Source of the DNA: Naegleria gruberi
Taxonomy: Eukaryota
Strand: one strand, 5' to 3'
Assembly: GCA_000004985.1 (NCBI GenBank)
Contig: GG738879.1
Length of the DNA stretch: 64,000 nt
Shown here: positions 1 to 64,000 of the stretch, piece after piece
Layout of the letters: each line of letters starts with the position of its first letter
How positions within the stretch are numbered: position 1 is the first letter of the stretch
The notes under the pieces: model-generated
What the model was told of the DNA's origin: nothing
Database searches by the model: none
Seen by the model: the letters and a program-made list of their open reading frames with translations, nothing else
Program-made: the position numbers and the translations under genes

Positions 1-101
1 GAGTATTGAAATTAATTGTAATGTTTTTAACATAATTTAGTATCATTAAGGAGGTACAAAGACAATTTAAAGTTATCTTCAAAAATTCCAATTTTGATTT
101 T

Positions 102-3100
102 ATGAATGAGTTAAAAACAATGACAACTGAGAAGATTGATAAGGAACCTGAATATGTTTTTAATATGAAGGAAGCATCAGATAAAAAGTCAACAATAGTA
201 GATCAAAAGAAAGTTTGCCTCTGTACAAAATTAAGAGTATGCTATTACTATGAAGAAGGAGGAGTCACTCCAGAGGATGAGAGTAGATCTCCCAATTTAA
301 TGAGAAGTAACGATGATAACGTGCGAAGCAATTCTGAGCCATCACCAGTACATGGTGTCGAGTTGCATTTTGATAGATTTGTAGATGGTGCAGTTGTATA
401 TGGACCTTGGGGAGACCACCAGAGAGCATTGCTTCAAGCTTTCTTCTTCCCTCCTCTCTATGAGAATGCAAAGTACTATAGAAAAACAGCAGGACGACAA
501 AGAAAATCTGAAAAATTTGATGTTGAGTTCTATTTTAATGAAAAGACAACTTGGGTATTCCCTTTTATTGCAACACCAAAAACTTTAAGAGAAAAAAAAG
601 AAAATAAGGGCGACGAACAAATTTTGACAATGATTTTTGACAAGAATTCCTTCCTTCACTGGAGTGGTGATATGTATGCTTCTTTAGCAACTAATGAAAC
701 AATTACCAATATTGATTTCAATTTCCCAGGAATGAGTCTAATTACAAGCAATACGCAAGCCACCTTTGGTGAATCAGAGATAGGAAAAGGCCACTTCATT
801 ATGAGAAACTCTGCTGAATGGAATGGCAGAAAGGACTGGACTTTCAATTTTGAAGCAAACAAGTCTACAGTTTATTACACGGCAGGTAAGTTATCAATAT
901 ATTTTCTAATTCTAAAATCATTTATAGAACACATTGGATTCATTATGGATTTAATTAGGGATTGGAGAAATTATCCAAACCAAAAACAAGCAACTTTACT
1001 CGATTTTATTCCCTCTGTATATACATATAATTTTAAACTTTATAACTCAATGCTTAAGATGCATACTAACGACTTGAACATAGTGGAGTTTCCTAATGAC
1101 AGCTCCAAGAATCACTTTTTCTGTATTGATTACCCTCTAATGAGTATCAGTTTTACTGCTCCTGGAGAAGTTTTTTCCCCACCTTCTGTAGAATATTCAT
1201 TCAGTGTAGAGGTTAAGGGTGATGCACAAGTTGACCCTGGAGTACATATGGAATACCCAAAAGATCATCCTGTTCACGAAATGCAAATGGAACCAGGAAA
1301 AAAGTTTTTATGGGGCGAAAGAGCTCATGTACATGGAACCTATACAGTCCATGACAAAATCAATGTCGAAAATGTGGATTCCTGCATAATTAATGTTGAT
1401 TTATTCAATGTAAATTTAATGGTGAACGGATATCACCTCAATTATTTAATTACTATGTGGTTTGACCATTTCACTGCTGAAAGATTTTGGATGTCAGAAT
1501 CTGAATACATTGCAAATGGATATAAGAATGACAAGTCAAAGCAAATATCCAATTTACAATCCACTGATTTGTCGTCCATTCCTTATCCATCTAACCCAAC
1601 CGAATACTTTGTTACCATTAATATCAAACGAGGTATAGTACATTTGCCTCACTCTCTTTATTCGAGAGAAGAATGTACACAACTTATGGGTGAAGAATTT
1701 ACTATGGATATTAGATACGTACCTTCCAGTATTGATTTGTGTTTCAATCTTGGTCAACTTATGGCTGAAATACCAATTAACCCAGATGAAAAAGTAAGGC
1801 CTTCAAAGAAGTTTATTGGTTGTGAAGGAATCAAATTTTTAGCACAATTACCAATTGGACCAAATCCTGATGGGTTACTTTGGAGAAGAAAAATTCACTT
1901 TGATATTGGAGCAATAACTGGTGAAATCACTCCAAGTCAAATTGGTAATATTGTAAATATTGGTCTCAATTTTGTCTATCAGTGGAAATTGGCCTACTTC
2001 CCTAAACCTGACATTACTTTTAAAAAAAGTGATTATTCCAGAAGACAATATTCTTCTGAAGAGTTTGATGAATACTTGATTTGGGATGTTAGAGTAACCT
2101 TTGTTTCTATTTCTGCTGTCATTTCAATGACCAACGGTATGGTCAATATCGATTTAGACAAGGGAATTGATATTAATTTTGATTCACTCAATAATGGATC
2201 ATCCAATTCTAGGCTCAATGTATTGGTACCCTCCATACATGCCAGAATAATGAATGCAAGAGAAACAGGAATGAAAGTAGATGGTGATTGGGTTCAAATT
2301 GGAGAACTATTGTCTGGTCTTAAAGTTGGTATGGAAAAGAAAACTCACGACCTTAAAGAGCACTATTTCAGACAACAAAGGTTCATTCAAAATATGAACG
2401 GAGATTCGTTTGGATTGAATTTTAGTGCTGATAAACAAATGGAAACATCTCTTAACAAACGAGAGATGGAGACAAGTGCTTCAACAAGCAAGAAAAGGTC
2501 CAAAAAAAAGAATCCTTCAAAGAGATCTGTTGCTAAGACTACAACTGAAATTAGTGAAACAGATATTAGCGAAACAGACACAGATGCTGAATTTTTCGAT
2601 ATAGATGATGACGAATTGGAGCTGGAAGAGGAAGAAGAGAAGGTTCAAAAGGTCAGAAAAGTGTTTAATGGTCTAACTTTTCATGATACCGAACTGGGTA
2701 AAACAATTAGTGTAGACTATATTGATAGTATAATTTCAGAAGATGGAAGCCAATTTATAGAAAAGGATGTATTGGACGATAGAGCACAATGGAATCTTAT
2801 TTCGAAATCATCACCAAGTTTATCTACATATTCCAGTTATTTGAAAAATTATTACTATGAACAAGAAAGAGAAAGTCTTATGCCTTTAACATATAATGCT
2901 AAGCAATTTCTTACAGATAGATATCCTCACCATAGAATGGGAATGTACTCTCCTTTCCCTGAATATCACTTAAGAAGAAATAAGAATACTGAAGATTCAA
3001 ATGAGTTACTACCAATAGTATCAAAATTCAGCAAACTTGACATGAAAGATTTTAGAGGACAATTCTATTCATTTTCTTCTGGAAAGGACCGTGAGAATAT

Positions 3101-6100
3101 TGAGAGAATTTTGCAAATCGAAAGTAACTTTACCTCCCAAGAAAAAATTGATCAACAACATATCAACATTGAATTTTTAAAGAATATTGATATTAGCTTT
3201 TCACCAAATGTAATCTCTCTAGTACACCAATTAATCAAATATATAATACTTCCAGATTCAAACCTTCATGCTACAGCTGATCATATCGAAAAGTCAAAGA
3301 AAGTATTCCATCAGGATGTCCCAGAGGAATTATTAGAAGAGAAGAAAACTATTCCAAAATGGGATTTAAAGAAAATTATCTTTTCTGGTGGTGTTAAATG
3401 TGTTAATGTTAACGTTTTACAATCACTCTCTGTACCTAATATTATACCTGAGTCACCTTTACAAGGAACAGTTTCTGCATATTCTATCAAACTTTTTGCT
3501 ACTGATTTTGTAGCTTCTGGATCTGTAACTTTGAGAAAAGTGGAAGAGGAAAAGAAAGTAAGCTCTGAACTATTTTCTATTGAAGGTTTTGGAAAATGTC
3601 TAGAGGTTGGAGGTATTTCTCAGTGCTTAGATAGTAAAACATACCATTACAAAGGTATTGATCCTTCTGAGTTACCACTTTACTTCTTACAAAGGGTAAA
3701 TCTAATACCAGACGCACCAATAGTTGCAGCAATTCTTGTAGAGGACGTTCATTTCCAAGGTAAAAATAATATCAAGGAGGAAAACTCTCAGGGAAGATTT
3801 ACCTGTACAGTAGGAAAGCAAGGTTCTCTAGGATCAGGTGTTTCTGTACTCTTTACTCATGATATAATTGTAATTTCATATTCACTTGTAGAAGTGTGGA
3901 GAAAAGTTATCACAGATATGGTATTGAATGTTAGAAACTATTTGAGGTTACGACACGTCTATGATTTGCTACTACTTAGTCAAGTTTCAAAGAAAGCTGT
4001 ATCCAATACATCAGAAAACCTCTATGGAGTCTTGGAAAAAAAGCAAGCTTTGAAACATTTAAGAGCTTCTCTCTACTCTTTAACTTTTGCTGACTGTAGA
4101 AGTATTCAAAAGTTTATGCATTCTCATATAGGAATGGAAGTTGATTCAAAGGTAGAAATGAGAGCAATAAGAAATGAATACTCTGAATTGATAGAAGACG
4201 AAGACCATGCCCCTCAAATTCATACAAGCAAAACCTCTGTGAGATTGAGAACTGATATCTCTTTCCACTTGGAACGACTTGACCTTTCAGTTCATTCTGT
4301 TGATTTTAAAACAAAAGTTTACACAAAGAGTATTGCAAAGTTTAATGATATTTTAATGAGAGGAAAAGTAGAACATAGTTTGAATCCACTTTTCGAAACT
4401 GAGTACAAGAAATTTGAATCAGAAAATGCACAAAAGATAAGAGATATTTCTCTTATTTTATCAGTGAATTGTAGAGCCTTTAGTATTGATATTCACTCTC
4501 AAACTCTCATCCTTTTAACTTCAGCGCTTGGAGTATTCTTAATTGTTAAAAACAAACCTTTCATTAAAAAGTTGAGAGAAAAAGAAAAAAAGAACAAAAA
4601 CAAAAATCCTCAACAAAACCACGGAGAAATTAAGGAGATAACACACGATGTTTCTGCATCAACCCATGAACCAGAGGGTGAAAAAGAAATACCAGTGTAC
4701 CAAGAAAAAGTAGTCCTAAAACTGAATGTATTTACAAATGTTAATGTACAAAAAGCAACCGCTAGAGCATGGATGGACAAGAATAGTTTTGCAGAACTCA
4801 GTATTGATAAGTTTTCTCTACTCTTCAATCAACCTAAAAGCTCAGAAGAGCACATGCTAGCCATCAATAATGAGGAAAACAAGTCAGAGAAGAAGAGTAA
4901 TCTTAAAATGGTACATAGTAGTAATATTTCCATTAACAAAATTCTATTCCAGTTCAATTATACAACTCCTGAAAAAACAAACGAGAGAACAAAAGAGTTT
5001 ATTTCTCTCTTTGATGTTACTGTGAATGATATTAGACTTAATGAATTTTTATTCAAAGAAAAGGACTTGAATGTGCATGCCTATTTTGCATTTGATAAGC
5101 TTTTAATTAATCTTCCATTTGCTGATGTTTGGTCTGCATCTTCAGTACAATTTAGGCTGTTTGTGAAAACATGGTATGAAGCTATCAAAAGAAAGCCTAA
5201 TTTACCAAGCTTTGACATTTCAAAAGATTCTTCTCAACCAAAACAAGACCAAGAGCAACCCAAATCACCTATTAATTTCAATATTCCTGCAATTAATATT
5301 GTTCTTGATTTGAATGATATTTCTGCATACTTCAAGTTGGTAGATTCTTTCCAAATGAGATATAGTCTCACGAAACTAACAGCTCACTTCAAGCAAAATT
5401 CAAAACTTGACAATAACTTTATGGTACACTTGTTCCCGCATTCGTTTACTTTGAAATCAAAGAATGATGAAGAATTTCCAAACTCCAACAAGTGGGAAGG
5501 TCCAAGAAGCACAACACTTGGTTCGAATGAATTCAGAAAGATTTTCATTCTTCCTGAAGTTATTGTTTCTGGAAGTTTAGAAAATAAGGACAATAATGGT
5601 ACTACACAGAGAATACTTTCCACTTTAATAGCTATTGATTACTTTGAAAATGTGGTTACAAGTGATTTGTTAAATCATGTTATTGTCATTCAATCCGCTG
5701 TTACAAAAGAGATTAACAAGATCATTGAAAGCTTGAATAAGGGTGTTGAAGATTTAGAAAAAATCAAAAACGAATTACCAAAAGCTAAAAAGAATGTCAG
5801 ATCTCTCAATCTTTTCTTTGATGTAAAGCTTTTGTTTGAAGGAATTAGAATCACAGCTCTTGGACCATCTACAGCTCTGGTTGTTGACTCTGGATCAGTT
5901 AATGTTACAGCTTCCAACATTGAACATGTACGAGTCAAGATGTCACTCAAAGGTCTAAATATTAATATGGTAGACACCCACAACATCAAATGGGCAAGTA
6001 CAAGAAAGTACAACAATAGATATTCTGAAACAAGTGAGTGTTACCAGTGGGCCCAATTCCAATCAAACCTTCAAGTTCAAAACTTCCTGGATACTAAATT

Positions 6101-9100
6101 ATCTACAACAGACAAACAATCCACCAAGAATTTCACTCTCGATATTTCAAATACCCATCTATACCTTAGACCTGGATGTATAGAGCAAGCACTATTTTTA
6201 TTTAAAGATTACAAGCAATCAGTCCAAACTGTGTTTGAAAAGTTAAAAGAGGCTAGACAAAAGAATAGATCTGAAGCTTTAACTTCCCTCATCAAGACTG
6301 GAGAAGAATATTATTCATTATATTCTCATCAAATCAAAGAAAAAGTTGCTTCAGATGCTAGTACATTTATTAATTCAGGAGTGGTAAGAATTATGAATAC
6401 CACCCTATCTATGCCATTCGGAGATAATCCATACTTTGGATTCCTCACAAATGAGGGTCCTAATTTCAAACCTACATGCTGTTTACAAGTAATTATTCCA
6501 GCAGTTGGTCTCTCAACAATGTCAGAATCAGAAGATGATGTTAGTGCTACACTAGATACATTGATTTCAACAGGAAAAGACAGTGTTTCCAGTCAAAGAG
6601 TTGCCACTTGTAAGGTGAAGTCTATCAATATTTATCTCGATGAAAAACCCCTAAAGAAATCTAAATATTCCTTTAGTATGCCAACACTTCATGACTTTGA
6701 TCAAGCAAAAACAAAAGGAAAGATTGAGAAAATAATGATGAGCTTGAAGCTAAGAGTCACAACCAACGAAATCAATGGTTCTGGTGTTATTCATGTACCT
6801 GGTCCTGATTTGAATATTTCACCAGTTATAGTTAGAAGAGCTCTTGAACTTGGATATGATTGGTTTAATCCAAAACGAAAAATTTTCAATTCATATGTTG
6901 AATCTCCTAAGACCCAACCACAAAAACAAGACCAAGGTGTAATTACGCCAACGAAAGTAAGAGAACTCACAAAAAGAAAAATTTATTTCCTCATTACTGC
7001 CAACATTCAACCTGGTGTATTTAATTTAGTTCACAATATGACACCAAATACACTCGTTAGACGTAAAATTACAGACGAAACAGCTGTTGCAGTAGAAGGA
7101 AAATTGCCATCAGTTACAGTTACAGCCTTACACAAAAATCCAGGTACGAACACAAACCGATCTACAACACATATTCAAACAGGCATTCATTGGGATGGTG
7201 TTAAACTTCTTCCAAAATCATTATTCTTTGTATTGGAGGCAGTTCATGAGTTTAAACTTTGGTCAAAGGAAGAGCAAAAAAGAAGACAAAATTCTGCAAC
7301 CTACAAGTCAAAAGATCAAAATACTACCGAAATTGAGGATACCAAGGAGGTATTCAAACCTGTTGCATGGATGAGAATGCTTAAATCCGTTCTCCTTGTA
7401 CAAAGAATTTACAGAGGGTTTAGAGCAAGACAACTCGTTAAAAAACTCAGATCCGACAAGAACTTGAGAAGTACTTATCTTAAAAAAACAACAAAGAAGG
7501 AAATCAAAAAGAAAGAAAATGCTTCTCTCCAATCTGATTCCTTCAGTTTGCAATGTAGAATCAATCCTTTTAGAGTTGAACTTTCTTGCTTCCCTCTTGC
7601 AGAAACGGTTACTTGCTTTGAATTCACATCTCCATTCGATATTATTTTGAGTAGAACATTGAGAACTGTACAAACGGGTAATACCAAGGGTACTGCCATT
7701 TACCTTAACGTTTGCCTTTCTTGCCCTATTGCCTTGATAAGATGCTACCATCCTCTATCTCCTACACCATTTGTTATTTTGACAGTAGCAGGAATTATTG
7801 GAAACTTGGGCAGTGGATTTGGAAATTATCTTAGATCTGATGACACTCCGGTATATTCAGGAACTCTTCACGTAAAAAAGGTTTCAGTAGAGGTTAGTCT
7901 ACCACAAATGAACCACTTCTTTATTATGTACACAATTTGGATGGATAAATATGAAGAAGCCAGGAAGTCTCTCAAGATTGTAAGAGGAGATATCAAAACA
8001 ACACCTAAAACTCAATTAGTTGTTCTGACGAACGAAGAGAAAGAAGAGAAAGATCAAAAGAGAAAGAAAATTATTATGGAAGAAATATCCCTTGAATCTA
8101 CCTCATCTAAATTTGGTCAATTATTAATCTCCTCATTCGAAATTGTTAGTGATATGGGTCCAACTCTTGGTAAGCAGAAATTGTATGCTGAAGAAATTTC
8201 CTTGTTCTGCAAAGATAAGGGACGTATAGTTAATGAAATTGAAAGAGAACCATTACATATTGGTGGATACTTAGGAAAATTTGAGGGAACATTTGTTGGA
8301 AGACTTCAAGGTAATATATCGATGAATGGTATTGTAGTTGGGCTAAATAGAACATTCAAGAAAGGAGGTTCATCTCCTACGTATAAGGGATCTAGTGAAG
8401 TGTTTATTACAGCTTTACCAACTCTAATAGATTTGGAGCTCAACTCTGCCAAGATACTCAACATCTCACTCAACACATTATCCATTACATTCTGCGATAT
8501 ATTTGACTCTACAGATGGTAGACAATACCATGTGGAAACATCTGTAAACTCATCTGGAGCAACAGTTCGTCTTTCTAAAATATCTGCATCTGCTTTCATA
8601 TACGTATTCTATAAGATCAAAGAGTTAGCCACTGAAAGAAAGAAAGCTGCATTAGATACTCTCCAAGGATCTGTTAATTTTTATAATACAGAGGATGCCT
8701 CTGAAAAAGAAACAGAAGAAGAAAAATCATTCGAAATCAAATCTCTAAAAATTCAATCTCCAACGAAACAATTTTTATCACTCATTCCAATTGGTGATAT
8801 AGTTTTTAAGGGTGTAAATCTCAAAGTTTACCTTTATGAAAAGTTTACAGTTGAAAAAGATCAATTCGTTCCAGCAGGAGATTGGTTAGAGTTTGGAATG
8901 GATGACTACCAACTAAAGTTCAAACGTAAAGGACTTATGGAGGATAAATCTGTAGAAAGGTCACTGACATTGTTTTTAGCCAAAGTAGCTCTGGATAGAA
9001 TGACTACTCCAAACAAGCGATCATTTATTTTGGAGGTCCCTGGAGCTCACTTAACAATGAACTCATTACAAACAAGATCTATTCCAGATGTAATTAATTA

Positions 9101-9545
9101 TACATTCAAAACCAAGTTCCCTAAGGCCATTACAGTCACCACCAATTTGAATGAATATACATTCTTACAAGGTTTGATGAAGCTCTACAAATCAGAAGTT
9201 ACAAACGAATTGGAGGAACATAAGAAATCTGTACAACAACAATCATCATCTGTAATTTCCCTCACTTCTCAAAAACAAACAACAACAGATACTCAAATAT
9301 CCATATTTGGAATTCCAAAGAGAAAATTCGAAGGTACAATTCAACTAAATCCTAAGCTAAATGTTTTAGGAGATTTAACTCCTCAAGTTCAAACAGTTTT
9401 GTCATGGCTTGGAATTTCTGAAAGTATTATACCAAGAGCAGCTCATGAAGGAGTATCTGACTCTCTTGAGTCAATATTTATCATTTGTTATAGAGCTTCT
9501 GAATTGATGGATAATTTATTTGTTGAATCAACTTATGAAAAATAA
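102..9545 (+). CDS. Giant (>=3147 aa) protein of unknown function; IQ-like motif present; one probable short in-frame intron (about 886..927); may start upstream of window
   Basis: Uninterrupted 9.4-kb ORF in AT-rich DNA. GTAAGT...TTTATAG element of 42 nt at about 886..927 encodes an odd hydrophobic stretch and is a multiple of 3, so frame cannot decide. In-frame stop at 33..35 and an AG at about 39..40 leave the 5' end open. IQ-like LVQRIYRGFRARQLVKKLR near residue 2440. No P-loop, HECT, BEACH or FATC signatures recognised by eye. Confidence 0.55.
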   Translation: MNELKTMTTEKIDKEPEYVFNMKEASDKKSTIVDQKKVCLCTKLRVCYYYEEGGVTPEDESRSPNLMRSNDDNVRSNSEPSPVHGVELHFDRFVDGAVVYGPWGDHQRALLQAFFFPPLYENAKYYRKTAGRQRKSEKFDVEFYFNEKTTWVFPFIATPKTLREKKENKGDEQILTMIFDKNSFLHWSGDMYASLATNETITNIDFNFPGMSLITSNTQATFGESEIGKGHFIMRNSAEWNGRKDWTFNFEANKSTVYYTAGKLSIYFLILKSFIEHIGFIMDLIRDWRNYPNQKQATLLDFIPSVYTYNFKLYNSMLKMHTNDLNIVEFPNDSSKNHFFCIDYPLMSISFTAPGEVFSPPSVEYSFSVEVKGDAQVDPGVHMEYPKDHPVHEMQMEPGKKFLWGERAHVHGTYTVHDKINVENVDSCIINVDLFNVNLMVNGYHLNYLITMWFDHFTAERFWMSESEYIANGYKNDKSKQISNLQSTDLSSIPYPSNPTEYFVTINIKRGIVHLPHSLYSREECTQLMGEEFTMDIRYVPSSIDLCFNLGQLMAEIPINPDEKVRPSKKFIGCEGIKFLAQLPIGPNPDGLLWRRKIHFDIGAITGEITPSQIGNIVNIGLNFVYQWKLAYFPKPDITFKKSDYSRRQYSSEEFDEYLIWDVRVTFVSISAVISMTNGMVNIDLDKGIDINFDSLNNGSSNSRLNVLVPSIHARIMNARETGMKVDGDWVQIGELLSGLKVGMEKKTHDLKEHYFRQQRFIQNMNGDSFGLNFSADKQMETSLNKREMETSASTSKKRSKKKNPSKRSVAKTTTEISETDISETDTDAEFFDIDDDELELEEEEEKVQKVRKVFNGLTFHDTELGKTISVDYIDSIISEDGSQFIEKDVLDDRAQWNLISKSSPSLSTYSSYLKNYYYEQERESLMPLTYNAKQFLTDRYPHHRMGMYSPFPEYHLRRNKNTEDSNELLPIVSKFSKLDMKDFRGQFYSFSSGKDRENIERILQIESNFTSQEKIDQQHINIEFLKNIDISFSPNVISLVHQLIKYIILPDSNLHATADHIEKSKKVFHQDVPEELLEEKKTIPKWDLKKIIFSGGVKCVNVNVLQSLSVPNIIPESPLQGTVSAYSIKLFATDFVASGSVTLRKVEEEKKVSSELFSIEGFGKCLEVGGISQCLDSKTYHYKGIDPSELPLYFLQRVNLIPDAPIVAAILVEDVHFQGKNNIKEENSQGRFTCTVGKQGSLGSGVSVLFTHDIIVISYSLVEVWRKVITDMVLNVRNYLRLRHVYDLLLLSQVSKKAVSNTSENLYGVLEKKQALKHLRASLYSLTFADCRSIQKFMHSHIGMEVDSKVEMRAIRNEYSELIEDEDHAPQIHTSKTSVRLRTDISFHLERLDLSVHSVDFKTKVYTKSIAKFNDILMRGKVEHSLNPLFETEYKKFESENAQKIRDISLILSVNCRAFSIDIHSQTLILLTSALGVFLIVKNKPFIKKLREKEKKNKNKNPQQNHGEIKEITHDVSASTHEPEGEKEIPVYQEKVVLKLNVFTNVNVQKATARAWMDKNSFAELSIDKFSLLFNQPKSSEEHMLAINNEENKSEKKSNLKMVHSSNISINKILFQFNYTTPEKTNERTKEFISLFDVTVNDIRLNEFLFKEKDLNVHAYFAFDKLLINLPFADVWSASSVQFRLFVKTWYEAIKRKPNLPSFDISKDSSQPKQDQEQPKSPINFNIPAINIVLDLNDISAYFKLVDSFQMRYSLTKLTAHFKQNSKLDNNFMVHLFPHSFTLKSKNDEEFPNSNKWEGPRSTTLGSNEFRKIFILPEVIVSGSLENKDNNGTTQRILSTLIAIDYFENVVTSDLLNHVIVIQSAVTKEINKIIESLNKGVEDLEKIKNELPKAKKNVRSLNLFFDVKLLFEGIRITALGPSTALVVDSGSVNVTASNIEHVRVKMSLKGLNINMVDTHNIKWASTRKYNNRYSETSECYQWAQFQSNLQVQNFLDTKLSTTDKQSTKNFTLDISNTHLYLRPGCIEQALFLFKDYKQSVQTVFEKLKEARQKNRSEALTSLIKTGEEYYSLYSHQIKEKVASDASTFINSGVVRIMNTTLSMPFGDNPYFGFLTNEGPNFKPTCCLQVIIPAVGLSTMSESEDDVSATLDTLISTGKDSVSSQRVATCKVKSINIYLDEKPLKKSKYSFSMPTLHDFDQAKTKGKIEKIMMSLKLRVTTNEINGSGVIHVPGPDLNISPVIVRRALELGYDWFNPKRKIFNSYVESPKTQPQKQDQGVITPTKVRELTKRKIYFLITANIQPGVFNLVHNMTPNTLVRRKITDETAVAVEGKLPSVTVTALHKNPGTNTNRSTTHIQTGIHWDGVKLLPKSLFFVLEAVHEFKLWSKEEQKRRQNSATYKSKDQNTTEIEDTKEVFKPVAWMRMLKSVLLVQRIYRGFRARQLVKKLRSDKNLRSTYLKKTTKKEIKKKENASLQSDSFSLQCRINPFRVELSCFPLAETVTCFEFTSPFDIILSRTLRTVQTGNTKGTAIYLNVCLSCPIALIRCYHPLSPTPFVILTVAGIIGNLGSGFGNYLRSDDTPVYSGTLHVKKVSVEVSLPQMNHFFIMYTIWMDKYEEARKSLKIVRGDIKTTPKTQLVVLTNEEKEEKDQKRKKIIMEEISLESTSSKFGQLLISSFEIVSDMGPTLGKQKLYAEEISLFCKDKGRIVNEIEREPLHIGGYLGKFEGTFVGRLQGNISMNGIVVGLNRTFKKGGSSPTYKGSSEVFITALPTLIDLELNSAKILNISLNTLSITFCDIFDSTDGRQYHVETSVNSSGATVRLSKISASAFIYVFYKIKELATERKKAALDTLQGSVNFYNTEDASEKETEEEKSFEIKSLKIQSPTKQFLSLIPIGDIVFKGVNLKVYLYEKFTVEKDQFVPAGDWLEFGMDDYQLKFKRKGLMEDKSVERSLTLFLAKVALDRMTTPNKRSFILEVPGAHLTMNSLQTRSIPDVINYTFKTKFPKAITVTTNLNEYTFLQGLMKLYKSEVTNELEEHKKSVQQQSSSVISLTSQKQTTTDTQISIFGIPKRKFEGTIQLNPKLNVLGDLTPQVQTVLSWLGISESIIPRAAHEGVSDSLESIFIICYRASELMDNLFVESTYEK

Positions 9546-9569
9546 ATAATTTAATTACTCGATATGCAT

Positions 9570-11576
9570 TTAGTCTGAAATTCCTTCATTCCTCTGCCGC
9601 ACTATTTCTTTAGCTTTCTTCACTCTCTTGCTAAGCTTTGCTTTCATCTTTGAAAGAAGCATAAATCTGTCTACAACTTTCATTTCACGACCAACAGTAA
9701 TAGCGCCAGCAATTTCTTGGTCTGTTGAAATTTCAATCTTATCAACTTGAGTAACAAATGGCCATTTACCATTCATTGTTATCCAAGCATGTTCCTTAAT
9801 CTCCTTAATTGTAATTCTTCTATGTGGATCCTTGCAGAATAACCTAGTTAATAAATCTTGCAGATCTGGCTCTATATTTTCAGGTATTTCTGGCTCGTCA
9901 TTAAGAATAGCATTATACATTCCAAGAATACCTGGTCCAAAAAATGGCAGTCTACCATACAGCATAACAAATAATGTAACACCTGCTGCCCAAATATCAG
10001 ATGCATAGCCACTGTACGATCCAACATGACAAGCTTCTGGCGAAAGGAAAGCCGGAGTACCGGGTGCTGTGTTAAAAGTATCATTGTCTCCTTCTAACAT
10101 TGAACTAACACCAAAATCTGTAATCTTTAATCTGTCATCCTTTGTTACTAACACATTTTCAGGCTTAATATCTCTATGTACAATTTTGTTTTCGTGCAAA
10201 TATTCTAATCCGCAAATAAGGTCTCGGTAATATCTTCTACACGTTTCTTCTGTAAAAGCTGGTCTATCGGTTTTATCTTTAGATATAATTTTCATTAAAC
10301 ATCCACTTTCAATATATTCAAAAACAAGGAACAGCTTATCAATCTTTGGATCGTCTATCACTTCATAAAGTTCCACGACATTTGGATGATGAAGTTTCTT
10401 AAGAATTGAAACTTCTTTCATCAATATCATTAAACTTGAATTATCCTTATCCTTAACTGGCCTTCCTAGCTTGTCCTTCTTTTTCAAATCTTTCAAAATG
10501 GACTTGTTAATAATTTTCAAAGCACATAATTCACCAGTATCACTCTTCTTACAAAGCTTAACTTTTCCATGCATACCTCTACCAATCTTTTTAATAACGA
10601 CATACTCATTGACAGTTTTCTTACCATCTTGATCTACACCTGTAGATAAAGTGGTTGTCATGTGAACTTGTCTCTTTGTTCTTGGTGAAGACCCTTCGGT
10701 TTCAGATCCACCAGTTGAAAGTGCACCTGAACTACTGTAACCTTCTTCATCAGAATAAGGTGAGAGCCCATTTGGAATATTCAACTTTGGCTCTTGTAGT
10801 ATAGTAGATGAAGCAGGATTTTCCTTTTCTTCCTTTCCAGTATCTTCTTGTTCTGGTTTATCATCTTCAATTTCAAACTTTTTCAAGCTCCTAGATTTTG
10901 GACTAGCAATATTTACAATTGATTTTCTATCATCTGCATCCTGACCATTATCAGAATCGATGAATTTATCTTTAGATATACTTCTATTCACTGAAGAAGC
11001 ATTAGATCGTTTCCTTCTTAATTTCTTGCCTGAATTCTTCATCGATCTTGTTGAGGTTCTTACAGGTTGTTCAATTTCCTCCGAAGAAGATGAAGAATGA
11101 GAAGCTATTGGATTACCAATAGCAAAATCATCCTTAGTGAATGTGAATGAGCTCGCCTGTTGTATTGTTTTATGAGACCAGAAACGTCTTAATTCCTGTG
11201 GCGATTCCGTTTGAACACCTTTATCTTGTGGAGGTCCTTTTGATATTAATTGTTGTAATAATTGCAATTGCTCAGAATTTATCATTACTAAAATATTTTC
11301 CAATCCAACAACCTCCTGATTTTGTTGAAGGTTAATATATTGTGAGCTTGAATTTGGTAAGTTACTATTTGTTGTGGGAAGTAAAAAAGAAGATGAAGAG
11401 GATTCATGTTGAGTTGATGCACTAATCCCCTTAGTCGGGTGATAACGATGAGAACCTCTCTCTGATGAATCATTATTTAGAAAAGGTTGGTTAAGTTGAA
11501 CGTAATCGTTGTCATCTTTAGCCTCCCCAGGAATAACACGATTAGAATGATGTGGAACACAGCAAGCTTGTCCCAT
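9570..11576 (-). CDS. Ca2+/calmodulin-dependent protein kinase kinase (CaMKK)-like Ser/Thr kinase with long Ser-rich N-terminal region
   Basis: Kinase domain IGRGMHGKVKL...HRDIKPENVLV...DFGVS...GTPAFLSPE with the Arg/Pro/Lys-rich insert after subdomain II typical of CaMKK; close to animal CaMKK by eye. First ATG of the ORF is MGQACCV; the track start upstream is a GTG codon. Single exon. Confidence 0.75.
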   Translation of the reverse strand: MGQACCVPHHSNRVIPGEAKDDNDYVQLNQPFLNNDSSERGSHRYHPTKGISASTQHESSSSSFLLPTTNSNLPNSSSQYINLQQNQEVVGLENILVMINSEQLQLLQQLISKGPPQDKGVQTESPQELRRFWSHKTIQQASSFTFTKDDFAIGNPIASHSSSSSEEIEQPVRTSTRSMKNSGKKLRRKRSNASSVNRSISKDKFIDSDNGQDADDRKSIVNIASPKSRSLKKFEIEDDKPEQEDTGKEEKENPASSTILQEPKLNIPNGLSPYSDEEGYSSSGALSTGGSETEGSSPRTKRQVHMTTTLSTGVDQDGKKTVNEYVVIKKIGRGMHGKVKLCKKSDTGELCALKIINKSILKDLKKKDKLGRPVKDKDNSSLMILMKEVSILKKLHHPNVVELYEVIDDPKIDKLFLVFEYIESGCLMKIISKDKTDRPAFTEETCRRYYRDLICGLEYLHENKIVHRDIKPENVLVTKDDRLKITDFGVSSMLEGDNDTFNTAPGTPAFLSPEACHVGSYSGYASDIWAAGVTLFVMLYGRLPFFGPGILGMYNAILNDEPEIPENIEPDLQDLLTRLFCKDPHRRITIKEIKEHAWITMNGKWPFVTQVDKIEISTDQEIAGAITVGREMKVVDRFMLLSKMKAKLSKRVKKAKEIVRQRNEGISD

Positions 11577-11919
11577 GATACTTTGTTCCACACAATATAA
11601 ACTTTGTTTTTTTTCTTTTGATATTGATATACAGTTATCAGTAAGGGCCGAGCGAAAATGTGGTTCTTTCAGTTGGTGGCAGTTTGGTAATCCTTATTCT
11701 CCAACTTGCCTATTTTTGTTGAAATATGTGAGTAGTGTGTTTGTTGTTGAAAACTTGGAAGCGAACTGAATTGTAATAAGTAACATGAACATTATATTTA
11801 CAATGTCTCGATAACCATTAAGGTTTCAAGTAGGTTTTATAATCAATGTACAATATTGGATCAATAATTTGATTCCATAAAAAAGAATACAATAGATATT
11901 TGAATTAGATGTTGTAAAA

Positions 11920-12621
11920 TTACTCAACTTCTTCCAAATAATCTTTAACTTCAGCTGGTGTCAAAACACGGAAAAGCTTATCCTTTCCAACAATACCAAT
12001 TTCAATATTCTTACTGTTGATTTGTCCATCAAAACCTTCTTTCAAGGTTAAAATAGCTGTGTGAATAGCATCTTCCAATTCAATATCAGAGGAATAACGC
12101 TTTTCCAAAAATGTATTAGCATTGACCATGTTCTTTCCAATTGCTGAAGCTTTCCAAGCCCAATATGATCCACTAGGATCAACTTGATACAAATGTGGAC
12201 CAGTATCATCAAAACCAGCAATTAATAAACTCACTCCAAATGGTCTGACACCACCACTTTGTGTGTATTCTTGCATCACTGAGGCAAGATGTTTGACTAA
12301 TTGAGAGACTGGAATACGTTCCTTATAAATTCTATAGTATTCTTCGGCGTGTTTTCTTCCTTGTTTTGCCAGAACACGTGAATCTGGACCCATTCCACTG
12401 TAAACCATTCCAATATGATCAGTGAGTGGAGTAACCTTTTGAAGAGAATTATGATCAACAAGTGGAGAAGGAAGCTTCTTTTCAGTTGCAACTACAACAC
12501 CATTTGTTGCTTTTATAGCCAAAGATGTACTACCAGCCTGTACTGCATTAAGAGCATATTCGATTTGTACAAGTTTTCCGGAAGGTGAAAATGTAGTTAA
12601 TGAAAATGATGTATCAGACAT
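11920..12621 (-). CDS. PSMA2: 20S proteasome subunit alpha type-2
   Basis: 233-aa single-exon ORF; near-identical blocks to human PSMA2 ([55 protein letters not shown]). Confidence 0.9.
12574..12610. repeat. Copy A of a ~35-bp direct duplication (coding 5' end of PSMA2)
   Basis: ttttccggaaggtgaaaatgta[g]ttaatgaaaatg is found here and again at 12838..12872 with 2 mismatches. Confidence 0.7.
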
Positions 12622-12837
12622 TTTTTATGATTGATTAAACTAAAATATTTTATTGTATGAATTAAAAATAGCACATTTTTGCGGTCAAGTAAAAAAGACT
12701 TGGTACAGCTGGATACAAATGTTTGATACTATGTGCTAATTCTGAAATAAAATTAGCATGTGTTGTTTTTTTGTTTTAATGTTAATTGGTTCATCATCAC
12801 TAGCAGGATGAGTAAGCTGTAGATTTACAATGCATCT

Positions 12838-12872
12838 TTTCCGGAAGGTGAAAATGTATTTAATGAAAATGG
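12838..12872. repeat. Copy B of the duplication, lying in the PSMA2 upstream (promoter/5'UTR) region
   Basis: Same ~35-nt string as 12574..12610; on the minus strand it reads a degenerate ...FSLNTFSPSGK... followed by a stop, so it is not a functional exon as it stands. Confidence 0.7.
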
Positions 12873-12916
12873 ATGTTCTCAAGACGTTTCTGTACCAACC
12901 TCATCAACAATAAAAA

Positions 12917-14481
12917 ATGGCTCCAATACCAGAGTTAGAGGATGATGGTTCACTTCATGATTCGGAGAGAGACGTTTCTATGAAGGAAACACCTGCTCCT
13001 ACAAGAAAGAAAAACCAAAGCCACAAGAGAAAGAGTACAGATGATGAAGCTGTAGAGGATGCTAAAAAGAGAAAATCAAACCCTACGGAAGAGGAACAAA
13101 CAATATTGGAAGAGGAAACTTTTAGAACGGATACACCTTTCCAATCTCCTGATGTTAGGAGAAAATCAACAGGATTAAGAACTAAACCACAACAACTTAA
13201 TCAACAAGTATTCGTAAATCGCAAACATAAAAGTGTGCCTAGTAATGTTTTGGATGCAAACACATCCTATCAAACCCCTAAGAAAACTAATATTGAAGCT
13301 GAAGTTCCCCCATCCATTTCAACATTCATTCCAGAGAAACAATTCGCTATTTCAAGAAATAAGGCATCTAAAACGGGCACTTACACTATTTTAGCATCTC
13401 TAGTAGCTATTATTTCTATTGTATATTTAATATACGTTCAATATGTAACATTAGATATTCCTAAAACTAACGTAACTGAAGAAAGTAACTTATCCAATAA
13501 TACTCAAAACTCTGCTCCAATAATTAAGTACTTTTATGTAACTAACAATGTTACTAGTAATGTAAATCACTCTGAAATCTTTGAAAAATTAATTGAAAAA
13601 CATTCAAAACAATTCAAAAATAATATGCTAGATTTAATTGATACTAGATTGTATGAATTAGAAAGAAAGCTCAATAATAATATTAGAAGTTCAATCTCAA
13701 GCTCATCTGTTTCAGTGAAGAAGGAACAACAAAAAGAATTGGAAAAATTGAAAGAATCTCTTTTATCTAAAATATCAACAGAAGTTGACATTATTTTAAG
13801 TCAAAAACTCAAATCCATTAATGATATCAACGAACAATCAATCAGCGAAATCAAAGGAAGACTAGATACTATCATACCAGGTGTTAAGAATTTGATTGAT
13901 GAATCTCTTGATAAATATGATGCTGACAAGATTGGTTTGACAGATTATGCACTCAGTAGTCTTGGTTCAAAGATTGTTGAACATTCTCCAACTTATTCAC
14001 CATCAAAGTTTTGGCCTCAACTCTTTGTTCCTGTAAAGACACCCGACATGATAATCAAACCAGATACAACTATTGGTAATTGTTGGCCTATGAAAGGATC
14101 TAGTGGTTTTGTTGTTATTGAAATAGCTCATTCTATTATTCCAACCTCTTTTTCAATTGATCACGTTCCAAAAGCTCTTTCTCCAAATATTTCATCTGCT
14201 CCTAAACAAATTTCAGTCTTTGGATATGAAAATGAAACTACCTTAACTAAGCTGTCTGCATTTGAGTATGATGTTCATGGCTCTCCTACCCAAACCTTCC
14301 CAGGTAAGCATTATTTTTGTTTTGAATTGTTTTACCTTATTTTTATTTAGTAAATGAAAGTACAAATAAGAAATATAACAAATTCAGATTCCAAATCAGT
14401 GGTAACTATGGAAATAGTTTTTATACATGCATTTACAGATTCAGAATTCATGGTGACTCACAAGCTATGATGTTACATTAA
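12917..14481 (+). CDS. SUN-domain (Sad1/UNC-84) inner nuclear membrane protein; 2 exons (12917..14303, 14351..14481)
   Basis: TM helix, coiled coil and a C-terminal SUN domain (GNCWPMKGSSGFVVIEIAHSIIP...). Splicing a 47-nt GTAAGC...TTATTTAG intron restores the conserved SUN C-terminus ...YTCIYRFRIHGD (compare human SUN1 YTCLYRFRVHG). Confidence 0.8.
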
Positions 14482-14530
14482 AATTGCTCAACTGAAAGCC
14501 AAGTCTGGCTTTAATAAAAATCTTTAAAAA

Positions 14531-15255
14531 ATGAACGAAAGTGATAAAACTTTTGCTGATGGCTTGATAAGAGTTTTGGAGGTTTGTGATCATTTGTACT
14601 TGTTAACATGACAATTCCGAAATAAAGCCTCTAACAACAGAATATGATTCAAAAGTGAAGGATATTCAAATCAGTCAAACTAAATTAGCTGAAGAAATAG
14701 ATAGACTTGCAAAGAAATTAGATTCATGTAAAGAGGAAGCACAATTCGTTAACGTTGCTCCATACCTTCAAAAATTAGCAAATTCAAGAAAACGTGTAAT
14801 TAATATATCAACAACTCTAGGACACATATCCGATAGATTATCAAGATTGAACAAATTAGCAAAACAAAAGTATGTGTTAATAATTCCTTACCTTTTAATC
14901 AAACAATCATAACAGATATCCAGAACTCGAACAACTTCGCCAACAACGTGAACGATTAAAACAACAGGGATCATCGGGTAAACTTGTTGTCCAGCAACAA
15001 TCTTCATCGTCTTCTGAAGTAGTGCCTGCAACAAGTACCACTACTCCATCTTCTACCACCGAGCAACAATCATCATCCACAACAACACCAACCGAACAAA
15101 CACCACCAGAACAATCCAGCACAACTCTGTCAAATGAAGATGAAACAACCAAATCAACTCCATCAACTTCCGAAGAAGCACAAGATACTAATACCAACAT
15201 TACAACTTCCTCTGCAACAACAGAAAACCCTGTTGAAGCTGTTGATCAGCAATAA
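14531..15255 (+). CDS. SNAPIN: SNAPIN (BLOC-1/BORC subunit) homolog with S/T-rich C-terminal extension; 3 exons (14531..14582, 14641..14869, 14916..15255)
   Basis: Joined product FADGLIRVLEEYDSKV...APYLQKLANSRKRVINISTTLGHISDRLSRLNKLA aligns by eye with human SNAPIN (FAEGLLEFL...DPYVKKLLNARRRVVLVNNILQNAQERLRRLNHSV). Intron 1 has a GTTTGT donor, intron 2 GTATGT; both exon-2 and exon-3 frames match the track ORFs 14655.. and 15022... Confidence 0.7.
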
Positions 15256-15299
15256 ATGGACTTTGCCGCCAAAAACATTTACGTTTTTATCATCAAAAA

Positions 15300-17616
15300 A
15301 TGCAAACAGTGCATAAACTCAAGTCAATCAAACAATTACGAGAGAATCAACCCTACAGTGGTTTACTATTGGAATGTATTCCCAATCCTGTAATTTTTGA
15401 ATACTATGAGGAGTTTGGAAAATATGAAATGGTATTGGAGATTTTAAATAGATCTGCAATACCTACAGCAATCCGACAAAAATCAAATTCTTCCAAATAT
15501 TTCAAAGTGAGAAGAGTGGATGCTAGTGAGGGTAAAATTGCTCCAGGATTATCAGCCAAATTCTTAGTATCTTTTTTCCCTGATTCACTTCTGGATTTTA
15601 CTGATGAAATAACATTTATCAGTGCATCCAAAGATGAAGTAGTTTTACCACTTCTAGGGAGAAGGAAAAGACCTTTACTTACCCTTCCGAGAATAATTAA
15701 TCTAGGTTATTGTTTAACAGGAACTGAAATTAGCAAGCAAATAGTGTGTAAAAATCAAGGAGGAAAAGGAAAATTTATATTTCAACAAGAATACTCGGAT
15801 CAAACAAACATCAAATTCCTTTTCTCAACACAAAATGAATTTGAGAAGGATATGGAAATTGTGGAAAAAGCACCATTTTTCGTTTCCCCAAAGTATTTCA
15901 GCCTTAATGAAGAAGAAGAGGCGCTCGTGACAGTTACCTTTAGACCAGAAGTAGTAGGGGAACAAAGCCAATCAATATTTATTATATTTGACAATGAGCA
16001 GGTATTTGAAATTCAATTAGTAGCTGAGGCTCAATATCCTAGGATTAATCTTTGCTCAATGGCAAAGAGAAAAGACTTCTTACCAGAAAGAGATTCAACT
16101 CTATTGTGTTTTGAAACAGTCTATCCATATCAAAAATCAGAATCCCAATTACTTACTCATTACAATAGCAGTGATGTGTCAGTTGAATTCGAGTGGAGAT
16201 ATATCAATGAATACGCTGACACTCCAATCTCATCGAATGGGATTAATCTTCCTTTCATGGTTAAACCAAGTATTGGAAAGATTAAACCAAGAAGTTGTAT
16301 GGCATTTGAAGTTACATTTACCCCTCAGTCATTGGGAGTATTCTCGGGATACTTCATTCTGTTTGTAAATAATGTACCTTTGCCGGTTTCCTCTGACCAC
16401 CCTTATTTTTATTACTTTAAATCGGGATTTTCATGGTTTAGAGACAGTATTCTAAATTCTCTAAAGACCTCTGATCCTCTCAGATACTTTACCCCTTACA
16501 GCTCTGAGGTTGCTGAAATTGAGAATGAATCAAAAGCAATTGCCTTAGGAGAGTCAAACTTGGTTAGTTTTGGTTCTGTACCAGTGTTTCATTGTAGACT
16601 ATTTGGTGACACAAAGAAATTGGAGGTAACTCTAAATCCACCAATTATCAATTTGAGCAATAGTATTTTTATTGGGGAAATTGTGGAAAAACAAGTGGTG
16701 ATTGTGAATAGTTCTGATTTTGATGCTTATTTTAGATGGCTTGTTTGTGAGGAGGATGATGGTCTAAAGACAGAATTTGATCCTCCTAGTGGAGTTATAG
16801 GGCCAAAAGAAAGAGTTCCAATTAAGATTTTCATTTCATGTTCAAAGCCTCAAGCATTCAACCTTTCTTGCATTTGTGAAATTGCAAACTCCGAAGAAAT
16901 AGAGCTACTGTTAAGAGGAGAAAGCAAGCCTCAGACTTTAAGAATTGACACACCATGTCTAGATATGGGGATAATTGAAACTGGAAAAGTTGTTACCGAT
17001 TGTGTGCAGATAACAAACACTTCTTCCTTAGATTTAAATTGGGCTTGTTCAACAATAGAGAATAATGCTGTCACAGTTATTCCATTCGAGGGATGCTTGC
17101 CAATAGGTAAAAGTTGTCTTGTAAACGTAAGAGTTAAGTCAGCTTATCCTCAATTCATTCAACAAATATTACGATTCGATGTTGAAAATGGAATTTCTCA
17201 ATATGTTGGTCTTAACGCCGAAATCCAATCACCTCAAGTGGTATTGGAGGAATATTTCTTTAATGTTGGAGAAATAACAATTGGCGAGTAAGTATTTATT
17301 GTTTTTGTTTGTTACTCACAACATTTTCAGTGTTGTCACAAGAACTATTAGAATGAAAAGCGTTTCTAGCATTAGTACTGAATTCTGCTGGTATGATCTC
17401 AAATTAATAGAAGACAGACCATACGAAATAGAATTCATAAATGAGAAAGGAAAATTGCAATTGGGAGAGGAAGCCGAAACAATTATAGAAATAAGAGCAA
17501 TTGCAAAAGCAGCATTATTCGAAGAACTTTTCCCATGTTTTCTTCAAGATAGCAAAGATAATTATTTTGGAATCAAGATAGTAGGAAGTATAAAGGAAGA
17601 AAATACACTAGATTAG
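15300..17616 (+). CDS. ASH/MSP-fold repeat protein resembling the N-terminus of hydin/CFAP221 (ciliary central-pair type); 2 exons (15300..17287, 17331..17616)
   Basis: N-terminal pattern YxxFxxYEMxLxIxN...YFKV...GKIAPG...F...FxP...LDF...F closely follows the hydin N-terminal ASH domain. A 43-nt GTAAGT...TTTTCAG intron joins the 663-aa ORF to the 17281..17616 ORF in frame. Product about 767 aa. Confidence 0.55.
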
Positions 17617-17631
17617 ATTATGAGGTAATTG

Positions 17632-18678
17632 TTATATATTTTGTCCTGAAAAAGGTGAAATGAATTGGCCTTGAATAATCAAAGAATCCTCAGTACTAAA
17701 CAAATATCCATTCGTATGTTTTGTTGGTGGAGCGAGTGATGTCGTAATTGAAAATGAAACAATATATTCACTCAGTGAAAGTGTTTTCTCATCTTTTGTT
17801 AGCGAAACTCCCACTAAATCAATAAGAGGATGCAAGGCAATTGTGAATAAATCAATATTACAATAGCCAAGCAGTTCATCCTCTTTTTTATCTTTCGTTT
17901 TCTCGAATACTCTAATACTAACATAATCCTTAGTCAGATCCGAAATCATTGACTTGCTCGGAATAATTAAATTTGTGAAATGTTCATCAGCACTACTTGC
18001 TTCCTCCATCTCTAGTAAGTCCGAGATTGAAACGCTGGATCTCATTAGTTTTTTAGAAGTTACTTTGTCATAAACAAACTCCACATCACAGTCTTTCCAC
18101 TCAAGAAATTCATTCTTGGTTAATAGAGGGAGCTTGTAGCAAAAATTGGAAAATTCATCACCTTGGTTAAGTTGGGCAATTATATAAAGTTCAGAGGATG
18201 GACTTGCTGTTTGAGCTTCCTCTTTGATATTCAGTAATTTCAAATCTCCAACTGATATATATTTAAATGGCTTGATTGGCTTCGTACTAGTGTGTTGACT
18301 TTCATGACTATCTGCAATATAAGATGAATAGTATCTTGGTGTTTTTTGATTTTGAGGAAGTAATTGAGAGTCAATAATATTATTTAATTCCTCTTCATCT
18401 TCATCAGATTCTGTATCCTTTGGAGGTTCAATTATTTCTTCAGTCCCCTTCTTTTTCCTTCTAAAACTAAGAAAACTCCTTCTTTTCTTTTTTTCAACCG
18501 TTGATGTGCTATCAAGACTTTTTCTTGTAGGTTCAATGGTATCATGAGCTGATGGGACGTCCAAGCTTTGTCTTTCCTCGAATCGGACCGAATTATTATT
18601 GTTGTTATTATTTCCTTCATTCGGAATGTCCTTGTTTTTTTTAGACTTTTTCTTTAAACCTAATATTCCTCGAATCAT
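17632..18678 (-). CDS. Hypothetical protein with N-terminal Asn run and acidic S-rich region
   Basis: 348-aa single ORF; convergent with the preceding gene (16 nt between stops); no recognisable domain. Confidence 0.45.
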   Translation of the reverse strand: MIRGILGLKKKSKKNKDIPNEGNNNNNNNSVRFEERQSLDVPSAHDTIEPTRKSLDSTSTVEKKKRRSFLSFRRKKKGTEEIIEPPKDTESDEDEEELNNIIDSQLLPQNQKTPRYYSSYIADSHESQHTSTKPIKPFKYISVGDLKLLNIKEEAQTASPSSELYIIAQLNQGDEFSNFCYKLPLLTKNEFLEWKDCDVEFVYDKVTSKKLMRSSVSISDLLEMEEASSADEHFTNLIIPSKSMISDLTKDYVSIRVFEKTKDKKEDELLGYCNIDLFTIALHPLIDLVGVSLTKDEKTLSLSEYIVSFSITTSLAPPTKHTNGYLFSTEDSLIIQGQFISPFSGQNI

Positions 18679-19109
18679 TCTTGTTTATTGTTTTTTATTG
18701 TCATTAAAATTGAAAGATTGCTTCCTCCGTTGTGTTGATGTTGTTGATGATTGATCTATTTTTTTTGATTATCTTTTTGGTGACCGTTTTGGCTTCTAAT
18801 GATGGTTCTGATTTTTGCTTTGAGCAGTTGAACAAGTGCGAACAAAACCTATCAGTATCAATGCATGTTGGTCGTCACTTCGACATTGTCAAAAAGGAAG
18901 GCCTTTGGATTTCAAATTGATGAAGACTATTTGTTTACTAGAAATCAATTCTCAACCAACTATTGAATACAATTTAGTATTTTCAGGAAGCTTATTGATT
19001 TTGGCGCAAAAAGAATAAAATTTGGCGGGAACAAACTACAAAAAAATACAAACAAAAGCTTTGCTCACTTTTTCTCCAAGTAAATAACACAAACATCATC
19101 AAATCGAGA
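18679..19109. promoter_or_regulatory. Divergent intergenic/promoter region between genes at 17632..18678(-) and 19110(+)
   Basis: About 430 nt with only short spurious ORFs; flanked by two start codons pointing outward. Confidence 0.3.
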
Positions 19110-22100
19110 ATGAGTCAAGTTTGTTATAAGAATCGTAAAGGAGATGCGGAGGATGAATTTTCGAGGTTTTCTTCCTTCACTCTTGACCATACAACACTTC
19201 GGAAGTTGTTAGTAAATTATGGTGAATATCCTTCAAAATATAGAATGCTAATTTGGAGGTTTTTATTGAATATTCCTGAAAACAAAGAGTCCTTTGAAGT
19301 ACTCTACTCTAAGGGAATTCATTTTACTCAGTACAGCCTTCACAAACGATATCCAATAAGTAATTCATCAATATTTAGGAAAATACAGAGAATCATTTCA
19401 GCTATGGCAAATCTATCACCAATTTTTGGTGCCGTGGAATATTTGCCTGAATTAATATTTCCGTTCTTAAAAGTGTTCAATCAAAGTAGCTCAACTATCT
19501 TCGAAATAGTATTAACATTCTTTGGTATGTAACAATACTTTAAAATTACGTATTAATTGATTGAATAGTTAATTGGGGAAAGGAATGGTTTGAATTCTTC
19601 CCTAATCCACCAGCAACTGTTCTTAACTATGTTGCTTCCTTGCTTCAAATTTATGACAATGACGTACTGGAGCATTTGTCATCTCTTGGGGTGTCTTCTG
19701 CTTCTTTTGCTTGGCCAATGTTAAAAAGCTTATTTACTGAGCTCTTTACAACTGATCAATGGCTAAGAGTATTTGATCATATATTTTCTAATCCTCCCTC
19801 TTTTATATTTATGTTTATTGTATCATATCTGAATTATTTTAGGAGAAGTCTTTTCCAAATTAAAGAAAGAAGAGAAGCAGAAAACTTCTTCCACAGTATT
19901 CACGCTTGTGATCTTGAAAAGATTCTAGCTTTTGCTTATGACATTCAAAAAACTCAATATGAAAGTTCTGTACAAAAGTTGATTGCCAAATCATATGGTT
20001 CATTTAGTTTCTTGCCGAAAGGTCATTATAATATTTCTATTCGCTTTCCTGAATACTCTGTAGATTATCAATTAAAGCAAAGAGAAAGAATTGTAAAAAG
20101 TGAAGAGGATTTTGATAGAGCCAGAAACAATTATATTCAATTGAAAAAGCATAATGAGGAGTTTGAAATAGAGCATAGGAACTGGTTAATAAGACAAAAA
20201 GCATTAATTGAAGTAAGCAAAACGCAAGAAGAAGCTTCAAAGAAAATGGAAAGAGAAATATTGGAGGAAAAAGAGAGAGTTAGACAAATGGAATTGGAGG
20301 AGCGCTTAAAAAATGTAGAATACTTGCAAGAAAGAAGAAAGATGTTAGCCAATTTACATGAGGCTGAATTGAATGCGAAGACATTAAATCAACAAAGATA
20401 CATGGAAAATCTAACAATTGACACACATAATGAGATCAAACACAAAATGACGGAAATGCAATTAGGGGAAATCGAAAAAATGGAGCAAGCTAAATTGCAA
20501 GATATTGAGTGTTTCGTAAATCCTCCATCCAATTACTATTTTACAAAGAACCCATCTGCAACTTCACCAAGAAAACCAGAAACTGTAAATATCAAACCAC
20601 TTGCAAAAGAGGTTATTATCCCTGTATTTATCCCACCTGAACAGGCAAAACAGCCAGTTTCAGAAGCGATAACAAAGGACACGACAGAGATTAACTCTCC
20701 TGAAATGTCAGAGCCGAATTCTAAAGAATCAAGTTTTGCAGATTGTCTTCAAGTGCATCTACTAGGAAATGAAATTAATTCCTTAGAAAAAGAAATAGAA
20801 TCAACAGGAAAGAATCTGACTCCAAAAGATATCAAACTTCAGGCCATCATACAACCTGAAATCCCTCAAAAGAAAAAAGTGAAAAAAAAGAAAAAATTGG
20901 TAGAAAAGTCTAATGAACAAACATTAAAACAGAAGAAGAAAGAAGCATCTCCAAAAAAGGCTGTTACACTTCCTTCGCTCAAACAGATGAACTCACGAAT
21001 GAGAAAACAAAACAAAAAGTATTACCAGAAAAGCAAAGGCAAGCAAAATCTCCAAAAAGAAAGAGCCCAAAGAAGAAGGAAATCAAAGAAAGCAATCTTA
21101 AGGAGAAACCACAAGAAATGGTCACCCCGTTAGGTCATACTTCCCAAATTTCAACAAGTTCAAACTCATCCCAACCGGATGAGGATCGATTCAGATTATT
21201 ACAAGAACAAATATCAAAACAAAAATCAGAGCTCAAAAAATCAGATAGGACTATGAAACATATTGAATCGATTGCATCAAACATTTCCAAACCATCAAGT
21301 AAATCCTTCAAACATTTCAAGGAGTATTTCATCATCCCCATCTATTGAGAGCTTAAAGAACACCAATGTTTTTAATAGGTTTGATTATTTAAAGAGCGTA
21401 GATTCTAGAGTTGATGATTTAATTCAAAAGAAGTTTAAGGAGTTTATTACAAGAAAGGTTGAACAACCAAGAGAAAAGAGTTTTAATGTTGAAGAGCAAA
21501 ACCTTTCGTTCCCTACAAGCATATCAAACACAAACAGCGCATCAATACTTAACTCCTCTGCATCAACACAGTCACCAAATCCAACACGAAATAGCACTCT
21601 CAGAGGAACAATATCTGCCACTCTTAACCCAAGTTTTTCTCAAACTTCTTACTTGGCTCCTTCTTCATGTATTGATAAATCCAGTGACAATGAGAGCTCT
21701 TCAGATGTGAACTCTTTATTAAGACATAGTAGCGAATTTGAGACAACATCCTCTAAAAGAATGAACCTTTCTTCTGATTCACATTTATACTCAGCATCCC
21801 CAAGATCCTATTCTGGAAGTTCAGGTTACAAATCGAAGACTACAACAGGTACATCCGGATCTCATGTAATTAATGCATATGTTTCCATTTCTGAAGCTCC
21901 TTATCATACCAAGACATCAGATGAAATAGTTAATGAGATTTCAGATACAAGAAGTATTGATGAATTACTTGAGAGTTTCAACACGTCCTATCCTTCAATT
22001 TCAAGCAGTATAGAATCAATTAAGATCAAGCCACAAGACTATTCCTCCCTTGATCTAAGTTTTTTTAGTGACGAAGATGAAGTTACGACAAGTGTAAATA

Positions 22101-22132
22101 CTTCAGCATTAATGACAGAAAAAGAATTTTAA
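19110..22132 (+). CDS. TBC (Rab-GAP-like) domain protein lacking catalytic Arg/Gln fingers, with long coiled coil and S-rich tail; first intron 19525..19568; frame changes near 20900..21350
   Basis: RxxxW motif (YRMLIWRFLL) and TBC C-terminal half (WLRVFDHIF) but no IxxDxxR or YxQ. A 44-nt GTATGT...AATAG intron joins track ORFs 19110.. and 19640... Downstream the long open frame switches twice (track ORFs 19640.., 21118.., 21263..), compatible with a 60-nt intron about 21298..21357 or with indels in the A/K-rich run. Confidence 0.55.
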
Positions 22133-25100
22133 TTCTTAATAAATTTCTCAGCTTCAAGTTCAGCATCAACATTGTGAGTTTCAATAATAGGTATTGGTTG
22201 TTGGTTTTGCTTCATGTTATCGTCTCCTATTGGAATAACAATATCATACTTATCAATATCTCGTTTCATACTCTTAGACATTTCTTCTAAAGAGATGTCC
22301 GTTTCGTTTGGAATAGGATGTTGGTAATGTTTCTCTTTGAGAATGTAGGTAGTAATTTGTCCTTTACCTTTGATTTCAACACCTTTTCTCTCATCGAATT
22401 CAAAGATATCATAGACTCTTTCGTAGGTTTGTCTGGTTACTTGGATTTTACCTGGAATACCAGTTGATTCCATTTTAGATGCAAGAGTAACATTTTCACC
22501 CCACAAATCATAAGCAAATTTCAATGTACCAATACAACCAGCAATTACACTTCCTGTGTGTAACCCAATTCTAATATTTAAAGTTGTTTTCTTTTCTAGA
22601 TTATACGCATAAATAACAGAATACATCTCCATAGCAAATCTTAATACTTTTTCTGGATGGTCTGATTGTTGAAGATGTAAACCTCCAACACAAAAGTAAG
22701 CATCACCACTAAATTGTAATTCAGATTATTATCTAATTTTCAAGCAACTTACATTGTTTTAATTTTTTCGAGTCCAAATTTGCTAATACCTCTATCGAAT
22801 CCGTTAATAATAGCATTCAACATTTGAATCAAATCAATAGCTGACATGCCTGATGACATTTTGGTAAAGTTAACCATATCACTAAATAAGCAAGTGGTAT
22901 CATCAATTTTTTCTGAAATGTAGGTTTCACCAGCTTTTAACTATTATTTTACAGTAAATGTTCAATAACAAAACTTACTCTTGCAGCTACTTGCTCAGGA
23001 AGAATATTCAAAAGTAAAGAATCACTCTTCTTCTTTTCTTCTTCAATTAACATATTATGTTTCTTCTCTGAAGTGATATCTTTGATAAACAAACTGATTA
23101 GGTTACTCTTTTCAAATGATGAGACACTCATGGATACTTGAGCAGGGAATGTTGTTCCATTCTTTCTTTTAGCTTCCACCTCAAAAGACTCTCCATAACT
23201 TCTTATGGCATTACCCATCGATGTTACTGTATCTCTTATCTTATTAGAGCTTGCATCTGTAAATAAAAGAGATGGTGGCTTTCCTAATATTTCATCAGCC
23301 TTATAACCCAACATATTCAAAGCACTTGGATTGATAATATCAACAAACCCTGTTTTGCTATTCAACACAACAGCTCCATCAACAGCAGCATCTACAAAAA
23401 GTTTAGAACATGAGCAGGCTTGAAAACTTACCCAAAATAGCTTTTGTCTTTGAAAATTTCTCTCCTTTTGCAGCCTTCTTACCATCAGAAAATGTAAAGT
23501 ATAAAATATAGTTCCTAATCTCCTCGAATTGCTCCAAAACATCATATTGAATGAAATTAAACATCCTTCTTAATTGGTGGTTTTCATTATCGAATCTTTT
23601 GACTTGTAAATACTTTGTGTAAGTCAATATAAGTAATATTGCAACAGAAACGCTTGTTATTGCTGGACTGATAATTCTAGTAGGTGATTTGTAAGTGTCT
23701 ACATATCCAGTAAGTACAGAATACATTTTGGAAGTGAATTCACTGGAAATGGCAAAAATTCCAATAAATCTTTCTACCAAAACACTATTAATATATGTAT
23801 GTCTGTATGCATCCTCATTGAATCTATCTGCTGATAAAGTATATGCATCCATGAGTTGATCCAATCCATAACAAGTGTAGTTTTCTGCAGTGCAGTTTTG
23901 GCTCAAAATCTTGATATCTAAAGAAGAAACTCCTGTTATGCCAGAAAATCCATTCTCAATTGTACCGTAACGATAATCTAACCAGGCTTCCATCATCTGT
24001 TGTGAATGTTGAATTATTTCATCGTGGAATGATTTCATGCTAGTTTGTAATATTGAAGAGTCACCTAATAAAAGTTCTCCAAGTTTAAATTTAGCTCTTT
24101 GTGAAATTTGTAATACCTTTGTACCATGCTCTACCTTTAACATAGTGTTGAATGAAGTCTGCATCATGTCCAAGCACTCATAAAGGAGTAAAGCACTTGC
24201 AATAGCAGTGAAGAGGAAAATAGCAATAATGAGTGCTGAAATTATTCTCTTAGGAGTGAAAATAGATTTTTGGATTTTCACAATCTTATCCTCGGATTTT
24301 TGTTCCAAATGGTGAAATACTGTACCCACAATATCCTTAGGAAGCTTTGCAAAAAGCTTTGTTAATTTTTCCATATGAAGTAAGTGAATATAAGAGAAAA
24401 TTGTGTAGACAATAATGAATAGCACGTATACCACAAACACACCAACAAGGGTAAAAATGAAAACATTCTTTTCCTGATTAAGAAAAGTGTCACTTCTTGC
24501 GATCAAAGTGCCACAAAAACTTTCCAGACCACCAGTAATGGCTATTCTGTTTAGCCATATATACAAGAACTCATAATTTTCATAAATATTCATGTAATCA
24601 TCAAGTTTCCAAGCATATAGCTTTGTAGCAATAGTGTGGAGCTCATTTGTAATATCAGATAAGGAAGTATTTTTAGGGGTTGATATAAGACTGGATACAG
24701 ATCCTGTTTGTAGTACTGGAACAAGAACTATTTTGTCTGCATAAACAAACTGCTTCATACTCTCTACCTCAAATCTTTGTTCGTTCATAATATCTTTAAC
24801 CTTTTGTGTAATTGTCACTATGCTCTTAACTCTTGCCTTGTGGTTTGCCCATTCTGATTTAAATCTATTGGTAGTGTTGGTTGGAGATAATATCTGAATG
24901 TACCTAATACCTGAAAGAATTAAGTAGGGAACAGGAGACACTTGGCAAAATTGATTTACAGTAGTAATACGGTCGCTATCATCTGCAAGTCCCAGATTCA
25001 ACCCTAAAACAATTGCAATAATAGCAATTGATATAAATCCCAATGATTGAAGGAAAATAAATTTCTTTTTGCTTTCGTTTGGCTTGTTGATGGCTGACCT

Positions 25101-27120
25101 GTATATAGTTTGTTTGTCTTTTTTGTAATCTCCATATTGACTAGCTGATTCCAAATTTTCCATATCGTTCTCATCTTGTTTTGGTTCTAAGTAATTTGGA
25201 CCATCATCTACATAATTGACAGGTAACACCTTGTTGCCTGGTAAATTACGTTTCTTAAATTCTGACTTTGAGTCAGAGGAAAATCTTCGTTTCTTTGATT
25301 GTTCATCCTCCAAAATGTTTGCTTCAGCATAAAATTCATCTGCCAATTCAGCTTCAAAAAGGAATTCTTCTAAAAACTTTGCATAGCTTCTCAATACTTG
25401 GGCGTTATTATGGAAATTAACAAGTAAGTTATTGAACGTTGTACTTGAATTTTCCATGTATGTGTGCATCATTTTAACCAAACTATATACCTTTTCCGAG
25501 TTTTCCTCATTAGACACAAAGTGTTTCCAGAATAGCTTTTGATATTGTCTTAATCTTTCCTGTTGTTTCTCCACAGTGTCAAGAATGTGTCTAAGTTCTA
25601 AAGAATTTTTTCCTGTTGAAATTGAAGCCTCTATTTCCTTAGTTCTTTGGTAAACAAGGTAACGTAATACAAGATTAGAGTTCTTTTTACCTGCCTTTGC
25701 AAGTAGGTGAAGGCAAAAGCTTGGTGAATATTGATCTCCCATCATTTTCTTAAATATATATAAAGATGAAATTATCAGAGTGTAGGTATCTAATTCTAAT
25801 CTTTGATTTGTAGCAACCTTTATCAAGTTGGTTATTAACTCATCTTCTTTAGTTTTGATAGAGAATTTCAAATATAAGTTTAAAAATTTTGGATTGACTA
25901 ATTCATTAACACTAGTTTGAACGGTGATATTCTCGTTCTTGAAATCAGTTAATCTTCTTCTGACATATCTCATAACTATCTGTGTATAAATTTCAACAAT
26001 AGAAAATCCAATAAAGAAAAATATAATCACAGAGCCAAATCCAACACCAAAAAGATAACCCAAACCAACATCTTCACTTACAGGATCATTCGCTACAATG
26101 GCCAGTATGCTGGATATTGCAGCACCTGCTTTAGATAAGTACAACCCACCAAAAATCGAATTCACAATTCTATAGTGAAATGGTAAATCATAAATTAGAA
26201 AACCAAATATAAGGAGTGTGAAAAATAAAAAGAGTAAAGGTCTTGCAATAAATGCTTGGGGTGGTAATATTTGAGAAATGATTAAGTGGATTTGGTTGAT
26301 TACTACAGCAGAAGCAAATACAACAGGGCTGTCCATACTTAGCCAAGACTTACCCTCAACCCATGTGTCACACGATAGAAGTATTCCAAGAAATGTGAGA
26401 GGTAATTGTAATATCATAAATAAAAGTGATATGGCTGCAAAGGAACCATTTAAAGGACTCCAACAACCTATGGTAGGAAACCTTCTTAGAGCATATTGAG
26501 CAACTCCATCCACTACTAGACCTTGTTTAGAATAATCACAAGCCCAAAAAGCGGTCAAGCAAAATACAAATCCAAGTCCGAACACTCCAAAGAACATGCA
26601 TATAGCTCTAATTGTATTCTTGATTTTTGATGAATGCTTACTTCCTCTATGAAGAGCTTTATAAGCATAGTAGATTGCAACCAGAGCTATCAACTCTAAC
26701 ACAGCAAGTATTACAGCAACGGCAAGAAAGAGCTCATAAGGATACCAACTGGCACCTAATGTTCTTGGAACTGCAATAATCCTAACACCTAATTTTGCAG
26801 ACTCACCCCAATTAAATTCTAAGATGGTTAATAAATACATTATTTCAGGAATACTTACCAGACTCCCAACCTAGAGCTATTGATTGCTCGACCAATACTA
26901 TATTCAATAATATGAAAAGCCAATTTGGTAATGCTTTTGGCAATTTTATAGAAACTAGAAAGAAGAATAATGTATCTTCTAATTTTCCAACAATACTACT
27001 ACCCCGAGTGAGGGTTGTATTACTAGTTTTTGATCTACTAGAAGAGCCTTTTGAAAAAACCGACTCTCCATCATGTCCTACGGGTGAATGATCACTAGAG
27101 TCTCGCATCGAGTAGGCCAT
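22129..27120 (-). CDS. Multi-pass transmembrane class III adenylyl cyclase with PAS domain and a single cyclase homology domain; 5 exons: complement(22129..22708, 22753..22940, 22979..23391, 23432..26818, 26859..27120)
   Basis: Four short introns (40, 40, 38, 44 nt; GTAAGT/GTAAGT/GTAAGT/GTAAGT...AG) join track ORFs 26845.., 23403.., 22949.., 22129.. in frame. About 1609 aa with 6-7 N-terminal TM helices, three further TM segments, a PAS fold (VDGAVVLNSKTGFVDIINPSALNMLGYKADEILGKP...RKNGTTFPA...IKDITSEKK), then the CHD (LLNILPEQVAARLKAGE...FSDMVNFT...KIKTIGDAYF...IGLHTGSVIAGCIG...YDLWGENVTLASKMESTG). Lys in KIKTIGD and Asp in YDLWG are the adenine-specifying pair. Confidence 0.8.
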
Positions 27121-27416
27121 TTGTTATAAATTGTAGTGATATTATCCTATTGTTAATGTTGTGTATTTTTCTTGTAGTTAAAATTGGCGGTATAAAAAAT
27201 AACTGTTTTTAGGTTGGCTTTTTTTGGGTGAATTTAAGTGAGTAGATTTATAGCGTATAAATCGGGTTATTGAGTTCTTCATTAACTTCGCACTGTATTT
27301 TGTCCTACTTACATGAGCCTTAGAATTGGTATCATTAACAGTACTCCAATATTAAATTACAACAAAATATTCATGGTACTGTTAATAACGCAAATTATTA
27401 TCATCAAAATTAAAAA
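27121..27416. promoter_or_regulatory. Divergent promoter region between cyclase (-) and 27417 gene (+)
   Basis: 296 nt, no ORF, flanked by outward-pointing ATGs. Confidence 0.3.
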
Positions 27417-28241
27417 ATGATGCGCTTCAGAGCAAGTGTAAAGTTATTGAATAGGTTTGTTAGTGATTACACAAGCACAAAATACCTTTCGGAAGAAACT
27501 GAACTTCTATGCAAAATAGTTGCCAATTCAACTTTAGGAAATTATAAGAAATTAGAAAATGATTGGAAATTAATTCAACAACATCCAACAAAGAGCAGAA
27601 TGTTATCCATGATGGCCATAGAATTAATTTCAATGAATTTTTGTTTTGTTGGATTTCCAAAAGTTTTAAATTCCTTGTCAACTTTAAAATCCATCTCTAC
27701 TAAATCACATGACAATCAAAAGCCATTTTTTACCGAAGATGAATGGCTTGAATTGACTAAATTATCGGATTCTGATTCTTTCCATCAAGATAGAATTAAG
27801 AGACAACATTTAGGAGAACAAACAATGAAGAAAATTTATGGAGAATCAAATTATTCAAAGTTAGCTGCAAAGTTTAAAACACTTCATCCATTAGTCAACC
27901 AAAATATTCACATGAATGCTTATGGAATGGTATTACAAGATAGAAGTCATGTTTTTCTTGCAATGAGAGAGCTTTCCTCGGTTGTGAGTTTGTGTTATTT
28001 TGTAGATACATGTGGCCCTCAATTAGTTGCTCATATGAAAGGTTTTACCAGAGTGTACGATGAAAAGGAATTAGGATATTCCATCCCACTAATGAATCCT
28101 CATGTTATTGAAACAGAAAGTCGTGCCAAGTTGTGTTTGAAAGGAGTTTTCGAATTGACCAGTGAAATGTATGGCCTTAAAGAACCTTTGAATGAAATGT
28201 GGCAATCTCTAGAAACCTCAAATAAGAAATATACTCTCTAG
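27417..28241 (+). CDS. Hypothetical protein, possibly mitochondrial (basic amphipathic N-terminus MMRFRASVKLLNRF)
   Basis: 274-aa ORF, AAAAATG start context, no domain assigned. Confidence 0.45.
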   Translation: MMRFRASVKLLNRFVSDYTSTKYLSEETELLCKIVANSTLGNYKKLENDWKLIQQHPTKSRMLSMMAIELISMNFCFVGFPKVLNSLSTLKSISTKSHDNQKPFFTEDEWLELTKLSDSDSFHQDRIKRQHLGEQTMKKIYGESNYSKLAAKFKTLHPLVNQNIHMNAYGMVLQDRSHVFLAMRELSSVVSLCYFVDTCGPQLVAHMKGFTRVYDEKELGYSIPLMNPHVIETESRAKLCLKGVFELTSEMYGLKEPLNEMWQSLETSNKKYTL

Positions 28242-28517
28242 TGAACTGATCGCCATCCTCCTTATTGACCTCCTTACTCTATTCCTTCCGTAATACACAT
28301 ACAGTATTGTCTAGTGATAAACCTTATCGTCGTCAACACACTTACCATTCCAAAAGGAATATGATTTTTGGTCACCTCCAAAAGAAAGCTACTTTCCAAT
28401 TGGGTTCTTTGTTCTATTTTAAGATTCTAAATTGTGATTCAAATAGAGGCAACATTCCAATCTCAATCAAAAAACAACACGAAAAAATATTTCAACCGAT
28501 AAACAATAACAACAATA

Positions 28518-29528
28518 ATGGAACAACAAGCTGAAGAACAAGTGATAATTAAATTATATCTTTCCAAAGAACATATTAGAAGATTTACAATTCCAAAGAT
28601 CGCATCTTATGAAGATTTAAAGAGTAGAATTATTCAATTCTATGATGAAGTTGGTCAGACAATTAACCCATCCGAAGATTTAGATTTACAATATTGTGAC
28701 GATGATAATGAATGGACTGTGTTGAGAAATGAAGATGATTGGTATTGTTGTAAGGCAATTTGTCCAACAAATATTAAAATCAGAAAGCCTTCAATGTGGA
28801 TGAAAGCACAATTTACTTACAAGTCAGGGCAACAAGCTGTTATTCAATCTTTCAACAAGGAAAAGAAATATTTGGTAGAAAAGAGCAAGCAAATCTTCTC
28901 TCAAGTTAATGAAGAATTCCAAAAATTGAGTTCAAATCAAGAAGTTAAAAAGCTTGAAAGTACTATGTCACATGCTGTTAATGACTTTATTGAAACTGTC
29001 ACACCATTATTACAAACAGCCACAAATACCACTTGTGAATTCATTTCATCAGTTGAAAACTCACTGAAAACTAGTGCTTCCTCAAGTGAACCTCAATTGA
29101 TCAGAACTGATGATGTAGTTGAGGAACCAATTGATGAAGAAGAAGAGCAATTAATTGCTCAACAAACTGTACAACCAACCGTTCAAGGTGATACTATGGA
29201 AAAATCAGGATATGTCTGGGTTTTAGCTGATAATGAAAAGACTCAAGTCGTTGCTCAACAACAAGCTGAACCTGTTGTTGAAACACCAGTTGTTGAAGAA
29301 CCTGCTGTTATTGAAACACCAGAAGTTGTTGAACCAGTTGCTGAAGAACAACCTGCTGCTGTTGTTGAAACTATTCCTGAACCAGTTGTTGAAACACCAG
29401 TTCAATTCGCTGAACAAATGAAGATGTTAAGCTTAATGGGTTTCACTGATGTCCAAAAGAATATTGAATTATTGACCAAACACAATGGAAACCTTTCACT
29501 CGTTGTTGATGCCTTATTAGCTATGTAA
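28518..29528 (+). CDS. PB1-UBA protein (p62/SQSTM1- or NBR1-like candidate selective-autophagy receptor) with Pro/Glu/Val-rich repeats
   Basis: N-terminal PB1 fold with acidic OPCA-like stretch (IKLYLSKEHIRRFTIP...DLDLQYCDDDNEWTVLRNEDDW); C-terminal UBA (FAEQMKMLSLMGFTDVQKNIELLTKHNGNLSLVVDALLA); six tandem ETPVVEEP-type repeats between them; no ZZ finger seen. Confidence 0.7.
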   Translation: MEQQAEEQVIIKLYLSKEHIRRFTIPKIASYEDLKSRIIQFYDEVGQTINPSEDLDLQYCDDDNEWTVLRNEDDWYCCKAICPTNIKIRKPSMWMKAQFTYKSGQQAVIQSFNKEKKYLVEKSKQIFSQVNEEFQKLSSNQEVKKLESTMSHAVNDFIETVTPLLQTATNTTCEFISSVENSLKTSASSSEPQLIRTDDVVEEPIDEEEEQLIAQQTVQPTVQGDTMEKSGYVWVLADNEKTQVVAQQQAEPVVETPVVEEPAVIETPEVVEPVAEEQPAAVVETIPEPVVETPVQFAEQMKMLSLMGFTDVQKNIELLTKHNGNLSLVVDALLAM

Positions 29529-29555
29529 ATATTCGTGTAAAAAAACAATAAATAT

Positions 29556-32500
29556 TTATTCAATTAAATCAAATACACTTTGAACAACCTCTGCATGTCT
29601 TTCAGAGAATGTGTTGATTAAGAACATGATAAGCTTCTTTTGCAAGTCTGGAGTTAATTTCGATTTTCTATCCTTATTATTATTAATAATTTTGTATAAA
29701 ATAGAGTCACGAATCATATTTTCCTCATTTCCAGAATTAGCCTCCTTGATGAGATGGAGGAGTTGAACTGAAACATAGAATGATGATGTGTAAATATTGA
29801 GAAGAATATCTAGTTTGGTTTGTTCCTCGACTTCTGTTTCCTTTTCATAGAAATCACAATAAATATCTGTTGCAATCAAAAGTCTATCCAATAACTTTTG
29901 TTGATTTTCCATAATTACCCTATTATCTGATGGAATACCTTTGTAGATAGAAATTAATAAATCAACAGCACCCTTATAGCTCTCATTTGCCCAATTTTGG
30001 TTTGGTTCCTCAATAGCAAGATCAGTTGCAAGTTGGGCTTGATAGTATGTTAGTTTGAGGAAATAAGAGGCAGAATTTGCTGTGTTAAAATTATTGTTAG
30101 CAACGGATGCAAGTTTCAACAGAGATAATCTGTTTCTGGTGGTTCCAAGCTCTCCTAATGGAAGGATGTTTTGTGAGTAGTCATCTGACAAATCAGCCAA
30201 AGAGGATTCAACTTCACCCAAGTTTCCAACTTGGATATAGTGCAACCATTTGAGGTTGGAGTTTGGTTCAATAACTGAGGCCATTTGTTCTCCACATCTG
30301 AAACTCCAATTGTTTGCCAATAACTCGTGATACTTTTTAGAATCTCTAAGATATGTTAATAGATATGTTGCAAAGTCTTTGTATCTCTTTACATAATGAG
30401 AATATTTAACAGTTCTTTCCTTTTCAGTTGGATAGTTCTCCTCTGCTATTTGTATCAAGTGTTTGAAATCTCTATATTTTTCTGCTAAGGTTAAGGCAAA
30501 AGTCTTTGGTGAAATTTCTCCAACATCCTTCATCTTTCTGAATGTACCAATTATTAAATCTCTTTTAGCCTCAAAATTGAATGTCTGGAAATGAGAAACC
30601 TCTTTTTCTTTCATGGTTTGAAGAATTGAAAATGTAAAATCTGCTATTTCATACATTTGGTTGAGTATTTGAGGGACTGATTTACTTTCTGAAGCGCTAA
30701 GATTACTGGCTGATCTTTCAAATTGTTCAAAAAATCTTGTAATAAGGAGACCTGGCTTATCAATTGTCCACGTACTTCCACATTCTTTAATATTGGTACC
30801 AAATCTATTCAATACCTTCCTAAATTCAAGTATCCCTTCTGAAAAGCATAAAAAGACTTGATTTACAAGAGATAATGTGTTATAAGTGGTTTGACTAGAA
30901 ATAATCTTTTCAGATTGAATTTGATAAATCAAACTTTCAACTCTTGAAACAAGAATGTAGAAATTTTCAACATTACATTGCGATTTGGTAAAATTAGCCT
31001 CTTCACAGCATAAGTTCATAGCTTGAATAATCAAATCTTGAGATGATTTTGATCCAAGTTGATTTTGTAACTCTCTTAACTTGATGCAAACAAAGAGCTT
31101 TTCACCATTTTGTAAAATTATTCTTAAATCCTCTTCTGAAAGGTTTTCAATAATTTGGTAGTCAACTAGGTATTGTAAGAAGTCCATATATTCATCCATC
31201 TTTTTTTGCAATGATCTTAAAATCAAAATAGATAGTTTGTCGTAATAAATCATTTCAGCATCAATAATCAAACTACCGGATGTTGGAATGCTATCTACCA
31301 ACATTTGACTAGCTCTAACAATAGATGGTCCAAAAACAGAGGAGCGAATGAAATTTAAAGAGCTGATTTTCTCACGTTTTCTAAAATTGCTTAAAACCTT
31401 ATTAGCAAGAGTAGTTTCTGCTTCTTTTGGATCAGAATCCGATTCTTGATCCATGGATTGATCTACACAGTTTGATGCCAGACTCATACTATCTTCCAAT
31501 TTAACAATCCTCAGTGCCTTGAAATTTCCTGATTTATCAATTAAGCAACCATCCAAACCATCAATCATAATATCTCCTAGAGAAATAATACCATTGTAAT
31601 CACATTGTGTAATAATTTTGTTGTCTTCAATTACAGTAATACTATTCAAAGTATGTACATAAAGTCTATTGCAACTCTTCATAATTTGACATTTGGAATA
31701 GAATTTAGAGTTGATTTCACTAAAATCACACTTATCTAAGCGGATAGGTGATTCTACAACAATATTGTCGTTAATTTGGATTGGCCATAAAAGATATTCG
31801 ATAGTTGAACTACTTCTGGCAGTATCAAGTGGTTCTGGAACCATACATGTTAAAAGATAAATCTGTTCAGTTTGTTCATCAAAATTAAAATCTAACAGTC
31901 TCAATGAATAGTTTCTTATCATGTTCAAGCTTTGTAACTCATGAGAAATGTCCTTTCTCCAACAAAGATCCTTTCCTTGCTCTGTATATTTCGAGATACA
32001 TTTCTCTGTTAAGATAAGCAAATCAGTCTTTGAAGATTGAATAGATAGTAATGATTCTGGTTCAAAATACTTAATAGTTGTTGGTTTAGTCCAAGAGGTG
32101 AACCAGCTAAACAAACCCTCATTAGAAACTGAAGAGGTATTTTGATTTCCGTAAACTTTCTTTTCCTTAATTAGGTTGACAGCTCCATTTGATAGTAATT
32201 CAATTTCAATGAAATGTCCACATTCAGTACCAATATAAATATTATTGTTTGAACTTAAACTATTCACAATGCAATTAATATTTAATTTTCCATCCGAACT
32301 GAATGATGTAAAATCTAAAATATTTCCAATTTCATATTTAAATCTTGAGTCGTCATTATTCAAACTCAGATCATACCAATATTTAAATTTTCCTTGAGCA
32401 GAGCAAGTGAAAATAGAAAAGTGGTCATCACTGCTTCCTAAAATAGTAACAAAATATTTGTCTGACTCGGAAAGTGGAACATTCTCCAAGCATAAAACAG

Positions 32501-32762
32501 GAGAGTTTTCAGATTCCAACAAAAACTTTTTTACATTCCAAACATAAAGCTTATCACCATCCAATACCCAAGTAATTCCACTATGATGAATACCAGCATT
32601 GGTGATGTCATTTCTAATGTGAGCAGGAAATGGGTAAGCCATTATTGTTTTGGCATCATACAAAAATTGATTATCTACTGCGGAAGACTCTAAAGAATTT
32701 AATTTTGTCTTCTTCATCAAGGATTCATCTGATGATGGAAGACCTTGTTGATAGCGTTTCAT
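29556..32762 (-). CDS. Large (1068 aa) beta-propeller plus alpha-solenoid protein, possibly nucleoporin Nup133/Nup155-like
   Basis: Single ORF; N-terminal half has a beta-propeller-like alternation, C-terminal half is helical. Assignment by architecture only. Confidence 0.35.
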   Translation of the reverse strand: MKRYQQGLPSSDESLMKKTKLNSLESSAVDNQFLYDAKTIMAYPFPAHIRNDITNAGIHHSGITWVLDGDKLYVWNVKKFLLESENSPVLCLENVPLSESDKYFVTILGSSDDHFSIFTCSAQGKFKYWYDLSLNNDDSRFKYEIGNILDFTSFSSDGKLNINCIVNSLSSNNNIYIGTECGHFIEIELLSNGAVNLIKEKKVYGNQNTSSVSNEGLFSWFTSWTKPTTIKYFEPESLLSIQSSKTDLLILTEKCISKYTEQGKDLCWRKDISHELQSLNMIRNYSLRLLDFNFDEQTEQIYLLTCMVPEPLDTARSSSTIEYLLWPIQINDNIVVESPIRLDKCDFSEINSKFYSKCQIMKSCNRLYVHTLNSITVIEDNKIITQCDYNGIISLGDIMIDGLDGCLIDKSGNFKALRIVKLEDSMSLASNCVDQSMDQESDSDPKEAETTLANKVLSNFRKREKISSLNFIRSSVFGPSIVRASQMLVDSIPTSGSLIIDAEMIYYDKLSILILRSLQKKMDEYMDFLQYLVDYQIIENLSEEDLRIILQNGEKLFVCIKLRELQNQLGSKSSQDLIIQAMNLCCEEANFTKSQCNVENFYILVSRVESLIYQIQSEKIISSQTTYNTLSLVNQVFLCFSEGILEFRKVLNRFGTNIKECGSTWTIDKPGLLITRFFEQFERSASNLSASESKSVPQILNQMYEIADFTFSILQTMKEKEVSHFQTFNFEAKRDLIIGTFRKMKDVGEISPKTFALTLAEKYRDFKHLIQIAEENYPTEKERTVKYSHYVKRYKDFATYLLTYLRDSKKYHELLANNWSFRCGEQMASVIEPNSNLKWLHYIQVGNLGEVESSLADLSDDYSQNILPLGELGTTRNRLSLLKLASVANNNFNTANSASYFLKLTYYQAQLATDLAIEEPNQNWANESYKGAVDLLISIYKGIPSDNRVIMENQQKLLDRLLIATDIYCDFYEKETEVEEQTKLDILLNIYTSSFYVSVQLLHLIKEANSGNEENMIRDSILYKIINNNKDRKSKLTPDLQKKLIMFLINTFSERHAEVVQSVFDLIE

Positions 32763-32812
32763 TTTTATTCTTCAAAAAAACAATTTTTTAAAAGAACAAC
32801 AACAAACAATAC

Positions 32813-33281
32813 GATGAAGACTGATGCCATTGTTTTACTCTATAGGAAAATGTTGAAGCAATCTATATTGCTACCAACTGTGGAAAAGAGAGTAAATGCT
32901 ATCAATGAAATTCGTTCAACATTCCGAAAATTTAAAAACGAAACAAACCAAGAAATTATTCAACAACAACTCAAGAAGGCTCATGATAAATTTGGTTATC
33001 TGTGCATGATAACACCAAAGAGATTACATACTGAAACCTCTCAAATTGATGGTAAAACGCAATTAGTAAAAATTGATGGTGAATGGAAGGATGTCAATGC
33101 TATTGGTGAAGATGATAATTTAACAAAGGAAGAAAAAGCAACATGGAGCAATTGGGGAAGAGGAAATTTAGATCCAGACCAAGTTAGAAAACATGAACAA
33201 TTGTTGAAAAGACAACACTTTATGGATGGTCCAATGAAAGGCTATAAACCAATCTATGAAAGAAATTGGATGAACGATTAA
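32813..33281 (+). CDS. LYR-motif (Complex1_LYR family) protein
   Basis: N-terminal AIVLLYRKMLK...F...R...FR signature of the LYRM/ISD11 family; first ATG at 32813. The track start at 32745 overlaps the upstream gene and is a non-ATG codon. Confidence 0.5.
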
Positions 33282-33445
33282 TTTGATGAAAAATAGAAAA
33301 TCTCTAAATTATGGATTAAAATTGAAATTAAATGTTGGATGTAATACTATTCTATTAGTATTGCACTCATAAAAAACAGAGAGAGACTTATCCCGACAAT
33401 AAAAGGCCAATATTTGTTAATTGATTATTAAATAAATTTAAAAAA

Positions 33446-33703
33446 ATGGAAAAGAATCGTAGAGAAGAATATGAGCTTACTTTAGATCCAAAGGAAATTG
33501 ATGAAATGTCTCCTGAGGACTTGAAGAATAGAGTGCCAAACCAAGCCGATGAAGCTCTTAAACTTAGATTAAAAAAGTACGGAATGAAACATTGCAAAGT
33601 TGAAACCAAGAATTTTGCTGATTGTTCAAAGGATAAATTAATTTCTATTGCTTTAAAATGTAAAGATGAAATGCAAGCATTAACGGATTGTATTACTATT
33701 TAG
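33446..33703 (+). CDS. Twin Cx9C (CHCH) protein, mitochondrial intermembrane-space type
   Basis: Two Cx9C motifs (CKVETKNFADC and CKDEMQALTDC) in an 85-aa protein; AAAAAATG start. Confidence 0.55.
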   Translation: MEKNRREEYELTLDPKEIDEMSPEDLKNRVPNQADEALKLRLKKYGMKHCKVETKNFADCSKDKLISIALKCKDEMQALTDCITI

Positions 33704-33757
33704 TAGGTTTATTAATATTTACTATTTACCTATATTGATAGTTTAAATGAGGATAAC

Positions 33758-33895
33758 ATGAACAAAATGAGAAGAGCCTACTTGAAGGGAGAATTGGTTA
33801 GAAAACACAATTATACTGATTTGAAATCCGAATTAAATAGAAGAGTGGAAGAAAGAATGAAACAACTCTCTGAACAAAAACAATCAAATCAATAA
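33758..33895 (+). CDS. Possible 45-aa basic micro-protein (MNKMRRAYLKGELVRKHNYTDLKSELNRRVEERMKQLSEQKQSNQ)
   Basis: Short ATG-initiated ORF below the track cutoff, lying between two mitochondrial-type genes; no homology asserted. Confidence 0.2.
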   Translation: MNKMRRAYLKGELVRKHNYTDLKSELNRRVEERMKQLSEQKQSNQ

Positions 33896-33937
33896 TATCA
33901 AATTATTTAAATAATAATAATTGAAAAGGAATAAAAA

Positions 33938-35062
33938 ATGAAAAAACTCTCTAATGCTCTCAAACCTTTAACATTGCTCACTTTGGGAGGAGCAAGAGTG
34001 AGTTTGAGACCTACTAGTTTAATTATTAATAAACTGCAAAGTAAGACAACTTTTGGATATCATTCAACACACAAAAATAATAGTACAACAAAAACAACAT
34101 TAGAAGTTCCACAAACTTCCGATTCAAAAGAAAAACAACAATATGATTTTCAAAAATTACCAAAACTTTATTATTTATTTGTGATTGGAGGCAGTCTTGT
34201 GATTATAGCAAATTTTGTAGCAATTTATTTTGCAAAACAAGAATTTGATGAAGCAATTGGAAAATTCTCTTTGGATTTTATTGGAAAAGAATCATTTAGT
34301 GATGAAGAAATTGAACAATTAAAATCATTGATTAAATCAACTACAGGACTTTTAAAAGTTGGATATTACCAAAAGATTTTCTATGAATCAAATTTATTGA
34401 AAGATTTAACATCACTTCAAGGAAAAACAATTACAAGTGAAACATCTAAACAATACGAAGTTCAATTGTTAATTGATAATTTACTAAAAATTTTGGATAA
34501 GTGTCCTTCAGATGAATTAAGATCAAAACAATATTTATATGTTTCTCCAGACGATAATGAACTAAACCAATGGGTGGAAAAGGATGCAGATACTTCTAAA
34601 CAAGCTGGTATTTCTTCCAGTTTCATGACTTTACCTGCATTTTACAAAACTCTATGCTTTACTACTATTGCATCTCTTTCATTTTTAAGACTTAATAGAA
34701 TGCCTTATATTACTCAAAAGGGAAGAGTTACAATTGTTTCAATGATTTTACTTTATAGTGCATGGGTTGGAATGTTCAGACCAGCTTCAATTAACAGAAT
34801 TTCTGGAATTTTCAGTTCATTATTCGAATCAACCAAAGATGATAAGACTACAATTAGAGCGCCATTCGTTCATTTAATTTTCCAACAATATCTTACAATA
34901 TTTTCCTTCATTATATGGTTGATGATGTATAGAGCAATCAAGTTTGTAATTCTTCCAGAATTATTATTAGGGTCTGATGAACCAATCAAGTTTTTGGAAG
35001 CTCAACAAGAAAAAGAGAAGAAGCAATTAGCTCAATCAACTTCAGAAAATGAAAATAAATAA
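33938..35062 (+). CDS. Membrane protein with mitochondrial presequence-like N-terminus and several TM helices
   Basis: MKKLSNALKPLTLLTLGGARVSLRP presequence-like; 374 aa; AAAAATG start. Confidence 0.45.
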   Translation: MKKLSNALKPLTLLTLGGARVSLRPTSLIINKLQSKTTFGYHSTHKNNSTTKTTLEVPQTSDSKEKQQYDFQKLPKLYYLFVIGGSLVIIANFVAIYFAKQEFDEAIGKFSLDFIGKESFSDEEIEQLKSLIKSTTGLLKVGYYQKIFYESNLLKDLTSLQGKTITSETSKQYEVQLLIDNLLKILDKCPSDELRSKQYLYVSPDDNELNQWVEKDADTSKQAGISSSFMTLPAFYKTLCFTTIASLSFLRLNRMPYITQKGRVTIVSMILLYSAWVGMFRPASINRISGIFSSLFESTKDDKTTIRAPFVHLIFQQYLTIFSFIIWLMMYRAIKFVILPELLLGSDEPIKFLEAQQEKEKKQLAQSTSENENK

Positions 35063-35063
35063 A

Positions 35064-35514
35064 TTATTCTTCCTTAAGTTTGTACGGATTGAGGGGCTTG
35101 GCAAATTTAGGCATGAACACAAATAATTTGATGTAGAGAGGAATGAAGAGAATGATTCCGATAATTGCAATAGCCACAAAAACATATCTTACATAGATGT
35201 AAGTATCCACTTTTTGTTGTGATGTAGTTAATACTATATAATTTTGAGATGTAATATCAAGAGGTAATTTGGGAGAAAGAAGGAAGAAGAGAAATATAAA
35301 GATAGGAATAAAGAATCCAATAAATATGACACATCTAAGCATTCGGCATGAGTAAAATTATTGTTAATCATCCTTACCCTTTCCTGAATCTTTTTTTTAC
35401 AAAACAACAACAAATCATCAATAAGAACCAAATCACAAGAGAAACAATAAATATCAAAACTCCATATCCAATTCCTAAACCAGGGACAATAGCAGTAACG
35501 ACCTCATTTGCCAT
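35064..35514 (-). CDS. Small 4-TM membrane protein; 2 exons complement(35064..35334, 35378..35514)
   Basis: A 43-nt GTAAGG...CTTAG intron joins track ORFs 35374..35559 and 35064..35342 in frame. Start taken at MANEVV (AAAAAAATGG context). Confidence 0.35.
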
Positions 35515-36252
35515 TTTTTTTGTATGTTGATTTACAGTTTTAATATTGCTGATTCCCATACAAGCTTTTGTATTTCATCAAATTCCATATTCAATTTTCT
35601 GAAGGTTGTTAGAGTTAGGGGTAATGGTGTGGCTCCAATGTTGAGGCAATAATAGCTGTTTAAATACTCAATAAGATTGCTTATTCAATATTCACTTGGC
35701 AGTTGTTCCATCAGATTTCAACTAATGAATACAATTCAGTAATACCCATTTTGTTGTTTCTTTTTAGTGGTCTTCTTCTTTGTTTTAGGTGTCAAATCAT
35801 CTTCAGTTTCGTCTTGATTTTTACCTTTTCTTGGATTTGAAACCTTCAGTCATAACGCGAGATCTTAATTTTTCTCTTTGAGAGGGAGCTCCCTTGAAAG
35901 CATCCAATAACAGCTTGTCTTTTCTCAAAGCTTATCAAAGCCTTCTACATTTCAAGTCTGGATTGTTCCTTCATATTCTTCATATCATATTAGCCCAACT
36001 GGACTTTTCCAATTCTAGTTTAATGAATACGATCTTCGGCAGCTTAAGAGATACGTGCAAAGTATCAACGTTTCAAGATCTTCTTTAGGGGCAATCCTGT
36101 AAGTGTTACTCCTTAGTATTATTTGATGAACCATCCACTCTCAAATTAGCTCCTAGGACAACCTTGAAACCCCGATTAAGATGGATAAAATCAATAAAAT
36201 TAAAATTTAAAAAAAAATAATAACAACAACACATCATCACAAGATATTTGTT
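35515..36252. promoter_or_regulatory. Unusually long (~740 nt) gene-free divergent interval
   Basis: Only weak ORFs (35894..36088, 36106..36312); could hold promoters or an unannotated ncRNA. Confidence 0.25.
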
Positions 36253-37653
36253 ATGATTTTTAAAATGTTTATGCGTGCGGAAACAATACTGGAGTCTTCC
36301 GAAGACTTTCAAGTCGATGAAATTGGTTATACATATGATAGGATTATTCTAGGAATTATGACATCACTTGTTTGTCTTTATATTTTATTACAGATTGGTC
36401 TTACTTTCTACCACAAGCACAAAGTACCATCATTCCATTTCGGTTTTTTGGTGCTGTGTTGCATTTGGATGATTTTGAGGACAGTTTATTATTTTTCTGT
36501 TATTGAAAATTGTGGTGTTTTCTTCTTGTACTACCTTCCTATTTGTGTAGAATTTGCAGTGTTTACTTTACTAGTAGTTTTCTTCTTCAAATTATTAAAT
36601 TATGGAGGAGGTTGGGATAAATCAATTTTCTCCCGTTCTCATAACAATTCAACACCTTCTAACAGTATTTTAGTAGGTTCTGGTGTTCAATCTCCTCCGG
36701 AGAGAAGAAGATCTTCCAGGAATAGAATCAATGATAGTTATGGTGCTGTTTCTAATCACCATCACGTCTCTGTAAATGCTGCTTCAGAGGATGATGACAC
36801 AAAATCTGATGCTTCTTTTGTGAGTCAAAATTTAGAAGATGTTATTTACGAAGAAGACTCTAAGTCAAGTTACTATAAGACATCAACAGGTGCCAAGTAT
36901 TACAAGAAACTTCTTAAATCTATCTGTACAAAAAAGGTGATTTATATGGTAACATGGTTGATTTCCAATTTTGTATTTTTGGCAATAATCTTATCTTTCT
37001 GTATTACTTCATGTACTACTGCAATAGAAATAGAGCAAACTAATTCTATTATTGGATTTGCAAGTGCTTGCTCATTCACTATTTTGATGATTATGTTATT
37101 AATTATTGGTATTAGAATGGTTTACATATTTAGAAGAAGAAATGATATTCCTGTGAGCTTAAAAGTCAGTAGAATTACTGGACCAGGAATGATTGTCGTC
37201 ATTATTGTGAACTGTTTTGTATTCACCAGTAGAGCTATATTTGATTGTTTGATTTTAATTCCTAATTTCCCAAAAGATTATTTGAAAATTCAATTCTTAA
37301 GATCTACTGATTATGGAAGAATCTTTATTATTGTTACTAATTTCTTCTGGGAAATTATGCCAATTCTGAGTATTTTAATATTCTTTAGCAAATTCAGTTT
37401 CGGTAGAAATGTTGTGAATATGAGCTTCAAAAGACAAGTTCAACCAGAGGACGAAACTCCAGAATCAGAATCAACAAATGTTGATCATGTTTTTGATCCT
37501 AACACTCCTTTGGTTATTGGTACAAACAATAACAGAAATGGAATGTCCAAAAGAAATGCGAGTTCAGGGTATTTAATTCAGGAGGGAGAAACAACAGAAT
37601 CATCTCTTTATGATGATATTGAAACAGATAGCTCTTACAGTGCAAACGATTAA
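36253..37653 (+). CDS. Seven-transmembrane protein with long loop between TM3 and TM4 (GPCR-like/TOM1-DUF1084-like topology)
   Basis: 466 aa, seven hydrophobic helices by eye; family not assigned. Confidence 0.5.
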   Translation: MIFKMFMRAETILESSEDFQVDEIGYTYDRIILGIMTSLVCLYILLQIGLTFYHKHKVPSFHFGFLVLCCIWMILRTVYYFSVIENCGVFFLYYLPICVEFAVFTLLVVFFFKLLNYGGGWDKSIFSRSHNNSTPSNSILVGSGVQSPPERRRSSRNRINDSYGAVSNHHHVSVNAASEDDDTKSDASFVSQNLEDVIYEEDSKSSYYKTSTGAKYYKKLLKSICTKKVIYMVTWLISNFVFLAIILSFCITSCTTAIEIEQTNSIIGFASACSFTILMIMLLIIGIRMVYIFRRRNDIPVSLKVSRITGPGMIVVIIVNCFVFTSRAIFDCLILIPNFPKDYLKIQFLRSTDYGRIFIIVTNFFWEIMPILSILIFFSKFSFGRNVVNMSFKRQVQPEDETPESESTNVDHVFDPNTPLVIGTNNNRNGMSKRNASSGYLIQEGETTESSLYDDIETDSSYSAND

Positions 37654-37654
37654 T

Positions 37655-38737
37655 TTATTTGAATAGTTTAGAAAAAGTGTGCTTTTCCTTCTCCTTATAC
37701 TTTTCCAATTCAGCTTTTGCTTTCTTGTGCCAAACCTCAATTTCCTTATTTCCTAAATTATTTTCAAGCAAGTCTGAAAAATCCCTCTCACTATTTTGCC
37801 AATCTCCTCTTGAAAAGTATGAAACACCTCTTCTAAACTTGGCCTTTGTCTCAATTGCACTGATACCTTCCATCTCATTATGATGGGTAACTAGTTGAAG
37901 AACTTTGTTGCACAATTCTATAACTGTTGCATATTCTGATTGTTTGATTTTAACTGCTGCAATATTTCCCAAAATAACAATCTCTTTTTCTTCCAATAAT
38001 TTTCTTTCATTTTCTTCTCTCATACCAGGCGCCAAATATCTAAATGCTTTCTCATATTTTTCTAATGCTTTTGAAAGATTTCCTTGCTTGAAAAATTGAT
38101 TTCCTAGTTCTTTCAATTGTTCTGCAATTTCCATCTTTTTCCCAAGAGAAACATCTTCATTATCTGCTGGGTATTGAGGATAAATATCTCCTTCCTCAAC
38201 ATTTTGTTGGTCTAGTATTCCATCACTCTGACCATGTTCAAGAACTCCACAATCCATAAAGGTAATTTCAATACTTGGATAACCAGTTGTTTCAACGACA
38301 GGAATTCTTTCAATTCTACTAAGTATGGAAGTTCCTTTAGTTATTTTTCCAACAGGTAACAATTCATTCTTCATGTAAGAAAGGTTTGTTGTAGAAAACA
38401 AGAATTGTGACGATGCTTCTTTTGTTGATTTCTTATCAATGAACATAAGGAAATCCTCGTCACGTTCACTATCATAATAGTCATTTGCAAAATCCCCATC
38501 CACAACTTGTTTTCCTCCTTCTCCAGTGTTGAATTCATAATCACCAGCCTGAATCATCATCTTTTTAATTACTCTAAAAACTTTACTTCCTTTGTAGCCT
38601 ACTGGTCCTTTGCATAGAGTAATTATATTATTACAAATATTTGGGCATTTGTCTCTGAATAATTCTACTACAATTCGCCCTAATGAATTTCCTTTTACCT
38701 CAACTTCGAAAAAAACTCTATCAATATCCTGGCTCAT
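37655..38737 (-). CDS. Cyclophilin-40-type peptidyl-prolyl isomerase (divergent cyclophilin domain + C-terminal TPR)
   Basis: VFFEVEVKGNSLGRIVVELF...VFRVIKKMMIQAGDYEF cyclophilin-like core with insertions; TPR region AEQLKELGNQFFKQGNLSKALEKYEKAFRYL and K/E-rich tail as in Cyp40/PPID. Stop is 1 nt from the stop of the upstream convergent gene. Confidence 0.7.
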   Translation of the reverse strand: MSQDIDRVFFEVEVKGNSLGRIVVELFRDKCPNICNNIITLCKGPVGYKGSKVFRVIKKMMIQAGDYEFNTGEGGKQVVDGDFANDYYDSERDEDFLMFIDKKSTKEASSQFLFSTTNLSYMKNELLPVGKITKGTSILSRIERIPVVETTGYPSIEITFMDCGVLEHGQSDGILDQQNVEEGDIYPQYPADNEDVSLGKKMEIAEQLKELGNQFFKQGNLSKALEKYEKAFRYLAPGMREENERKLLEEKEIVILGNIAAVKIKQSEYATVIELCNKVLQLVTHHNEMEGISAIETKAKFRRGVSYFSRGDWQNSERDFSDLLENNLGNKEIEVWHKKAKAELEKYKEKEKHTFSKLFK

Positions 38738-39444
38738 GGTTTGTTGTATTTTTGTTTGTATTTTTATTTAGGGTTTACAAATTTCGAAAGTAATTGATCT
38801 TGAATACAAAACCAACTGTTTTGGCCTGGAAGCTTCTCAACATTTTCAATTTATTTCCTTAAGAAACTAGATTTTTCGAAAAATCATGGAATCTTCGGAA
38901 TTTCTCTAATAACTCAAGTTGACAAAGCATGTCTCCCTTATTTGAATTTTCTCGATGTATTGAACTTTGAAGAAAATGATCCAAGCAAATCATTCTTCTC
39001 TCTTGTGAAGATATCATCGTGAGTACAGGGAAGATTGGTTAGTTGAAGGCCTCTTCGTCGAAAGAGGAGTTTGTACATGTGATGGTTTGTTGGGTTTCTT
39101 TTTTCTATGTTTCTTCTTTTTGGTGCTTTTCACTTCATTTAATTCAGGTAAAAATTGAGAAACTGGTGAGGGACTCTGATTGGTGTCAGAAAGAATTATT
39201 TAAATTGTAAACTTACTCTTTGAGGACCATCTTCTTCTGGTTGTGACAATTCTCCCTTATCCCCTTTTTTTATATCTGAAAGATAAGGAAGGCCTACCAA
39301 TCCTCTTGCTTTCAGACTTGTGATATCTGGAAGAATTTCATGATGAACTTCTTGAGGTGGTTCTACTTCTTCTTTTCTCGTGTGTTTCTTCATTGTTTTA
39401 GCGAATCTGATTTCACAAATGTTACCAAAGTAATTAAAACCAAC

Positions 39445-40597
39445 TTACTTCTCTTCATCAATGTAGACAACAGAACCTTTTCTTTCTGTTTTTTCCTTCC
39501 TTGGTTTTTTCCATGAATTAAGAGAAATATTGTCTTGATCTAATAGTTGTTGGAAGTCAGTATTGTACCATTCTGAATATCCCTTTAAGTATGGGTGTTC
39601 CAATAAATCCTCATATGTACCTCTCTTGTTTGGATCAATGTTGAGACAAAATTTGATGAAAGAAAGAGCTTCTTTGGAAATATTTGTTTTGTATCTACTA
39701 TCTAAGGAAACTATTCCCTCTGAAGATGGTTTTGGTAGATCTACATCTCTATACATTGGGTTATTATTGTACACTTCAATTTGTCTCTCTGACAATTTTC
39801 CAAAGCAATTAATAATTCTTGAAAGCTGATCAATATCAGAATCTCCAGGGAATAATGGTTGTCCTTCCAATAATTCCCATAACATGCATCCAATAGCCCA
39901 TATATCTACAGCTTTTCCATATTCTCTATCACCTACAACTAATTCAGGAGCTCTATACCATCTCGTTGACACATAATCGGTATACTTTGCACCAGTTCCC
40001 TCCAATGCTCTGGCAAATCCAAAATCTGCTATTTTCATGACTCCACTTTTCGATACCAACAGATTTTCTGGTTTCAAATCTCTATGGATAATCTAAGCCC
40101 TTATTACAATAACAAAGCCGAGATGAACTTACATTCAAAGAATGACAATACTCGATGCCTTTCAACAGTTGGAATAAATATTTCTTAGTCATATCTTCAT
40201 CAAGACCGTAAGGATATTTTTCCTCTAGTTTCCCTAGAATGGTAGACTCCAAAAACTCGAACACAAGATACAGTTTTCCCTTTTTCCGAAAAACCTCCAA
40301 CAAATTCACTATGTTTTCATGTCTTAATTGCTGCAAAATTCCTATTAACCTGTCGATGATGATTACGTACCTTTAGGATTCTAATCTCTCTTAGTGCCGT
40401 TTTTTTGACTTGTTCATCTTCATCAGATTCCTTAAACTTCTTAACGGCGACTACTTGACCTGTTTCCTTATGCCTACATTTCATAACAACACCATAGGCT
40501 CTAATCATGCCGATCAAGCAACAATTAATAAGAACAAAGACCGCCACAAACAAACATACCCTTCACCAATGATTCCAAGGTTCTCGTAGTTTTCCAT
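39445..40597 (-). CDS. Cyclin-dependent kinase-like (CDKL family) Ser/Thr kinase; exons complement(39449..40092, 40133..40330, 40371..40500, 40560..40597) with possible further 3' exons down to about 38940
   Basis: Joined product [35 protein letters not shown]...[23 protein letters not shown]...[14 protein letters not shown]...DFGFAR...[11 protein letters not shown] matches CDKL1-5. Introns 59, 40 and 40 nt (GTATGT, GTACGT, GTAAGT). The stop after ...IDEEK is the TAA inside GAGAAG|TAAGT. Confidence 0.8.
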
Positions 40598-40767
40598 TTT
40601 TTTTTTGGTGTTGTATCCTATCAACCGTTGTAGCCGAATGTTTTTCCTCTTTGTTTTCCAGGGTTATTTTAGTGATCTAAAGATAATAATTTCAAAAATA
40701 TTGTGGTATGATGGGGGCAATCAGTATAAGGCCGCCAAAAAATTGATGATTTAAGGATTTTGAAAAA

Positions 40768-41965
40768 ATGCAAACAACCTCCTCGAGCGAAAACTCTTTC
40801 TTGGCTGATCATACAACACTATCATACAATGATTCTTCAATAGTATCGGAATCATCAAGTGCTATTTTGTCAAGTTTATTCATGTTGGCAATTTCGTTAG
40901 GAGTTTATTCCTTATCACAAAGAACCACTTCTACAAAAACTAGTAAAAAATCGAAAAAGTTAAAAGAGGAACAAGGCAATCAGGAAATAGATCAAAGATT
41001 TAAACAAAGTAAGAAACCAACAAAGGAGGAAAAGAAAATAGCCAGAGAACTCTACAAAAATAGAAAACCAAAATCAATTGACCAAGTTTTGTGTCAGAAA
41101 AAAATGGATTTAATCAAAAACAAACAAAAATCACTATCATATGGAAAAGAATTGGCTTCATGTCTAGGTGAAAGAAGATTTATTAATCAAAAGAAATGGA
41201 ACTGCTTATCCAGACCACAATACAAGTATTCTTGTGGAATTAGCTCACTAACATCTGTTTGGAATTTTCTCTTCTCATCATTAGGCGAGGGAAGTTTACC
41301 ACCACTCACTCAAGAAGAAGTTCTTTTAATACTTGGATTTAGTGAACCATTCGAACAAATAAGGTTTGTAGTCAAATAGATACAATTAGACTCACAGTTC
41401 AAGGTTTGGACCCTTTACTGGAAATCAAACATTAATGACATGGTTTAAAGAGCTCCTGGCAGCTTTTAACTGTAAAGGATCCTGTTCTATATTTTGGAAA
41501 TGTGCAGGAGAGTCTGTGGCAATACCAACCAATGCAAAAGAGGAGATGAAGAGTGGTATTAAAGATACGAAGGTTGCTTTTATTTATCATTGCTACAACC
41601 ATTACATGGTACCAATCGGATATGAAGAAAGTTCTGAAATGCAATCCCAAATTTATGAAAAGGATATTGAAAAAACAAATACATGGTTTTTAATTGGAGA
41701 TAATAGTAGGCTGCAAGAACCAGTTGAATGTGTTAAATTTTCAGATATTGAAAAGGATTTAAAACAGGAAGGACCTAAATTTTTCAATATTAGACATCCA
41801 GAAAGAGGAATTCAGAAAAAAGAAGGAGGAAAATCACGTGGTAATGTAGATTGTATTCTCAAGTTCACATGTGATTCCACACAAGTAAATATTAGACCTG
41901 AAAAGAGAACAAATTTTGACAAAACAAGGAAACAATCCTTTGAGCTTGTGTGGGCTGAAAAGTAA
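40768..41965 (+). CDS. Membrane-anchored protein with putative papain-like (C39/ACTMAP-like) Cys-His fold; 2 exons (40768..41363, 41398..41965)
   Basis: A 34-nt GTTTGT...CACAG intron joins track ORFs 40768.. and 41435.. in frame. Candidate catalytic Cys in [15 protein letters not shown] and His in [10 protein letters not shown]; assignment tentative. Confidence 0.4.
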
Positions 41966-42169
41966 GCCAAAAAATGTGGATCGAAACGAAAAAAAAAGCC
42001 GCAATGTTGCCCTGAAATAATAAAATCAATCCACACCTGGAAAAAATATTTTATTAAAAAAATAGACATACAATTAACGGATAGTTTAGCCACTTTCCAG
42101 TCATGTTTTTGGAATTTGCTTTACTTTACTTTCCTCAATATTATTTATTATTAAGACTCACTAATTGTT

Positions 42170-44658
42170 ATGTCCAATAACGCAAATACTCCCAGGAAAC
42201 ATCGCTTTTCCTTTTCACTTTCTCCTTCCTCAAACAAGCCTAACATCTCTCCTTCATTCTTATCTTACAGACAACCTGAAACAATATCAACTGCTTCATC
42301 TAGAAACAATTTATCTAACACTGTTCCACTATGTGATAGGTATGTTTTTCATCAAAGTCATTACCATTGTTAATCTTTTTTTCAATGTTGTTTTTGTTTA
42401 ACGTCCGTTATTTTTCATCATACAATTTTAAATATTATTTAATTTTAAATAACATTATTCGTGATGAACGGTAACATAGATTCATCTCTAATAGAAGCTC
42501 CTCTAACTTGCGGTTTGGTCTCTCCTCTCCCACAAACCATTACTCACCACAAACACAACAATCATCATTGCAACTGCTCTTTGATGTGTCTGATCAGAGT
42601 TATCGCCACTCTGTAACAGACTCCTCCATTAGAACAAGCCTTACTCCCTCCATATTTGATGGTAGTAATGTACAAGATAATAGAATTTCCCATCTCCCAC
42701 TCAATCGTCCAAGATCAGCCCCACTTGTGAATAACTCTTCAACCACTACACAAACAACACAACAAACTTCTCCTGAGGTAAGCCTTAGAAGAAGAAGAAG
42801 CCAAAGTTTAAATTCGTCATCAAATACATCCACCACCATTGTTGATTCCTCTCTTTCCTACAATACTGTATCCTTGCATCAACATAGAACGTACACTACA
42901 CCGAGCAGAACTTTAAGCAGAGCTGGTTCTGGTTATTCATCTCCTAGAGGCACAACAACTAGTAACAGCAGTACACAATTAAGTATTGGGTCGCTTTCAG
43001 AATCGGGAAGAAGTAACTCACTGAATAATAGTTCGAACTCTTTGAGCTCAATCAATTCCATACTTAATGATGGCTCTTTTGATGATTCAATATTCAACTC
43101 TAATGGGTTAAGCAATGATTATGATCCTAATTTGAGAAATTCTGGGCAATCTGATAACTTGACATTTATTGATGATTTTTTGACCTCTACTCATTCCCAC
43201 ACAACCCTTTTTGATGAAGAACAAGAAAATTCAAATACATGTGAGGATACAATACCTCCGTCACGGGTACCTAATAGTTTTAACTTGGATGGAGTTCTTG
43301 TTGGAGGAAAGGGAGATGCATTTGATACTCTTTTAATGTCAGAGCTACTACCTAATAGTCAACCAATTAATAATCACCTAACAGTTTCTGAAACACCTAA
43401 CCCTGTATCTTATAATAGACGCACTCGAAGCTCTAACTCGTCACCTGTAAAAAGAATTAATACTAACAGCACACCTAACTCTAACATTTTGAACTTTAGC
43501 CCACATAACAAAACATCAAACAGTGTGGTAATAAGTAGGCGGCAGACATATAACAGTAATAAGGGAACCCCTGAACCTGCATTCAGTATGCTTATTCATC
43601 CAAATAACACAGTCCTTACGAAAAATGGAATTAATCTGAAAACTAACAAAAAGATTGCTCTTCCAAAATCTAACAGAACAATACCAGAAAAACCAATTAG
43701 AGTTCTGGATGCTCCTGGTCTCAAAAATGATTTTTATTTGAATCTTTTAGATTGGGGAGAGTCAGACCTTTTGGCAGTAGTTTTAAATACTAACGTTTTC
43801 CTTTGGAATGCTAATAACCATTCTGTATCCTCTCTTTTGACCACACCAGAAAATAACACAATAACGTCAGTATCTTGGATGAAAACAGATCCATACGTTT
43901 TGGCAACAGGTAATGAGGAAGGATTTGTTTCAATTTATGATGTGCAAAAAGAGAAAAAAATTAGAGATGTACATAGACACACTGACAGAGTAGGAAGACT
44001 TGTATGGAATGGGTATTCTTTAACATCTGGATCTAGGGATAATCAAATTATTATAAGTGATATTAGAAGCAAAAAGTCAATAATTCAGCTTTCTGGTCAC
44101 TCCCAAGAAATTTGTGGATTGAAATGGAATAATACTGGAAAACAATTAGCCAGTGGCGGGAATGATAATAATCTATTTGTATGGGAGCCTCAGCATAATA
44201 ATAGATATCCAATGTGGAAATTTAATGATGGTCATAATTCTGCTATCAAGGCTCTTTCATGGTCTCCGTATGATAGTAATATATTAGTATCAGGAGGAGG
44301 AGTGAGTGATAGATGTTTAAAGTTTTGGGATACTTCTAATGGCCAAGTACTGAGTACAAAAAAGACCAGTAGTCAAATTTGCAATATTTATTGGTCGAAA
44401 TTTACAAATGAGATTGTAACAACACACGGGTTAATGAGTCAAAATCACATAACGATATGGAGTTCCTATCCGGAACTTAATCCAGTTTCTACTCTCTATG
44501 GACATACTGAGCGAGTGTTATACTTAACAGCTTCTCCTGATGGTTCTCAGATTGTAACAGGTTCTGGTGATGAAACTATTCGATTCTGGTCCATTTTCCC
44601 AAGTAAGGAAAAACAAAACCAAGATATTCTTTCCAGAGTATCCCTAAACATTCGATAA
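42170..44658 (+). CDS. APC/C activator of the Cdh1/Fizzy-related (FZR) type; 2 exons (42170..42339, 42480..44658)
   Basis: The C-box DRFISNR is created by splicing a 140-nt GTATGT...ACATAG intron. Seven-blade WD40 domain close to human FZR1 (PIRVLDAPGLKNDFYLNLLDW...DETIRFWSIF) and a C-terminal IR tail (LNIR). About 420-aa S/T/N-rich N-terminal region. Confidence 0.8.
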
Positions 44659-44688
44659 ATAAAACTAATTGATAAGCAATATTTACAT

Positions 44689-47428
44689 TTATTCTTGGAG
44701 CACAACTTCAAAACTATGAACTGTCTCAGGATATTCAGAAATCATCTTTGTAACGACTGATTGCAGCTTTGATCCTTGATTCTTTTGATTTTCTAACTCT
44801 TCATTTACATCTGTTGGTTTTTTGGCAGTTCCTTTCAGAATATTTTGACACTTTTCAACCAGTTTCTTCAGTCTTTCTCTATCAAAGCCAGTCTTTGTCT
44901 TTTGAGCTGACATTGTTTGCAGCTCCTCCTGTAAAGAATTAATGTCATTTCTAACAGAATCAATCTTTTGTCTTGCTTCCTCAATAGCCATTCCACTTTG
45001 TTCCGCAGCCATTTGAAGGGATTTGATAGCTTGGAACGCATCAGCAGCTTTTTTCTTTTTCCTTGTAATTTCTGATTGGAGGAAAGACAATTCTCTTTGA
45101 ACATTTGCTTTGGTATTTGTAGAGTTCTTGGATTGAACAACCCTTCCTTTCGTAAGAATTAAATCTCTCTTCTCAATTGCCTTTTCCATTTCCAAAATCT
45201 TTCTCTTTTGTTCTCGCTTCAAATCATTTAATCTTTGTTCCATCAAGTGAATTTCCTTCTTCATTCTCGTTATTTCTTCTTGACCAACATTTGGATCAAG
45301 TGCTTCCTGAATTTCCTTTTGGATTTCAATCTTCTTATCCCAGAATAGAATTTGACGTCTTGGACATGTTAGTATGAAATCAAGGTAATACTTACTCTAC
45401 ATCAACAAGCTCGTTAATAATTGTTTTCTTTTGAGATTTGGTTTCTTCTATGAGATCTTCCAATCTGAAAGCCTCTCTTTCACTTTCTTTCAATCTATCA
45501 AGAATCTTGTTTTCCAAATCATAATTGACATCAGCCAAACTATTTTGGGTTAGGTAGTTGGTTGAAATTTTCTTATTAAGTTTTTCGAGGACTTTGTGCA
45601 TTTTTTGCATTTCGCCATTAAGGGACTTGATTTGGTTTCTTTCTCTAGTTGCTGATCCATCACTTCTACCCTTTCTTTGGGATAAAATTGTTTGTTTGCT
45701 CTTGATAGATTTAATCTCATCAGAGAGTTCTTCGGATCTATTCATGAGCTTTACCAATTCGCTTTGGTATCTTGTCCAATCTTTTTTAAGTTGTTCACTT
45801 TCTTTCTCTTTAGCCTCAATAGCTTTAGAGATATTCTTGATTGTTGCTTCTAATGGCCCTTGGTTCTCATCTTTTTGATTTCCTAAGAGTTTTTCCATAA
45901 GTCTATTCAATTTATCCAAATCGCCTTGTTTCTTTTCAATATCGTCATTCTTTCTTCTAATCTCGAGCTCATACTTTTCAATCAAACTATCCTTTTGTTT
46001 TAGGTCCGATTCAAGGTCCTTAAGAACTTGCTCAAGTTGAATATTATGATCTTGAGTTTGAAGTCTGTCAATTGTGATTCTTGCTAGCTCATTTTCCGCT
46101 TGTGAAAGCTCAACTTCCTTATCAACAACAGCATTCTTCTTCTTTTCAATGTCCTTAAGGGTGTTTTGACAATCCTTCTTGATGGTAGTGTTTTCACTAA
46201 ATAAATCAAGGATTTCTTCTTCCAAAAGCCTAATATCATTACTTGCTTTAGCCATCTTCTTTTCAACTACGTCAATATCCTTTCTGATAGTCTTAATATT
46301 CGCTTCCTCTTTAGCAATTTCTTGATCTGTCTTATCCAGAGTATTTCTAAGTTGCATATATTGTTGTTGCTTATTTTCCAAAGTTGCATTACTGTCGAGT
46401 ATTTGTTTTTCCAAATATGTTTGCTCATTTTCATTCTTGATTAAAATTGAGGTAAGTTGTTCGTGCTTTTCTTTTTGTTCGTTAATTGACTTTTTGTAGC
46501 CTTCAATTTCATTTTGAATCTCAATAACTTGCTCCTTTTGTTTGCGTAACCCTTCTTCAGTAGCTTTAAGAGCCTCATCTCTTCTTTGCATACCAATCAC
46601 ACTTGTTTTCCATTGTTGGATAAGTCTCTTTTTCTCAAACTCAAGAGCTTCCATTTCAGTTGTTGCTTCAGCGAGAGTTTCACTAGCAACTTTATACTCC
46701 TCTTTTTGAGCCTTGTGCAATTCCTCATATTCTTCAAATTGGTCTTTGAGCTTTCTAACTCTATCCATCATTTGATCTATTCTAAAATCTTGTTGCTTTT
46801 TTTGCTTTTCAACTTCTTCCATTTCCTTTTCAATTTTATGAGTTTTTCTCTTCTTGATAGCAATATCTCTCTTTGTTTTTTCATTTGCTGTAACTAACAT
46901 TCTGAGAGTTTGTTGAGATTTTTCCAACTCATCTTGATATTTATACACTTTAAAACAATGTAAATAGAATATTTCTATTAGAAACCTACATTTTTTTCTC
47001 TTCTCATCAACATCGGATCTCTTAGCCTTAGCCATTTGAAGTTGATCATTTCTCTTTCTTTCCATTTCTTCTCTGATTTGAGTCATCATAATTAAATTAT
47101 CGTGACCTTTATCAACATTCTCTTGAAGTTTTACAAGTTTTTGTTGTGTATTATAGAGATTGACACCCAAAGCTTCCCTTTCTTCCCCAATTTTTCTTTG
47201 TCTTTCATCCTTTTCAAAAGATTAGAGTTATCGGAAATGATGAAAACTTACAATTTCCTTATGTTGGAGAGTGAGTTCCTCTAATTGTCTTTGATATTGC
47301 TCTGAGATTCTGGCTTGGAGTGTAGCCAAAATTGGCTATTAAGAAAAAAGTATTAATCAATAAATCGTCATCATAAAACCTACACTATTTGGGTCTACTC
47401 CTCCAAAGTCTGCAATATTTGGATCCAT
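44689..47428 (-). CDS. CCDC39-like axonemal coiled-coil protein; >=5 exons complement(44689..45358, 45397..46947, 46990..47209, 47252..47335, 47384..47428)
   Basis: LIQQWKTSVIGMQRRDEAL block resembles human CCDC39 (LIKQWENTIEQMQKRDGDI); whole-length coiled coil. Introns 48, 42, 42 and 37 nt; the last has GTAAGT...TACTAAC...AG. The 42-nt intron at about 46948..46989 is in frame and is read through by the track ORF as an odd hydrophobic insert (CRFLIEIFYLHCFKV). Confidence 0.65.
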
Positions 47429-47630
47429 TTTTTTTAGAACTTTAAATCGTAGAATGACAATAATTTGGCGGTTTTTATTGTTGATTAATTTGATGGAAAA
47501 TGGCGCCAAATTTTCACTTCATAAATCAGCATAGTGTTTTGTTCCATTATCACATCTCATCAAATAAATTATGTTATTATTCGTAATTGAATATAATAAT
47601 ATTATAATAATTTGTAAACATATAAGAAAA

Positions 47631-47960
47631 TTATCCTTCCTTCCATTGATGACCACATTTACAACACTTGAAGAATTGAGTCATAGGTTCATCAGCAGAT
47701 CTAGTTTGGAACATTTGGAAATAAGCCTTGTTATGGTCACATTTTCCACATTTTGTTTCCACTGTTTCGGACCAGTTGGCTTCGTCATCAATAACATCAT
47801 CAACTTCCTTCTTTTCCAAATTCATATCAAAATACATTTCACTCTTAATATTACAAATATATGGGCAAGTTTTGCAGACCCATCTATAGACTGAATCTGT
47901 TGAACGACCTGCTGCTTTTTCGATTAGCAGGATGTTTCCGCATTGTGGACAAAAGAACAT
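47631..47960 (-). CDS. POLR3K: DNA-directed RNA polymerase III subunit C11 (RPC10/POLR3K)
   Basis: MFFCPQCGNIL N-terminal zinc ribbon and C-terminal TFIIS-type ribbon QTRSADEPMTQFFKCCKCGHQW, very close to human POLR3K; true ATG is the internal Met of the track ORF. Confidence 0.85.
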   Translation of the reverse strand: MFFCPQCGNILLIEKAAGRSTDSVYRWVCKTCPYICNIKSEMYFDMNLEKKEVDDVIDDEANWSETVETKCGKCDHNKAYFQMFQTRSADEPMTQFFKCCKCGHQWKEG

Positions 47961-48068
47961 TTTTTTCAAAAACAAATTTGCATTTAAAAATTCAAATTCA
48001 AGCAAACAACCATCAAATAATAATAAATAACAACAATTAATGAATTATAATTTTGTACAATGTTTTAT

Positions 48069-48357
48069 TTAGATACATCTGATCAAACCACCAAAACCCA
48101 AGAAACAAGCAAAAGCACCTCCTCCTTGTAACACAGCTTTAATTCCGGTTGTTTTCAAAAATTGTTTTCTGTTTCCTCTCATGGATGGCATTAAAGAATA
48201 GCCTAAAATTGTCTATTAATTCATTTTGTCTGTATGAATAAAATTATATACACTAATAACCTACCAATCCAGCCATACCACCTCCGACAAGAAATCCTGT
48301 CAGAGCTCCCATACCAACAGATGTTGGACAATCATTAAAGTTCTTCTTTTTGGCCAT
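48069..48357 (-). CDS. ROMO1/Mgr2-family small mitochondrial membrane protein; 2 exons, absent from ORF track
   Basis: Minus strand MAKKKNFNDCPTSVGMGALTGFLVGGGMAGL... then after a ~55-60-nt intron ...GYSLMPSMRGNRKQFLKTTGIKAVLQGGGAFACFLGFGGLIRCI*. Gly-zipper helices and the terminal GLIRC match ROMO1. Exact donor is ambiguous (GTAGGT phase 0 with acceptor ...AATAG, or GTTATT phase 1 with acceptor ...TTTTAG). Confidence 0.55.
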
Positions 48358-48448
48358 TTATTATTAAATTTTTTTATTACTTGGTTTTTTCAAAAATTGA
48401 TTGGATTTCTCCCCAATTTTGGATTTAATCAAAATGTCTTTATTCGTC

Positions 48449-50449
48449 TTAATTTAAAAATGATTTTAATGAAAATCCTTCATTTTCACAACCTTCCTTA
48501 ATATTTAATAAATTGGTACATAAATCTGCAGAAGAAGGTCTTTGTTCATGGTCAACTGAAAGAGTTTGCATTACTAAATCTACAAGTGGAGCTGGGTAAA
48601 ATCCTTTTTGAGAAAGTTTTTCTTTCACTGTTTGAAGTCCACTTGCTCCTTTAGTAAGTAATTGAGCACAAATATTAGTATCCATTTCCTTTGTCATTAA
48701 TTGATATAATACAACACTATATTTCAAAAATTAAAATAATTAAATTATTAACTAAACATACCCTAAACTCCAAATATCAGCCTTCAATCCATACGGTTCA
48801 TTACTAAACACTTCACTATTATTTCAAATAACTAAGAAAATCATATCAGAAAGAAACTTACGGACTCTACAAAATGTTAATGTGAAAAACATTATTAGAA
48901 ACTTACCATAAAAAGAAGTGTTCCAGCCTTTGTTTGATTTTGGGTGTTATCAATTTGTTTCGACAAACCAAAATCTCCCAAAACAATATTTATCACGGTT
49001 GCATCCAAATTCTTGACAAAAATATTTTGTGGTTTGATATCTCTATAAAATAGGTTTAGAAATTAATAATTTCTATATTTACCTGTGAATTAATCTTCTC
49101 TCGTGTAAATAGCTCAATGCCTTTGCCATTTGATAAAATACAGCAAAGACTATTTGTTTTGGTACCATTGCTGTACCAATTGTTTTTCTATTTAAAAATT
49201 TAAATTCCAAAGTTAATAATCTTATAAAACAAACCTTATATATGTATCCTATAATATACATGTTTAGAAATATTCTGAAATTTTAGAGTTTAAACTTACT
49301 AAATCACCATGTGAATAATATTCCATACAGAAACAAAGTCCTTTGGTAGGTTCATATTTGAAAATTTCATAAGTTTTTAAAACATAAGGATTATCCAATG
49401 ACAACATGGCTGTTGCTTCTCTATTTGCATTTTCCATTTCCATTTCATCATCGAATGTTACAACTTTAACTGCTCTAATATCGTCACCAATTCCACTTTG
49501 AGTAATTCTAACTTTATAAACAACACCAAATCCACCTTTACCAATTCTTTCCAAAATTTCATATTTTCCATTTAACATATTTGCACTATCCGTAGGTGTT
49601 TGAGCAGTTAGCTTATTATCTTTAACGTGATTTAAAATTAGTGTTTTAATATCAGGATTTTTTGTCCATTTATCAGGTGTACTTCCAAATGTATCTGTTA
49701 TTGATTTGTTTGCTCCATGATCCAATAGACATTTTACAACCTCTTTAGAACATAAGTGAGCTGCCTAAATTTTGAAATTAATTATTTGAGAAAATTAACA
49801 AACATACCAAATGAAGTGGTGTTTGTTTTAACTCATCTTTTGTTGTAACATTCAATTGAATATCGTTAGCTTCCAATAATAATTTTACCATATCATAACA
49901 ATTTTTCTTACAAGCAGCATGAAGAGCTGTCCATCCATTCTACTCAATGTAAATATAAATTGAAATGTGAATATATGAAACAAACATTTTGATCTTGAAT
50001 ATTAACATGGGCTCCATGTCTGATTAATAATCTTGCTGCTTCCACTTGATTACTACTCGCTGCTTCATAAAGTGGTGTCTAAATAATTGATGATCATCCT
50101 CATTAATCAAATTATAAAACCTACATGCTGTTATTTTCCACAATTTAATATTATTTCATTAATAAGAATATAAATCAAACTTACTCCTTTCTAAAACAAA
50201 ATATAAATTTGAACAAATAATAATAAATACATACTGGTCCATATTCATTGATTAAATTAAGTGCCTCTTTTGCTTTCAACGTTTCCGTAAGTGTTTCTAT
50301 TCAAGTCGGAACAATATGAACATCATATCCAATCAATCATAATTGATTCAACATCATTTTCCATCAAATAACTTACCAATGTCACCTTCTCTTGACGCTT
50401 TACTCAGTGTTTTTTTAATTTCACGTTCCACAGAATTTGATACTCCCAT
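48449..50449 (-). CDS. Ankyrin-repeat-containing Ser/Thr protein kinase, >=8 short exons
   Basis: N-terminal ankyrin repeats (TPLYEAASSNQVEAARLLIRHGAHVNIQDQNGWTALHAACK..., ...TPLHLAAHLCSKEVVKCLLDHGANK). Kinase subdomains I-XI are spread over track ORFs 49264.., 49079.. and 48449.. and intervening pieces (GKGGFGVVYKV, LIHRDIKPQNIF, DFGLSK, ...DHEQRPSSADL) separated by 40-90-nt introns. Exon boundaries not individually resolved. Confidence 0.6.
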
Positions 50450-51222
50450 TACTTTGTGCAATCCAAACAAATAATTCGTTACTGAGTTCGATATTTTTTT
50501 AAAAAGGTGACTTTCATTGAAAAGGTGGTATGAAGGGATAACGCGTTATTGGAAGCTCAAAATTGAATAGTAATATTCCATGATCAACTCAACTCAAATG
50601 GTCACATTCAATATTTTCATTTCTCCCCACATTATTGGTTAATAATTAGTTGTATTGAATGAATATTGGTGAAAAAGTTCATAAGGAATGCAATAAAGAA
50701 ACTCAAATCCAATAAAGCTCTGATTGATCTCATAATTAGATTCTCCATTCTGCAGAATCTACTGATATGTTCTTCATTACCAAATATCTATCTTAAAATT
50801 CAATAATAATCAAATAGCAAACAAGGTAGTTGTTTGTCCAAATTCAATTCTGAATTGTGATTCATTCACAACGCATCAAAAAAGATCCAATCATATGAAA
50901 ACCAGCATGTTTGTATGATGAAATTCCTCATTCGTAAAAAGCATCTTCTTGTGCGTGTCAGTAAACAAGCAAATTCAATGGAGTAAACGGCGCTTGAGAA
51001 TAACTTCGGGGCACTTGTGGGACTATAAAACTCGACACCCAGAAATACAATGCACTCATATTTAGATAAACAAAAAGAAACAAAATCAATTCAGCTAACA
51101 ACTGGTGTTTTATTATCCAACTCACACATTTGTTACTGCTGCTTATCTAGCTTGCGTACCGCCCCACTAAAATAGATTACAACAAATCTTTGAAAAACAA
51201 TCGACAACAAGGCTTTTGAGAG
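50450..51222. promoter_or_regulatory. 770-nt divergent intergenic region containing a short GC-richer island (about 50930..51010)
   Basis: No ORF; the segment ggagtaaacggcgcttgagaataacttcggggcacttgtgggac stands out from the surrounding A+T-rich sequence. Confidence 0.25.
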
Positions 51223-52310
51223 ATGACAGTCACAATCCTTAAGGTTAAATTTGTCTCTGAAGAAACATTATTTGAATATGGATCACTTCCAATTGAGTTT
51301 GATATTTGTTGTTCCTCACCTAAATCTTCATCATCATCTTCAAATTCCAAATCAAAGACAAACTCAAAGAGAAAACAACAAGTCAAATGGTCTGAAGAAG
51401 ATGATAGAATTTTGAGAATGTATGCAGAGAAGGAATATTCATGGAAGGTAGGTATCAATTTATAATACTCAATATCTCATCATCATCACAATAATGTTAT
51501 TAATTTAAAATTCAAATAATGATTAGGAAATTGCAACCAACTTTTTAAATGATAAATTTACTCCACAACAACTTCATCAAAGATGGAAGAGAGTTTTAAA
51601 TGATAGTATTAATAGAGAGCCATGGTCTGAAGAAGAAGACAAGGCCATTATTGAATATGTTAAGAAGGTATGGTATCACTTTTTCATCTCTTAACTTAAA
51701 TTAAAAACTAATATAGTATGGTTGTACTTGGTCAAAATTGAGAACTCTGCTTGGAACTCAAAGAACTGACACAATGGTCAGACAACGTTGGTTAAAGATT
51801 ACAAATGGTCAAGGTCTAGTTGGTGTTGCATCAAAGCATAATCAACCAACTTCATTGGCATCACTCTCTAACTCTTCTACTAATAGTGAATCTAGTCCTA
51901 ATACTATTTCTCAACCACCTAATAATATTCAATCCATTGTAAATAGCTTCAATGAAGAAAATGATGTCTTCGATTTTATTAAGAAACATCAACTTATTAC
52001 TCCACCTCAACAAGTTCAACAACCAGTTATTGAAAAGCAACCAATTAAGAAACCTGTTCAACCAATATCACTTGATAGTTTAACATGTGATGAAGAATTA
52101 TTTGATCAGAGATCAGCTCCAACTGAACCAAAGTCAACTTGTCCACCATCCATTAAGGATATTGATCCAGCCATAACTATTGACTCAACAGTTTCTTCTT
52201 CTTTAGGGACTTTATTAGATAATAATTATGATTTGATGGATTTCCATTCATCACTTCAAACCAATTTGGAAAGAGAATGGTTGAACCAAATCTTTTCACA
52301 AGATTTCTAA
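51223..52310 (+). CDS. Myb/SANT DNA-binding protein (two Myb repeats); 3 exons (51223..51447, 51527..51667, 51717..52310)
   Basis: WSEEDDRILRMY...W...LHQRWKRVLN and WSEEEDKAIIEYVKKYGCTWSKLRTLLGTQRTDTMVRQRWLKI repeats. Introns 79 nt (GTAGGT) and 49 nt (GTATGG) restore the frame into track ORF 51738... Confidence 0.7.
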
Positions 52311-52535
52311 CTGTATTATAACTCAACTCTTATATAATAAAAACATTTTTGTAAAAAGAAGACTTGTTCAACTTGTAATAATACAACCCCAGATAATGAA
52401 ATCACTCGATATATGGTTTCAATCATGACTGAAAACAAGCGAATTGGTTTGATTTCCCTTTTGAAATTTCATGAAATGAAAAAATGGCGCCAAACAACGT
52501 ACAGTAATGAATAATCAAACACAAGTTTAAAAAAA

Positions 52536-53837
52536 ATGAGACGAGTTAATAACCCTAATCAAAGTCCCGAAAACAAGAAGTCGAAAAACTTCCAGGAAAA
52601 GGTAATTATTCTTAGCTATTGTACAACTTGATAATCCTGTTAGTTTAAGGATAAAATTAGTGTAACAAATAAGGATGGAACAAGAACCAAACTTTCAAAT
52701 GGAGAAGTGGAAAACAAATTTAAACCAACAATAATTCAAAAAACCTCTCCATCTAAACCACCAAATCCTTTTAATTCTCAACAAAAATCACAAGAGGTTC
52801 CCACACCTTTCAAGCCACTTTACAAAATTCCAAACTCTCCAATACAAATAGCATCAAATAAGGATAATTCAAAGGAAACAAATATTTTAATAGTGAACCA
52901 TACAAACCATGATCGACATGTTGTTGGTGATTCTGTTCCATCAACAGCTTGCGTATCGGAAATATCTGTTTCACCAGAAACAAATAATCATCAACCTGTA
53001 GTACATCATATCGTCTCTACTACATCATCGAGATTTTCTTCAAGAGAAAGTTCAGCCTCTTCAAGAAATAGAAAGAAACCAGTTATTACAGCTCAGCAAT
53101 TTAAGAATATGGTGGAAGAAAAAAAGAAGGACAATGATATGTTAATTCCAAAAATTGAATCTCCACCTTCTCCTCAACAACCAAAAGTAATTACTCCTCC
53201 AGAGAAGAAAATTAATGTTAGATTAATTCATGAATATGAAAATCAAGAGAATGAATCATTTATTTCCTCAATTGATCATGTCAGCCCTATCAATAAGCAG
53301 AAAAATGTTGGAGCATATTCTGATATTTATGGAATGCCAAAAAAGAAGAATGAAGCTGACTATGATGTGGAATCTGTTCAAAAAGATCCAGGATACGCCA
53401 AATCTAAAAAGGAAATCACTTACAAACCATATTCAATGAATGATTACAACAAAATCAAATCTCAAGGTAATATTAAATTAGGGGGTTTGGGAGCTGATTT
53501 ACAAAATGAACAATTGTTGGAAAAGAAGGAAAAAGCGTCCAAGATGAAAGAGTACGCAAAAGAAATATCTCAACTCAATAATAATAAGATTAAGAAACAA
53601 AAGACACCAACGACAAGCCAACCAACCCCTCAAGAAATTGAAGCTGCCAAACTGGCAAGTGTAAGAGAGAAAGCGCTCGAATTTGCATCAAAAATACCAA
53701 AGCCAAAACCTAAAAAGAAGTACTCTGGCTCAGCAACAGCCGATGCCGAACCAGAACCATTATCTGAGTTGGAAATGTTGGAATTACAACATGAAAGAGA
53801 CAGAGAATGGTTGAAAAAAGAGTTTGCTACTCGGTAA
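52536..53837 (+). CDS. Hypothetical Lys/Pro-rich protein; 5' end uncertain (ATG at 52536 plus a 47-nt GTAATT...TTTAAG intron, or an internal ATG near 52674)
   Basis: 376-aa track ORF begins at a GTG; upstream AAAAAAATG at 52536 followed by a plausible short intron. I could not fix the frame to the nucleotide here. Confidence 0.4.
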
Positions 53838-54093
53838 TAATAAAAAAGCAATACCAAAACTATTTACTGGAATAGAGCAGTACCAACTAAAATAGAGAAG
53901 TTGGGAAAGAAAGGAATTTTAGTTTTGTGTTTTTTAAAATGTATCTCTTATTATACACAACGAATACGCATTAGTAAATGCAGATATTGGTTGTTTATAA
54001 TAAGTAATATCATTTTAAACGACACAAAACTAAAATTCCTTGCTTTCACCATATTTGATTGAAAGTAATTTCTCTCATTTGCTGGTACTGTTT

Positions 54094-55893
54094 CTATTTT
54101 TTTGACAAAGGATTGTAAAGGTAAGGAGGTATAGCTTTTTTGAGAGCCCCTATTTGGTCTAGTGAAATGCATGATTTTGTACAAGCATTTTTTTTTGCTT
54201 CCTTTTTTGTTTTTCCATCTCCAATTTGATTAGTAAGTTTTAAAGCAGACAGATCAATTTCACAACGAAAACTTGTAATATGTGATGGACCGTAGCATGT
54301 TTCAATATATGTAGGTTTCATATTTTGTCCAAATGTTTGACTCCAAAAATATTCCAATATTTGAACGGACCTACTTTCGTCAAACTCAGGCTCATCAGAA
54401 ATTGTAGGATTAATAGGAATAAACTGGTTTGTTTGAGGTTGCTGAACCAAATTCTTAGCTAGAAATGATGCATAGGATTTAATATGTTTTCTTCCCTTAA
54501 TATGATCTTGAAGAGCATCCACGCTATTACAAAACATATCACAAGCAGTACAAATATAACCATCCTGTTTTCCAATCCTTTGTATAGTAACAACTCCCTC
54601 TGAAATTAATTGTTGAATTGATGGTTGTTCAACATTGTCAACAAAAGGAGGAGAAGTACCTTTAGAATAATTCTCACTAGGTACTGATGATGATGGATGT
54701 GAGGGTGGTGGTGATGTATATGTGGAATATGAAGATATTGTTGGTGGTGGTGATGTATATTGAGCATTAATTTGTTCTCTATTAACATTTTTCAAATGCT
54801 GTTTTCCATTGAAATGAGTTAATAAAACATCAGGTCCATTACAATCCACATTACACAAAGTGCAAGAGTAAATTTCCAATGTTCCAACAACAGTCTTAGA
54901 ATAATATTTAGCATGAATTCTAAATGCTTCAGGAATAGTAGGTGGTTGAGCCTTAGGGGGATAATTATTTTGAATTCCAGGAATTTGTGGATTGGAAAAA
55001 GGTGGAGTGTGTTCTCTCTGTAGTTCTTCAGGGCTAGTACTGCTCTGAATTGGATTTTGAATTGGATTAGAAGAGCTATACGGTGTAAAAGCTGATTCTT
55101 GATAGAATGTTTTCTGCTTTTTTTGATGTTTAGATCCTCTTACGTGTTCATCATATTTCTCTTTACTATTGCAACTAATAGAACAAAGGCTACAATACCA
55201 ATTATTCAAATGTTGAGAGACTGATGGATTATTACTCAAATTTAAACCATTAAAATTACTGATAAGATCATCCTCTTGACTACTATAAGAATTTGTAGAA
55301 TTTGTAGAATGTGTAGAATGAGTAGAATGTGTAGAGTTTGAATAATTTGTTCGACTATCATTAGGATAATATTGATGGGATTGATGATGATGATAAGGTT
55401 CTTGAATCCTTGTATTTCCACCCATCAAATAGTTCCTACTATCAGTATATACAGGCTTTGTTTCTGGATGATAATTCTGTGTTGGATAAAAAGGTGTATA
55501 ATGAATATTACTACTAGTTGGAATATTTGAATATCCTAATTGAGTATTACTATTTGTATATTGATGAGGATTTGTATTGTTGTTATTGCTTGCAGTCGGA
55601 AATGGTTTTGAAATTATTTGATCGTTTAGAGGAAGGTTTGTTGGATGTTTTTGAATATTTAAATGCTTAATAGGTTCAGAATTCTTAATATTTAAAGATG
55701 ATATGGGTATGTTATTACTATGTTGAATAAAAGATAATGATGCATTCGTTGTTGTTGGTGGAGGCTGTATAGTTTGACTTGTTGGTTTCTGTTTAGCCTC
55801 AGTTTTCCTGATATGTTCAGAACTTTTGAGATGTTCTCTATATTCTGAAGAGGAGTTTGTTGAGTAATTGCATGTATTACATGTGAATGGCAT
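54094..55893 (-). CDS. dsRNA-binding zinc-finger protein: four U1/matrin (JAZ)-type C2H2 fingers, Q/N/H/S/T low-complexity core and C-terminal dsRBM
   Basis: Fingers CNTCNY...EHLKSSEH, YCSLCSISCNSKEKYDEHVRGSKHQKK, YSCTLCNVDCNGPDVLLTHFNGKQH, YICTACDMFCNSVDALQDHIKGRKH. C-terminal ...LEYFWSQ...PTYIETCYGPSHITSFRCEIDL...GDGKTKKEAKKNACTKS fits the dsRBM consensus. Confidence 0.65.
   Translation of the reverse strand: MPFTCNTCNYSTNSSSEYREHLKSSEHIRKTEAKQKPTSQTIQPPPTTTNASLSFIQHSNNIPISSLNIKNSEPIKHLNIQKHPTNLPLNDQIISKPFPTASNNNNTNPHQYTNSNTQLGYSNIPTSSNIHYTPFYPTQNYHPETKPVYTDSRNYLMGGNTRIQEPYHHHQSHQYYPNDSRTNYSNSTHSTHSTHSTNSTNSYSSQEDDLISNFNGLNLSNNPSVSQHLNNWYCSLCSISCNSKEKYDEHVRGSKHQKKQKTFYQESAFTPYSSSNPIQNPIQSSTSPEELQREHTPPFSNPQIPGIQNNYPPKAQPPTIPEAFRIHAKYYSKTVVGTLEIYSCTLCNVDCNGPDVLLTHFNGKQHLKNVNREQINAQYTSPPPTISSYSTYTSPPPSHPSSSVPSENYSKGTSPPFVDNVEQPSIQQLISEGVVTIQRIGKQDGYICTACDMFCNSVDALQDHIKGRKHIKSYASFLAKNLVQQPQTNQFIPINPTISDEPEFDESRSVQILEYFWSQTFGQNMKPTYIETCYGPSHITSFRCEIDLSALKLTNQIGDGKTKKEAKKNACTKSCISLDQIGALKKAIPPYLYNPLSKK
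55290..55345. repeat. Imperfect 9-bp tandem repeat (gtagaatgt)n inside the zinc-finger gene, encoding (S/T-H)n
   Basis: gtagaatttgtagaatgtgtagaatgagtagaatgtgtagagtttg; minus strand reads STHSTHSTHSTNSTNS. Confidence 0.5.
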
Positions 55894-56567
55894 TTTGTTG
55901 AAACTTTAATAACTTGGGAATTCTCAAATTACTTGTTTTAATGTTTTTTAATCTATTAATAATCAGACACTAGTGCAACCAGAGCTTTACTTGGATCGGA
56001 TTGATTTCGGATGCTACACTGTTGTAAGATATTAATATTTGGTTGTTCCAATGTATTGTTGGAAATGCGGAAAGAAGAGGGTCACTCTTCAACTGCAATA
56101 ATACTTATTTTTTTTAAAGGTGTTTTTAGAGATTGAAAGATTAAATATATTATACTAATAACAAGTATATTATTGAACAATTAAATAATTTTATATTTAT
56201 TATGATGATTAAAATTATATGTTCCAATATTGTTATTGTCGTTCATTGAAGGTGTAGTCAAATATAATTATTTGATTTTTAAATCATGATGAATGTTTTG
56301 TGAGTTGTCCCATTGGAAGCTCTTTGGTCAAACAAAGCCATTGAGTACTTGTTGGTTAGGTTAAAAGCCAAGTATCAATAATATCCGAGAAGTACGTATC
56401 TGCTACATTATTTTTTGCAAGGTAATTGTTGGGTAAAAATTTTGATTGTAAAATAACAGGCAACCACACATTTTAAAGTTTTGTTGAAAAAAAAATACAC
56501 TAAATGTAAGTCTAGTCATCCTCATCTTTGCTTACGCTTCAAATCTTATTACTTTTCGTACAGCAAA

Positions 56568-57026
56568 ATGGGCCGTATGCATGGTGCCGGTAACGGTAAA
56601 TCTCAATCTGTCATTCCATACAGAAGATCTCCACCAACATGGTTGAAGGTTACTGCTGAAGAAGTTGAAGACAAGATTGTCAAGCTCGCCAGAAAGGGTT
56701 ACACTCCATCACAAATTGGTGCTATCTTGAGAGATTCCGACGGTATTGGTAGAGTCAAGTCTGTCACTGGTAAGAAGATCTTGAGAATGCTCAAGTCTAA
56801 TGGTTTGGCCCCAGAAATCCCAGAAGATTTGTACCAATTGATCAAGAAGGCTGTTGGTATCAGAAAGCACTTGGAAAAGACCAGAAAGGATAGAAAGGCT
56901 AAGTACCAATTGATTCTCTGTGAATCTAAGGTCCACAGACTTTCAAGATACTACAAGAGCACTAAGGTTTTGGCTCCAAACTGGAAGTATGAAAGCGCAA
57001 CTGCTGAAGCTTTGATCAATGCTTAA
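56568..57026 (+). CDS. RPS13: 40S ribosomal protein S13 (uS15)
   Basis: [27 protein letters not shown]...[20 protein letters not shown] over full length; GC3-biased yeast-like codons typical of highly expressed genes. An upstream GTAAGT...CGTACAG element (about 56507..56563) may be a 5'UTR intron. The track start at 56481 is upstream of the real ATG. Confidence 0.9.
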
Positions 57027-57179
57027 ATTTTAATCACTATAAAAAAACAAATATTTAAAATTCAACAATTTACAAATTTATGCAATTTTTCAGAATGTTA
57101 TTTCTTTTTGAACTTATTTTTACCTTCACATCTTGAAAGATTTCGACTTAGTTTGTGTTACAACCAAGAAATGGATTTA

Positions 57180-60100
57180 TTAAAGATATTTGACTAATAA
57201 CTTGACATCATGAACTTGTTTGTTAATTCTATAAAATGGTCTTAATGTTCTACCCAATAATTCAAGTTGTTCATCTTCTCCTTGTTTGAAAATGAAATAC
57301 TTGTAACAATCAATTGGATTCCATTTCAAATTCAAATCACAAATTAATTGAGATTCTTCCAAGGTTGATTCATTGAATGACTTAGTAATTTCAACTTGTT
57401 CAATTGGTTTCAAGTTCAAATCTAACAATTTTTCACCAATATTCAAATAACCTAATTTCATTGCATAATAATCTTCTTCATTACTATCAATAATGGAATG
57501 TTCATCAGAAGGTGATGGAGTTGAATCACTTTGAATACAATCAATATAAATATTTGTAATTTCATCATCGAATTCAATAATATTATTCAAAGAATAAGTT
57601 TTTAATATCCAACCACCATTCATCATTTCAGATTTAACATTTTGATCCATTTTACTCAAATCAATTAAACCTAATTTTACAGTTTCAATTAATAAATGTA
57701 AAGAAGAATATTTTTCATTAAATTCATTACTATATTTAAATGCATATTGAATATTTGTTATATTATTATTTAAATTATTATTTAAATTATTTAATTTAAT
57801 ACTAGTTTTAAATAATTTAAATCTTGTTAATTTTACTTCATCTTGATTAAATTTTCCATAAAATTCTAAACAATTTCCACCTAAAAAGGAATCTAAATAA
57901 TTAAAATTCCAATTAATTGAATATTCTTGTCCAATATTTAAAATTTTATAATTTCTAAAATTAGGTAATAAATCTTGTTCAGAAATATCATTCCATTTTA
58001 ATACATTTTGATTATTTCCATAAATGTAATAATTTAATCCAACACCTGAATTAAAAAATGTTGAAAATAAATTTTTAATTAATTTTTCATTTAAATAATT
58101 TGAATTATTTTCATTTTTACTTTTTAATTTTAAATTTAAAGAACAATTTGAAATTCTTGATCCAAAATTTCCCGCCCAATTTTCAACATCCTTTCCACCA
58201 TGTTCCCAAATTATTGTTTTAATTAAATTTATATTTTTTAAAATAAAATTAAAATTAATACATTTCCAATTAGAGTTACAAATAATTTCACCAGAATTAA
58301 ATTCTTTAATAATTTTATCATTTTTATCTAAAAATTTAATTTTTAAATAAAATAAATCTTGACAATTTGGTTCAGTTCCTTTTATCCAACATTTTGCATT
58401 TAAAATTAAATTATTTAAATTATTATTATTTCCATTTATATCAATTTCATTTAATATAAAAGGTAAATTAATTAATTGTTCCATTTTTGACCAATTAAAA
58501 GATGAAATAAAAGATTTTGATTGATTAAAATCATTATTTAAAGATTTAATCCAATTTCCATTTATATTCCAACCTTCAAATTCATTTAATTGTCCATTTC
58601 CATTTTTTAATAATTCAATAATTTTATAATTTCCATTCCAAAATAAATTTTCAATATTTTCATATTCATTTCTAATTAAATTTAAATTTTCAATATTTTC
58701 TAAATTTGTAAAATTATTAAAATAATTTTCATAAATAAAACCTGGAGCAAATAAGGCAATAGATGTTTCATATTTGTTAATTTCATTTAATGCTATTTTA
58801 GTATTAAATTGTCCACCACCATATTGTCCTCTACCAAATATATCTATACCTGTAAATATTTTATATTTATTTAATTTTTTATTTAATTTTAAATTATTTT
58901 CTATTAAAATATTTTGTAATAGATTTAAATTATTTAAATTATTATTATTTTGTAAATTATTTTCTAATAAATTAATAAAATTATTTAAATTAATTAAAGA
59001 ATTATTTAACATTTCAGGTTTCCAATTATAATTTAAAAAAATTCCATCACTTTCATTTAAAAAAATTAAATTTTTTTCATTTAATTCATTTTGCCATTTT
59101 AATTCTCCATTTGGATAAATAATTGAATCATACCAAATTATTTTAGAATTTTTAATTAATTCTTTACATTTTAATTTTAAATATTTAATAAAATTAATTA
59201 ATTTTAAACATAAATCTTGATTTAAATTACATTCTATATTTAGAAACCATCCATCAAATTTATAATAAATTGCTAAATTTATCAAATAATCAGCAAATTG
59301 TTCATAATTTCCATTTAAAATTTTAGAAATTTCTTTACTTCCTTCATCCCATTCAAAAATTAAATTTCCTAAAACTAAAATTCCATTTTTATGTGCAATT
59401 TCAGTCCAACCAACAGGTGGTATTGTAATTCTATTTAATATTTAATATATTTAATATTATATAATATTTAATATTTAAAATAAATTTAAAAAATAAAAAA
59501 AACAAACCTTTCATGACTAAAATAAATAAAAATATCAACAAATTGCCAATAATTAAAATTAAAAGTTAAAAAATCATTTCCACTTTGAATAAATTTATCA
59601 TTTAAATATCCACCTTTCATATCATGACATAAAATTACTTTTTGTCTATTTTTAGTAAAATTATTTTTAAAATTAATTTTAGCAATATTTAAATCATCTT
59701 TAAAATTAAATTCTTGATTAATTGAATAAATTGGTTCTGAAATTATTTTAAATGGTTCATTAGATATTTCTAAAGATGGAAATGAATAATTAAAATTAAA
59801 ATTAAAAATTTCATTTGAAAAATAAAAAAATAAATTTTGTAAAATTCCTTTAAATGGTTTTGAATTTTCTAATTTTGGTGGAATTATAAATGGATTAAAA
59901 TTATTTATAATTGAATTTAAATTATTAAAATTTAATTCTTGTTCATATTCTAATTTATTATATTTAGTAATTTTAATTAATAATTTATTTTTAAATATTA
60001 ATTGAATATGATACCATTTATATAAATTAAAATTATAATTAATTATTAAATCATTAATTATTAATTTGTTATTTAAATATGTTGATAATTTAATTAATAA

Positions 60101-60343
60101 ATCTCCTTTTTTTAAAATTGTAAAATAATTTGAATTTAATAATTCTAAAAAGTAAATTGAAAAGGAAATATTTAATGTAGATTCAGAATTAGAAATTATT
60201 ATTGGTGCATGAATTTTTAAATTTTCATTATTATTTGTAATAAAATTACATGATGGAAGTAAATTAATTAAATTTGATGGTAATGAAAGTTGTAGATGTG
60301 GATCGGATAGATGATCACTATCATTACTAATACTTTCATTCAT
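57180..60343 (-). CDS. Cytosolic endo-beta-N-acetylglucosaminidase (GH85, ENGase) with very large Asn-rich insertions; 2 exons complement(57180..59430, 59508..60343)
   Basis: GH85 core ...KVILCHDMKGGYLNDKFIQSGNDF...NYWQFVDIFIYFSHER | ITIPPVGWTEIAHKNGILVLGNLIFEWDEG...FDGWFLNIE is split by a 77-nt GTTTGT...AATAG intron. About 1028 aa. Coding DNA is about 80% A+T with NNLNNL-type runs. Confidence 0.75.
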
Positions 60344-60576
60344 TTTATTAGTATTATTATTATTAACAACTTGGTGATGAATGTGAAGAGGTTCACCAGC
60401 AAGCAAATCGAGAGATGATGTAAATTTTTTAGGCTTGATCTTTCAATACAATTTCAGCCTTGTTTTCGTAAGTACCCGGCAGAGAAGATAAAATTCAGTG
60501 TCAAACATAATTGGCGCCAATCAAACTACAACAACAACAATAACACTAAGAAGATTAAAAACAAAGAATTATAAAA

Positions 60577-61038
60577 ATGGCTGACGAAGTAACACAAAAG
60601 AAATTGAAGGAGGCTTTCAGATTATTTGAACGTGAGGGGTGTATTGAAGTGGATGATTTAGGTATTATTATGAGACACTTGAATCTTAATCCTACGGAAA
60701 AACAAATTTCTGCATTAAAAACTGAAATGGGTCCAAATGTTATTGATTACAATGTTTTTGAAGCAGTGATGAGTAAGATTGTCCTTACATCAACCTATGA
60801 TGGTGCAACTTTAACTTTGGACACTGAAGATCAATTATTAAGAGCTTTTGAAATTTTGGATCCGGAGAGGAATGGTTTAATTCCTTCAGAGAAATTGGTT
60901 CAATTACTCAAATCACAAGGAGAACCAATGACTGAAGAGGAAATTAATGAATTCCTTCAATTTGCTCAATCCAAAGATTCAGCAATCATTCGATATGAAG
61001 AGTATGTCAATTTGTTATGTAGTCATTTAAAGAAATAA
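60577..61038 (+). CDS. Calmodulin-like EF-hand protein (153 aa)
   Basis: EF-hand pairs (EAFRLFEREGCIEVDDLG...; LRAFEILDPERNGLIPSEKL...); ATAAAAATGG start; ordinary composition, unlike neighbours. Confidence 0.75.
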   Translation: MADEVTQKKLKEAFRLFEREGCIEVDDLGIIMRHLNLNPTEKQISALKTEMGPNVIDYNVFEAVMSKIVLTSTYDGATLTLDTEDQLLRAFEILDPERNGLIPSEKLVQLLKSQGEPMTEEEINEFLQFAQSKDSAIIRYEEYVNLLCSHLKK

Positions 61039-61073
61039 ACTATTATTATGATTATAAAATTTTTCTAGATGAT

Positions 61074-61394
61074 TTATTGAGTTTCACGCAAACGTCTAAT
61101 AGTAGATCTAACAGTAGCAGCAGCGACAGTGTTCAAAGTCCAGGCACCACCAGCTTGAGTCTTATTACACTTCTTGCAGTTCCAGATACCAACAGCAACT
61201 CTCTTAACGCTGTGCTTACCACAGAATTGACAGAAGTGCTTTTGCTTCTTGGCAATTTCGTATTTCTTGGCTCTCTTTCTCAAGTTAGCACCATATCTAG
61301 TACCGAATTTACCGCAAATACCTGCTTTCTTTGTTCTCTTGGCCTGTTATTGGTGTTACTATTTAAAAAAATAATGAGTACGAAAACTTACCAT
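61074..61394 (-). CDS. RPL37A: 60S ribosomal protein L37a (eL43); 2 exons complement(61074..61343, 61392..61394)
   Basis: ATG | 48-nt intron (GTAAGT...AACAG) | [89 protein letters not shown]; zinc ribbon CxxC...CxxC intact. Intron-after-ATG arrangement is common for ribosomal-protein genes. Confidence 0.85.
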
Positions 61395-61720
61395 CGTTAT
61401 GTTTTTGACTTTTTTTTTCAACAAAAATTTTTAAAACTTGTGGTTGTCTAGGCACTACATACTTTACAATGAAAATAATCTTCAGCAGCTTCAAAAATAT
61501 TCATCAAACAAATGTGAAGCAGTCATAACGGACATTCAGATAATCGGATCACTCAAGGAAACCTCTTGTGCCATTCATCATATTAACTATTATGTGCCAT
61601 TCATCATAACAATTACACTCTTCTTAAAACAAGAACAATGTTACTTTGAATCAAAATTAATTTACTTTAAAAAGAATTCACAGAACAGAATAATACACTT
61701 AAACCATTCCTTTTCTTCTT

Positions 61721-61960
61721 CTACTTTTTCTTAAAGAATGAACTGATAGATTGTTGTTTTGTACCACTATTACTAGCCTTGACCACAGACTTTTTAGTTG
61801 TTGCTGCTGTTTCCTTCTTCTTTTTAGATGCATCAGTTGTTGTTGCTGCTGTTGGTGCTTCGTCATCCTTCATGGCATTATCATGATCTTCATCATCCGA
61901 AGATAATTCGTAGTACACTATCATCATCATCAACAACATCAACAATATCATCACTTCCAT
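61721..61960 (-). CDS. Small acidic/basic ORF ending in a canonical PIP box (QQSISSFFKKK*); overlaps the 5' end of the Cdc6/Orc1 ORF antisense
   Basis: Minus-strand ...SSDDEDHDNAMKDDEAPTAATTTDASKKKKETAATTKKSVVKASNSGTKQQSISSFFKKK* is the only protein-like reading of 61721..61900 (other frames are stop-ridden). Possible starts at 61960 or the internal Met at 61873. Confidence 0.35.
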   Translation of the reverse strand: MEVMILLMLLMMMIVYYELSSDDEDHDNAMKDDEAPTAATTTDASKKKKETAATTKKSVVKASNSGTKQQSISSFFKKK

Positions 61961-63354
61961 GTAGAGAAAAGGAAATTGAACAAATTAAAACATCACTATC
62001 AAATTGTATACAATTATCATGTCCTAAAACAATGTACATTGCAGGAGAACCAGGTACAGGTAAAACAGCCTGTATTAAACAAGTATTAAATGATTTGGAA
62101 AATGAATATAATAATACATCATCAAATAATAGTAATAATAATAATAATAATAGTAAAAGTAATAGTAATAATAATAATATACATAAATTTAAATATATAT
62201 TTATTAATGCAATGAAATTAAATCAACCATTTAAAGCCTTTGAAATTATCTATGATCAAGTTATTAAAAATTCCAATAATAAATTAAAAATCAAGCCTAA
62301 AAAAGCGCAATATAAACCACGTATAGAAAATTATTTTAAAAATTCCAAAACATTTAACAAACGTAAATATTTAATTATAATAATAGATGAAATGGATTTT
62401 TTTGTAACAAAAACATCTAATAATACTAAAAATATACATTTATTATATGATTTAGTTGATATAACAAGAGATTCTAATAGTAAATTATGTATAATTGGAA
62501 TTAGTAATACAGTTTCATTATTAGATCAATTAAATAGTAAAATTAAAAGTAGATTTGATGAAATGATAACTTTTTTTCCATATGAAAATGATCAAATTAG
62601 AACAATAATTGAAAGTAAAATATTAACAAATTATGATAATTATTTTGAAAAGGGTGCAATTAAAATGATTGGTTCTTTAATTGCTAGAAAAGCAGGTGAT
62701 ATACGTCAAGCTATTGATATTATTAAAAGATGTATTGAAATTTATTCTATAAAAGGAAATTTACAAGAAAAGAAAATTGATTCTTTATTTGTTAAATCAA
62801 TTGCAACTGATTTTACAGATAGATATCCAATTTCACAATTAAGTATTTATCATAAAATATTTTTATATTGTACTATTTTGGAATATGAAATGAAATTAAA
62901 AAATTTAAAAGAAAATCAAAATTTAAATAATTATGAATCAAATCCAAATAATTTATTATTTGAACGTATTGTAATGAGATTTCAAAATTTATTAGCAATG
63001 TTTGAAAATTCAATGAATATAAATAGTATTACTACTACTACTACCACTTTCAATAATAGTAATAATAATAATTTAAATAATAATAATAATAGTACTTCCA
63101 ATAATAATAGTAATAATTCAATGAATAATAATAATTTAAATAATTCCAATAATATAAAATATTCATTTATAAATCCAAGTTTAGATCAATTACAATTAAT
63201 AATGTTTACATTATGTGAATTGGGAATAATTTCAATTGATAATGATAAAAGAGAACGTTTACCAATTATACATTTTGAAACTGAATATCAATTATTATTA
63301 TTTAATTTAGAACAAGATGATGAAATGAAACCAATTATGAAATTAAATAAATAA
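61828..63354 (+). CDS. Cdc6/Orc1-family AAA+ replication initiator with Asn-rich insertions and C-terminal winged helix
   Basis: LPCREKE motif, Walker A GEPGTGKT, Walker B IIIIDEMD, sensor and C-terminal region; about 80% A+T with long (AAT)n Asn runs. The first 25 residues of the track ORF (MHQLLLLLLVLRHPSWHYHDLHH) look like antisense noise of the overlapping minus-strand ORF, so the true 5' end is unresolved. Confidence 0.7.
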   Translation: MHQLLLLLLVLRHPSWHYHDLHHPKIIRSTLSSSSTTSTISSLPCREKEIEQIKTSLSNCIQLSCPKTMYIAGEPGTGKTACIKQVLNDLENEYNNTSSNNSNNNNNNSKSNSNNNNIHKFKYIFINAMKLNQPFKAFEIIYDQVIKNSNNKLKIKPKKAQYKPRIENYFKNSKTFNKRKYLIIIIDEMDFFVTKTSNNTKNIHLLYDLVDITRDSNSKLCIIGISNTVSLLDQLNSKIKSRFDEMITFFPYENDQIRTIIESKILTNYDNYFEKGAIKMIGSLIARKAGDIRQAIDIIKRCIEIYSIKGNLQEKKIDSLFVKSIATDFTDRYPISQLSIYHKIFLYCTILEYEMKLKNLKENQNLNNYESNPNNLLFERIVMRFQNLLAMFENSMNINSITTTTTTFNNSNNNNLNNNNNSTSNNNSNNSMNNNNLNNSNNIKYSFINPSLDQLQLIMFTLCELGIISIDNDKRERLPIIHFETEYQLLLFNLEQDDEMKPIMKLNK

Positions 63355-63405
63355 TATTTTTTGAACATCACATTAATATAATTTATTTGTTCTTTTTGTA
63401 ATAAA

Positions 63406-64000
63406 TTATAATTCATCTTTATTTTCTAAAGCAATAATTGAATTTGTCTCATCAGATAATTTCCATTCCATATTATTTTTATCATTTTTATCATTTTTAT
63501 CATTTCCATTATTTTCATTTTCATTATTTTCATTTCCATTTTCATTATTATTTAAATTAGATGAAGGTAATAAAAGTTTAAAAGGAATGTCTAAACATAA
63601 ATGTTCAATCATTTCTCTTCTTTGTGGATCATGTTCTAATTGTTGATATTTATAAATTCTTAAAGTAGCTTCATGTGTACCATTTAAAATGGAATATAAA
63701 GGTCTTTCTATATTAATATGATATGTTTTGTTTAAATTTATAATTGGACAATTTGAATCTTGTAATTTACAATTAATTTCTAAATTATTTTTAGATTGGT
63801 TTCCTAAAAAAGAACCACAACAAATATCATATGGTCCTTTATATTTAATTTTTTGACCTGTTTCTTCATGCCATAATTCTAAATTATAAAATAAATGATT
63901 AGTTTCCATAATTGGTTCATTAAATTTAATATCCATTTCAATTTTAACACCAGGTGTATTATATCTAGTAGGTACAATTGTTAAATGTGAAGTAATTAAT
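63406..64000 (-). CDS. Hypothetical protein, 3' part only (gene continues beyond window end); very A+T-rich with N/E/K-rich tail
   Basis: Minus-strand reading stays open through 64000 (...YNTPGVKIEMDIKFNEPIMETNHLFYNLELWHEETGQKIKYKGPYDICCG...). Confidence 0.45.
   Translation of the reverse strand, partial: LITSHLTIVPTRYNTPGVKIEMDIKFNEPIMETNHLFYNLELWHEETGQKIKYKGPYDICCGSFLGNQSKNNLEINCKLQDSNCPIINLNKTYHINIERPLYSILNGTHEATLRIYKYQQLEHDPQRREMIEHLCLDIPFKLLLPSSNLNNNENGNENNENENNGNDKNDKNDKNNMEWKLSDETNSIIALENKDEL

What the first reader, a model, noticed from the sequence alone, without database searches (positions are those of the whole stretch)
102..17616. Giant unknown protein next to a hydin/CFAP221-like ASH protein, with ciliary genes dispersed elsewhere
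The window encodes a hydin-N-terminus-like ASH-domain protein (15300..17616), a CCDC39-like axonemal ruler (44689..47428) and a calmodulin-like EF-hand protein (60577..61038), so the organism builds motile cilia. The >3100-aa protein at 102..9545 has an IQ calmodulin-binding-like motif but none of the catalytic signatures of the usual giant proteins. Central-pair C1d projection proteins (CFAP54 about 3100 aa, CFAP46) that partner with CFAP221 are plausible identities. Bridge-like lipid-transfer proteins (VPS13/BLTP1) and SZT2-like scaffolds are alternatives.
Basis: inference. Interest (0 to 1): 0.5.

Follow-up and report, generated by a model that had tools for sequence, protein, structure and literature searches.

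The report
Naegleria BLTP1/Csf1 lipid-bridge protein gene
The giant gene is not a ciliary protein: it is the Naegleria gruberi copy of BLTP1/Csf1/Tweek, an ancient ER-anchored "bridge" protein thought to pipe lipids between membranes, ordinary apart from a conserved calmodulin-binding-type IQ motif shared with other Heterolobosea and a jakobid.

Summary
The 3147-codon ORF at 102..9545 is real. It is most of N. gruberi gene NAEGRDRAFT_69657 (XP_002675221, an unnamed "predicted protein"). About 286 N-terminal residues, including the transmembrane anchor, lie upstream of the window.

It is an orthologue of BLTP1/Csf1/Tweek:
- Pfam BLTP1_N and BLTP1_C both match.
- A profile built from three heterolobosean sequences hits one solved structure only, C. 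elegans LPD-3 (BLTP1, 9CAP), at E 5.5e-17.
- AlphaFold models of two ~1100-aa segments match 9CAP at E 1e-43 and 6e-11, followed by Vps13, Atg2 and TamB grooves.
- Nothing matches CFAP54, CFAP46, VPS13-specific or SZT2 families.

The gene is not adjacent to the ASH gene: a kinase, a proteasome alpha subunit and a SUN-domain gene lie between them. The ASH protein is DLEC1/FAP81-like rather than hydin/CFAP221-like. The "CCDC39-like" gene is CCDC40/FAP172.

The one new point is the IQ motif (aa 2433-2446). It sits in a loop insertion conserved in all heteroloboseans sampled and in the jakobid Andalucia, and is absent from Diplonema, Amoebozoa, fungi and insects. This suggests, but does not show, binding of calmodulin or a related light chain. 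Interest is low to moderate.

The parts
41..885 (+). BLTP1/Csf1 gene, internal exon. The gene is cut at its 5' end by the window edge. Base 41 completes a split Asp codon after the AG acceptor at 39-40.
   Evidence: The translation of 42..101 (IIKEVQRQFKVIFKNSNFDF) equals residues 267-286 of the N. gruberi protein P0001. An in-frame stop lies at 33-35.
886..927 (+). 42-nt in-frame intron with no stop codon (GTAAGT...TATAG).
   Evidence: The encoded 14 aa (GKLSIYFLILKSFI) are absent from the N. gruberi model and from the N. lovaniensis and Willaertia orthologues. The boundaries are canonical GT..AG. The segment is low-confidence in the AF2 model.
928..9545 (+). Main BLTP1/Csf1 exon through the stop codon (9543..9545).
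   Evidence: It is 99% identical to P0001, 69% to N. lovaniensis and 55% to Willaertia over the full length. The ORF's C-terminus is conserved to the end in both orthologues.
228..1271 (+). Region matching Pfam BLTP1_N (profile positions 290-599) and PDB 9CAP LPD-3 residues 315-534.
   Evidence: BLTP1_N E 1.4e-9, 36.6 bits, on ORF aa 43-390. Stretch 2 of the heterolobosean profile against 9cap_A has E 2e-4. AF2 plus Foldseek against 9cap_A gives E 1e-43.
2394..3101 (+). Long low-complexity, probably disordered loop (aa 765-1000) rich in acidic and basic runs.
   Evidence: pLDDT is below 50 across aa 765-1000 of the AF2 model. The sequence was printed. Length variation through disordered loops is typical of the family (PMC7613979).
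5622..6224 (+). Region matching Pfam BLTP1_C (PF25040), ORF aa 1841-2041.
   Evidence: 41.4 bits against a curated cut-off of 23, E 3.1e-11.
7356..7451 (+). Conserved helix carrying the IQ motif (aa 2419-2450, KPVAWMRMLKSVLLVQRIYRGFRARQLVKKLR), inside a loop insertion between C-terminal beta-groove units.
   Evidence: There is one strict IQ consensus match, expected in 0.8% of shuffles. Pfam IQ scores 17.9 bits against a 20.3 cut-off. The motif sits at the same alignment position in Naegleria, Willaertia, Percolomonas, three metagenomic relatives and Andalucia godoyi. It is absent from Diplonema, Amoebozoa, fungi and insects. It is predicted helical at low confidence.
8871..9542 (+). Conserved extreme C-terminal region of the family (ORF aa ~2924-3147).
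   Evidence: The heterolobosean C-terminal profile matches the extreme C-termini of 3000-5000-aa proteins from Andalucia (annotated CSF1), Tieghemostelium (Csf1_N-containing), Mastigamoeba, Diplonema and Galdieria.

Best explanation
The ORF is the bulk of the Naegleria gruberi orthologue of BLTP1 (yeast Csf1, fly Tweek, worm LPD-3, human KIAA1109). The complete protein is about 3400 aa.

Shown here:
- A single N-terminal transmembrane helix, encoded upstream of the window.
- A long run of amphipathic beta-strands that models as the repeating-beta-groove (RBG) rod of LPD-3.
- Disordered loops interrupting the rod.
- The family's conserved C-terminal region at the far end.

Inferred from the family: the helix anchors the protein in the ER, and the rod spans a membrane contact site, probably ER to plasma membrane. 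Phospholipids slide along the hydrophobic groove in bulk, supporting membrane expansion and lipid remodelling. The protein is not an axonemal component.

A lineage-specific addition is a conserved IQ-motif helix in a C-terminal loop. The inferred, untested role is to recruit calmodulin or a calmodulin-like light chain, which could couple lipid flow or tethering to Ca2+.
For: Identity of the gene:
- 3022/3052 residues are identical to N. gruberi XP_002675221 / NAEGRDRAFT_69657.

Family membership:
- The full-length model scores 106.4 bits on Pfam BLTP1_N (cut-off 100) and 93.5 bits on Csf1_N.
- Window pieces alone hit BLTP1_N (E 1.4e-9) and BLTP1_C (41.4 bits, cut-off 23).
- phmmer and profile searches recover only fungal Csf1 and insect BLTP1/KIAA1109/tweek.
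- The only PDB sequence hit is 9cap_A, LPD-3/BLTP1. It scores E 4e-30 with the mixed profile and E 5.5e-17 with a profile of three heterolobosean sequences only.

Fold:
- The AF2 model of aa 1-1100 (pTM 0.61) matches 9cap_A by Foldseek at E 1e-43, TM 0.48, over 840 columns.
- The model of aa 2050-3147 matches 9cap_A at E 6e-11, followed by TamB, Vps13 and Atg2 grooves.
- Predicted strands alternate hydrophobic and polar residues more than any of 2000 permutations.

Other features:
- The N-terminal 19-aa window has Kyte-Doolittle hydropathy 3.16 at residues 12-30 of the full protein.
- The C-terminal profile reaches the C-termini of the Andalucia 'CSF1' protein and of orthologues from other supergroups.

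Family mechanism:
- LPD-3 is a lipid-filled tunnel anchored at the ER (10.1101/2024.06.21.600134).
- LPD-3 mediates ER-to-PM lipid trafficking (PMC9649747).
- Tweek/Csf1 dates to LECA and carries a TM helix at its N-terminus (PMC7613979).
Against: - No lipid-transfer, localisation or expression data exist for the Naegleria protein.
- The N-terminal anchor and the strongest BLTP1_N match lie outside the window and are known only from a gene model that is wrong elsewhere.
- Mean pLDDT of the two models is only 60 and 51.5. About 950 aa in the middle were not modelled, so continuity of the groove is not shown.
- The whole ORF submitted as one query gave no Pfam hit. Csf1_N and IQ both score just under their curated cut-offs.
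- The IQ helix might simply be a structural loop-cap helix.
Confidence: 0.9

Rival explanations
1. It is a giant central-pair (C1d) projection protein such as CFAP54 or CFAP46 that works with a neighbouring CFAP221-like ASH protein.
For: - The size, about 3100 aa, resembles CFAP54.
- The organism builds flagella, and the window holds ciliary genes: DLEC1-like, CCDC40 and a JHY-domain gene.
- C1d is known to bind calmodulin (my own knowledge), and the protein has an IQ motif.
Against: - No Pfam ciliary family matches.
- No hit to any chain of the central-apparatus entries 7n6g, 7sqc or 9ijj, which the ASH neighbour does hit.
- Sequence, profile and fold evidence all point to BLTP1.
- The ASH gene is DLEC1/FAP81-like (CFAP221 only E 7e-5), is separated by three unrelated genes, and eukaryotic gene order carries little functional information.
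Confidence: 0.01
2. It belongs to a different RBG family (VPS13, ATG2, BLTP2/Hobbit or BLTP3/SHIP164) rather than BLTP1.
For: Foldseek also returns the Vps13 and Atg2 N-terminal fragments and TamB, at E 1e-5 to 1e-2. All RBG proteins share the groove fold.
Against: - The Pfam hits are BLTP1-specific (BLTP1_N, Csf1_N, BLTP1_C). No chorein_N, VAB, ATG_C or Apt1/Fmp27 domains match.
- The 9CAP match is more than 30 orders of magnitude better than Vps13.
- All sequence homologues are Csf1/BLTP1.
- An N-terminal TM helix fits BLTP1 or BLTP2, not VPS13 or ATG2 (PMC7613979).
Confidence: 0.03
3. It is a BLTP1 orthologue, but the IQ-like helix is a structural or membrane-binding amphipathic element and not a calmodulin-binding site.
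For: - Pfam IQ is below its cut-off, 17.9 against 20.3 bits.
- Willaertia deviates at the last consensus position.
- The helix is basic and is followed by a Lys-rich tail, which could bind acidic lipids.
- LPD-3 has 'loop-caps' closing the groove.
- No calmodulin is reported in the native LPD-3 complex.
Against: - The residues conserved from Naegleria to Andalucia are the IQ consensus positions themselves (I/V-Q, R-G, R), while the surrounding loop is free to vary.
- A chance strict match is expected in only 0.8% of shuffles.
Confidence: 0.5

Closest known systems
C. elegans LPD-3 (BLTP1), PDB 9CAP
   Same: It is the only solved structure hit by sequence profile (E 5.5e-17 to 4e-30) and the top fold match for both modelled segments (E 1e-43 and 6e-11). 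It shares the N-terminal TM helix, the RBG beta-taco rod and collinear matches at the N-terminus, at residues ~315-534 and weakly at the extreme C-terminus.
   Different: LPD-3 is about 4300 aa against about 3400 aa here. Sequence identity is only 7-13% over the structural alignments. LPD-3 has no IQ insertion. Its partners Spigot and Intake were not looked for in Naegleria.
Fungal Csf1 (e.g. S. cerevisiae Csf1, 2958 aa)
   Same: Size is similar. Identity is 21-23% over the regions that align locally, 16-24% of the query. Eleven sequences share invariant residues along the whole length. BLTP1_N and Csf1_N match.
   Different: The Pfam Csf1_C model (PF25038) present in fungal proteins is not detected in the heterolobosean proteins. 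Fungal proteins have no IQ insertion.
Andalucia godoyi 'Protein CSF1' (ANDGO_01526, 3889 aa; jakobid)
   Same: It is the closest non-heterolobosean relative found with the C-terminal profile (E 6e-25). It carries an IQ motif (IQKVFRGSLVRRWI), preceded by the same AW-containing helix, at the homologous loop.
   Different: It is longer, with a much larger loop after the IQ helix. Overall similarity is low.
Drosophila Tweek / human BLTP1 (KIAA1109)
   Same: They belong to the same family by profile search, E 1e-50 to 1e-64. The family shares an N-terminal TM helix followed by an RBG rod (PMC7613979).
   Different: The animal proteins are about 5000 aa with many extra loops and lack the IQ insertion. 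KIAA1109-deficient fibroblasts show longer cilia and faster resorption, an indirect membrane effect and not an axonemal role (PMC6411657).
Yeast Vps13 (RBG superfamily), which binds the EF-hand protein Cdc31/centrin
   Same: The groove fold is the same at superfamily level (6cbc hits). From my own knowledge, and not tested here, it sets a precedent for an EF-hand protein bound to a bridge-like lipid transporter.
   Different: It is a different family. Vps13 has no TM anchor, starts with a chorein_N domain, and its accessory domains (VAB, ATG_C, PH) are absent here.
CFAP54 / CFAP46 (central-pair C1d)
   Same: Only approximate size and the presence of a possible calmodulin-binding motif.
   Different: There is no detectable sequence or fold similarity. 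From my own knowledge, those proteins are largely alpha-helical repeat proteins, whereas the models here are beta-strand rich.

Membership tests
BLTP1 / Csf1 / Tweek | Match to the Pfam N-terminal family model BLTP1_N (PF20413) at or above the gathering score | tested here: met
   The full-length N. gruberi model scores 106.4 bits (cut-off 100) and N. lovaniensis 112.5 bits. The window part alone gives 36.6 bits, E 1.4e-9, because most of the matched region lies upstream.
BLTP1 / Csf1 / Tweek | Match to Pfam BLTP1_C (PF25040) | tested here: met
   ORF aa 1841-2041 score 41.4 bits against a cut-off of 23, E 3.1e-11. Only the first ~215 of 1938 profile positions are matched.
BLTP1 / Csf1 / Tweek | Pfam Csf1_N (PF21678) and Csf1_C (PF25038), the fungal-type models | tested here: inconclusive
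   Csf1_N scores 93.5 bits against a cut-off of 98 in N. gruberi and 101.6 bits in N. lovaniensis. Csf1_C is not detected.
BLTP1 / Csf1 / Tweek | Single N-terminal transmembrane helix (ER anchor) | tested here: met
   Residues 12-30 of P0001 (VAFVICAVLLMAFIVIYVL) have mean Kyte-Doolittle hydropathy 3.16. The helix lies outside the window and is known only from the annotated protein. ER localisation was not tested.
BLTP1 / Csf1 / Tweek | Rod of repeating beta-groove (RBG) units resembling the solved LPD-3 structure | tested here: met
   AF2 plus Foldseek against 9cap_A gives E 1e-43 (TM 0.48, 840 columns) for aa 1-1100 and E 6e-11 for aa 2050-3147. Strands are amphipathic, with 0 of 2000 permutations reaching the observed alternation. 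The middle ~950 aa were not modelled.
BLTP1 / Csf1 / Tweek | Homologues retrieved are BLTP1 family members and no other family competes | tested here: met
   All hits are Csf1/BLTP1/KIAA1109/tweek. The only PDB sequence hit is LPD-3.
BLTP1 / Csf1 / Tweek | Bulk phospholipid transfer at ER-PM or ER-organelle contact sites | not testable with these tools
   This needs localisation and lipid-transfer assays.
CFAP54 / CFAP46 (C1d central-pair projection) | Sequence similarity to CFAP54/FAP54 or CFAP46/FAP46 (Pfam models; chains in central-apparatus structures) | tested here: not met
   No Pfam hit. No PDB hit by phmmer or by two profiles, although the same database returned the central-apparatus entries 7n6g, 7sqc and 9ijj for the neighbouring ASH protein. 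That those entries contain FAP54/FAP46 chains rests on my own knowledge.
VPS13 / ATG2 | Chorein_N start, VAB repeats, ATG_C, no TM anchor | tested here: not met
   None of these Pfam domains is detected, and a TM helix is present. Resemblance is at fold level only, E 1e-5.
IQ calmodulin-binding motif (PF00612) | Consensus [FILV]Qxxx[RK]Gxxx[RK]xx[FILVWY] and the Pfam gathering score | tested here: inconclusive
   The strict consensus is met once (aa 2433-2446) and is conserved across Heterolobosea and Andalucia. Pfam scores 17.9 bits, below the 20.3 cut-off. Binding was not tested.
Hydin / CFAP221 (for the neighbouring ASH protein 15300..17616) | Best similarity to hydin N-terminus or CFAP221 | tested here: not met
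   The best PDB hit is DLEC1 (9ijj_O, E 5.4e-46). FAP81 scores 6e-23, hydin 6e-24 and CFAP221 only 7e-5. Pfam Ig_Dlec1_1 and Ig_DLEC1_6th are above their cut-offs.

The most novel reading that the evidence does not exclude
BLTP1 of Heterolobosea and jakobids carries a conserved IQ motif in a C-terminal loop. The motif would recruit calmodulin or a calmodulin-like light chain, making a bridge-like bulk lipid transporter directly Ca2+-responsive. In Naegleria this could gate lipid supply to the plasma and flagellar membranes during the rapid amoeba-to-flagellate transformation. I found no report of an IQ motif or calmodulin binding for any BLTP in the searched literature.
Probability: 0.3. Interest if true: 0.5.

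Novelty: new member of a known kind. Interest (0 to 1): 0.2.

Why it matters
The main value is a correction. It prevents a 3400-aa protein from being filed as an axonemal central-pair component. It gives the unnamed N. gruberi gene NAEGRDRAFT_69657 a well-supported identity as the BLTP1/Csf1 lipid bridge. This adds Heterolobosea to the lineages (Trypanosoma and Trichomonas in PMC7613979) that argue for BLTP1 in the last eukaryotic common ancestor.

The analysis also repairs the public gene model: one real 42-nt intron, one falsely spliced segment and a wrong C-terminus.

The conserved IQ insertion is a small but testable lead on how bridge-like lipid transporters might be regulated, which remains an open question for the family.

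Tried and rejected
- The whole 3147-aa ORF scanned against Pfam gave nothing at E<=0.01. Only when it was cut into ~1000-aa pieces did BLTP1_N and BLTP1_C appear. A negative on a giant low-complexity protein is therefore not reliable.
- Single-sequence phmmer of the full protein against the PDB gave only noise, Rpn12 at E 0.1. Profiles were needed.
- CFAP54/CFAP46, VPS13 and SZT2: no sequence or fold support.
- I tried to fetch the upstream DNA and the scaffold with the look-up of encoding contigs, using P0001, the EF-hand ORF and the Cdc6-like ORF. None is on record.
- I looked for expression or proteome data by gene ID. No paper holds NAEGRDRAFT_69657, and the Naegleria differentiation RNA-seq preprint has no supplements held.
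- A literature search for BLTP together with IQ motif found nothing relevant.
- I considered foreign DNA for the 13-18% GC blocks at the 3' end of the window. The best homologue of the GH85 gene there is from Naegleria fowleri, so vertical descent is more likely.


Full report
**Source and observation.** The window is about 33% GC nuclear DNA with long, nearly intron-free genes. The ORF at 102..9545 (+) is real, at 3147 codons. Its product shares 3022 of 3052 aligned residues with the Naegleria gruberi "predicted protein" XP_002675221 / EFC42477 / UniProt D2VL45 / NAEGRDRAFT_69657. The organism is therefore the amoeboflagellate N. gruberi.

The window's M1 is residue 287 of that 3327-aa model. 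Upstream in frame there is a stop at 33-35 and an AG acceptor at 39-40. Bases 42..101 encode the preceding 20 residues of the model. The gene therefore enters the window in the middle of an intron, and about 286 N-terminal residues lie outside it.

**Gene structure.** I aligned the ORF with the N. gruberi model and with the N. lovaniensis (69% identity) and Willaertia magna (55%) orthologues. Three points follow.
- Bases 886..927 are a genuine 42-nt in-frame GTAAGT..TAG intron. Its 14 codons are missing from all three proteins.
- The 14 codons at 4911..4952, which the public model splices out, are conserved in both orthologues and are therefore coding.
- The public model's C-terminus is wrong from about 9252 onwards. 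The uninterrupted ORF reading is conserved to the last residues in both orthologues.

The corrected protein is about 3420 aa.

**Identity from sequence.**
- The whole ORF gave no Pfam hit.
- The full-length N. gruberi and N. lovaniensis proteins pass the gathering score of BLTP1_N (106.4 and 112.5 bits, cut-off 100). They score 93.5 and 101.6 bits on Csf1_N, whose cut-off is 98.
- Cutting the window ORF into pieces reveals BLTP1_N on aa 43-390 (E 1.4e-9) and BLTP1_C on aa 1841-2041 (41.4 bits, cut-off 23).
- phmmer against 5.8 billion proteins finds, beyond the three heteroloboseans, only ~3100-aa fungal-type proteins carrying BLTP1_N, Csf1_N and Csf1_C.
- A profile of these sequences recovers fungal Csf1 and insect BLTP1/KIAA1109/tweek at E 1e-50 to 1e-64.
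- Against all PDB chains, the mixed profile hits one sequence only: 9cap_A, the C. elegans LPD-3 (BLTP1) complex, at E 4e-30.
- A profile made only from the window ORF and the two heterolobosean orthologues hits the same single chain at E 5.5e-17. The match is collinear, with stretches at the N-terminus and at window aa ~84-316.
- A profile of the heterolobosean C-terminal 1100 aa was searched exhaustively against 1.84 billion representatives. It matches the extreme C-termini of 3000-5000-aa proteins from Andalucia godoyi (annotated "Protein CSF1"), Tieghemostelium lacteum (Csf1_N-containing), Mastigamoeba, Diplonema and Galdieria.

**Identity from structure.**
- AlphaFold2 models were built with a 24-sequence alignment. 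The model of ORF aa 1-1100 has pTM 0.61 and is confident over aa ~40-760. The model of aa 2050-3147 is confident over model residues ~430-800, that is ORF aa ~2480-2850. Both show long beta-strands punctuated by helices.
- Foldseek against the PDB returns 9cap_A first for both models: E 1e-43, TM 0.48 over 840 columns, and E 6e-11.
- The next hits are the Vps13 and Atg2 N-terminal fragments and TamB, which are the other lipid-groove proteins.
- The predicted strands alternate hydrophobic and polar residues more strongly than any of 2000 within-strand permutations, as expected for a sheet with one greasy face.
- Residues 12-30 of the full protein form a strongly hydrophobic helix, with Kyte-Doolittle hydropathy 3.16. 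This matches the N-terminal ER anchor described for Tweek/Csf1 (PMC7613979).

**Mechanism.** What is shown is an N-terminal TM helix, an RBG rod with LPD-3-like geometry, disordered loops (for example aa 765-1000) and the family's C-terminal region.

What is inferred from the family is the function. LPD-3 is an ER-anchored tunnel filled with ordered lipids (10.1101/2024.06.21.600134). LPD-3 mediates ER-to-PM phospholipid trafficking and cold resilience (PMC9649747). Csf1 supports lipid remodelling (10.1101/2025.11.20.689427). The most likely function in Naegleria is therefore bulk phospholipid transfer from the ER across a contact site.

**Ciliary hypothesis.** No ciliary Pfam family matches the giant protein, and neither does any chain of the central-apparatus structures. 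The neighbouring ASH protein hits those same structures readily.
- The ASH protein at 15300..17291, continuing to 17616, is DLEC1/FAP81-like. DLEC1 scores E 5.4e-46, hydin 6e-24 and CFAP221 only 7e-5.
- It is not adjacent to the giant gene. A protein kinase, a proteasome alpha subunit and a SUN-domain gene lie between them.
- The "CCDC39-like" gene is CCDC40/FAP172, E 9e-97.
- The EF-hand gene is a divergent calmodulin-like protein, ~69 bits to calmodulins.

The window does hold flagellar genes, but they are scattered among housekeeping genes and say nothing about the giant protein. The only literature link between BLTP1 and cilia that I found is indirect. KIAA1109-deficient fibroblasts ciliate normally but have longer cilia that resorb faster (PMC6411657).

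**The IQ motif.** VQRIYRGFRARQLV (aa 2433-2446) is the only strict IQ consensus match in the ORF, and such a match is expected in 0.8% of shuffles. Pfam IQ is just below threshold, at 17.9 against 20.3 bits.

The conservation pattern is the more informative part. The motif and a preceding "KPxAWM" helix sit in a loop insertion that is conserved while the flanking loop sequence varies.
- It is present at the same alignment position in N. lovaniensis, Willaertia, Percolomonas cosmopolitus and three metagenomic relatives.
- It is also present in the jakobid Andalucia godoyi (IQKVFRGSLVRRWI) and a related metagenomic protein.
- It is absent from Diplonema, dictyostelids, Mastigamoeba, fungi and insects.

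No calmodulin or IQ motif is mentioned in the LPD-3 complex paper or elsewhere in the searched literature in connection with BLTPs. Binding of a calmodulin-type protein is a reasonable but untested inference. A purely structural or lipid-binding helix is about equally likely.

**Verdict.** The finding resolves into a known, ancient family. It is a new and so far unnamed member, with a corrected gene model and one lineage-specific feature worth a bench test. It is not a ciliary protein, and its position near ciliary genes is coincidental.

Noticed in passing
window 4911..4952 and 9252..9545: The public N. gruberi gene model (XP_002675221) appears wrong in two places. It splices out 14 codons that are conserved in the N. 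lovaniensis and Willaertia orthologues. It also replaces the conserved ~98-aa C-terminus with a short unrelated tail.
   Followed up: yes
window 57600..60400 and 62000..64000: Two blocks of 13-22% GC lie in an otherwise ~33% GC window, yet they carry long Asn-rich ORFs. One is a GH85 endo-beta-N-acetylglucosaminidase with an FBA domain (57180..59285 and 59486..60406, minus strand). The other is a Cdc6/ORC1-like AAA+ ATPase (61828..63354). The GH85 ORF's best homologue is a Naegleria fowleri protein at only 44% identity, and no N. gruberi protein was returned. These genes therefore seem to be missing from the public annotation. The cause of the compositional shift is unexplained.
   Followed up: partly
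window 15300..17616 (+): The ASH/Ig-repeat protein is DLEC1/FAP81-like, a central-apparatus protein (PDB 9ijj_O, E 5e-46). It is not hydin- or CFAP221-like. At ~750 aa it is much shorter than mammalian DLEC1 (1741 aa), and it has an intron near 17291.
   Followed up: partly
window 44689..47170 (-): The coiled-coil gene is the CCDC40/FAP172 half of the 96-nm axonemal ruler (E 9e-97), not CCDC39. It is split into at least two ORFs (45392..47170 and 44689..45264), presumably by an intron.
   Followed up: partly
window 52707..53837 (+): This ORF carries a JHY domain (Pfam E 3.8e-12). From my own knowledge, the family is linked to ependymal cilia and hydrocephalus in mouse.
   Followed up: no
window 102..9545: Method note: hmmscan of the whole 3147-aa ORF against Pfam returned no family at E<=0.01, whereas ~1000-aa pieces of the same ORF hit BLTP1_N (E 1e-9) and BLTP1_C (E 3e-11). 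Giant low-complexity proteins should be scanned in pieces.
   Followed up: yes
window 9570..14350, 42508..44658 and 54094..55893: The other genes are ordinary housekeeping genes. They are a Ser/Thr kinase (9570..11591, minus), a proteasome alpha subunit (11920..12621, minus), a SUN-domain protein (12917..14350), CDC20/Fizzy (42508..44658) and a zf-C2H2_jaz plus dsRBD protein (54094..55893, minus).
   Followed up: no
P0121 (1179 aa; representative-library hit, outside the window): The C-terminal profile also pulled in an unrelated protein with eight tandem IQ motifs (IQKIWRGFKVRK...), matched only through the IQ helix. This shows that the Naegleria segment is IQ-like enough to cross-hit genuine IQ arrays.
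   Followed up: no

Follow-up and report, generated by a model that had tools for sequence, protein, structure and literature searches.

Does a receptor-like protein with a single class III cyclase homology domain (CHD) make cyclic AMP by pairing with itself, or does a different chain complete its active site? The question is raised by a minus-strand gene of Naegleria gruberi that lies in the window analysed here, a stretch of 64,000 nucleotides from contig GG738879.1. A sequence-only reading of this window had described the product as a self-contained adenylyl cyclase, necessarily homodimeric, and had suggested that a PAS sensor gates it. Much of that reading stood (the gene model and its introns, the PAS domain and single CHD, and most catalytic residues, including those of adenylyl type), while the transition-state Asn, the counts of transmembrane (TM) helices and gene pieces, the homodimer and the gating did not.

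Gene structure

The gene is NAEGRDRAFT_69664 (XP_002675302.1), already deposited under the name "predicted protein", and is a real N. gruberi gene with five exons and four introns on the minus strand (Table 1). Translation starts with the ATG at 27120 and ends with the TAA at 22131-22129, and the spliced coding sequence of 4830 nt encodes 1609 aa with 0 internal stops. All four introns have the form GTAAGT...TAG. They are the four introns of 38-44 nt with AG acceptors proposed earlier, which are in frame, collinear with orthologues and shared with the deposited model, though they join five exon pieces rather than the four originally counted. The four junctions align without gaps to orthologues from N. 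lovaniensis, the N. fowleri cluster and Willaertia, and two metagenome ORF calls (P0003 and P0142) continue into intron 2 at the same position. The protein is collinear from end to end with orthologues in four species (54-67% identity).

The XP_002675302.1 model is 1471 aa long and contains two introns in addition to these four. The segments that it omits (26172-26483 and 25980-26081) are conserved in orthologues and, judged by alignment, the 1609-aa model agrees with the orthologues better than the deposited one; the analysis thus corrects the NAEGRDRAFT_69664 gene model. The two extra introns, together with the derivation of the model from genomic DNA, are what can be said for an artefact or pseudogene in which pieces of separate transcripts have been joined. 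Given in-frame junctions, full-length collinearity in four species and conservation of the skipped segments, we find such an artefact scarcely credible.

Table 1. Features of NAEGRDRAFT_69664, in coordinates of the window
Feature	Position	Strand	Description or basis
Whole gene, NAEGRDRAFT_69664	22129..27120	-	5 exons, 1609 aa; in-frame splicing, orthologue collinearity
Exons	27120-26859, 26818-23432, 23391-22979, 22940-22753, 22708-22129	-	last exon with stop
Intron 1	26819..26858	-	40 nt, GTAAGT..TAG
Intron 2	23392..23431	-	40 nt, GTAAGT..TAG; just inside PAS start, after KAIL
Intron 3	22941..22978	-	38 nt; within PAS-CHD linker helix
Intron 4	22709..22752	-	44 nt; splits CHD metal/substrate motif, KIKTI/GD
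N-terminal block, 8 predicted TM helices, aa 67-364	25989..26922	-	hydropathy, AF2 helices (low confidence), orthologue conservation
Cytosolic TPR_TmcB region, aa 494-596	25293..25601	-	Pfam PF25474, 45.2 bits (cut-off 27)
Four-TM module	23619..25061	-	TM9 674-692, TM10 873-891, TM11 946-964, TM12 1136-1154
PAS domain, aa ~1217-1323	23072..23391	-	exon 3; Pfam; no His, Cys or Trp
Linker/signalling helix, aa 1326-1362	22917..23065	-	interrupted by intron 3; sub-threshold HNOBA C-terminal match
CHD, class III, aa 1363-1541	22336..22916	-	interrupted by intron 4; Pfam Guanylate_cyc
Metal-binding Asp1375 (FSD)	22878..22880	-	alignment
Second metal Asp, D1419 (IGD)	22702-22704	-	alignment
Lys1415, adenine-specifying	22758-22760	-	alignment
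Asp1484, adenine-specifying	22507-22509	-	alignment
TxxxK, Thr1491...Lys1495, replacing catalytic NxxxR	22474..22488	-	alignment

Domain layout and family

From the N terminus, the protein has eight TM helices, then a TPR region of TmcB type in the cytosol, four further TM helices, the PAS domain, the linker helix and a single class III CHD. The earlier description recognised an N-terminal and a later set of TM helices, which is correct, and counted 6-7 and three of them, where hydropathy and AF2 helices give eight and four. Three late segments would place the PAS-CHD part across the membrane from the TPR region. Both segments skipped by the deposited model fall in the N-terminal 8-TM block. 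Within the four-TM module, AF2 models two probably extracellular loops of ~170-180 aa as helical bundles. The AF2 model of the full exon 2 is poor (pLDDT 58.7), so that the fold was compared only with a cropped model of aa 660-1165, and neither AF2 model (exon 2 or aa 660-1165) had a match at E<0.001 in a Foldseek search of the PDB. Weak Foldseek matches to TTYH and TPR proteins were seen.

The architecture is not unique: at least 45 representatives from Heterolobosea and Amoebozoa have the same layout, and the family has members in Naegleria, Willaertia and Pharyngomonas as well as in several Amoebozoa. Relatives of the membrane part were searched for with the exon-2 translation as the query; one full-length relative (P0147) has no cyclase. 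A literature search found no description of a TmcB-like-PAS-cyclase architecture, and these proteins appear to be uncharacterised so far. The Naegleria genus pangenome contains at least 81 cyclases, among the largest cyclase repertoires of eukaryotes (PMC9928731).

The PAS domain is unlikely to bind heme or a LOV-type flavin

Domain searches on the joined protein recovered both expected domains. In Pfam, PAS_9 matches aa 1223-1323 (E 5e-16, 59 bits) and PAS scores 34.6 bits, both exceeding their cut-offs. A residue scan of the PAS domain found no His, Cys or Trp, and heme or LOV-type sensing is for this reason unlikely. The best PDB match of the domain is FixL (E 2e-4), in which a proximal His holds the heme (PMC10468136). 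A heme-PAS of the FixL/DosP type was rejected since this F-alpha His is absent, the aligned residue being Ile, and a LOV-type flavin PAS since the adduct-forming Cys of the NCRFL motif is absent. These residues do not favour the proposal that the PAS is a ligand-, redox- or light-gated sensor. The helical-bundle module formed with the last four TM helices, which is probably extracellular, would be a better sensor candidate. The linker helix that follows the PAS is the most conserved segment of the protein (97% and 84% identity to orthologues).

The cyclase domain has lost the NxxxR motif

Pfam PF00211 (Guanylate_cyc) covers aa 1363-1541 with an E-value of 1e-55 (1.3e-55; 188 bits), and in a phmmer search of the PDB the CHD matched AC9 (E 6e-72). 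Both metal-binding Asp residues (D1375 and D1419), the adenylyl-type Lys/Asp pair (K1415 and D1484) and the replacement of the catalytic Arg by Lys1495 were found as the sequence-only reading had them, and the phosphate-binding residues Arg1463 and Lys1532 are kept. By alignment, the base-specifying residues are of the adenylyl type. The transition-state Asn, previously reported as present, is absent: HMMER pairs YDLWGENVTLASKMES with YDIWGDTVNIASRMDT of AC9 C2, so that Thr1491 occupies the Asn position and Lys1495 the Arg position. The Asn that had been noticed, in ENV, lies two residues upstream of the aligned position and is Thr in orthologues. With NxxxR lost, the six canonical catalytic residues are not all present in this one CHD.

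TxxxK also occurs in the N. lovaniensis and N. fowleri orthologues, and Willaertia has IxxxK. The resulting signature is DDKRDTKK, versus DDKRDNRK, which is complete in 122/193 aligned CHD segments; both N and R are present in ~160. Outside the TxxxK clade, N is kept in every family member whose aligned CHD covers the motif, and R wherever the alignment reaches it, except in P0168, whose model breaks off there. Across the alignment, the orthogroup of this gene is a conserved TxxxK exception within its family. Identity of the CHD to orthologues is 87% and 72%, versus 67% and 54% for the whole protein, and this conservation above the whole-protein level indicates that the domain is under selection and not decaying.

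Retention of the metal Asp residues with loss of NxxxR is what marks the metal-donating half in C1 of transmembrane adenylyl cyclases (tmACs) and in NeoR, and both are found here. Judged from their signatures, the two-CHD proteins in our matched set divide the labour between their halves in the same way (fish AC7, C1 DDKRDTH and C2 SSKRDNRK; Paramecium guanylyl cyclase halves, DDYRDLK and DKEKSNR; Phytophthora adenylyl cyclase halves, DDERHSF and EAERKNR). In chytrid NeoR, T455 and K459 replace NxxxR; the protein has no activity by itself and, with RGC1/2, assembles into heterodimers that have a single active site (PMC12264004). The T455N/K459R mutant did not regain activity (PMC12264004), which means that further determinants matter.

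A probable sister clade with a putative complementary defect

A candidate partner clade, the closest group of paralogues, comprises NAEGRDRAFT_60042 (N. gruberi), C9374_012229 (N. lovaniensis) and ABK040_006184 (Willaertia). Its second metal Asp is replaced by Ser in N. gruberi and by Glu in N. lovaniensis and Willaertia, and K, D, N and R are kept. The corresponding motifs are KIKTIQEKYF (P0143), KIKTIGEKYF (P0295) and KIKTIQSKYF (P0168, the N. gruberi model). P0143 and P0295 keep N..SRMES; in P0168 the Asn is present, and the model, which is chimeric, ends just before the expected Arg. All three have the same architecture as NAEGRDRAFT_69664. The change to Glu also occurs in P0024, another short N. 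lovaniensis paralogue, and is thus not unique to the proposed partner; where it is Glu, as in two of the three orthologues of the partner clade, this position may still bind metal.

Neighbour-joining (NJ) bootstrap values were 98 for the partner clade and 100 for the NAEGRDRAFT_69664 clade. The two grouped together in 78 of 100 NJ replicates (49 + 29, with or without the chimeric P0157), moderate support in the sequence tree for a sister relation. Both clades are present in N. gruberi, N. lovaniensis and Willaertia. A tblastn search found no second CHD within the window, which rules out a neighbouring gene as the partner, and the two genes are unlinked in N. gruberi and N. lovaniensis, where they lie on different scaffolds. 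In Willaertia both are on one 520-kb contig, ~45 locus tags apart.

Proposed mechanism and alternatives

The best explanation, to which we give an even chance from the residue patterns, is that NAEGRDRAFT_69664 is a receptor-type cyclase acting as the metal-donating half of an adenylyl cyclase that is an obligate heterodimer and has a single active site. It would supply the C1-like, NeoR-like half, and a paralogue with NxxxR would supply the other, most likely the sister clade that includes NAEGRDRAFT_60042. In such a pair, one site would be competent to convert ATP to cAMP, and the other, doubly degenerate, could bind a regulator. Input would probably pass from the helical-bundle module through TM12 and the PAS to the linker helix, with the PAS serving as a transducer or dimerisation module without a cofactor-sensor role. 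More tentatively, and with the balance somewhat against it, we propose that a 12-TM receptor cyclase was duplicated in the Naegleria/Willaertia lineage and that complementary residue loss made the products an obligate intermolecular heterodimer. One copy would have lost NxxxR and the other the metal Asp, leaving one active and one degenerate, potentially allosteric site.

The competing proposal of a self-sufficient homodimer, gated by the cytosolic PAS and with Lys1495 acting as the catalytic Arg, draws on the presence of both metal Asp residues, the Lys/Asp pair, Arg1463 and Lys1532, on the strong conservation of the CHD, PAS and linker, and on the canonical family members, which are presumably homodimers. 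Lys might partly stand in for Arg, and Thr might hydrogen-bond the ribose, giving a slow homodimer, which counts against an obligate heterodimer. We nevertheless consider a self-sufficient homodimer unlikely. Both transition-state residues are altered (to Thr, or Ile in Willaertia, and to Lys), a change conserved across three genera, NeoR with the same TxxxK is an inactive homodimer, and the PAS lacks the residues discussed above. With Thr and Lys in place of the transition-state Asn and Arg, we infer that a homodimer would at best be a very poor enzyme. The claim that the protein must homodimerise and is self-contained is disfavoured by the pattern of a metal-donating half (TxxxK with intact metal Asp residues) and by the complementary defect of the sister clade.

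Loss of NxxxR would equally suit a dead pseudo-cyclase that serves as a receptor, scaffold or nucleotide-binding regulator and may poison dimers of its canonical paralogues, and the inactivity of NeoR T455N/K459R fits with the further degeneration that such domains can undergo. But every residue that a metal-donating half must supply (D1375, D1419 and R1463) is strictly conserved, and no other large domain is as well conserved as the CHD. Such a pattern would be surprising if no catalytic contribution were called for, and we regard a dead domain as decidedly improbable. A guanylyl cyclase or dual-specific enzyme is very improbable. Pfam PF00211 spans both activities and nothing in favour of guanylyl or dual specificity was found, while NAEGRDRAFT_69664 and the partner clade have Lys/Asp and not Glu/Cys.

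The TxxxK orthogroup and a sister orthogroup with the mirror-image defect form a concrete two-gene hypothesis. If heterodimerisation is correct, the asymmetric single-active-site dimer of C1/C2, sGC alpha/beta and NeoR/RGC would have been independently re-invented, and two different, probably extracellular helical-bundle sensor modules would be integrated at one catalytic centre. This would suggest that these amoebae, among them the pathogen N. fowleri with its orthologue, integrate signals by combinatorial pairing. If the hypothesis is false, the protein simply adds to the uncharacterised members of a large, known class of enzymes.

Comparison with known systems

The closest parallel is the NeoR/RGC1-2 system (PMC7655827, PMC12264004). 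NeoR is likewise a single-CHD membrane protein that keeps the metal Asp residues and has Thr...Lys for NxxxR, and its partner is a paralogue from a separate gene, with which it forms one active site and a second, degenerate one that may be regulatory, as proposed here. A rhodopsin serves NeoR as sensor, and the product is cGMP (Glu/Cys), whereas NAEGRDRAFT_69664 has a 12-TM TmcB-like module, a PAS and Lys/Asp. In the RGC partners every catalytic residue is intact, whereas the proposed Naegleria partner lacks a metal Asp as well; heterodimerisation is demonstrated for NeoR and predicted for NAEGRDRAFT_69664.

Mammalian tmACs share the class III CHD (AC9, AC5 and AC8 structures are the best PDB matches, E 6e-72), the adenine-specifying Lys/Asp pair and 12 TM helices in total. 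The DDKRDT(K) signature resembles C1 (DDKRDTH), and D-S-K-R-D-N of the partner resembles C2 (SSKRDNRK). In contrast to tmACs, each chain here has one CHD preceded by a PAS, the TM helices are arranged as 8 + 4 around the TPR region and not as 6 + 6, and there is no sign of G-protein or forskolin regulation; the earlier statement that the domain order departs from the classical 2x6TM, two-CHD cyclase is correct. The TPR_TmcB region is shared with Dictyostelium TmcB ("tiny macrocysts protein B", PF25474) and presumably, from the family name, so is the multi-pass membrane module, but TmcB-type proteins have no PAS-CHD output. A literature search on TmcB and tiny macrocysts found nothing relevant. 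Bacterial four-helix-bundle (4HB)/NIT sensors (Tar, Tsr, PcaY, NarQ, TorS, NasR) showed no sequence similarity and no Foldseek match at E<0.001, and generic bundles (talin, de novo designs) scored nearly level with them. Unlike in these sensors, the bundle of NAEGRDRAFT_69664 is formed by two loops of one chain.

The closest relatives of the PAS-linker-CHD part outside Heterolobosea are cyanobacterial GAF-PAS-CHD adenylyl cyclases (CyaB1-type; Microcoleus), with ~45% identity over 86% of the query. These enzymes are homodimeric and, unlike NAEGRDRAFT_69664, are soluble, contain GAF and have the canonical NxxxR.

Gene structure and domain architecture

The cyclase gene NAEGRDRAFT_69664 starts with an ATG at 27120 on the minus strand and ends with a TAA at 22131-22129, with five coding pieces between them. 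The spliced CDS of 4830 nt encodes 1609 aa with no internal stops. Full-length alignment of this product to its counterparts in N. lovaniensis (identity 67%, coverage 98%) and Willaertia magna (54% and 95%) leaves no gaps at the splice junctions in either case, and the metagenome ORF call P0003 runs on into intron 2 from precisely the same position. Because of this agreement, the five-piece splice model is not a chance result, and the four short introns with AG acceptors and ~1609-aa product proposed in the sequence-only reading were borne out: all four are in frame and the orthologues are collinear.

Clustering places P0142, an ORF fragment nearly identical to the window's gene, with N. gruberi XP_002675302.1 (NAEGRDRAFT_69664). 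This identifies the window as N. gruberi and the gene as one that is known but uncharacterised, deposited as a 1471-aa "predicted protein". P0142 is an ORF on a 5765-bp ENA contig, from a metagenome or assembly, with 771 aa identical to the window. In the intron 2 read-through it differs by one residue (SSLFMF vs SSLLMF in the window) and is therefore likely to derive from a different strain or assembly of N. gruberi.

XP_002675302.1 has the four introns in common with the 1609-aa model and additionally drops two stretches as introns. Both are in frame and GT..AG-bounded, contain TM4-6 and TM8, and encode protein sequence that is conserved in all orthologues, including those from N. lovaniensis and Willaertia, as well as in P0003, an ENA metagenome relative. 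For these reasons the 1609-aa model is the better one, and the deposited protein is probably too short by 138 aa.

Features of NAEGRDRAFT_69664 and its surroundings (window coordinates in nt)
Feature	Window	Strand	aa	Details
Cyclase gene	22129-27120	-	1-1609	five exons
Intron 1	26858-26819	-		40 nt, GTAAGT...TAG
Intron 2	23431-23392	-		40 nt, GTAAGT...TAG
Intron 3	22978-22941	-		38 nt, GTAAGT...TAG
Intron 4	22752-22709	-		44 nt, GTAAGT...TAG
First stretch dropped in XP_002675302.1	26172-26483	-	200-303	
Second stretch dropped in XP_002675302.1	25980-26081	-	334-367	
Eight predicted TM helices			67-364	
TPR_TmcB			494-596	45 bits vs cut-off 27
Four later predicted TM helices			674-692, 873-891, 946-964, 1136-1154	
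Long loops			693-872, 965-1135	N-glycosylation sequons in both
PAS-CHD cassette	22336-23391			
PAS_9			1223-1323	E 5e-16
Linker			1329-1355	sub-threshold match to HNOBA C-terminal helix
Guanylate_cyc			1363-1541	E 1e-55
Ser-rich ORF	21263-22132	+		289 aa
Uninterrupted ORF	102-9545	+		3147 aa, at window start

Pfam searches of the spliced protein recovered both the PAS and the class III cyclase homology domain (CHD) claimed for it, together with a TmcB-type TPR region. Hydropathy and AF2 secondary structure predict eight TM helices in the N-terminal part and four later ones. The later four are one more than had been counted, and with this number the TPR region and the PAS-CHD part would both lie in the cytosol. 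Cys1063 and Cys1070 in the second long loop are invariant in a 7-sequence alignment. When the protein was cropped to aa 660-1165 for AF2 modelling (pLDDT 76.6, pTM 0.70), the four TM helices ran on into helical bundles, and it is plausible that the long-loop module forms a sensor-like extracellular bundle.

With the membrane module as query, a full HMMER search returned 168 representatives, at least 45 of which also have a PAS and a CHD at 1500-1700 aa. The architecture is shared by heteroloboseans (N. gruberi, N. lovaniensis, N. fowleri, Willaertia, Pharyngomonas) and amoebozoans (Mastigamoeba, Mastigella, Cavostelium) and is therefore not singular; it is that of an old, expanded family, of which NAEGRDRAFT_69664 is a known, uncharacterised member. 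Beyond Heterolobosea, the PAS-CHD output cassette is closest to GAF-PAS-CHD cyclases of cyanobacteria (Microcoleus and other Oscillatoriales; about 45% identical over 86%) and not to those of other eukaryotes, which hints that the cassette is of bacterial origin.

The catalytic centre resembles one half of a heterodimer

The HMMER alignment of YDLWGENVTLASKMES in NAEGRDRAFT_69664 with YDIWGDTVNIASRMDT in AC9 C2 places Thr1491 at the canonical transition-state Asn position and Lys1495 at the Arg position, giving TxxxK for NxxxR. The Asn counted in the sequence-only reading sits two positions further upstream, where the orthologues have Thr. The corresponding region reads YDLWGETVTLASKMES in both N. 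lovaniensis and N. fowleri and FDLWGETVIVGSKMES in Willaertia. When eight functional positions were scored across 193 aligned CHD segments, DDKRDNRK was complete in 122 and Asn and Arg were both kept in ~160; the signature of NAEGRDRAFT_69664 is DDKRDTKK. Family members outside its clade keep NxxxR wherever the aligned CHD extends to the motif. Besides NAEGRDRAFT_69664, its deposited model and orthologues, Thr occupies the Asn position in N. gruberi only in P0157 (NAEGRDRAFT_45297), whose model is truncated at this motif; P0157 may thus be a second C1-like paralogue. The CHD is not decaying: its identity to the orthologues (87% and 72%) and that of the linker (97% and 84%) are the highest in the protein.

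The two-CHD proteins retrieved by the same searches divide the work between a metal-donating half and an N/R half: DDKRDTH (C1) and SSKRDNRK (C2) in fish AC7, DDYRDLK and DKEKSNR in a Paramecium GC, and DDERHSF and EAERKNR in a Phytophthora AC. By this division, DDKRDTKK reads as a metal-donating-half signature. Among experimentally studied cyclases, the nearest precedent is NeoR of chytrids, where T455/K459 replace NxxxR (PMC12264004); NeoR alone is inactive and forms heterodimers with RGC1/2 that have a single catalytic site (PMC12264004; PMC7655827).

The closest paralogue clade is a candidate partner, with an identical domain architecture and the mirror-image defect, at the second metal Asp. 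This residue is replaced by Glu in Willaertia ABK040_006184 (P0143; KIKTIQEKYF) and N. lovaniensis C9374_012229 (P0295; KIKTIGEKYF), both of which keep N/R (N..SRMES), and by Ser, as in mammalian C2, in N. gruberi NAEGRDRAFT_60042 (P0168; KIKTIQSKYF), which keeps the Asn and whose model breaks off directly before the Arg. An NJ tree built from 48 family members (100 bootstrap replicates) gave a support of 100 for the window's clade and 98 for the candidate partner clade, and the two grouped together in 78/100 replicates with or without P0157. Both clades occur in N. gruberi, N. lovaniensis and Willaertia.

We infer a heterodimer with one complete site, in which NAEGRDRAFT_69664 would contribute Asp1375, Asp1419 and Arg1463 and the partner Lys/Asp/Asn/Arg; the second site would be doubly degenerate, and homodimers of either protein would be defective. 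The observation made in the sequence-only reading is largely correct. Its interpretation as a self-contained, homodimeric, PAS-gated cyclase finds partial support: it is consistent with the PAS_9 and single CHD, and TxxxK argues against it, as does the composition of the PAS domain. The best PDB relatives of this domain are FixL heme-PAS domains (weak match, E 2e-4). The residue aligned to the FixL heme-ligating His, on which heme binding chiefly depends (PMC10468136), is Ile, and the whole domain sequence contains no His, Cys or Trp, making heme- or LOV-type sensing unlikely. It is possible that the PAS domain binds a small-molecule ligand; more likely, it serves as a transducer or in dimerisation, and the sensor would be the membrane and helical-bundle module. 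NAEGRDRAFT_69664 is notable for its conserved TxxxK motif and for having a sister clade with the complementary defect; on these grounds it is a candidate for a cyclase that would be a heterodimer of two receptor-type chains.

Related models and window surroundings

The deposited models of P0157 (1673 aa) and P0168 (2426 aa) break off inside the CHD, after WGETLTIAN and DAVNAAS respectively, and continue into unrelated sequence; both are probably chimeric annotations. Three other family or PAS-CHD members have degenerate metal sites with NxxxR kept: P0024 (N. lovaniensis C9374_002008, DEKRDNRK), P0201 (NAEGRDRAFT_71755, DTERDNRK) and P0221 (Pharyngomonas, TEKRDNRK). Heterolobosean cyclases may therefore use asymmetric pairing more widely.

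At window ~58000-60000 and 62000-64000 the GC content falls to 15-19% (about 33% in the rest of the window) and short AT-rich tandem repeats are numerous; ORFs listed for these regions may be artefacts of composition. The Ser-rich ORF is convergent with the cyclase gene and ends 4 nt inside its stop codon region, so that the ends overlap with essentially zero intergenic space.

Follow-up and report, generated by a model that had tools for sequence, protein, structure and literature searches.

A stop codon inside a splice donor as a by-product of intron phase in a conserved CDKL kinase gene of Naegleria gruberi

In a stretch of 64,000 nucleotides from Naegleria gruberi, here called the window, the frame of a protein kinase gene on the minus strand runs into ...GAG AAG TAA (39456..39440, GAAGAGAAGTAAGTTGG), and the TAA, at 39447-39445, lies within the sequence GTAAGT (39448-39443). 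A sequence-only reading of the locus had noted that such a site can serve for termination or for splicing, not for both, which is trivially true, and had seen in the overlap the sign of a two-isoform design. The question is whether the kinase ends here, ends here only in some of its transcripts, or regularly continues into the sequence downstream. The last answer is very probably the right one: intron 4 is best seen as an ordinary, conserved intron of a six-exon CDKL gene, spliced constitutively, with the stop codon removed along with it.

The position of the TAA inside GTAAGT is confirmed by the sequence, and the hexamer is a genuine donor. The boundary previously drawn as GAGAAG|TAAGT is, instead, GAGAA|GTAAGT: in the unspliced frame the Lys codon takes the G of the GT as its last base, while after splicing the split codon becomes AA+A, still Lys (intron phase 2). 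The first AG in the usable range is found at 39407, 42 nt from the donor. Removal of 39448-39407, and then of 39216-39176, keeps one open frame, where exon 4 is followed by 63 further open codons and, past intron 5, by 53 more. The two protein-like segments that had been spotted downstream, in frame-compatible positions, are exons of the same gene. One of them had been listed as an ORF at 39196..39393: it is made of real exon 5 coding sequence, except for its last six residues, VSLQFK, which are a read-through of intron 5. In all, when reading begins with the ATG at 40597 (minus strand) and five GT..AG introns are taken out, the six exons give one ORF, 453 codons long. The features of the gene are the following.

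40560..40597, minus strand: exon 1, with the ATG at 40597-40595; it aligns with the N terminus of N. lovaniensis XP_044543087
40501..40559, minus strand: intron 1, 59 nt, GTATGT...TAG, phase 2; same position as N. lovaniensis intron 1
40371..40500, minus strand: exon 2, carrying the helix alpha-C motif KKTALRE
40331..40370, minus strand: intron 2, 40 nt, GTACGT...CAG, phase 0
40133..40330, minus strand: exon 3, placed by translation and orthologue alignment
40093..40132, minus strand: intron 3, 40 nt, GTAAGT...TAG, phase 0
39449..40092, minus strand: exon 4, with the catalytic loop, the TDY activation-loop motif, the C-lobe, a predicted helix (294-317) and the start of the predicted disordered tail; it ends with ...VVYIDEE and the AA of the split Lys codon
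39407..39448, minus strand: intron 4, 42 nt, GTAAGTTGG...GGTAAC...AATCAG, phase 2
39445..39447, minus strand: in-frame TAA, bases 2-4 of the donor GTAAGT, read only when intron 4 is unspliced
39217..39406, minus strand: exon 5, (K)FAKTMKKHTRKEEVEPPQEVHHEILPDITSLKARGLVGLPYLSDIKKGDKGELSQPEEDGPQR, with the conserved LPDI and LPYL motifs
39176..39216, minus strand: intron 5, 41 nt, GTAAGT...CTGAC...AATCAG, phase 0; its read-through gives VSLQFK and a stop
39023..39175, minus strand: exon 6, first reading frame, SPSPVSQFLPELNEVKSTKKKKHRKKKPNKPSHVQTPLSTKRPSTNQSSLY, with the QFLPEL motif and a basic cluster
39019..39022, minus strand: frame-breaking TCAC, four bases absent from relatives, a +1 break
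38938..39018, minus strand: exon 6, +1 frame, DDIFTREKNDLLGSFSSKFNTSRKFK and TAA (38940-38938), the conserved C-terminus of the orthologues
38850..38855, minus strand: first AATAAA 3' of the gene, about 83 nt past the TAA at 38940-38938; the poly(A) signal of the organism may differ

The identity of the kinase was evaluated by domain, structure and motif comparisons. The Pfam domain PF00069 (Pkinase) covers residues 4-291 with E = 6e-80 and the full profile (1-263), indicating a complete catalytic domain. Among solved structures, the best matches are the kinase domains of human CDKL2 (380 bits), CDKL1 (331), CDKL5 (314) and CDKL3 (313; PDB 4aaa, 4agu, 4bgq and 3zdu, respectively), while the best CDK2 scores 245; named database matches to the gene product are overwhelmingly CDKL or CMGC/CDKL. 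CDKL kinases bear a MAPK-like T-x-Y motif in their activation loop and, in helix alpha-C, a motif of the KKxAxRE type: both, as TDY and KKTALRE, are read directly in the translation, and are shared with the human proteins. The label "CDKL kinase", assigned earlier, is borne out by the agreement of Pfam domain, PDB ranking and motifs. By these comparisons the gene encodes a CDKL kinase within the CMGC group, resembling CDKLs more than it does CDKs or MAPKs, and the same ranking of matches places it nearer to CDKL2 than to CDKL5. In the AlphaFold model, built on a 73-sequence alignment, the structure is confident up to about residue 317, with the exception of a low-confidence stretch at about 150-170. 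The match with the human structures ends at about residue 308-325, and for the tail that follows in the window protein no match was found outside heterolobosean relatives.

An exhaustive HMMER profile search was run with the tail alone and was followed by contig and cluster look-ups, which led to N. fowleri, Willaertia magna and a more distant relative, L007 (GCA_037189345). N. fowleri is represented by the models FDP41_010005 (XP_044556498.1) and CAG4713258.1, and W. magna by KAL9658429.1. A second distant relative is found in Logan contigs (L002/L003, the source of hit P0002). Over its full length, the window protein is 81–83% identical to the orthologues from N. lovaniensis and N. fowleri; for the product of the six-exon model, identity to N. 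lovaniensis XP_044543087.1 (C9374_011578) is 81% over 100% of the length. The genes flanking the kinase in the window, a CDC20/Fizzy WD40 gene (42508-44658, plus strand) and a cyclophilin-TPR gene devoid of introns (37655-38737, minus strand), are also its neighbours in N. lovaniensis, where introns are located at the same five positions. The likeness to the N. lovaniensis and N. fowleri orthologues extends, beyond neighbours and intron positions, to the phase-2 AA|GTAAGT with its embedded TAA, to the tail motifs and to the basic cluster. They differ from the window gene in the length of intron 4, in exon 5, which is 18 nt shorter, and in exon 6, which keeps a single frame up to its TAG, while it is interrupted in the window by the +1 break. 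The W. magna orthologue likewise has its intron within this Lys codon, in phase 2, and shares the motifs LPDI, LPYL and SQFLP.L, the basic cluster and a terminal ...KKF..K; it differs in its donor, GTATGT, which embeds no stop. Intron 4 appears in the four species as follows.

Window: 42 nt, remainder 0 when divided by three, donor GTAAGT
N. lovaniensis: 50 nt, remainder 2, donor GTAAGT
N. fowleri: 59 nt, remainder 2, donor GTAAGT
W. magna: 43 nt, remainder 1, donor GTATGT

All four species featuring the intron have it within the same Lys codon and in the same phase 2. In three of the four its length cannot be divided evenly by three, so that only splicing joins the kinase to the downstream frame; the window species, on the other hand, is alone in having a length divisible by three. 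The two independent N. fowleri annotations (FDP41_010005 and CAG4713258), which differ at other introns, both splice intron 4. The two more distant relatives (L002/L003 and L007) lack it: in them, kinase and tail are one uninterrupted ORF. The orthologue gene models are predicted ones; neither the unbroken ORFs of L002 and L007 nor the substitution ratios reported below depend on them. Taken across species, these comparisons indicate that intron 4 is real and old. Its sequence is not conserved: when the window is compared to N. lovaniensis, the five introns are all 54–60% identical, with indels, and intron 4, at 58%, is no outlier, with no sequence conservation found in it beyond the splice sites.

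The tail, in contrast to the intron, behaves as protein-coding sequence. Over 133 alignable tail codons, comparison of the window with N. lovaniensis and N. fowleri gives pN of 0.23–0.25 and pS of 0.77–0.78, synonymous sites between these species being saturated, which marks the window species as distinct from both and fairly remote from them. Taken separately, exon 5 gives pN of 0.25–0.26 and pS of 0.63–0.66, and the first frame of exon 6 gives pN of 0.21–0.25 and pS of about 1; for the linker directly upstream of intron 4, pN is 0.22. In the six-species alignment, the invariant or near-invariant elements of the tail are LP[DN]I, PY[LF], Q(F/S)..P.L...K and the basic cluster: all invariant tail residues are located downstream of the supposed stop, and the split Lys is itself invariant. 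Conservation of the downstream ORF in relatives, proposed earlier as a check, is thus observed across six species, and the values of pN and pS indicate that the tail is under purifying selection. Beyond about residue 330 the AlphaFold model has pLDDT mostly below 50, which is consistent with a disordered region bearing linear motifs; a folded tail domain was considered and was set aside on these values, obtained with the same 73-sequence alignment. Because of the low pLDDT, no docking hypothesis is put forward. The tail would consist of about 135 residues as written, or of about 160 should the exon 6 break be erroneous, mostly from exons 5 and 6; it may act via linear motifs, and its Lys/Arg cluster is possibly a nuclear localization signal. 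No homology to CDKL tails outside Heterolobosea was found by the profile search. When the tail-only profile was used on a word-indexed protein database, no matches were returned, not even for the member sequences of the profile itself. The motifs LP[DN]I, PY[LF] and Q(F/S)..P.L, together with the basic cluster, may offer modest leads on the localization or regulation of CDKL kinases in amoeboflagellates.

Since the intron position is kept, relatives devoid of the intron have a continuous ORF, and the tail is conserved, the comparisons point to the long form as the conserved product, and orthologues are already annotated so. The longer product with a basic C-terminal extension, which had been anticipated, is in agreement with orthologue models, intron positions and a pN much lower than pS. 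For the gene model this amounts to a correction: the kinase does not end at ...IDEEK, and carries a conserved tail, predicted to be disordered.

The stop codon itself has a simple explanation. When an intron is in phase 2 and its donor begins with GTAA, reading on without splicing necessarily gives xxG TAA, so that a stop is embedded in the donor automatically. The N. lovaniensis gene shows the same overlap at its first intron (GAA GG|G TAA GTG), as do, according to a crude scan, two other candidate introns of the window, both phase 2 with GTAAGT donors (17288-17330, plus strand; 22752-22709, minus strand). GTATGT donors, as in intron 1 of the window gene and in W. magna intron 4, do not embed a stop; in the latter, read-through proceeds for 8 codons before a stop is met. 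The stop within the donor is, therefore, a by-product of intron phase and consensus donor. The claim that the overlap reveals a two-isoform design is not supported: the overlap is automatic, and it is not conserved, as shown by W. magna. The motif as such carries little information: the window, with a G+C content of 31.8%, contains 41 copies of GTAAGT, a modest excess over the 25 expected. GTAAGT alone being weak evidence, the case for the intron is built on frame continuity and conservation. For scans of sequence only, a stop overlapping GTAAGT in phase 2 is to be read as a flag for an intron, not for alternative isoforms.

Intron 4 is also typical in its signals. The other four introns of the gene measure 59, 40, 40 and 41 nt, and candidate introns elsewhere in the window, an unvalidated set from a crude scan, cluster at 38–46 nt and have donors of the form GTAAGT or GTATGT, with YAG at the acceptor; at 42 nt, intron 4 is of ordinary size. 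It features a full-consensus GTAAGT, a TAAC located 17 nt upstream of the AG, and a CAG acceptor. A regulated intron is generally expected to have weak or unusual splice signals: none were found at intron 4, where donor, length and acceptor are all ordinary. A polyadenylation signal suited to an early end of the transcript was not found either: no AATAAA is present near 39445, and in 39445-38856 a single ATTAAA, inside exon 6 and starting at 39143, is the sole hexamer of either the AATAAA or the ATTAAA type, which is weak evidence. The segment 39448-39407 (minus strand) would accordingly be best described as the fourth of the five introns, of U2 type with GT-AG ends and constitutively spliced, set between the second and third bases of a Lys codon. 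Its ordinary length and consensus donor suggest that it is probably spliced efficiently and constitutively in vivo; the in-frame TAA would normally leave with it, and the mature mRNA would run from the kinase into exon 5 and exon 6. An mRNA retaining intron 4 would be a minor by-product and, since the TAA precedes intron 5 by about 230 nt, probably a target of NMD.

Short introns that bring in a premature stop when retained offer a comparison. Work on Paramecium and other eukaryotes indicates that stops in such introns are selected for, so that unspliced mRNAs are recognized by NMD. Intron 4 resembles these cases in having its stop at the very start, so that the unspliced mRNA encodes a truncated product, and, in the window, in a length which is a multiple of three.

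The alternative which retains most weight, although an unlikely one, is that retention of intron 4 is regulated, and generates a functional form of about 337 residues, ending at ...IDEEK, beside the long form. The precedent invoked for it is CDKL5, and it is a true one inside the CDKL family: the vertebrate form CDKL5_107 arises by retention of intron 18 and is the documented major brain isoform, showing that a CDKL gene may gain an alternative C-terminus from an unspliced intron with an in-frame stop (PMC3385648). The analogy holds to this extent; it does not go further, the kinase being nearer to CDKL2 and its tail having given no alignment to CDKL tails outside Heterolobosea. The sequence of intron 4 is not conserved, and neither intron nor tail is homologous to those of CDKL5. 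Intron retention is, in addition, the commonest kind of alternative splicing in non-animal eukaryotes and has been detected in N. gruberi (PMC6142364). Neither the kinase domain nor the predicted helix 294-317 would be cut in the short form, and a stop is found at the donor or just past it in all four species with intron 4. Yet the stop is automatic, for phase 2 and GTAA, and recurs at unrelated introns; in W. magna it is not embedded at all, and read-through would append 8 unrelated residues. The absence of conserved intron sequence beyond the splice sites, together with a full-consensus donor and a typical length, is what is seen in efficiently removed introns, and the two relatives lacking intron 4 cannot produce a short form in this way. 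A transcript retaining intron 4 would, moreover, still hold intron 5 past its stop, in what is the usual NMD configuration. A literature search for Naegleria CDKL isoforms returned nothing relevant. Nothing specific favours a functional short form. Transcripts retaining intron 4 may well exist at a low level; the stop in the donor is, all the same, routine gene structure, and shows nothing about two isoforms.

A separate matter is the end of the gene. After ...NQSSLY, which ends at 39023, the four bases TCAC (39022-39019) have no counterpart in relatives, and the frame is shifted by +1. As written, the frame of exon 6 continues with Ser-Arg-TGA, the TGA being at 39016-39014, upstream of the conserved terminal peptide. 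In the +1 frame the peptide preceding the TAA at 38940-38938 matches the C-terminus of N. lovaniensis, N. fowleri and W. magna; it scores a pN of 0.22 and a pS of 0.61–0.65, and its segment REKNDLLGSFS is identical to N. fowleri. The basic tail had earlier been extended to about 38940: a conserved peptide is indeed located there, but is reached only through the +1 change at 39022-39019. Since none of the 21 long ORFs of the window ends with TGA (17 end with TAA, 4 with TAG), and the preceding CGA is rare, at 5% of Arg codons, the reading Ser-Arg-TGA looks non-native. The likeliest explanation of the break is a one-base error in the assembly or a very recent mutation.

Other ways around the break were considered. 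Repair by splicing was rejected: an alternative acceptor at 39174 leads to stops, and no workable GT..AG pair spares the conserved residues. Read-through of the TGA was also rejected, as the continuation is without homology and soon meets more stops. Programmed +1 ribosomal frameshifting at UCA-CGA-U, which would make the break genuine, is very improbable. Its context would be UAC UCA C|GAU GAU, where the rare Arg codon CGA is at once followed by a 0-frame UGA, and its product, ...SSLYS-DDIFTREKNDLL..., would match the orthologues.

There is, similarly, very little to favour the view that this lineage is losing its tail, the break being a real mutation, the 26 C-terminal residues no longer made, and the protein drifting towards a shorter form. 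The break does leave the tail not intact as written, with a stop ahead of the terminal peptide, and the C-terminus could be decaying in the lineage. Against this, the peptide in the +1 frame is under clear protein-level constraint (pN much below pS), so that any loss would have to be very recent; the non-native look of Ser-Arg-TGA argues in the same direction, and a single-base assembly error accounts for the data equally well. Such a loss would in any case touch the last 26 residues only, with no bearing on intron 4.

Least probable of all is that the gene truly ends at EEK-TAA, the 65-codon ORF initiated by the ATG at 39393 (39393-39196), an entry of the program-made ORF list, being a small gene in its own right or non-coding sequence. 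Its ATG is not a start and is not conserved, relatives having I/L-K-T-K-K in its place, and its last six codons belong to intron 5. In the intron-free relatives this stretch directly continues the kinase ORF, every annotated orthologue joins the two, and conservation extends past the intron 5 junction to exon 6. Among these annotations the deposited W. magna model, KAL9658429.1, is chimeric: it skips exon 6 and is fused to the downstream cyclophilin gene.

The last CDKL exon (exon 6) carries a +1 frame break at 39014-39023 of the window, on the minus strand, where the four bases TCAC separate the conserved ...SSLY from the conserved DDIFTREKNDLL... peptide. Read as written, the exon 6 frame terminates at TGA. 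Across the whole window, 21 ORFs reach 250 codons or more, and none of them has TGA as its stop (TAA 17, TAG 4, TGA 0); some of these ends may reflect intron read-through and not true termini. The codon preceding this TGA is CGA, rare for Arg; AGA makes up 77% of the Arg codons of the whole window. Either an assembly error or a recent mutation could be the cause of the frame break, while programmed +1 frameshifting is only remotely conceivable.

Two other candidate phase-2 GTAAGT introns are present in the window, in a configuration identical to that of the CDKL intron 4 donor and stop:

17288-17330, plus strand: 43 nt, immediate TAA on read-through
22709-22752, minus strand: 44 nt, immediate TAA on read-through

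Intron 4 is spliced out in both N. fowleri models of the CDKL orthologue, FDP41_010005 and CAG4713258, annotations which conflict at about 2908-3321 and 4190-4270 of the N. fowleri locus (L004). In FDP41_010005, intron 2 is retained as a 17-residue in-frame insertion (VGDGKVWKCINMYYLMK); CAG4713258 lacks SQSPTQ, the first six residues past intron 5, apparently through the use of a downstream acceptor. The deposited Willaertia magna model, KAL9658429.1 (L006, 4001-5989), looks chimeric: its start lies within the C-lobe of the kinase, intron 4 is removed correctly, exon 6 is omitted, and the model continues into the downstream cyclophilin-TPR gene. A conventional W. magna exon 6 (SQFLPTL...KKFTLK*) is directly readable past a 38-nt GTAAGT..TAG intron.

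The gene order of window 36253-44658 is common to N. lovaniensis (L001) and N. fowleri (L004):

42508-44658, plus strand: CDC20/Fizzy WD40 gene
40768-41965, plus strand: ORFs at the position of the gene annotated as BIVM in the relatives
minus strand: CDKL gene
37655-38737, minus strand: cyclophilin-TPR gene
36253-37653, plus strand: 466-aa ORF at the position of the relatives' GPR137-like gene

For the ORFs at 40768-41965 and 36253-37653, no match was found in the Pfam copy used in the analysis. The cyclophilin-TPR gene of the window is one 360-codon ORF, whereas the products called in N. lovaniensis (L001, about 5046-5963) and N. fowleri (L004, 4824-5744) have 305-306 residues. In both relatives, GTATGT is found right after ...NSG/NTG in the homologous sequence, in what looks like an intron close to the 5' end; the discrepancy could stem from intron gain or loss, or from a difference between gene models.

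The relative bearing an intron-less CDKL orthologue (contigs L002 and L003) has a G+C content of 32%. Only about 8 nt separate the stop codon of the kinase from the end of a 257-codon ORF on the opposite strand (L003 1463-2236, minus strand, and also in L002); the two genes are therefore convergent and tightly packed.

What the first reader, a model, noticed from the sequence alone, without database searches (positions are those of the whole stretch)
57100..64000. Abrupt shift to extreme A+T richness and Asn-rich low complexity in a subset of genes at the 3' end of the window
Over about 57 kb the genes have similar moderate composition (by eye roughly two-thirds A+T) and use codons such as GAG, AGG and CCG. 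The ENGase gene (57180..60343), the Cdc6/Orc1 gene (61828..63354) and the terminal partial gene (63406..) are instead about 80% A+T by eye. They use almost exclusively A/T-ending codons and carry long (AAT)n / NNLNNL insertions that inflate ENGase to about 1028 aa. Interleaved with them, RPS13, the EF-hand gene and RPL37A keep ordinary or even GC3-biased codon usage. The contrast is therefore gene-by-gene rather than a simple isochore boundary. Possible explanations are expression-linked codon bias with runaway Asn-repeat expansion in low-expression genes, a recombination or subtelomeric regime, or an assembly join.
Basis: seen in the sequence. Interest (0 to 1): 0.5.

Follow-up and report, generated by a model that had tools for sequence, protein, structure and literature searches.

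The report
Extreme AT-rich gene tracts, Naegleria gruberi
Two stretches of a few kilobases in the Naegleria gruberi genome have fallen to about 15-20% G+C, rewriting the codons and many amino acids of three conserved, still-intact genes while neighbouring genes and the same genes in sister species stay ordinary; the pattern is real and not an assembly error, but its cause is not established.

Summary
The window is Naegleria gruberi NEG-M (exact protein matches). The composition step is real. Bases 1-57 kb are 33% G+C, with no 300-bp window below 23%. Bases 57.67-60.28 kb and 61.95-64.0 kb are 15.5% and 19.5%. ENGase, ORC1/Cdc6 and a KDEL-ending gene have GC3 of 0.02-0.09, against 0.26 for 20 neighbouring genes (p=2e-92). 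Their intron and spacer are 8% G+C.

It is not a chimeric join. Gene order is conserved in N. fowleri, N. lovaniensis and a third lineage. A phase-2 intron is shared with that lineage. Independent metagenome contigs from a 97-99% identical strain reach or cross two tract edges. Orthologues elsewhere have GC3 of 0.24-0.31, so the shift is specific to N. gruberi. The proteins are intact and evolve at ordinary rates. ENGase is not inflated: 1028 aa against 1126-1175.

Best reading: an in-situ, locus-restricted GC-to-AT substitution bias over whole transcription units, under purifying selection. The cause is inferred, not shown. RIP, viral origin and translational codon bias each fail a test. Side finding: Pol32 is truncated and fused to Cdc6.

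The parts
56568..57026 (+). RPS13 gene. It flanks tract A on the left, is convergent with ENGase, and has ordinary-to-high GC3 (0.45).
   Evidence: Pfam S13_N/S15. Exact match to N. gruberi EFC42489. GC3.
57180..60343 (-). ENGase gene (GH85 + F-box-associated domain), 1028 aa. Exon 2 is 57180-59430 (including the stop), the intron is 59431-59507 (77 nt, GT..AG, phase 2, G+C 0.04), and exon 1 is 59508-60343.
   Evidence: Pfam PF03644 E=6.8e-67 and PF04300. Splice solution. The orthologue of N. fowleri FDP41_010016 sits at the syntenic position. The N-x-E motif in FDGWFLNIE is intact (read from the alignment).
57183..57690 (-). Last ~170 codons of ENGase. This is the gradient zone, where GC3 rises 0.12 -> 0.17 -> 0.22 toward RPS13.
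   Evidence: GC3 is 30/168 here against 34/860 in the rest, p=3e-9. The same C-terminal GC3 rise is seen in N. fowleri, N. lovaniensis and the third lineage.
57672..60276 (.). AT tract A: G+C about 0.155, GC3 0.00-0.07, CpG o/e 0.07.
   Evidence: Change points and G+C (0.155 measured over 57690-60343). Profiles. Dinucleotides. The right edge is crossed by independent contig L023.
60344..61920 (.). Island of ordinary composition (G+C 0.33). It holds the ENGase/EF-hand intergenic region, the EF-hand gene (60577-61038 +), RPL37A (exon 2 61074-61343, intron 61344-61391, ATG 61392-61394, - strand), a 320-bp spacer, and the Pol32 remnant.
   Evidence: EF-hand = EFC42490. Contig L023 covers 60053-61825 at 97% identity.
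61721..61909 (-). Remnant of DNA polymerase delta subunit Pol32/Cdc27. Only the last ~62 codons are present, with the C-terminal PIP box QQSISSFF. GC3 is 0.30.
   Evidence: Pfam PF09507 positions 395-443 of 443, E=1e-5. tblastn to N. fowleri and N. lovaniensis Pol32 C-termini. Coordinates. No other Pol32 homology in the window.
61910..61920 (.). Junction of 11 bp between the Pol32 remnant and the Cdc6 homology. About 1.5 kb found in the relatives is absent here: Pol32 codons 1 to ~365, the shared promoter, and the first ~25-38 Cdc6 codons.
61921..63354 (+). ORC1/Cdc6 gene as far as it is homologous to orthologues. The annotated model EFC42491 starts at 61828 and reads antisense through the Pol32 tail. 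GC3 is 0.07. Asn-rich expansions lie at about 62108-62186 and 63046-63168.
   Evidence: Pfam AAA / Cdc6 lid. 100% match to N. gruberi ORC1/CDC6. Alignment to orthologues. Tandem repeats.
61945..64000 (.). AT tract B: G+C 0.195. It includes the 51-bp Cdc6/KDEL-gene spacer (63355-63405) and runs off the window.
63406..64000 (-). 3' part of a conserved gene of unknown family whose product ends in KDEL. The orthologues are 364-366 aa. GC3 is 0.05.
   Evidence: ORF. No Pfam hit. tblastn gives 60-65% identity to syntenic genes in N. fowleri and N. lovaniensis.

Best explanation
These are genuine N. gruberi chromosomal segments. They were inherited vertically and evolved in place. After the N. gruberi lineage split from the other sampled Naegleria lineages, they came under a locus-restricted, very strong GC-to-AT substitution bias. 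The bias acts on everything in the tract: synonymous sites, the intron, the 3' spacer, and every amino-acid position that tolerates change (Val->Ile, Arg->Lys, Ala loss; Asn, Ile and Leu gain, with Phe and Tyr slightly up; AAT-repeat growth in loops). Purifying selection keeps the three proteins intact.

The tracts coincide with whole transcription units: ENGase alone, and the convergent Cdc6/KDEL-gene pair. They are interrupted by an island around the EF-hand and RPL37A genes and by a ~0.5-kb gradient next to RPS13.

My proposed mechanism is inferred, not shown. In Naegleria a GC-favouring process accompanies active transcription units. It could be transcription-coupled repair or GC-biased gene conversion. 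It shows up as the conserved GC3 rise in the ENGase 3' end beside RPS13. In N. gruberi this locus lies in weakly transcribed or repressed chromatin, where that process is missing and cytosine deamination dominates. Deamination may be enhanced by the context-independent 5mC that marks N. gruberi heterochromatin. Composition therefore runs down to a mutational equilibrium near 5% GC at free sites.
For: Shown:
- Real and vertical. The window's proteins are exact matches to N. gruberi. Synteny holds in three other lineages. A phase-2 ENGase intron is shared with the third lineage. Independent contigs reach or cross two edges.
- Lineage-specific. At aligned codons GC3 is 0.02-0.07 in N. gruberi against 0.24-0.31 in orthologues. 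Control genes differ far less.
- Regional, not codon-level. The intron plus spacer are 0.078 G+C against 0.306 for non-coding DNA elsewhere, p=7e-10.
- Selection persists. The chance of no stop in 860 codons is about 1e-45. The GH85 N-x-E motif and the Walker A motif are intact (read from the sequences). Lineage-unique amino-acid changes are comparable with the sister lineage: 78 vs 52, 28 vs 29, 11 vs 25. Between strains there are 5 synonymous and 2 non-synonymous SNPs and in-frame indels.
- Old and saturated. Four-fold sites keep no memory of the outgroup state.
- A GC3 rise in the last 180 ENGase codons beside RPS13 is present in all four lineages, p from 0.008 to 2e-8.

From the literature: N. 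gruberi has 447 hypermethylated, H3K9me3/H3K27me3-marked regions with 5mC in all dinucleotide contexts (PMC12344493).
Against: No expression, methylation or chromatin data for this locus could be consulted.

ORC1/Cdc6 was the only N. gruberi homologue returned. It should be needed in dividing cells, which sits badly with a silent domain.

About 30 neighbouring genes, surely including weakly expressed ones, keep GC3 of at least 0.15.

Intergenic DNA elsewhere is 31% G+C, so the tracts lie far beyond the local apparent neutral level.

Divergence between the two strains is not raised in the ~290 bp of tract that can be compared.

N. fowleri is reported to carry 5mC too, yet its orthologues are ordinary.

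Only one locus was seen, and tract B runs off the window.
Confidence: 0.5

Rival explanations
1. Recombination cold spot. GC content at free sites in N. gruberi is held near 25-30% by GC-biased gene conversion. These tracts have not recombined for a long time and have decayed to the true mutational equilibrium. This is a variant of the best explanation in which recombination, not transcription or chromatin, is the variable.
For: The shift hits coding and non-coding sites alike. There is a gradient over ~0.5 kb at the left edge, about the length of a conversion tract. Four-fold sites are saturated.
Against: The other two edges fall within about 100-200 bp, and a 1.6-kb normal island sits between the tracts. 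This is finer than known recombination landscapes. No recombination data exist, and sex in Naegleria is only inferred (own knowledge).
Confidence: 0.2
2. Expression-linked translational codon bias with runaway Asn-repeat expansion in weakly expressed genes.
For: RPS13 and RPL37A have the highest GC3 (0.39-0.45), and the AT genes are plausibly low-abundance. The same three genes are at the low end of GC3 in the other species.
Against: The intron and spacer are 8% G+C. GC3 changes within the ENGase ORF. Thirty ordinary genes nearby never fall below GC3 0.15. Amino-acid composition shifts at first and second codon positions too, with GC12 0.19-0.31 against 0.30-0.40 in orthologues. ENGase is shorter, not longer, than its orthologues.
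Confidence: 0.08
3. Replacement by homologous DNA from an extremely AT-rich donor, either an unknown Naegleria relative by introgression or a giant virus that had captured host genes. The tract edges would then be recombination breakpoints.
For: The structure is mosaic, with some sharp edges. The composition is more extreme than anything else in the window. Mimivirids are reported to use Naegleria-like codons in exaggerated form (PMC11702301).
Against: No relatives in 2.9 million viral contigs for any of the three genes. A spliceosomal intron at the same site and phase as in a sister lineage. Gene order and orientation are kept. Protein distances fit vertical descent. Homologous exchange between DNA of 15% and 33% G+C at saturated divergence is implausible (inference).
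Confidence: 0.07
4. AT-richness is itself selected or driven by a chromosomal function that overlaps genes in a compact genome. An example is a centromere-linked GC-poor trough, as in some yeasts, or a replication origin next to Cdc6.
For: The G+C drop is kilobase-scale and unmatched in 57 kb of flank. Tract B is open-ended. Precedents exist for GC3 troughs in genes near centromeres in Yarrowia and Candida lusitaniae (own knowledge, not checked here).
Against: No gene-free core is visible. There are two tracts separated by active ribosomal-protein genes. The orthologous regions of N. fowleri and N. lovaniensis show only slight dips. Nothing is known of Naegleria centromeres (one search found no paper).
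Confidence: 0.08
5. Assembly artefact: a chimeric join or a contaminant such as Dictyostelium.
For: The composition looks Dictyostelium-like. The Pol32/Cdc6 junction at 61910-61920 is abnormal and is not covered by independent contigs.
Against: The best hits of the AT genes are Naegleria orthologues at syntenic positions. ENGase reads in frame across the left edge. Independent contigs span 56352-57686 and 60053-61825.
Confidence: 0.02

Closest known systems
AT-rich isochores made by repeat-induced point mutation (RIP) in fungi such as Leptosphaeria maculans and Neurospora crassa (own knowledge)
   Same: AT-rich blocks with defined edges embedded in a genome of otherwise uniform composition. 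The cause there is a local mutational process, not selection on codons.
   Different: The RIP dinucleotide signature is absent: TpA/ApT is 0.78-0.81 and (CpA+TpG)/(ApC+GpT) is 1.6-2.1. The tracts here are single-copy conserved genes with intact ORFs, not repeats riddled with stops. They are 2-3 kb, not tens of kb. A<->T changes are saturated as well.
Genome-wide AT pressure with Asn-rich low complexity in Dictyostelium discoideum and Plasmodium falciparum (own knowledge)
   Same: The coding consequences match: A/T-ending codons, enrichment of Asn, Ile, Leu, Phe and Tyr (Lys barely changes), loss of Ala, Arg and Val, and (AAT)n growth in loops.
   Different: Here the pressure is confined to about 2.6 kb and at least 2 kb inside a 33% G+C genome. 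It is specific to one species among four lineages compared. At GC3 of about 0.05 it appears more extreme than the averages I recall for those genomes.
GC-poor troughs at centromeres of Yarrowia lipolytica, Candida lusitaniae and Scheffersomyces stipitis (Lynch et al. 2010, recalled, not checked)
   Same: A local fall in GC3 that affects functional genes through a regional process.
   Different: Whether there is one per chromosome is unknown. No non-coding core is seen. The fall is a step or short gradient, not a trough of tens of kb. No centromere data exist for Naegleria.
Low-GC outlier chromosome regions of Mamiellales (Ostreococcus, Micromonas) and AT-rich subtelomeric isochores of Plasmodium vivax (own knowledge)
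   Same: Vertically inherited genes within one genome that follow a second compositional and codon-usage regime.
   Different: Those domains span hundreds of kb and differ by 5-15 points of G+C. Here the scale is that of single transcription units, and the difference is a five-fold drop in GC3.

Membership tests
RIP-type AT-rich block | Dinucleotide bias: TpA/ApT above about 0.89 and (CpA+TpG)/(ApC+GpT) below about 1.03 | tested here: not met
   Tract A gives 0.78 and 2.12. Tract B gives 0.81 and 1.57. The normal region gives 0.75 and 1.40.
RIP-type AT-rich block | Targets duplicated sequence and leaves premature stop codons | tested here: not met
   The genes are single-copy at conserved syntenic sites. 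ORFs of 1028 and about 470 codons are intact, and the chance of no stop in 860 codons is about 1e-45.
Chimeric assembly or contaminant DNA | Break of synteny or reading frame at the composition step, with no independent support | tested here: not met
   Synteny holds in three lineages. ENGase is in frame across 57672. Independent contigs L003 and L023 span 56352-57686 and 60053-61825. The 61910-61920 junction itself is not independently covered.
Translational (expression-linked) codon bias | Bias restricted to synonymous coding sites and uniform along a gene | tested here: not met
   The intron plus spacer are 0.078 G+C against 0.306 elsewhere. GC3 is 0.04 in ENGase codons 1-860 against 0.18 in 861-1028, p=3e-9. 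GC1 and GC2 are also lowered.
Horizontally acquired or endogenised viral island | No orthologue at the syntenic site in relatives; closest homologues viral or foreign; no host-type introns | tested here: not met
   Orthologues are syntenic. No viral relatives were found. A shared phase-2 intron is present.
Isochore or large compositional domain | Homogeneous composition over tens to hundreds of kb | tested here: inconclusive
   Tract A is 2.6 kb and bounded on both sides. Tract B is at least 2.06 kb and runs off the window at 64000. The sequence beyond could not be fetched.
Centromeric GC-poor trough | One per chromosome, coinciding with CenH3 binding | not testable with these tools
   Only 64 kb of the genome is available, and no ChIP data.
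5mC/heterochromatin-driven GC decay | The tract coincides with a hypermethylated, H3K9me3/H3K27me3-marked, transcriptionally silent region | not testable with these tools
   Such regions exist in N. gruberi (PMC12344493), but the paper's supplements held as text list no gene identifiers. CpG o/e is 0.07 in tract A against 0.39 in the flank, which is only suggestive.
GH85 endo-beta-N-acetylglucosaminidase (ENGase) | GH85 catalytic domain with the N-x-E catalytic motif | tested here: met
   PF03644 E=6.8e-67, plus PF04300 FBA. FDGWFLNIE is conserved in the alignment.
ORC1/Cdc6 AAA+ ATPase | Walker A and B motifs and the Cdc6/ORC lid domain | tested here: met
   PF00004 and PF22606. GEPGTGKT and IIDEMD are present in the sequence (read). 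The N-terminal ~25-38 residues and the promoter seen in relatives are missing.

The most novel reading that the evidence does not exclude
Naegleria gruberi has a previously undescribed, locus-restricted GC-to-AT substitution regime. It might be driven by context-independent cytosine methylation in heterochromatin, or be centromere-linked. It pushes sole-copy conserved genes, including its only detectable ORC1/Cdc6, to GC3 of about 0.05 and remodels their amino-acid composition while they stay functional. Its edges are set at the scale of single transcription units.
Probability: 0.35. Interest if true: 0.7.

Novelty: new variant of a known kind. Interest (0 to 1): 0.55.

Why it matters
Intragenomic compositional heterogeneity is usually studied at scales of 100 kb or more, where mutation bias, biased gene conversion and selection are hard to separate. 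This locus offers a cleaner case. A five-fold drop in GC3 occurs within a few hundred bases, inside conserved single-copy genes. Ordinary orthologues in three sister lineages serve as controls, and a conserved GC3 gradient lies beside a ribosomal-protein gene.

If the tracts match silent or methylated chromatin, they would give a direct read-out of how chromatin state shapes long-term mutation in a deep-branching eukaryote. They would also show how far protein sequences can be pushed by mutation pressure without loss of function.

There are practical consequences too. Such tracts break short-read assemblies: both independent contigs stop at or within ~0.2 kb of tract A's edges. They also seem to defeat gene annotation, since no matching ENGase model was found for N. 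gruberi.

Tried and rejected
1. Contaminant or chimera: rejected by exact N. gruberi protein matches, synteny and independent contigs.

2. Viral origin: three scans of viral contigs found no relative.

3. RIP: the indices are not met.

4. A recent C->T burst: four-fold sites show A/T randomised irrespective of the outgroup base, so no transition signature can be recovered.

5. Looking for closer N. gruberi-group ENGase loci in JGI metagenomes: only distant relatives at 29-52% identity in the best segment were found.

6. Extending beyond 64 kb and finding the N. gruberi scaffold itself: the NCBI scaffold is not in the contig index, and the W. magna locus is not on record.

7. Looking for the ENGase, spliced RPL37A and Pol32-remnant models in the protein collection: none is present as an exact sequence.

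8. Rfam and tRNA scans of the region: nothing found.

9. Literature searches for AT-rich tracts, centromeres, GC3 or Asn-rich proteins in N. gruberi: nothing relevant to nuclear tracts.

10. Searching the methylome paper's supplements for locus tags: none listed.

Full report
SOURCE AND OBSERVATION

Six complete ORFs of the window are exact matches to annotated proteins of Naegleria gruberi NEG-M on one 384,281-bp scaffold. They include proteasome alpha EFC42556, RPS13 EFC42489 and a zinc-finger/dsRBD protein EFC42564. The EF-hand gene is EFC42490 and the Cdc6 ORF is EFC42491, annotated 'ORC1/CDC6'.

The composition step is real and large.
- From 1 to 57 kb the G+C of 1-kb bins is 0.28-0.36.
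- In that stretch the mean is 0.330, the SD of 300-bp windows is 0.031, and no window falls below 0.23.
- Bases 57690-60343 are 0.155, bases 61945-64000 are 0.195, and the island 60344-61944 is 0.333.
- Likelihood change points fall at 57672, 60276 and 62073.

All 30 long ORFs before 57 kb have GC3 of 0.15-0.32, and RPS13 has 0.43. The ENGase exons, Cdc6 and the terminal gene have 0.05-0.09. Pooled, GC3 is 0.051 against 0.256, p=2e-92. Two-fold codons end in C or G in 0.8-5% of cases against 29%. AAA:AAG is 127:5 against 624:439. Asn rises from 6.1% to 17.6%, while Val, Arg and Ala fall three- to four-fold in ENGase (two- to five-fold over the pooled tracts).

ANATOMY

ENGase is a two-exon gene of 1028 aa (60343..59508 and 59430..57183, 77-nt GT..AG intron). 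It has GH85 and F-box-associated domains. GC3 is 0.00-0.07 over codons 1-860. It then rises through 0.12, 0.17 and 0.22 in the last three 60-codon bins toward the convergent RPS13 gene. So the left edge of tract A lies inside the gene and is a ~0.5-kb gradient. On the other side, GC3 stays low right up to the ENGase start codon, and G+C returns to 0.33 in the promoter region.

Tract B begins with the Cdc6 coding sequence. It includes the 51-bp spacer and the 3' part of a conserved gene whose product ends in KDEL, and it runs off the window.

Non-coding DNA inside the tracts (intron plus spacer, 128 nt) is 0.078 G+C. DNA outside long ORFs in the first 57 kb is 0.306, p=7e-10. The shift is therefore regional and not a matter of codon choice.

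NOT AN ARTEFACT, NOT FOREIGN

The best hits of the AT-rich ENGase and Cdc6 are Naegleria orthologues. The gene order is ZnF-dsRBD, RPS13, ENGase, EF-hand, RPL37A, Pol32/Cdc27, Cdc6, then the 364-366-aa gene. Orientations match. This order is found in N. fowleri (L001), in N. lovaniensis (L007), and in a third Naegleria-like lineage recovered from two metagenomes (L005/L024 and L006/L008).

ENGase aligns with its orthologues through both the AT-rich part and the C-terminal part. A phase-2 intron interrupting the Arg codon of SH(E/H)R|I(T/S)IPP is present in N. gruberi (77 nt, 4% G+C) and in the third lineage (45 nt, 38% G+C). It is absent from N. fowleri and N. lovaniensis. This argues for vertical descent and against replacement through a virus or cDNA.

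Three contigs from an independent metagenome assembly (ENA ERZ929261) belong to a closely related strain.
- L004 is 99% identical to 50702-56188.
- L003 is 97% identical to 56352-57686.
- L023 is 97% identical to 60053-61825.

L003 ends, and L023 begins, at or just inside tract A. That is what short-read assembly does in extremely AT-rich DNA.

No relatives of the three genes occur in the viral contig collection.

LINEAGE SPECIFICITY AND SELECTION

At aligned codons, GC3 in N. gruberi against N. fowleri / N. lovaniensis is:
- ENGase: 0.02-0.07 against 0.25-0.31
- Cdc6: 0.07 against 0.24-0.29
- KDEL gene: 0.05 against 0.30-0.31

For control genes the difference is modest: JHY 0.26-0.27 against 0.30-0.33, ZnF 0.17 against 0.28-0.30, RPS13 0.45 against 0.43-0.47. 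First and second codon positions drop too, 0.19-0.31 against 0.30-0.40. The third lineage, with overall G+C of 0.40, has ENGase at 0.35-0.47 and Cdc6 at about 0.33-0.41.

Protein evolution is not unusually fast. Lineage-unique substitutions in N. gruberi against the third lineage are 78 vs 52 (ENGase), 28 vs 29 (Cdc6) and 11 vs 25 (KDEL gene). The control ZnF gives 44 vs 35.

With this composition the chance of 860 stop-free codons is about 1e-45. The GH85 N-x-E motif and the Cdc6 Walker motifs are intact (read from the sequences). Between the two N. gruberi strains, ENGase carries 5 synonymous and 2 conservative non-synonymous SNPs and two 3-bp indels.

Four-fold sites are saturated. The N. 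gruberi base is A or T whatever the outgroups carry (A->A 33, A->T 27, T->A 17, T->T 17, C->A 9, C->T 7). The shift is therefore old, and no transition-only signature survives. RIP indices are not met. CpG o/e is 0.07 in tract A against 0.39 in the flank.

ENGase is not inflated by Asn insertions. At 1028 aa it is shorter than the N. fowleri (1175 aa) and N. lovaniensis (1126 aa) proteins. Its NNLNNL stretches replace linkers that are already variable and often longer in the orthologues.

Cdc6 does carry net expansions at two loops, (AAT)n-like arrays at 62108-62186 and 63046-63168. Willaertia magna has Asn-rich inserts at the same two loops.

A CONSERVED CLUE

In all four lineages the last 180 codons of ENGase, which abut the convergent RPS13 gene, have higher GC3 than the rest.
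- N. gruberi: 0.167 vs 0.040
- N. lovaniensis: 0.428 vs 0.273
- N. fowleri: 0.456 vs 0.261
- third lineage: 0.472 vs 0.358

P values run from 0.008 to 2e-8. Translation of ENGase cannot differ between the two ends of one mRNA. So Naegleria has some regional GC-favouring process around highly active genes. The N. gruberi tracts look like the same landscape with the baseline collapsed.

MECHANISM (INFERRED)

The tracts equal transcription units minus the zones influenced by RPS13, EF-hand and RPL37A. I therefore favour an in-situ, locus-restricted GC->AT substitution bias in weakly transcribed or repressed chromatin. Protein function is kept by purifying selection.

N. gruberi is known to have 447 hypermethylated regions with 5mC in all dinucleotide contexts. 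They coincide with H3K9me3 and H3K27me3 and contain mostly silent genes (PMC12344493). Such methylation would accelerate C->T decay without a CpG-only signature.

This link is not shown for this locus, and several things weigh against it:
- ORC1/Cdc6 was the only N. gruberi homologue returned and should be needed in cycling cells.
- N. fowleri is said to carry methylation too.
- Thirty neighbouring genes and all intergenic DNA stay at or above 23% G+C.

A recombination cold spot without GC-biased conversion is the main alternative of the same kind. Introgression or a viral shuttle, a selected chromosomal function (centromere or origin) and translational codon bias are less likely, for the reasons listed under the rivals.

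SIDE FINDING

Only the last ~62 codons of Pol32/Cdc27 (61721-61909, - strand, ending in the PIP box QQSISSFFKKK) are present. They abut, across 11 bp, the Ser-rich run that precedes LPCREKE in Cdc6.

Relative to N. lovaniensis and the third lineage, about 1.5 kb is missing. The missing part covers Pol32 codons 1 to ~365, the shared divergent promoter with a GGCGGG (E2F-like) motif, and the first ~25-38 Cdc6 codons. The annotated ORC1/CDC6 model starts at an ATG (61828) that reads antisense through the Pol32 tail.

The junction coincides with the left edge of tract B. Contig L023 stops at 61825, before reaching it. So this may be a real deletion, one haplotype, or a clone or assembly deletion in AT-rich DNA. 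I could not decide between these.

NOVELTY

I found no paper describing nuclear AT-rich tracts in N. gruberi in the searchable library. That library is incomplete, and the 2010 genome paper was not searched there.

Compositional domains are a known kind of feature. This instance is unusual in three ways: its scale (single transcription units), its extremity (GC3 about 0.05 in a 33% G+C genome), and the quality of its controls (syntenic, ordinary orthologues in three lineages).

Noticed in passing
window 61721-61953: Pol32/Cdc27 is reduced to its last ~62 codons (the PIP box is kept). It is fused across 11 bp (61910-61920) to Cdc6, which lacks its first ~25-38 codons and the shared promoter. 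About 1.5 kb present in N. lovaniensis and a third lineage is absent. The annotated ORC1/CDC6 model (EFC42491) starts at 61828, antisense to the Pol32 tail. This could be a real deletion, one haplotype, or an assembly or clone deletion.
   Followed up: partly
window 57183-57720; L001 12990-13525; L007 3792-4330; L005 2891-3430: The last 180 codons of ENGase, next to the convergent RPS13 gene, have significantly higher GC3 than the rest of the gene in all four Naegleria lineages. This implies a regional GC-favouring effect around a highly expressed gene, not translational selection.
   Followed up: yes
window 57180-60343 and 61074-61394: No N. gruberi protein matching the 1028-aa ENGase (or its 701-aa ORF) was returned or found by exact look-up. 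The spliced 90-aa RPL37A was not found either. Both genes appear to be missing or mis-modelled in the public annotation.
   Followed up: partly
window 59431-59507; L024 about 150-200: A phase-2 intron in ENGase is shared by N. gruberi and the third lineage and absent in N. fowleri and N. lovaniensis. It is a usable marker for relationships within Naegleria.
   Followed up: yes
L001 4640-5404: N. fowleri has a 254-aa ORF between Pol32 and Cdc6 that looks, by eye, like a non-LTR retroelement fragment (RNase H-like and zinc-binding motifs). It is absent from the other lineages.
   Followed up: no
L007 about 9800-9830; L024 about 3610-3630: The Pol32-Cdc6 divergent intergenic region of N. lovaniensis and the third lineage contains a GGCGGG(AA) motif resembling an E2F site. 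This region is missing in the N. gruberi assembly.
   Followed up: no
L003 (window 56352-57686) and L023 (window 60053-61825): Independent short-read metagenome contigs of an N. gruberi-like strain stop at or within ~0.2 kb of tract A's two edges; L023's other end stops ~120 bp short of tract B. Such tracts may therefore be systematically lost from short-read assemblies.
   Followed up: partly
window 1-57000: CpG is depleted across the ordinary part of the window (o/e 0.39) while GpC is near expectation (0.84). This is compatible with some cytosine methylation or a context-dependent mutation bias genome-wide.
   Followed up: no
P0049 (Willaertia magna Cdc6) vs window 62108-62186 and 63046-63168: W. 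magna Cdc6 carries Asn-rich insertions at the same two loops as N. gruberi Cdc6, although the two proteins are only 43% identical. These loops are hotspots for low-complexity expansion.
   Followed up: no

Follow-up and report, generated by a model that had tools for sequence, protein, structure and literature searches.

A remnant of the DNA polymerase delta subunit gene POLD3 opposite the 5' end of ORC1/CDC6 in the Naegleria gruberi NEG-M assembly

In POLD3 (human p66-p68), S. pombe Cdc27 and S. cerevisiae Pol32, a PCNA-interacting (PIP) box is located at the extreme C-terminus, where it is followed by Lys/Arg residues and preceded by an acidic and then basic low-complexity linker. The same arrangement is found in a minus-strand open reading frame (ORF) that lies opposite the 5' end of ORC1/CDC6 in N. 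gruberi NEG-M, and this locus was examined here in a 64-kb stretch of contig GG738879.1 (64,000 nucleotides, referred to as the window). Unlike in complete POLD3/Cdc27/Pol32, only the last 62 codons are present, and the N-terminal and central regions are absent from the window. If translated, the remnant would resemble PCLAF/PAF15, the p21 C-terminus and S. pombe Spd1 in being short and disordered with a PCNA motif as its sole recognisable feature, but it shows neither homology to these nor conservation as a short gene, its motif being inherited from POLD3. The locus also resembles truncated relics and unitary pseudogenes formed by microhomology deletion, in which a single event removes the 5' part of a gene, its promoter and some of a neighbouring gene. 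As in short-repeat deletion relics, direct repeats (TCTTCATCATC) are carried near both edges, ~1.24 kb apart, in the undeleted locus L004 of an environmental Naegleria. Unlike typical relics, the remnant is undecayed, and the event was therefore either very recent or not biological. Finally, as in annotation-derived extensions and antisense overprinting, 28 unconserved ORC1/CDC6 codons are read off the opposite strand of POLD3, although, in contrast to gradual overprinting, the overlap would have arisen by a deletion that fused two genes head-on.

An earlier note made on this DNA had described a small antisense ORF ending in a canonical PIP box, and such an ORF is present at 61721..61960 on the minus strand, encoding 79 aa (MEVMILLMLLMMMIVYYELSSDDEDHDNAMKDDEAPTAATTTDASKKKKETAATTKKSVVKASNSGTKQQSISSFFKKK and a stop codon). 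As read from the sequence, QQSISSFF (61733-61756, minus strand) fits Qxx[ILM]xx[FY][FY], with KKK (61724-61732) and the stop codon next to it, and both segments are identical in L004/P0013 and in L005. The accompanying statement that all other frames are full of stops was too strong, as two plus-strand frames include only 2 stops each in 61721-61960. The 5' extension of the ORF (MEVMILLMLLMMMIVYY, 61910..61960, minus strand) has no counterpart in any POLD3 orthologue in the alignment. It is the antisense of Ser/Thr-rich Cdc6 codons and of the P-C codons of the LPCRE motif, the DNA opposite being Cdc6 sequence that is conserved with L004, and the minus-strand ORF reaches 17 codons into antisense CDC6.

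The remainder of the ORF, from 61909 to the stop codon, is almost certainly the C-terminal tail of POLD3/Cdc27/Pol32, and this identity as DNA polymerase delta subunit 3 is independent of whether the loss described below is real or artefactual. The tail comprises the last 62 codons (ELSSDDED...TKQQSISSFFKKK) and the stop codon TAG (61721-61723), located at 61721..61909 on the minus strand, and matches positions 395-443 of the 443 in Pfam profile PF09507 (CDC27) with an E value of 1e-5 and 25.7 bits, the gathering cut-off being 24.5 bits. POLD3 proteins of N. lovaniensis, N. fowleri and two environmental Naegleria (L003 and L004) matched the window only at 61724-61909/61930 (tblastn), with 43-57% identity between the N. 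gruberi tail and those of the four relatives. Common to the tails is the pattern ELSSDD..M.D...KKK..KSVV.A..SG.KQ.SI.SFFKKK and a stop, and the C-terminal position and motif of the PIP box are likewise found in N. lovaniensis, N. fowleri and L004, the L003 protein being cut by the contig end. The segment SGTKQQSISSFFKKK, with its stop codon, is identical in L004/P0013, where the last 16 codons differ by 4 synonymous changes and 0 non-synonymous ones. Differences from L004 over the tail are mainly synonymous, and no pseudogene decay is seen, with an intact frame and a perfect PIP box. The tail is identical in the metagenome contig L005 (a 97% identical strain), as are the PIP box and 3'UTR over 105 nt. 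The start of the POLD3 3'UTR (61687..61720, minus strand) is also conserved in L004, as the blastn alignment of window positions 61687-61826 (76% identity) runs beyond the stop codon.

The full-length Naegleria POLD3 orthologues match the human POLD3 N-domain (PDB 3e0j_B) with an E value of 2e-22. This POLD2/p50-binding domain was not found in the 64-kb window by tblastn with the four Naegleria POLD3 proteins and, hence, the locus holds a fragment of a PF09507 family member rather than a complete one. A profile search that did return the N. lovaniensis, N. fowleri and L004 proteins returned no N. gruberi POLD3. A word-index homology search with the 62-aa tail gave no match; this method is unreliable, having missed P0013 despite 11 shared five-residue words, and negative results from protein databases are to be read as imperfect. 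No usable loci were obtained from JGI metagenome contigs with a degenerate tail DNA pattern and the POLD3 profile, the tail alone gave no match among PDB sequences (PIP peptides fall below the 20-residue floor of the search), and nothing relevant was found in the literature on Naegleria with POLD3 or Pol32. One tryptic peptide of the remnant is DDEAPTAATTTDASK.

N. lovaniensis and N. fowleri share a collinear gene order of GH85, EF-hand, RPL37a, POLD3, CDC6 and next gene. The minus-strand remnant is flanked by RPL37a and ORC1/CDC6, exactly the position occupied by the Pfam CDC27 genes in L001 and L002. In the four relatives, the gene at the syntenic position is a full-length POLD3 (414-428 aa), the last ~60 residues of which correspond to the N. 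gruberi peptide; the ORF is not a conserved gene of 50-80 aa beside CDC6, such as the earlier note proposed to look for in other genomes. The POLD3 ORF is unbroken from MLYEY to the stop codon in N. lovaniensis, N. fowleri and L004, and continuous up to the contig end in L003. The spacer between the divergent POLD3 and CDC6 genes is ~100-230 bp in three relatives and ~1.1 kb in N. fowleri, the start codons of the pair being ~100 bp apart in L003 and L004. RPL37a (61074..61394, minus strand) is the downstream neighbour of the POLD3 remnant and is now head-to-head with Cdc6 at a distance of 433 bp. It consists of exon 2 (61074-61343), an intron read from the sequence (61344-61391) and an exon 1 that is the ATG only (61392-61394); the exon is 93% identical to that of N. 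lovaniensis, and the position of the gene is the same in L001 and L002. The gene that follows on the minus strand (63406-63936) corresponds to the syntenic neighbour in the other species.

On the plus strand, the Cdc6/Orc1 ORF begins, as previously described, at the ATG at 61828, right after an in-frame TAG, and reaches LPCRE at 61954. The two coding frames do overlap on opposite strands; however, the arrangement is not head-to-tail as had been proposed, since the 5' ends of the divergent ORFs meet head-to-head. As judged by Pfam (AAA, 1.4e-12; Cdc6-ORC-like lid, 2.8e-7) and alignment, the orthologous part of ORC1/CDC6 occupies 61912..63354 and starts at about native codon 31. It includes LPCRE, Walker A (GEPGTGKT), Walker B and the lid domain, and is 52-60% identical to its counterparts in the other Naegleria; the catalytic motifs do not vary among five aligned orthologues. 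The first 28 codons of the annotated gene (MHQLLLLLLVLRHPSWHYHDLHHPKIIR, 61828..61911, plus strand) read the POLD3 tail in antisense, and none of four orthologues has sequence that aligns with residues 1-28 of the 508-aa ORF. The suspicion that the first 25 or so residues are antisense noise was therefore correct, the first ~25-28 being the reverse of the POLD3 tail and matching no Naegleria Cdc6 orthologue, and this N-terminus is included in the public entry XP_002675235.1 / EFC42491.1. The native Naegleria Cdc6 N-terminus is MIK... or MLK... (MIK... in three aligned Naegleria orthologues), Ser-rich and contiguous with LPCRE, and none was found anywhere in the 64-kb window by tblastn. A different 5' exon structure of Cdc6, suggested as the other explanation for the overlap, is not borne out. 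The window contains no upstream exon. Visual inspection of 61400-61910 showed no canonical donor of the GTAAGT type, and LPCRE is not preceded by an intron in the orthologues, and an upstream Cdc6 exon was rejected on these grounds. A conserved Cdc6 29-mer gave no match to viral contigs.

The extent of the loss was defined by comparison with L004. Window positions 61687-61826 correspond to L004rc 24-155, and 61887-62063 to L004rc 1420-1603 (blastn). The ~1.24 kb absent from the window comprises POLD3 codons 1 to ~370, i.e. ~85% of the gene, a divergent promoter of ~100 bp and ~30 codons at the start of CDC6. A three-way comparison with L004 and the tblastn limits placed the junction at 61909..61912, as POLD3 homology on the minus strand stops at 61909 and Cdc6 homology on the plus strand starts from ~61912, the position being uncertain to ~61930 due to TCA/ATC-rich sequence on both sides. 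The junction is unique sequence (CGAAGATAATTCGTAGTACACT) between repeats of only 11-12 nt, and no N runs are present in the window. No independent N. gruberi sequence spans the junction, contig L005 stopping 85 bp short. AT-rich DNA with 9-20% GC lies within ~180 bp of it. A fungal-type RIP origin of the AT-rich blocks was rejected, as no signature was found (TpA/ApT 0.78-0.81; (CpA+TpG)/(ApC+GpT) 1.6-2.2) and long intact ORFs persist; the literature on AT-rich nuclear regions in N. gruberi yielded nothing relevant.

On balance, we favour, with some reservation, the explanation that the remnant is the 3' end of POLD3, orphaned by a ~1.24-kb genomic deletion in the N. gruberi NEG-M lineage. Ancestrally, POLD3 and ORC1/CDC6 would have been divergent neighbours with a shared promoter region between them. 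The deletion would have taken not only the POLD3 codons given above, including the POLD2-binding N-terminal domain and an intron, but also the shared promoter and the start of CDC6. Its ends would lie in short TCA/ATC repeats, representing the antisense of the acidic 'SSDDE' of POLD3 and the sense strand of Cdc6 poly-Ser/Thr, and such repeat-flanked ends point to end-joining or slippage with little microhomology. The Cdc6 frame would by chance be open through the antisense POLD3 tail to a fortuitous ATG at 61828, which was annotated as the start. The overlap of the two strands would thus exist because the loss fused the POLD3 tail head-on to a 5'-truncated CDC6. The lack of decay in the tail suggests that a loss in the genome was recent. 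The POLD3 remnant is probably non-functional and Cdc6, if still active, is presumably transcribed from the RPL37a side.

Other origins of the ORF are far less probable. The PIP motif by itself is weak evidence, and in DNA of such composition the consensus is common. Six-frame translation of the window yields it 21 times, but only the match at 61733-61756 falls close to the end of a stretch of 50 or more codons without a stop. One might therefore suspect noise antisense to the 5' region of Cdc6 in which a PIP-like motif arose by chance. However, the ORF goes beyond chance because it is orthologous to POLD3, as seen from the Pfam match and the tails of four Naegleria; since the family and orthologue matches are significant, synteny is exact and the 3'UTR is conserved, a chance open frame is ruled out. 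The earlier note had also raised the possibility of a gene for a PCNA-binding micro-protein antisense to Cdc6. Expressed alone after the loss, the tail might give a PIP peptide of 50-79 aa, with translation beginning either at Met 61960 or at a conserved Met inside the tail (61871-61873), and the open frame, in-frame ATG, canonical C-terminal PIP box with basic tail and mainly synonymous change relative to L004 would all fit. Given that the tail is a remnant of POLD3, a functional product of this kind is very unlikely. A short stand-alone ORF occurs in none of the four relatives, where the tail is always on full-length POLD3, and this suffices alone to explain its conservation. Met 61871-61873 is an ancestral internal residue, invariant in four aligned sequences and L004, rather than a newly gained start; the 17 residues that extend the N-terminus are antisense Cdc6 and have no homologue; the promoter of the gene is deleted; and neither the 79-aa nor the 50-aa sequence occurs exactly in a collection of 15 billion proteins. 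It is likewise very unlikely that the ORF represents the last exon of a complete POLD3 with upstream exons elsewhere, whether through a giant intron containing CDC6, trans-splicing or a misplaced contig. On the minus strand, an AG does occur just before the homologous part (…gatgatag, then TG TAC TAC GAA), and the profile search found no other N. gruberi POLD3. Against this, an intron at the site is found in none of N. lovaniensis, N. fowleri and L004, L003 is continuous to the contig end, the minus strand opposite CDC6 carries only short noise ORFs, the minus-strand gene at 63406-63936 is the syntenic neighbour, and tblastn did not detect the POLD3 N-domain in the window.

It is possible, though somewhat doubtful, that the identity of the tail is as described but the 1.24-kb loss is confined to the 2010 Sanger assembly, POLD3 and CDC6 being intact in the organism. 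The consensus may then, at a similar level of doubt, have come from a deleted or chimeric E. coli clone of a region that is hard to clone and adjoins extremely AT-rich DNA. DNA so AT-rich is known to be unstable in plasmid libraries, and the junction lies close to such DNA, while the edges bear short direct repeats of the type involved in RecA-independent deletion. The tail is perfectly preserved, with the PIP box and 3'UTR conserved with L004 and the 105 nt identical with L005, and a single loss would strike two replication genes together. However, an undecayed tail is to be expected equally after a very recent event and from an artefact. A free-living cell should pay heavily for losing the bulk of POLD3 and, with it, both the promoter and the start of the single ORC1/CDC6 that was detected, which argues against deletion. 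Conversely, the site has no gap or N run, the 11-12-nt repeats are too short for collapse by an assembler, the junction sequence is unique, and the profile search turned up neither another contig nor a protein of N. gruberi that carries the body of POLD3.

The N. gruberi NEG-M proteome is a standard reference in reconstructions of the ancestral eukaryotic replication machinery. In the deposited NEG-M proteome, no POLD3 entry was found and the ORC1/CDC6 entry XP_002675235.1 carries the antisense-derived N-terminus. The remnant indicates that POLD3 was at the locus until very recently, or is still there if the assembly is wrong; where POLD3 is scored as 'absent' from N. gruberi, an ancient loss should therefore not be assumed. 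If the genomic deletion is true, it would be a natural experiment on the dispensability of POLD3 and of the Cdc6 N-terminal region. That the deletion is fixed in NEG-M with the PIP tail translated as a PCNA-binding peptide, and ORC1/CDC6 produced with an antisense-derived N-terminus, probably from the RPL37a promoter, is very improbable. The comparison also removes a false lead, namely an apparent new PCNA partner antisense to CDC6.

The minus-strand ORF at 61721-61960, reported in the earlier note, was present as described and encodes a 79-aa product with the C-terminus TKQQSISSFFKKK followed by a stop codon. In a six-frame translation of the 64-kb window, the PIP consensus was matched 21 times, and hence the motif alone is not rare, but no match other than the one in this ORF lay near the end of a run of 50 or more codons without a stop. 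The statement that all other frames there are full of stops was too strong, as two plus frames over 61721-61960 contain just two stops each, and the overlap with Cdc6 is head-to-head rather than head-to-tail.

The 79-aa product matched PF09507 (DNA polymerase subunit Cdc27, i.e. POLD3/Pol32) in a Pfam scan with an E value of 1e-5 and 25.7 bits, above the gathering score of 24.5 bits, and the match was confined to profile positions 395-443 of 443. The peptide aligned with the C-termini of full-length Naegleria POLD3 proteins, the rows, each ending at the stop codon, being ELSSDDEDHDNAMKDDE...KKKKETAATTKKSVVKASNSGTKQQSISSFFKKK for N. gruberi, ELSSDDENAMQDEE...KSNKSVVSANPHSGPKQTSIGSFFKKK for N. 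lovaniensis and ELSSDDDEEMKD...KKKKEPASKQKAVTKASASGTKQQSISSFFKKK for the environmental Naegleria contig L004. A profile of the full-length Naegleria proteins matched the N-terminal domain of human POLD3 (PDB 3e0j_B, E 2e-22), and the family assignment of the Naegleria orthologues is therefore secure. The tail of POLD3/Cdc27/Pol32 carries a canonical PIP box at its extreme C-terminus, followed by basic residues. As judged by the sequence comparison, the peptide descends from this PCNA-binding tail and is predicted to work like it. The Met codon at 61871-61873 in the POLD3 frame, invariant in the tail alignment and found in L004 too, is an ancestral internal residue. The ORF shares with the POLD3 family the PIP box, the profile match and positional orthology, but the N-terminal domain was sought and is absent, which leaves a fragment only; the ORF is best regarded as what remains of a truncated gene from a known family.

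The sequence around the Cdc6 orthologues was retrieved and compared for N. lovaniensis (L001), N. fowleri (L002) and two environmental contigs from metagenomes, L003 (JGI) and L004 (ENA; it encodes the POLD3 protein P0013). In both named species the order is GH85 glycosidase, EF-hand (+), RPL37a (-), Pfam-CDC27 gene (-; 428 aa in N. lovaniensis, 426 aa in N. fowleri) and ORC1/CDC6 (+), and tblastn with every window gene showed strict collinearity of the window with these loci. L003 and L004 have the divergent POLD3-CDC6 pair too, with start codons just ~100 bp apart. A stand-alone PCNA-binding micro-protein, one of the two readings offered in the earlier note, is very improbable: the open frame speaks for it and nothing further, whereas the relatives carry the peptide as the end of full-length POLD3 and none has a short version, that role fully explains its conservation, the promoter is gone, and neither the exact 79-aa nor the exact 50-aa product was found in a collection of 15 billion proteins.

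With four Naegleria POLD3 proteins as tblastn queries, only the last ~58-69 residues were matched in the window, at 61724-61909, or as far as 61930 if low-complexity slack is counted, and the N-terminal domain was not found within the 64 kb, which contain no N runs. Homology to Cdc6 on the plus strand starts at ~61912 (STLSSSSTTSTISSLPCRE...). At the DNA level, window 61687-61826 and 61887-62063 aligned to 24-155 and 1420-1603, respectively, of reverse-complemented L004, and ~1.24 kb of L004 had no counterpart, comprising POLD3 codons 1 to ~370 together with the intron, the intergenic promoter of ~100 bp and the first ~30 codons of Cdc6. Both edges of the junction (61909/61912) are TCA/ATC-rich. 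In L004, each edge carries a copy of the 11-mer TCTTCATCATC in direct orientation, one being antisense of the acidic SSDDDE codons of POLD3 and the other the sense strand of the poly-Ser codons of Cdc6. The window carries the unique sequence CGAAGATAATTCGTAGTACACT between what remains of the repeats. This speaks against a simple collapse by the assembler and in favour of a DNA molecule, genomic or cloned, from which the segment was physically deleted.

The plus ORF 61828-63354 is 100% identical to the 508-aa ORC1/CDC6 of N. gruberi at NCBI (XP_002675235.1/EFC42491.1), which assigns the window to N. gruberi NEG-M. The suspicion that its N-terminal residues are antisense noise was borne out, as the first 28 could not be aligned to any orthologue, and the three from Naegleria begin with MIK.... 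On the antisense of the POLD3 tail, the Cdc6 frame stays free of stops for 28 codons, back to ATG 61828, just after a TAG, and the POLD3 frame is open for 17 codons into antisense Cdc6, to ATG 61960; no homologue was found for either extension. The overlap of the two ORFs follows mechanically from the fusion of POLD3 and Cdc6. The next in-frame Cdc6 ATG is only at Met69, three residues before the Walker A motif, and gene prediction therefore took ATG 61828. If the loss is real, Cdc6 and RPL37a now lie head-to-head, 433 bp apart, and Cdc6 would need to be transcribed from the RPL37a-side region.

We lean towards a genomic deletion in at least one haplotype. A clone or assembly artefact is a possible, if less favoured, explanation, and all others together are unlikely. 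The remnant tail is undecayed, its last 16 codons differing from L004 by four synonymous and no non-synonymous changes, and conservation extends ~35 nt into the 3'UTR, all of which points to a recent event or an artefact, as does the damage to two replication genes that one loss would entail. Against an artefact, the junction is present in the deposited sequence and protein without a gap, and the repeats are too short for collapse. Furthermore, N. gruberi yielded no POLD3 in a profile search in which the proteins of N. lovaniensis, N. fowleri and L004 were recovered, and the accessions of the neighbouring annotated proteins, EFC42489 (RPS13), EFC42490 (EF-hand) and EFC42491 (Cdc6), are consecutive with nothing between. 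An independent contig, L005 (ENA metagenome ERZ929261), shares 97% identity with window 60053-61825, is identical over 105 nt of the tail, and ends 85 bp short of the junction.

Around the remnant, 1.7 kb (~60300-62090) have a normal composition (GC ~0.33) and form an island between two sharply bounded AT-rich blocks (GC 0.09-0.25), the preceding 57 kb being flat at 0.28-0.36. The left block (~57700-60300) holds the GH85 gene and the right (~62090 to the window end at 64000) the greater part of Cdc6 as well as the gene after it; the ORFs in both blocks are long, intact and Asn/Ile/Lys-rich, with poly-Asn inserts. GC3 of Cdc6 is 0.00-0.17 in the window versus 0.20-0.53 in L003, and the N. gruberi protein contains 15% Asn and 47% FYMINK residues versus 34-36% in other Naegleria. 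In N. lovaniensis, N. fowleri and L003, the orthologous loci lack this AT-richness. The AT-rich 5' end of GH85 recurs in L005, and the AT-richness is therefore biology rather than an artefact of one assembly. The blocks showed no fungal-type RIP dinucleotide signature. CpG o/e is 0.07 in the left block, and no description of such blocks or islands was found in the literature.

The GH85/ENGase-like gene (-) is broken into two long ORFs, 59486-60406 and 57180-59285. The ~200 bp between them (59285-59486) may represent an intron or a frameshift; in the N. lovaniensis orthologue, a single frame continues over >1050 codons. RPL37a (61074-61394, -) has a 48-nt intron directly after its start codon, exon 1 being the ATG and nothing else. 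The exact product of 90 aa was not found in the protein collection and the N. gruberi proteins on either side are consecutive in accession, and hence the gene appears unannotated in the reference. In N. fowleri, an extra called gene of 254 aa without a Pfam match (L002 5044-5808, +) lies between POLD3 and CDC6, the divergent spacer there being ~1.1 kb versus ~100-230 bp in other Naegleria. At ~1500 on the reverse strand of L004, the Cys codon of LPCRE reads TG, not TGT, which shifts the Cdc6 frame; an error in sequencing or in metagenome assembly is the probable cause. N. lovaniensis (~6215-6390 of L001) and the close relative L004 (reverse strand ~1600) have a CDC6 intron right after the Walker A codons (GEPGTGK/T), whereas N. 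gruberi (window ~62064-62070) and L003 read straight through. Downstream of CDC6, the gene at 63406-63936 (-), for which no Pfam family was found, runs off the window end; it has a KDEL C-terminus of the ER-retention type and is syntenic with genes of 364-366 aa in N. fowleri and N. lovaniensis.
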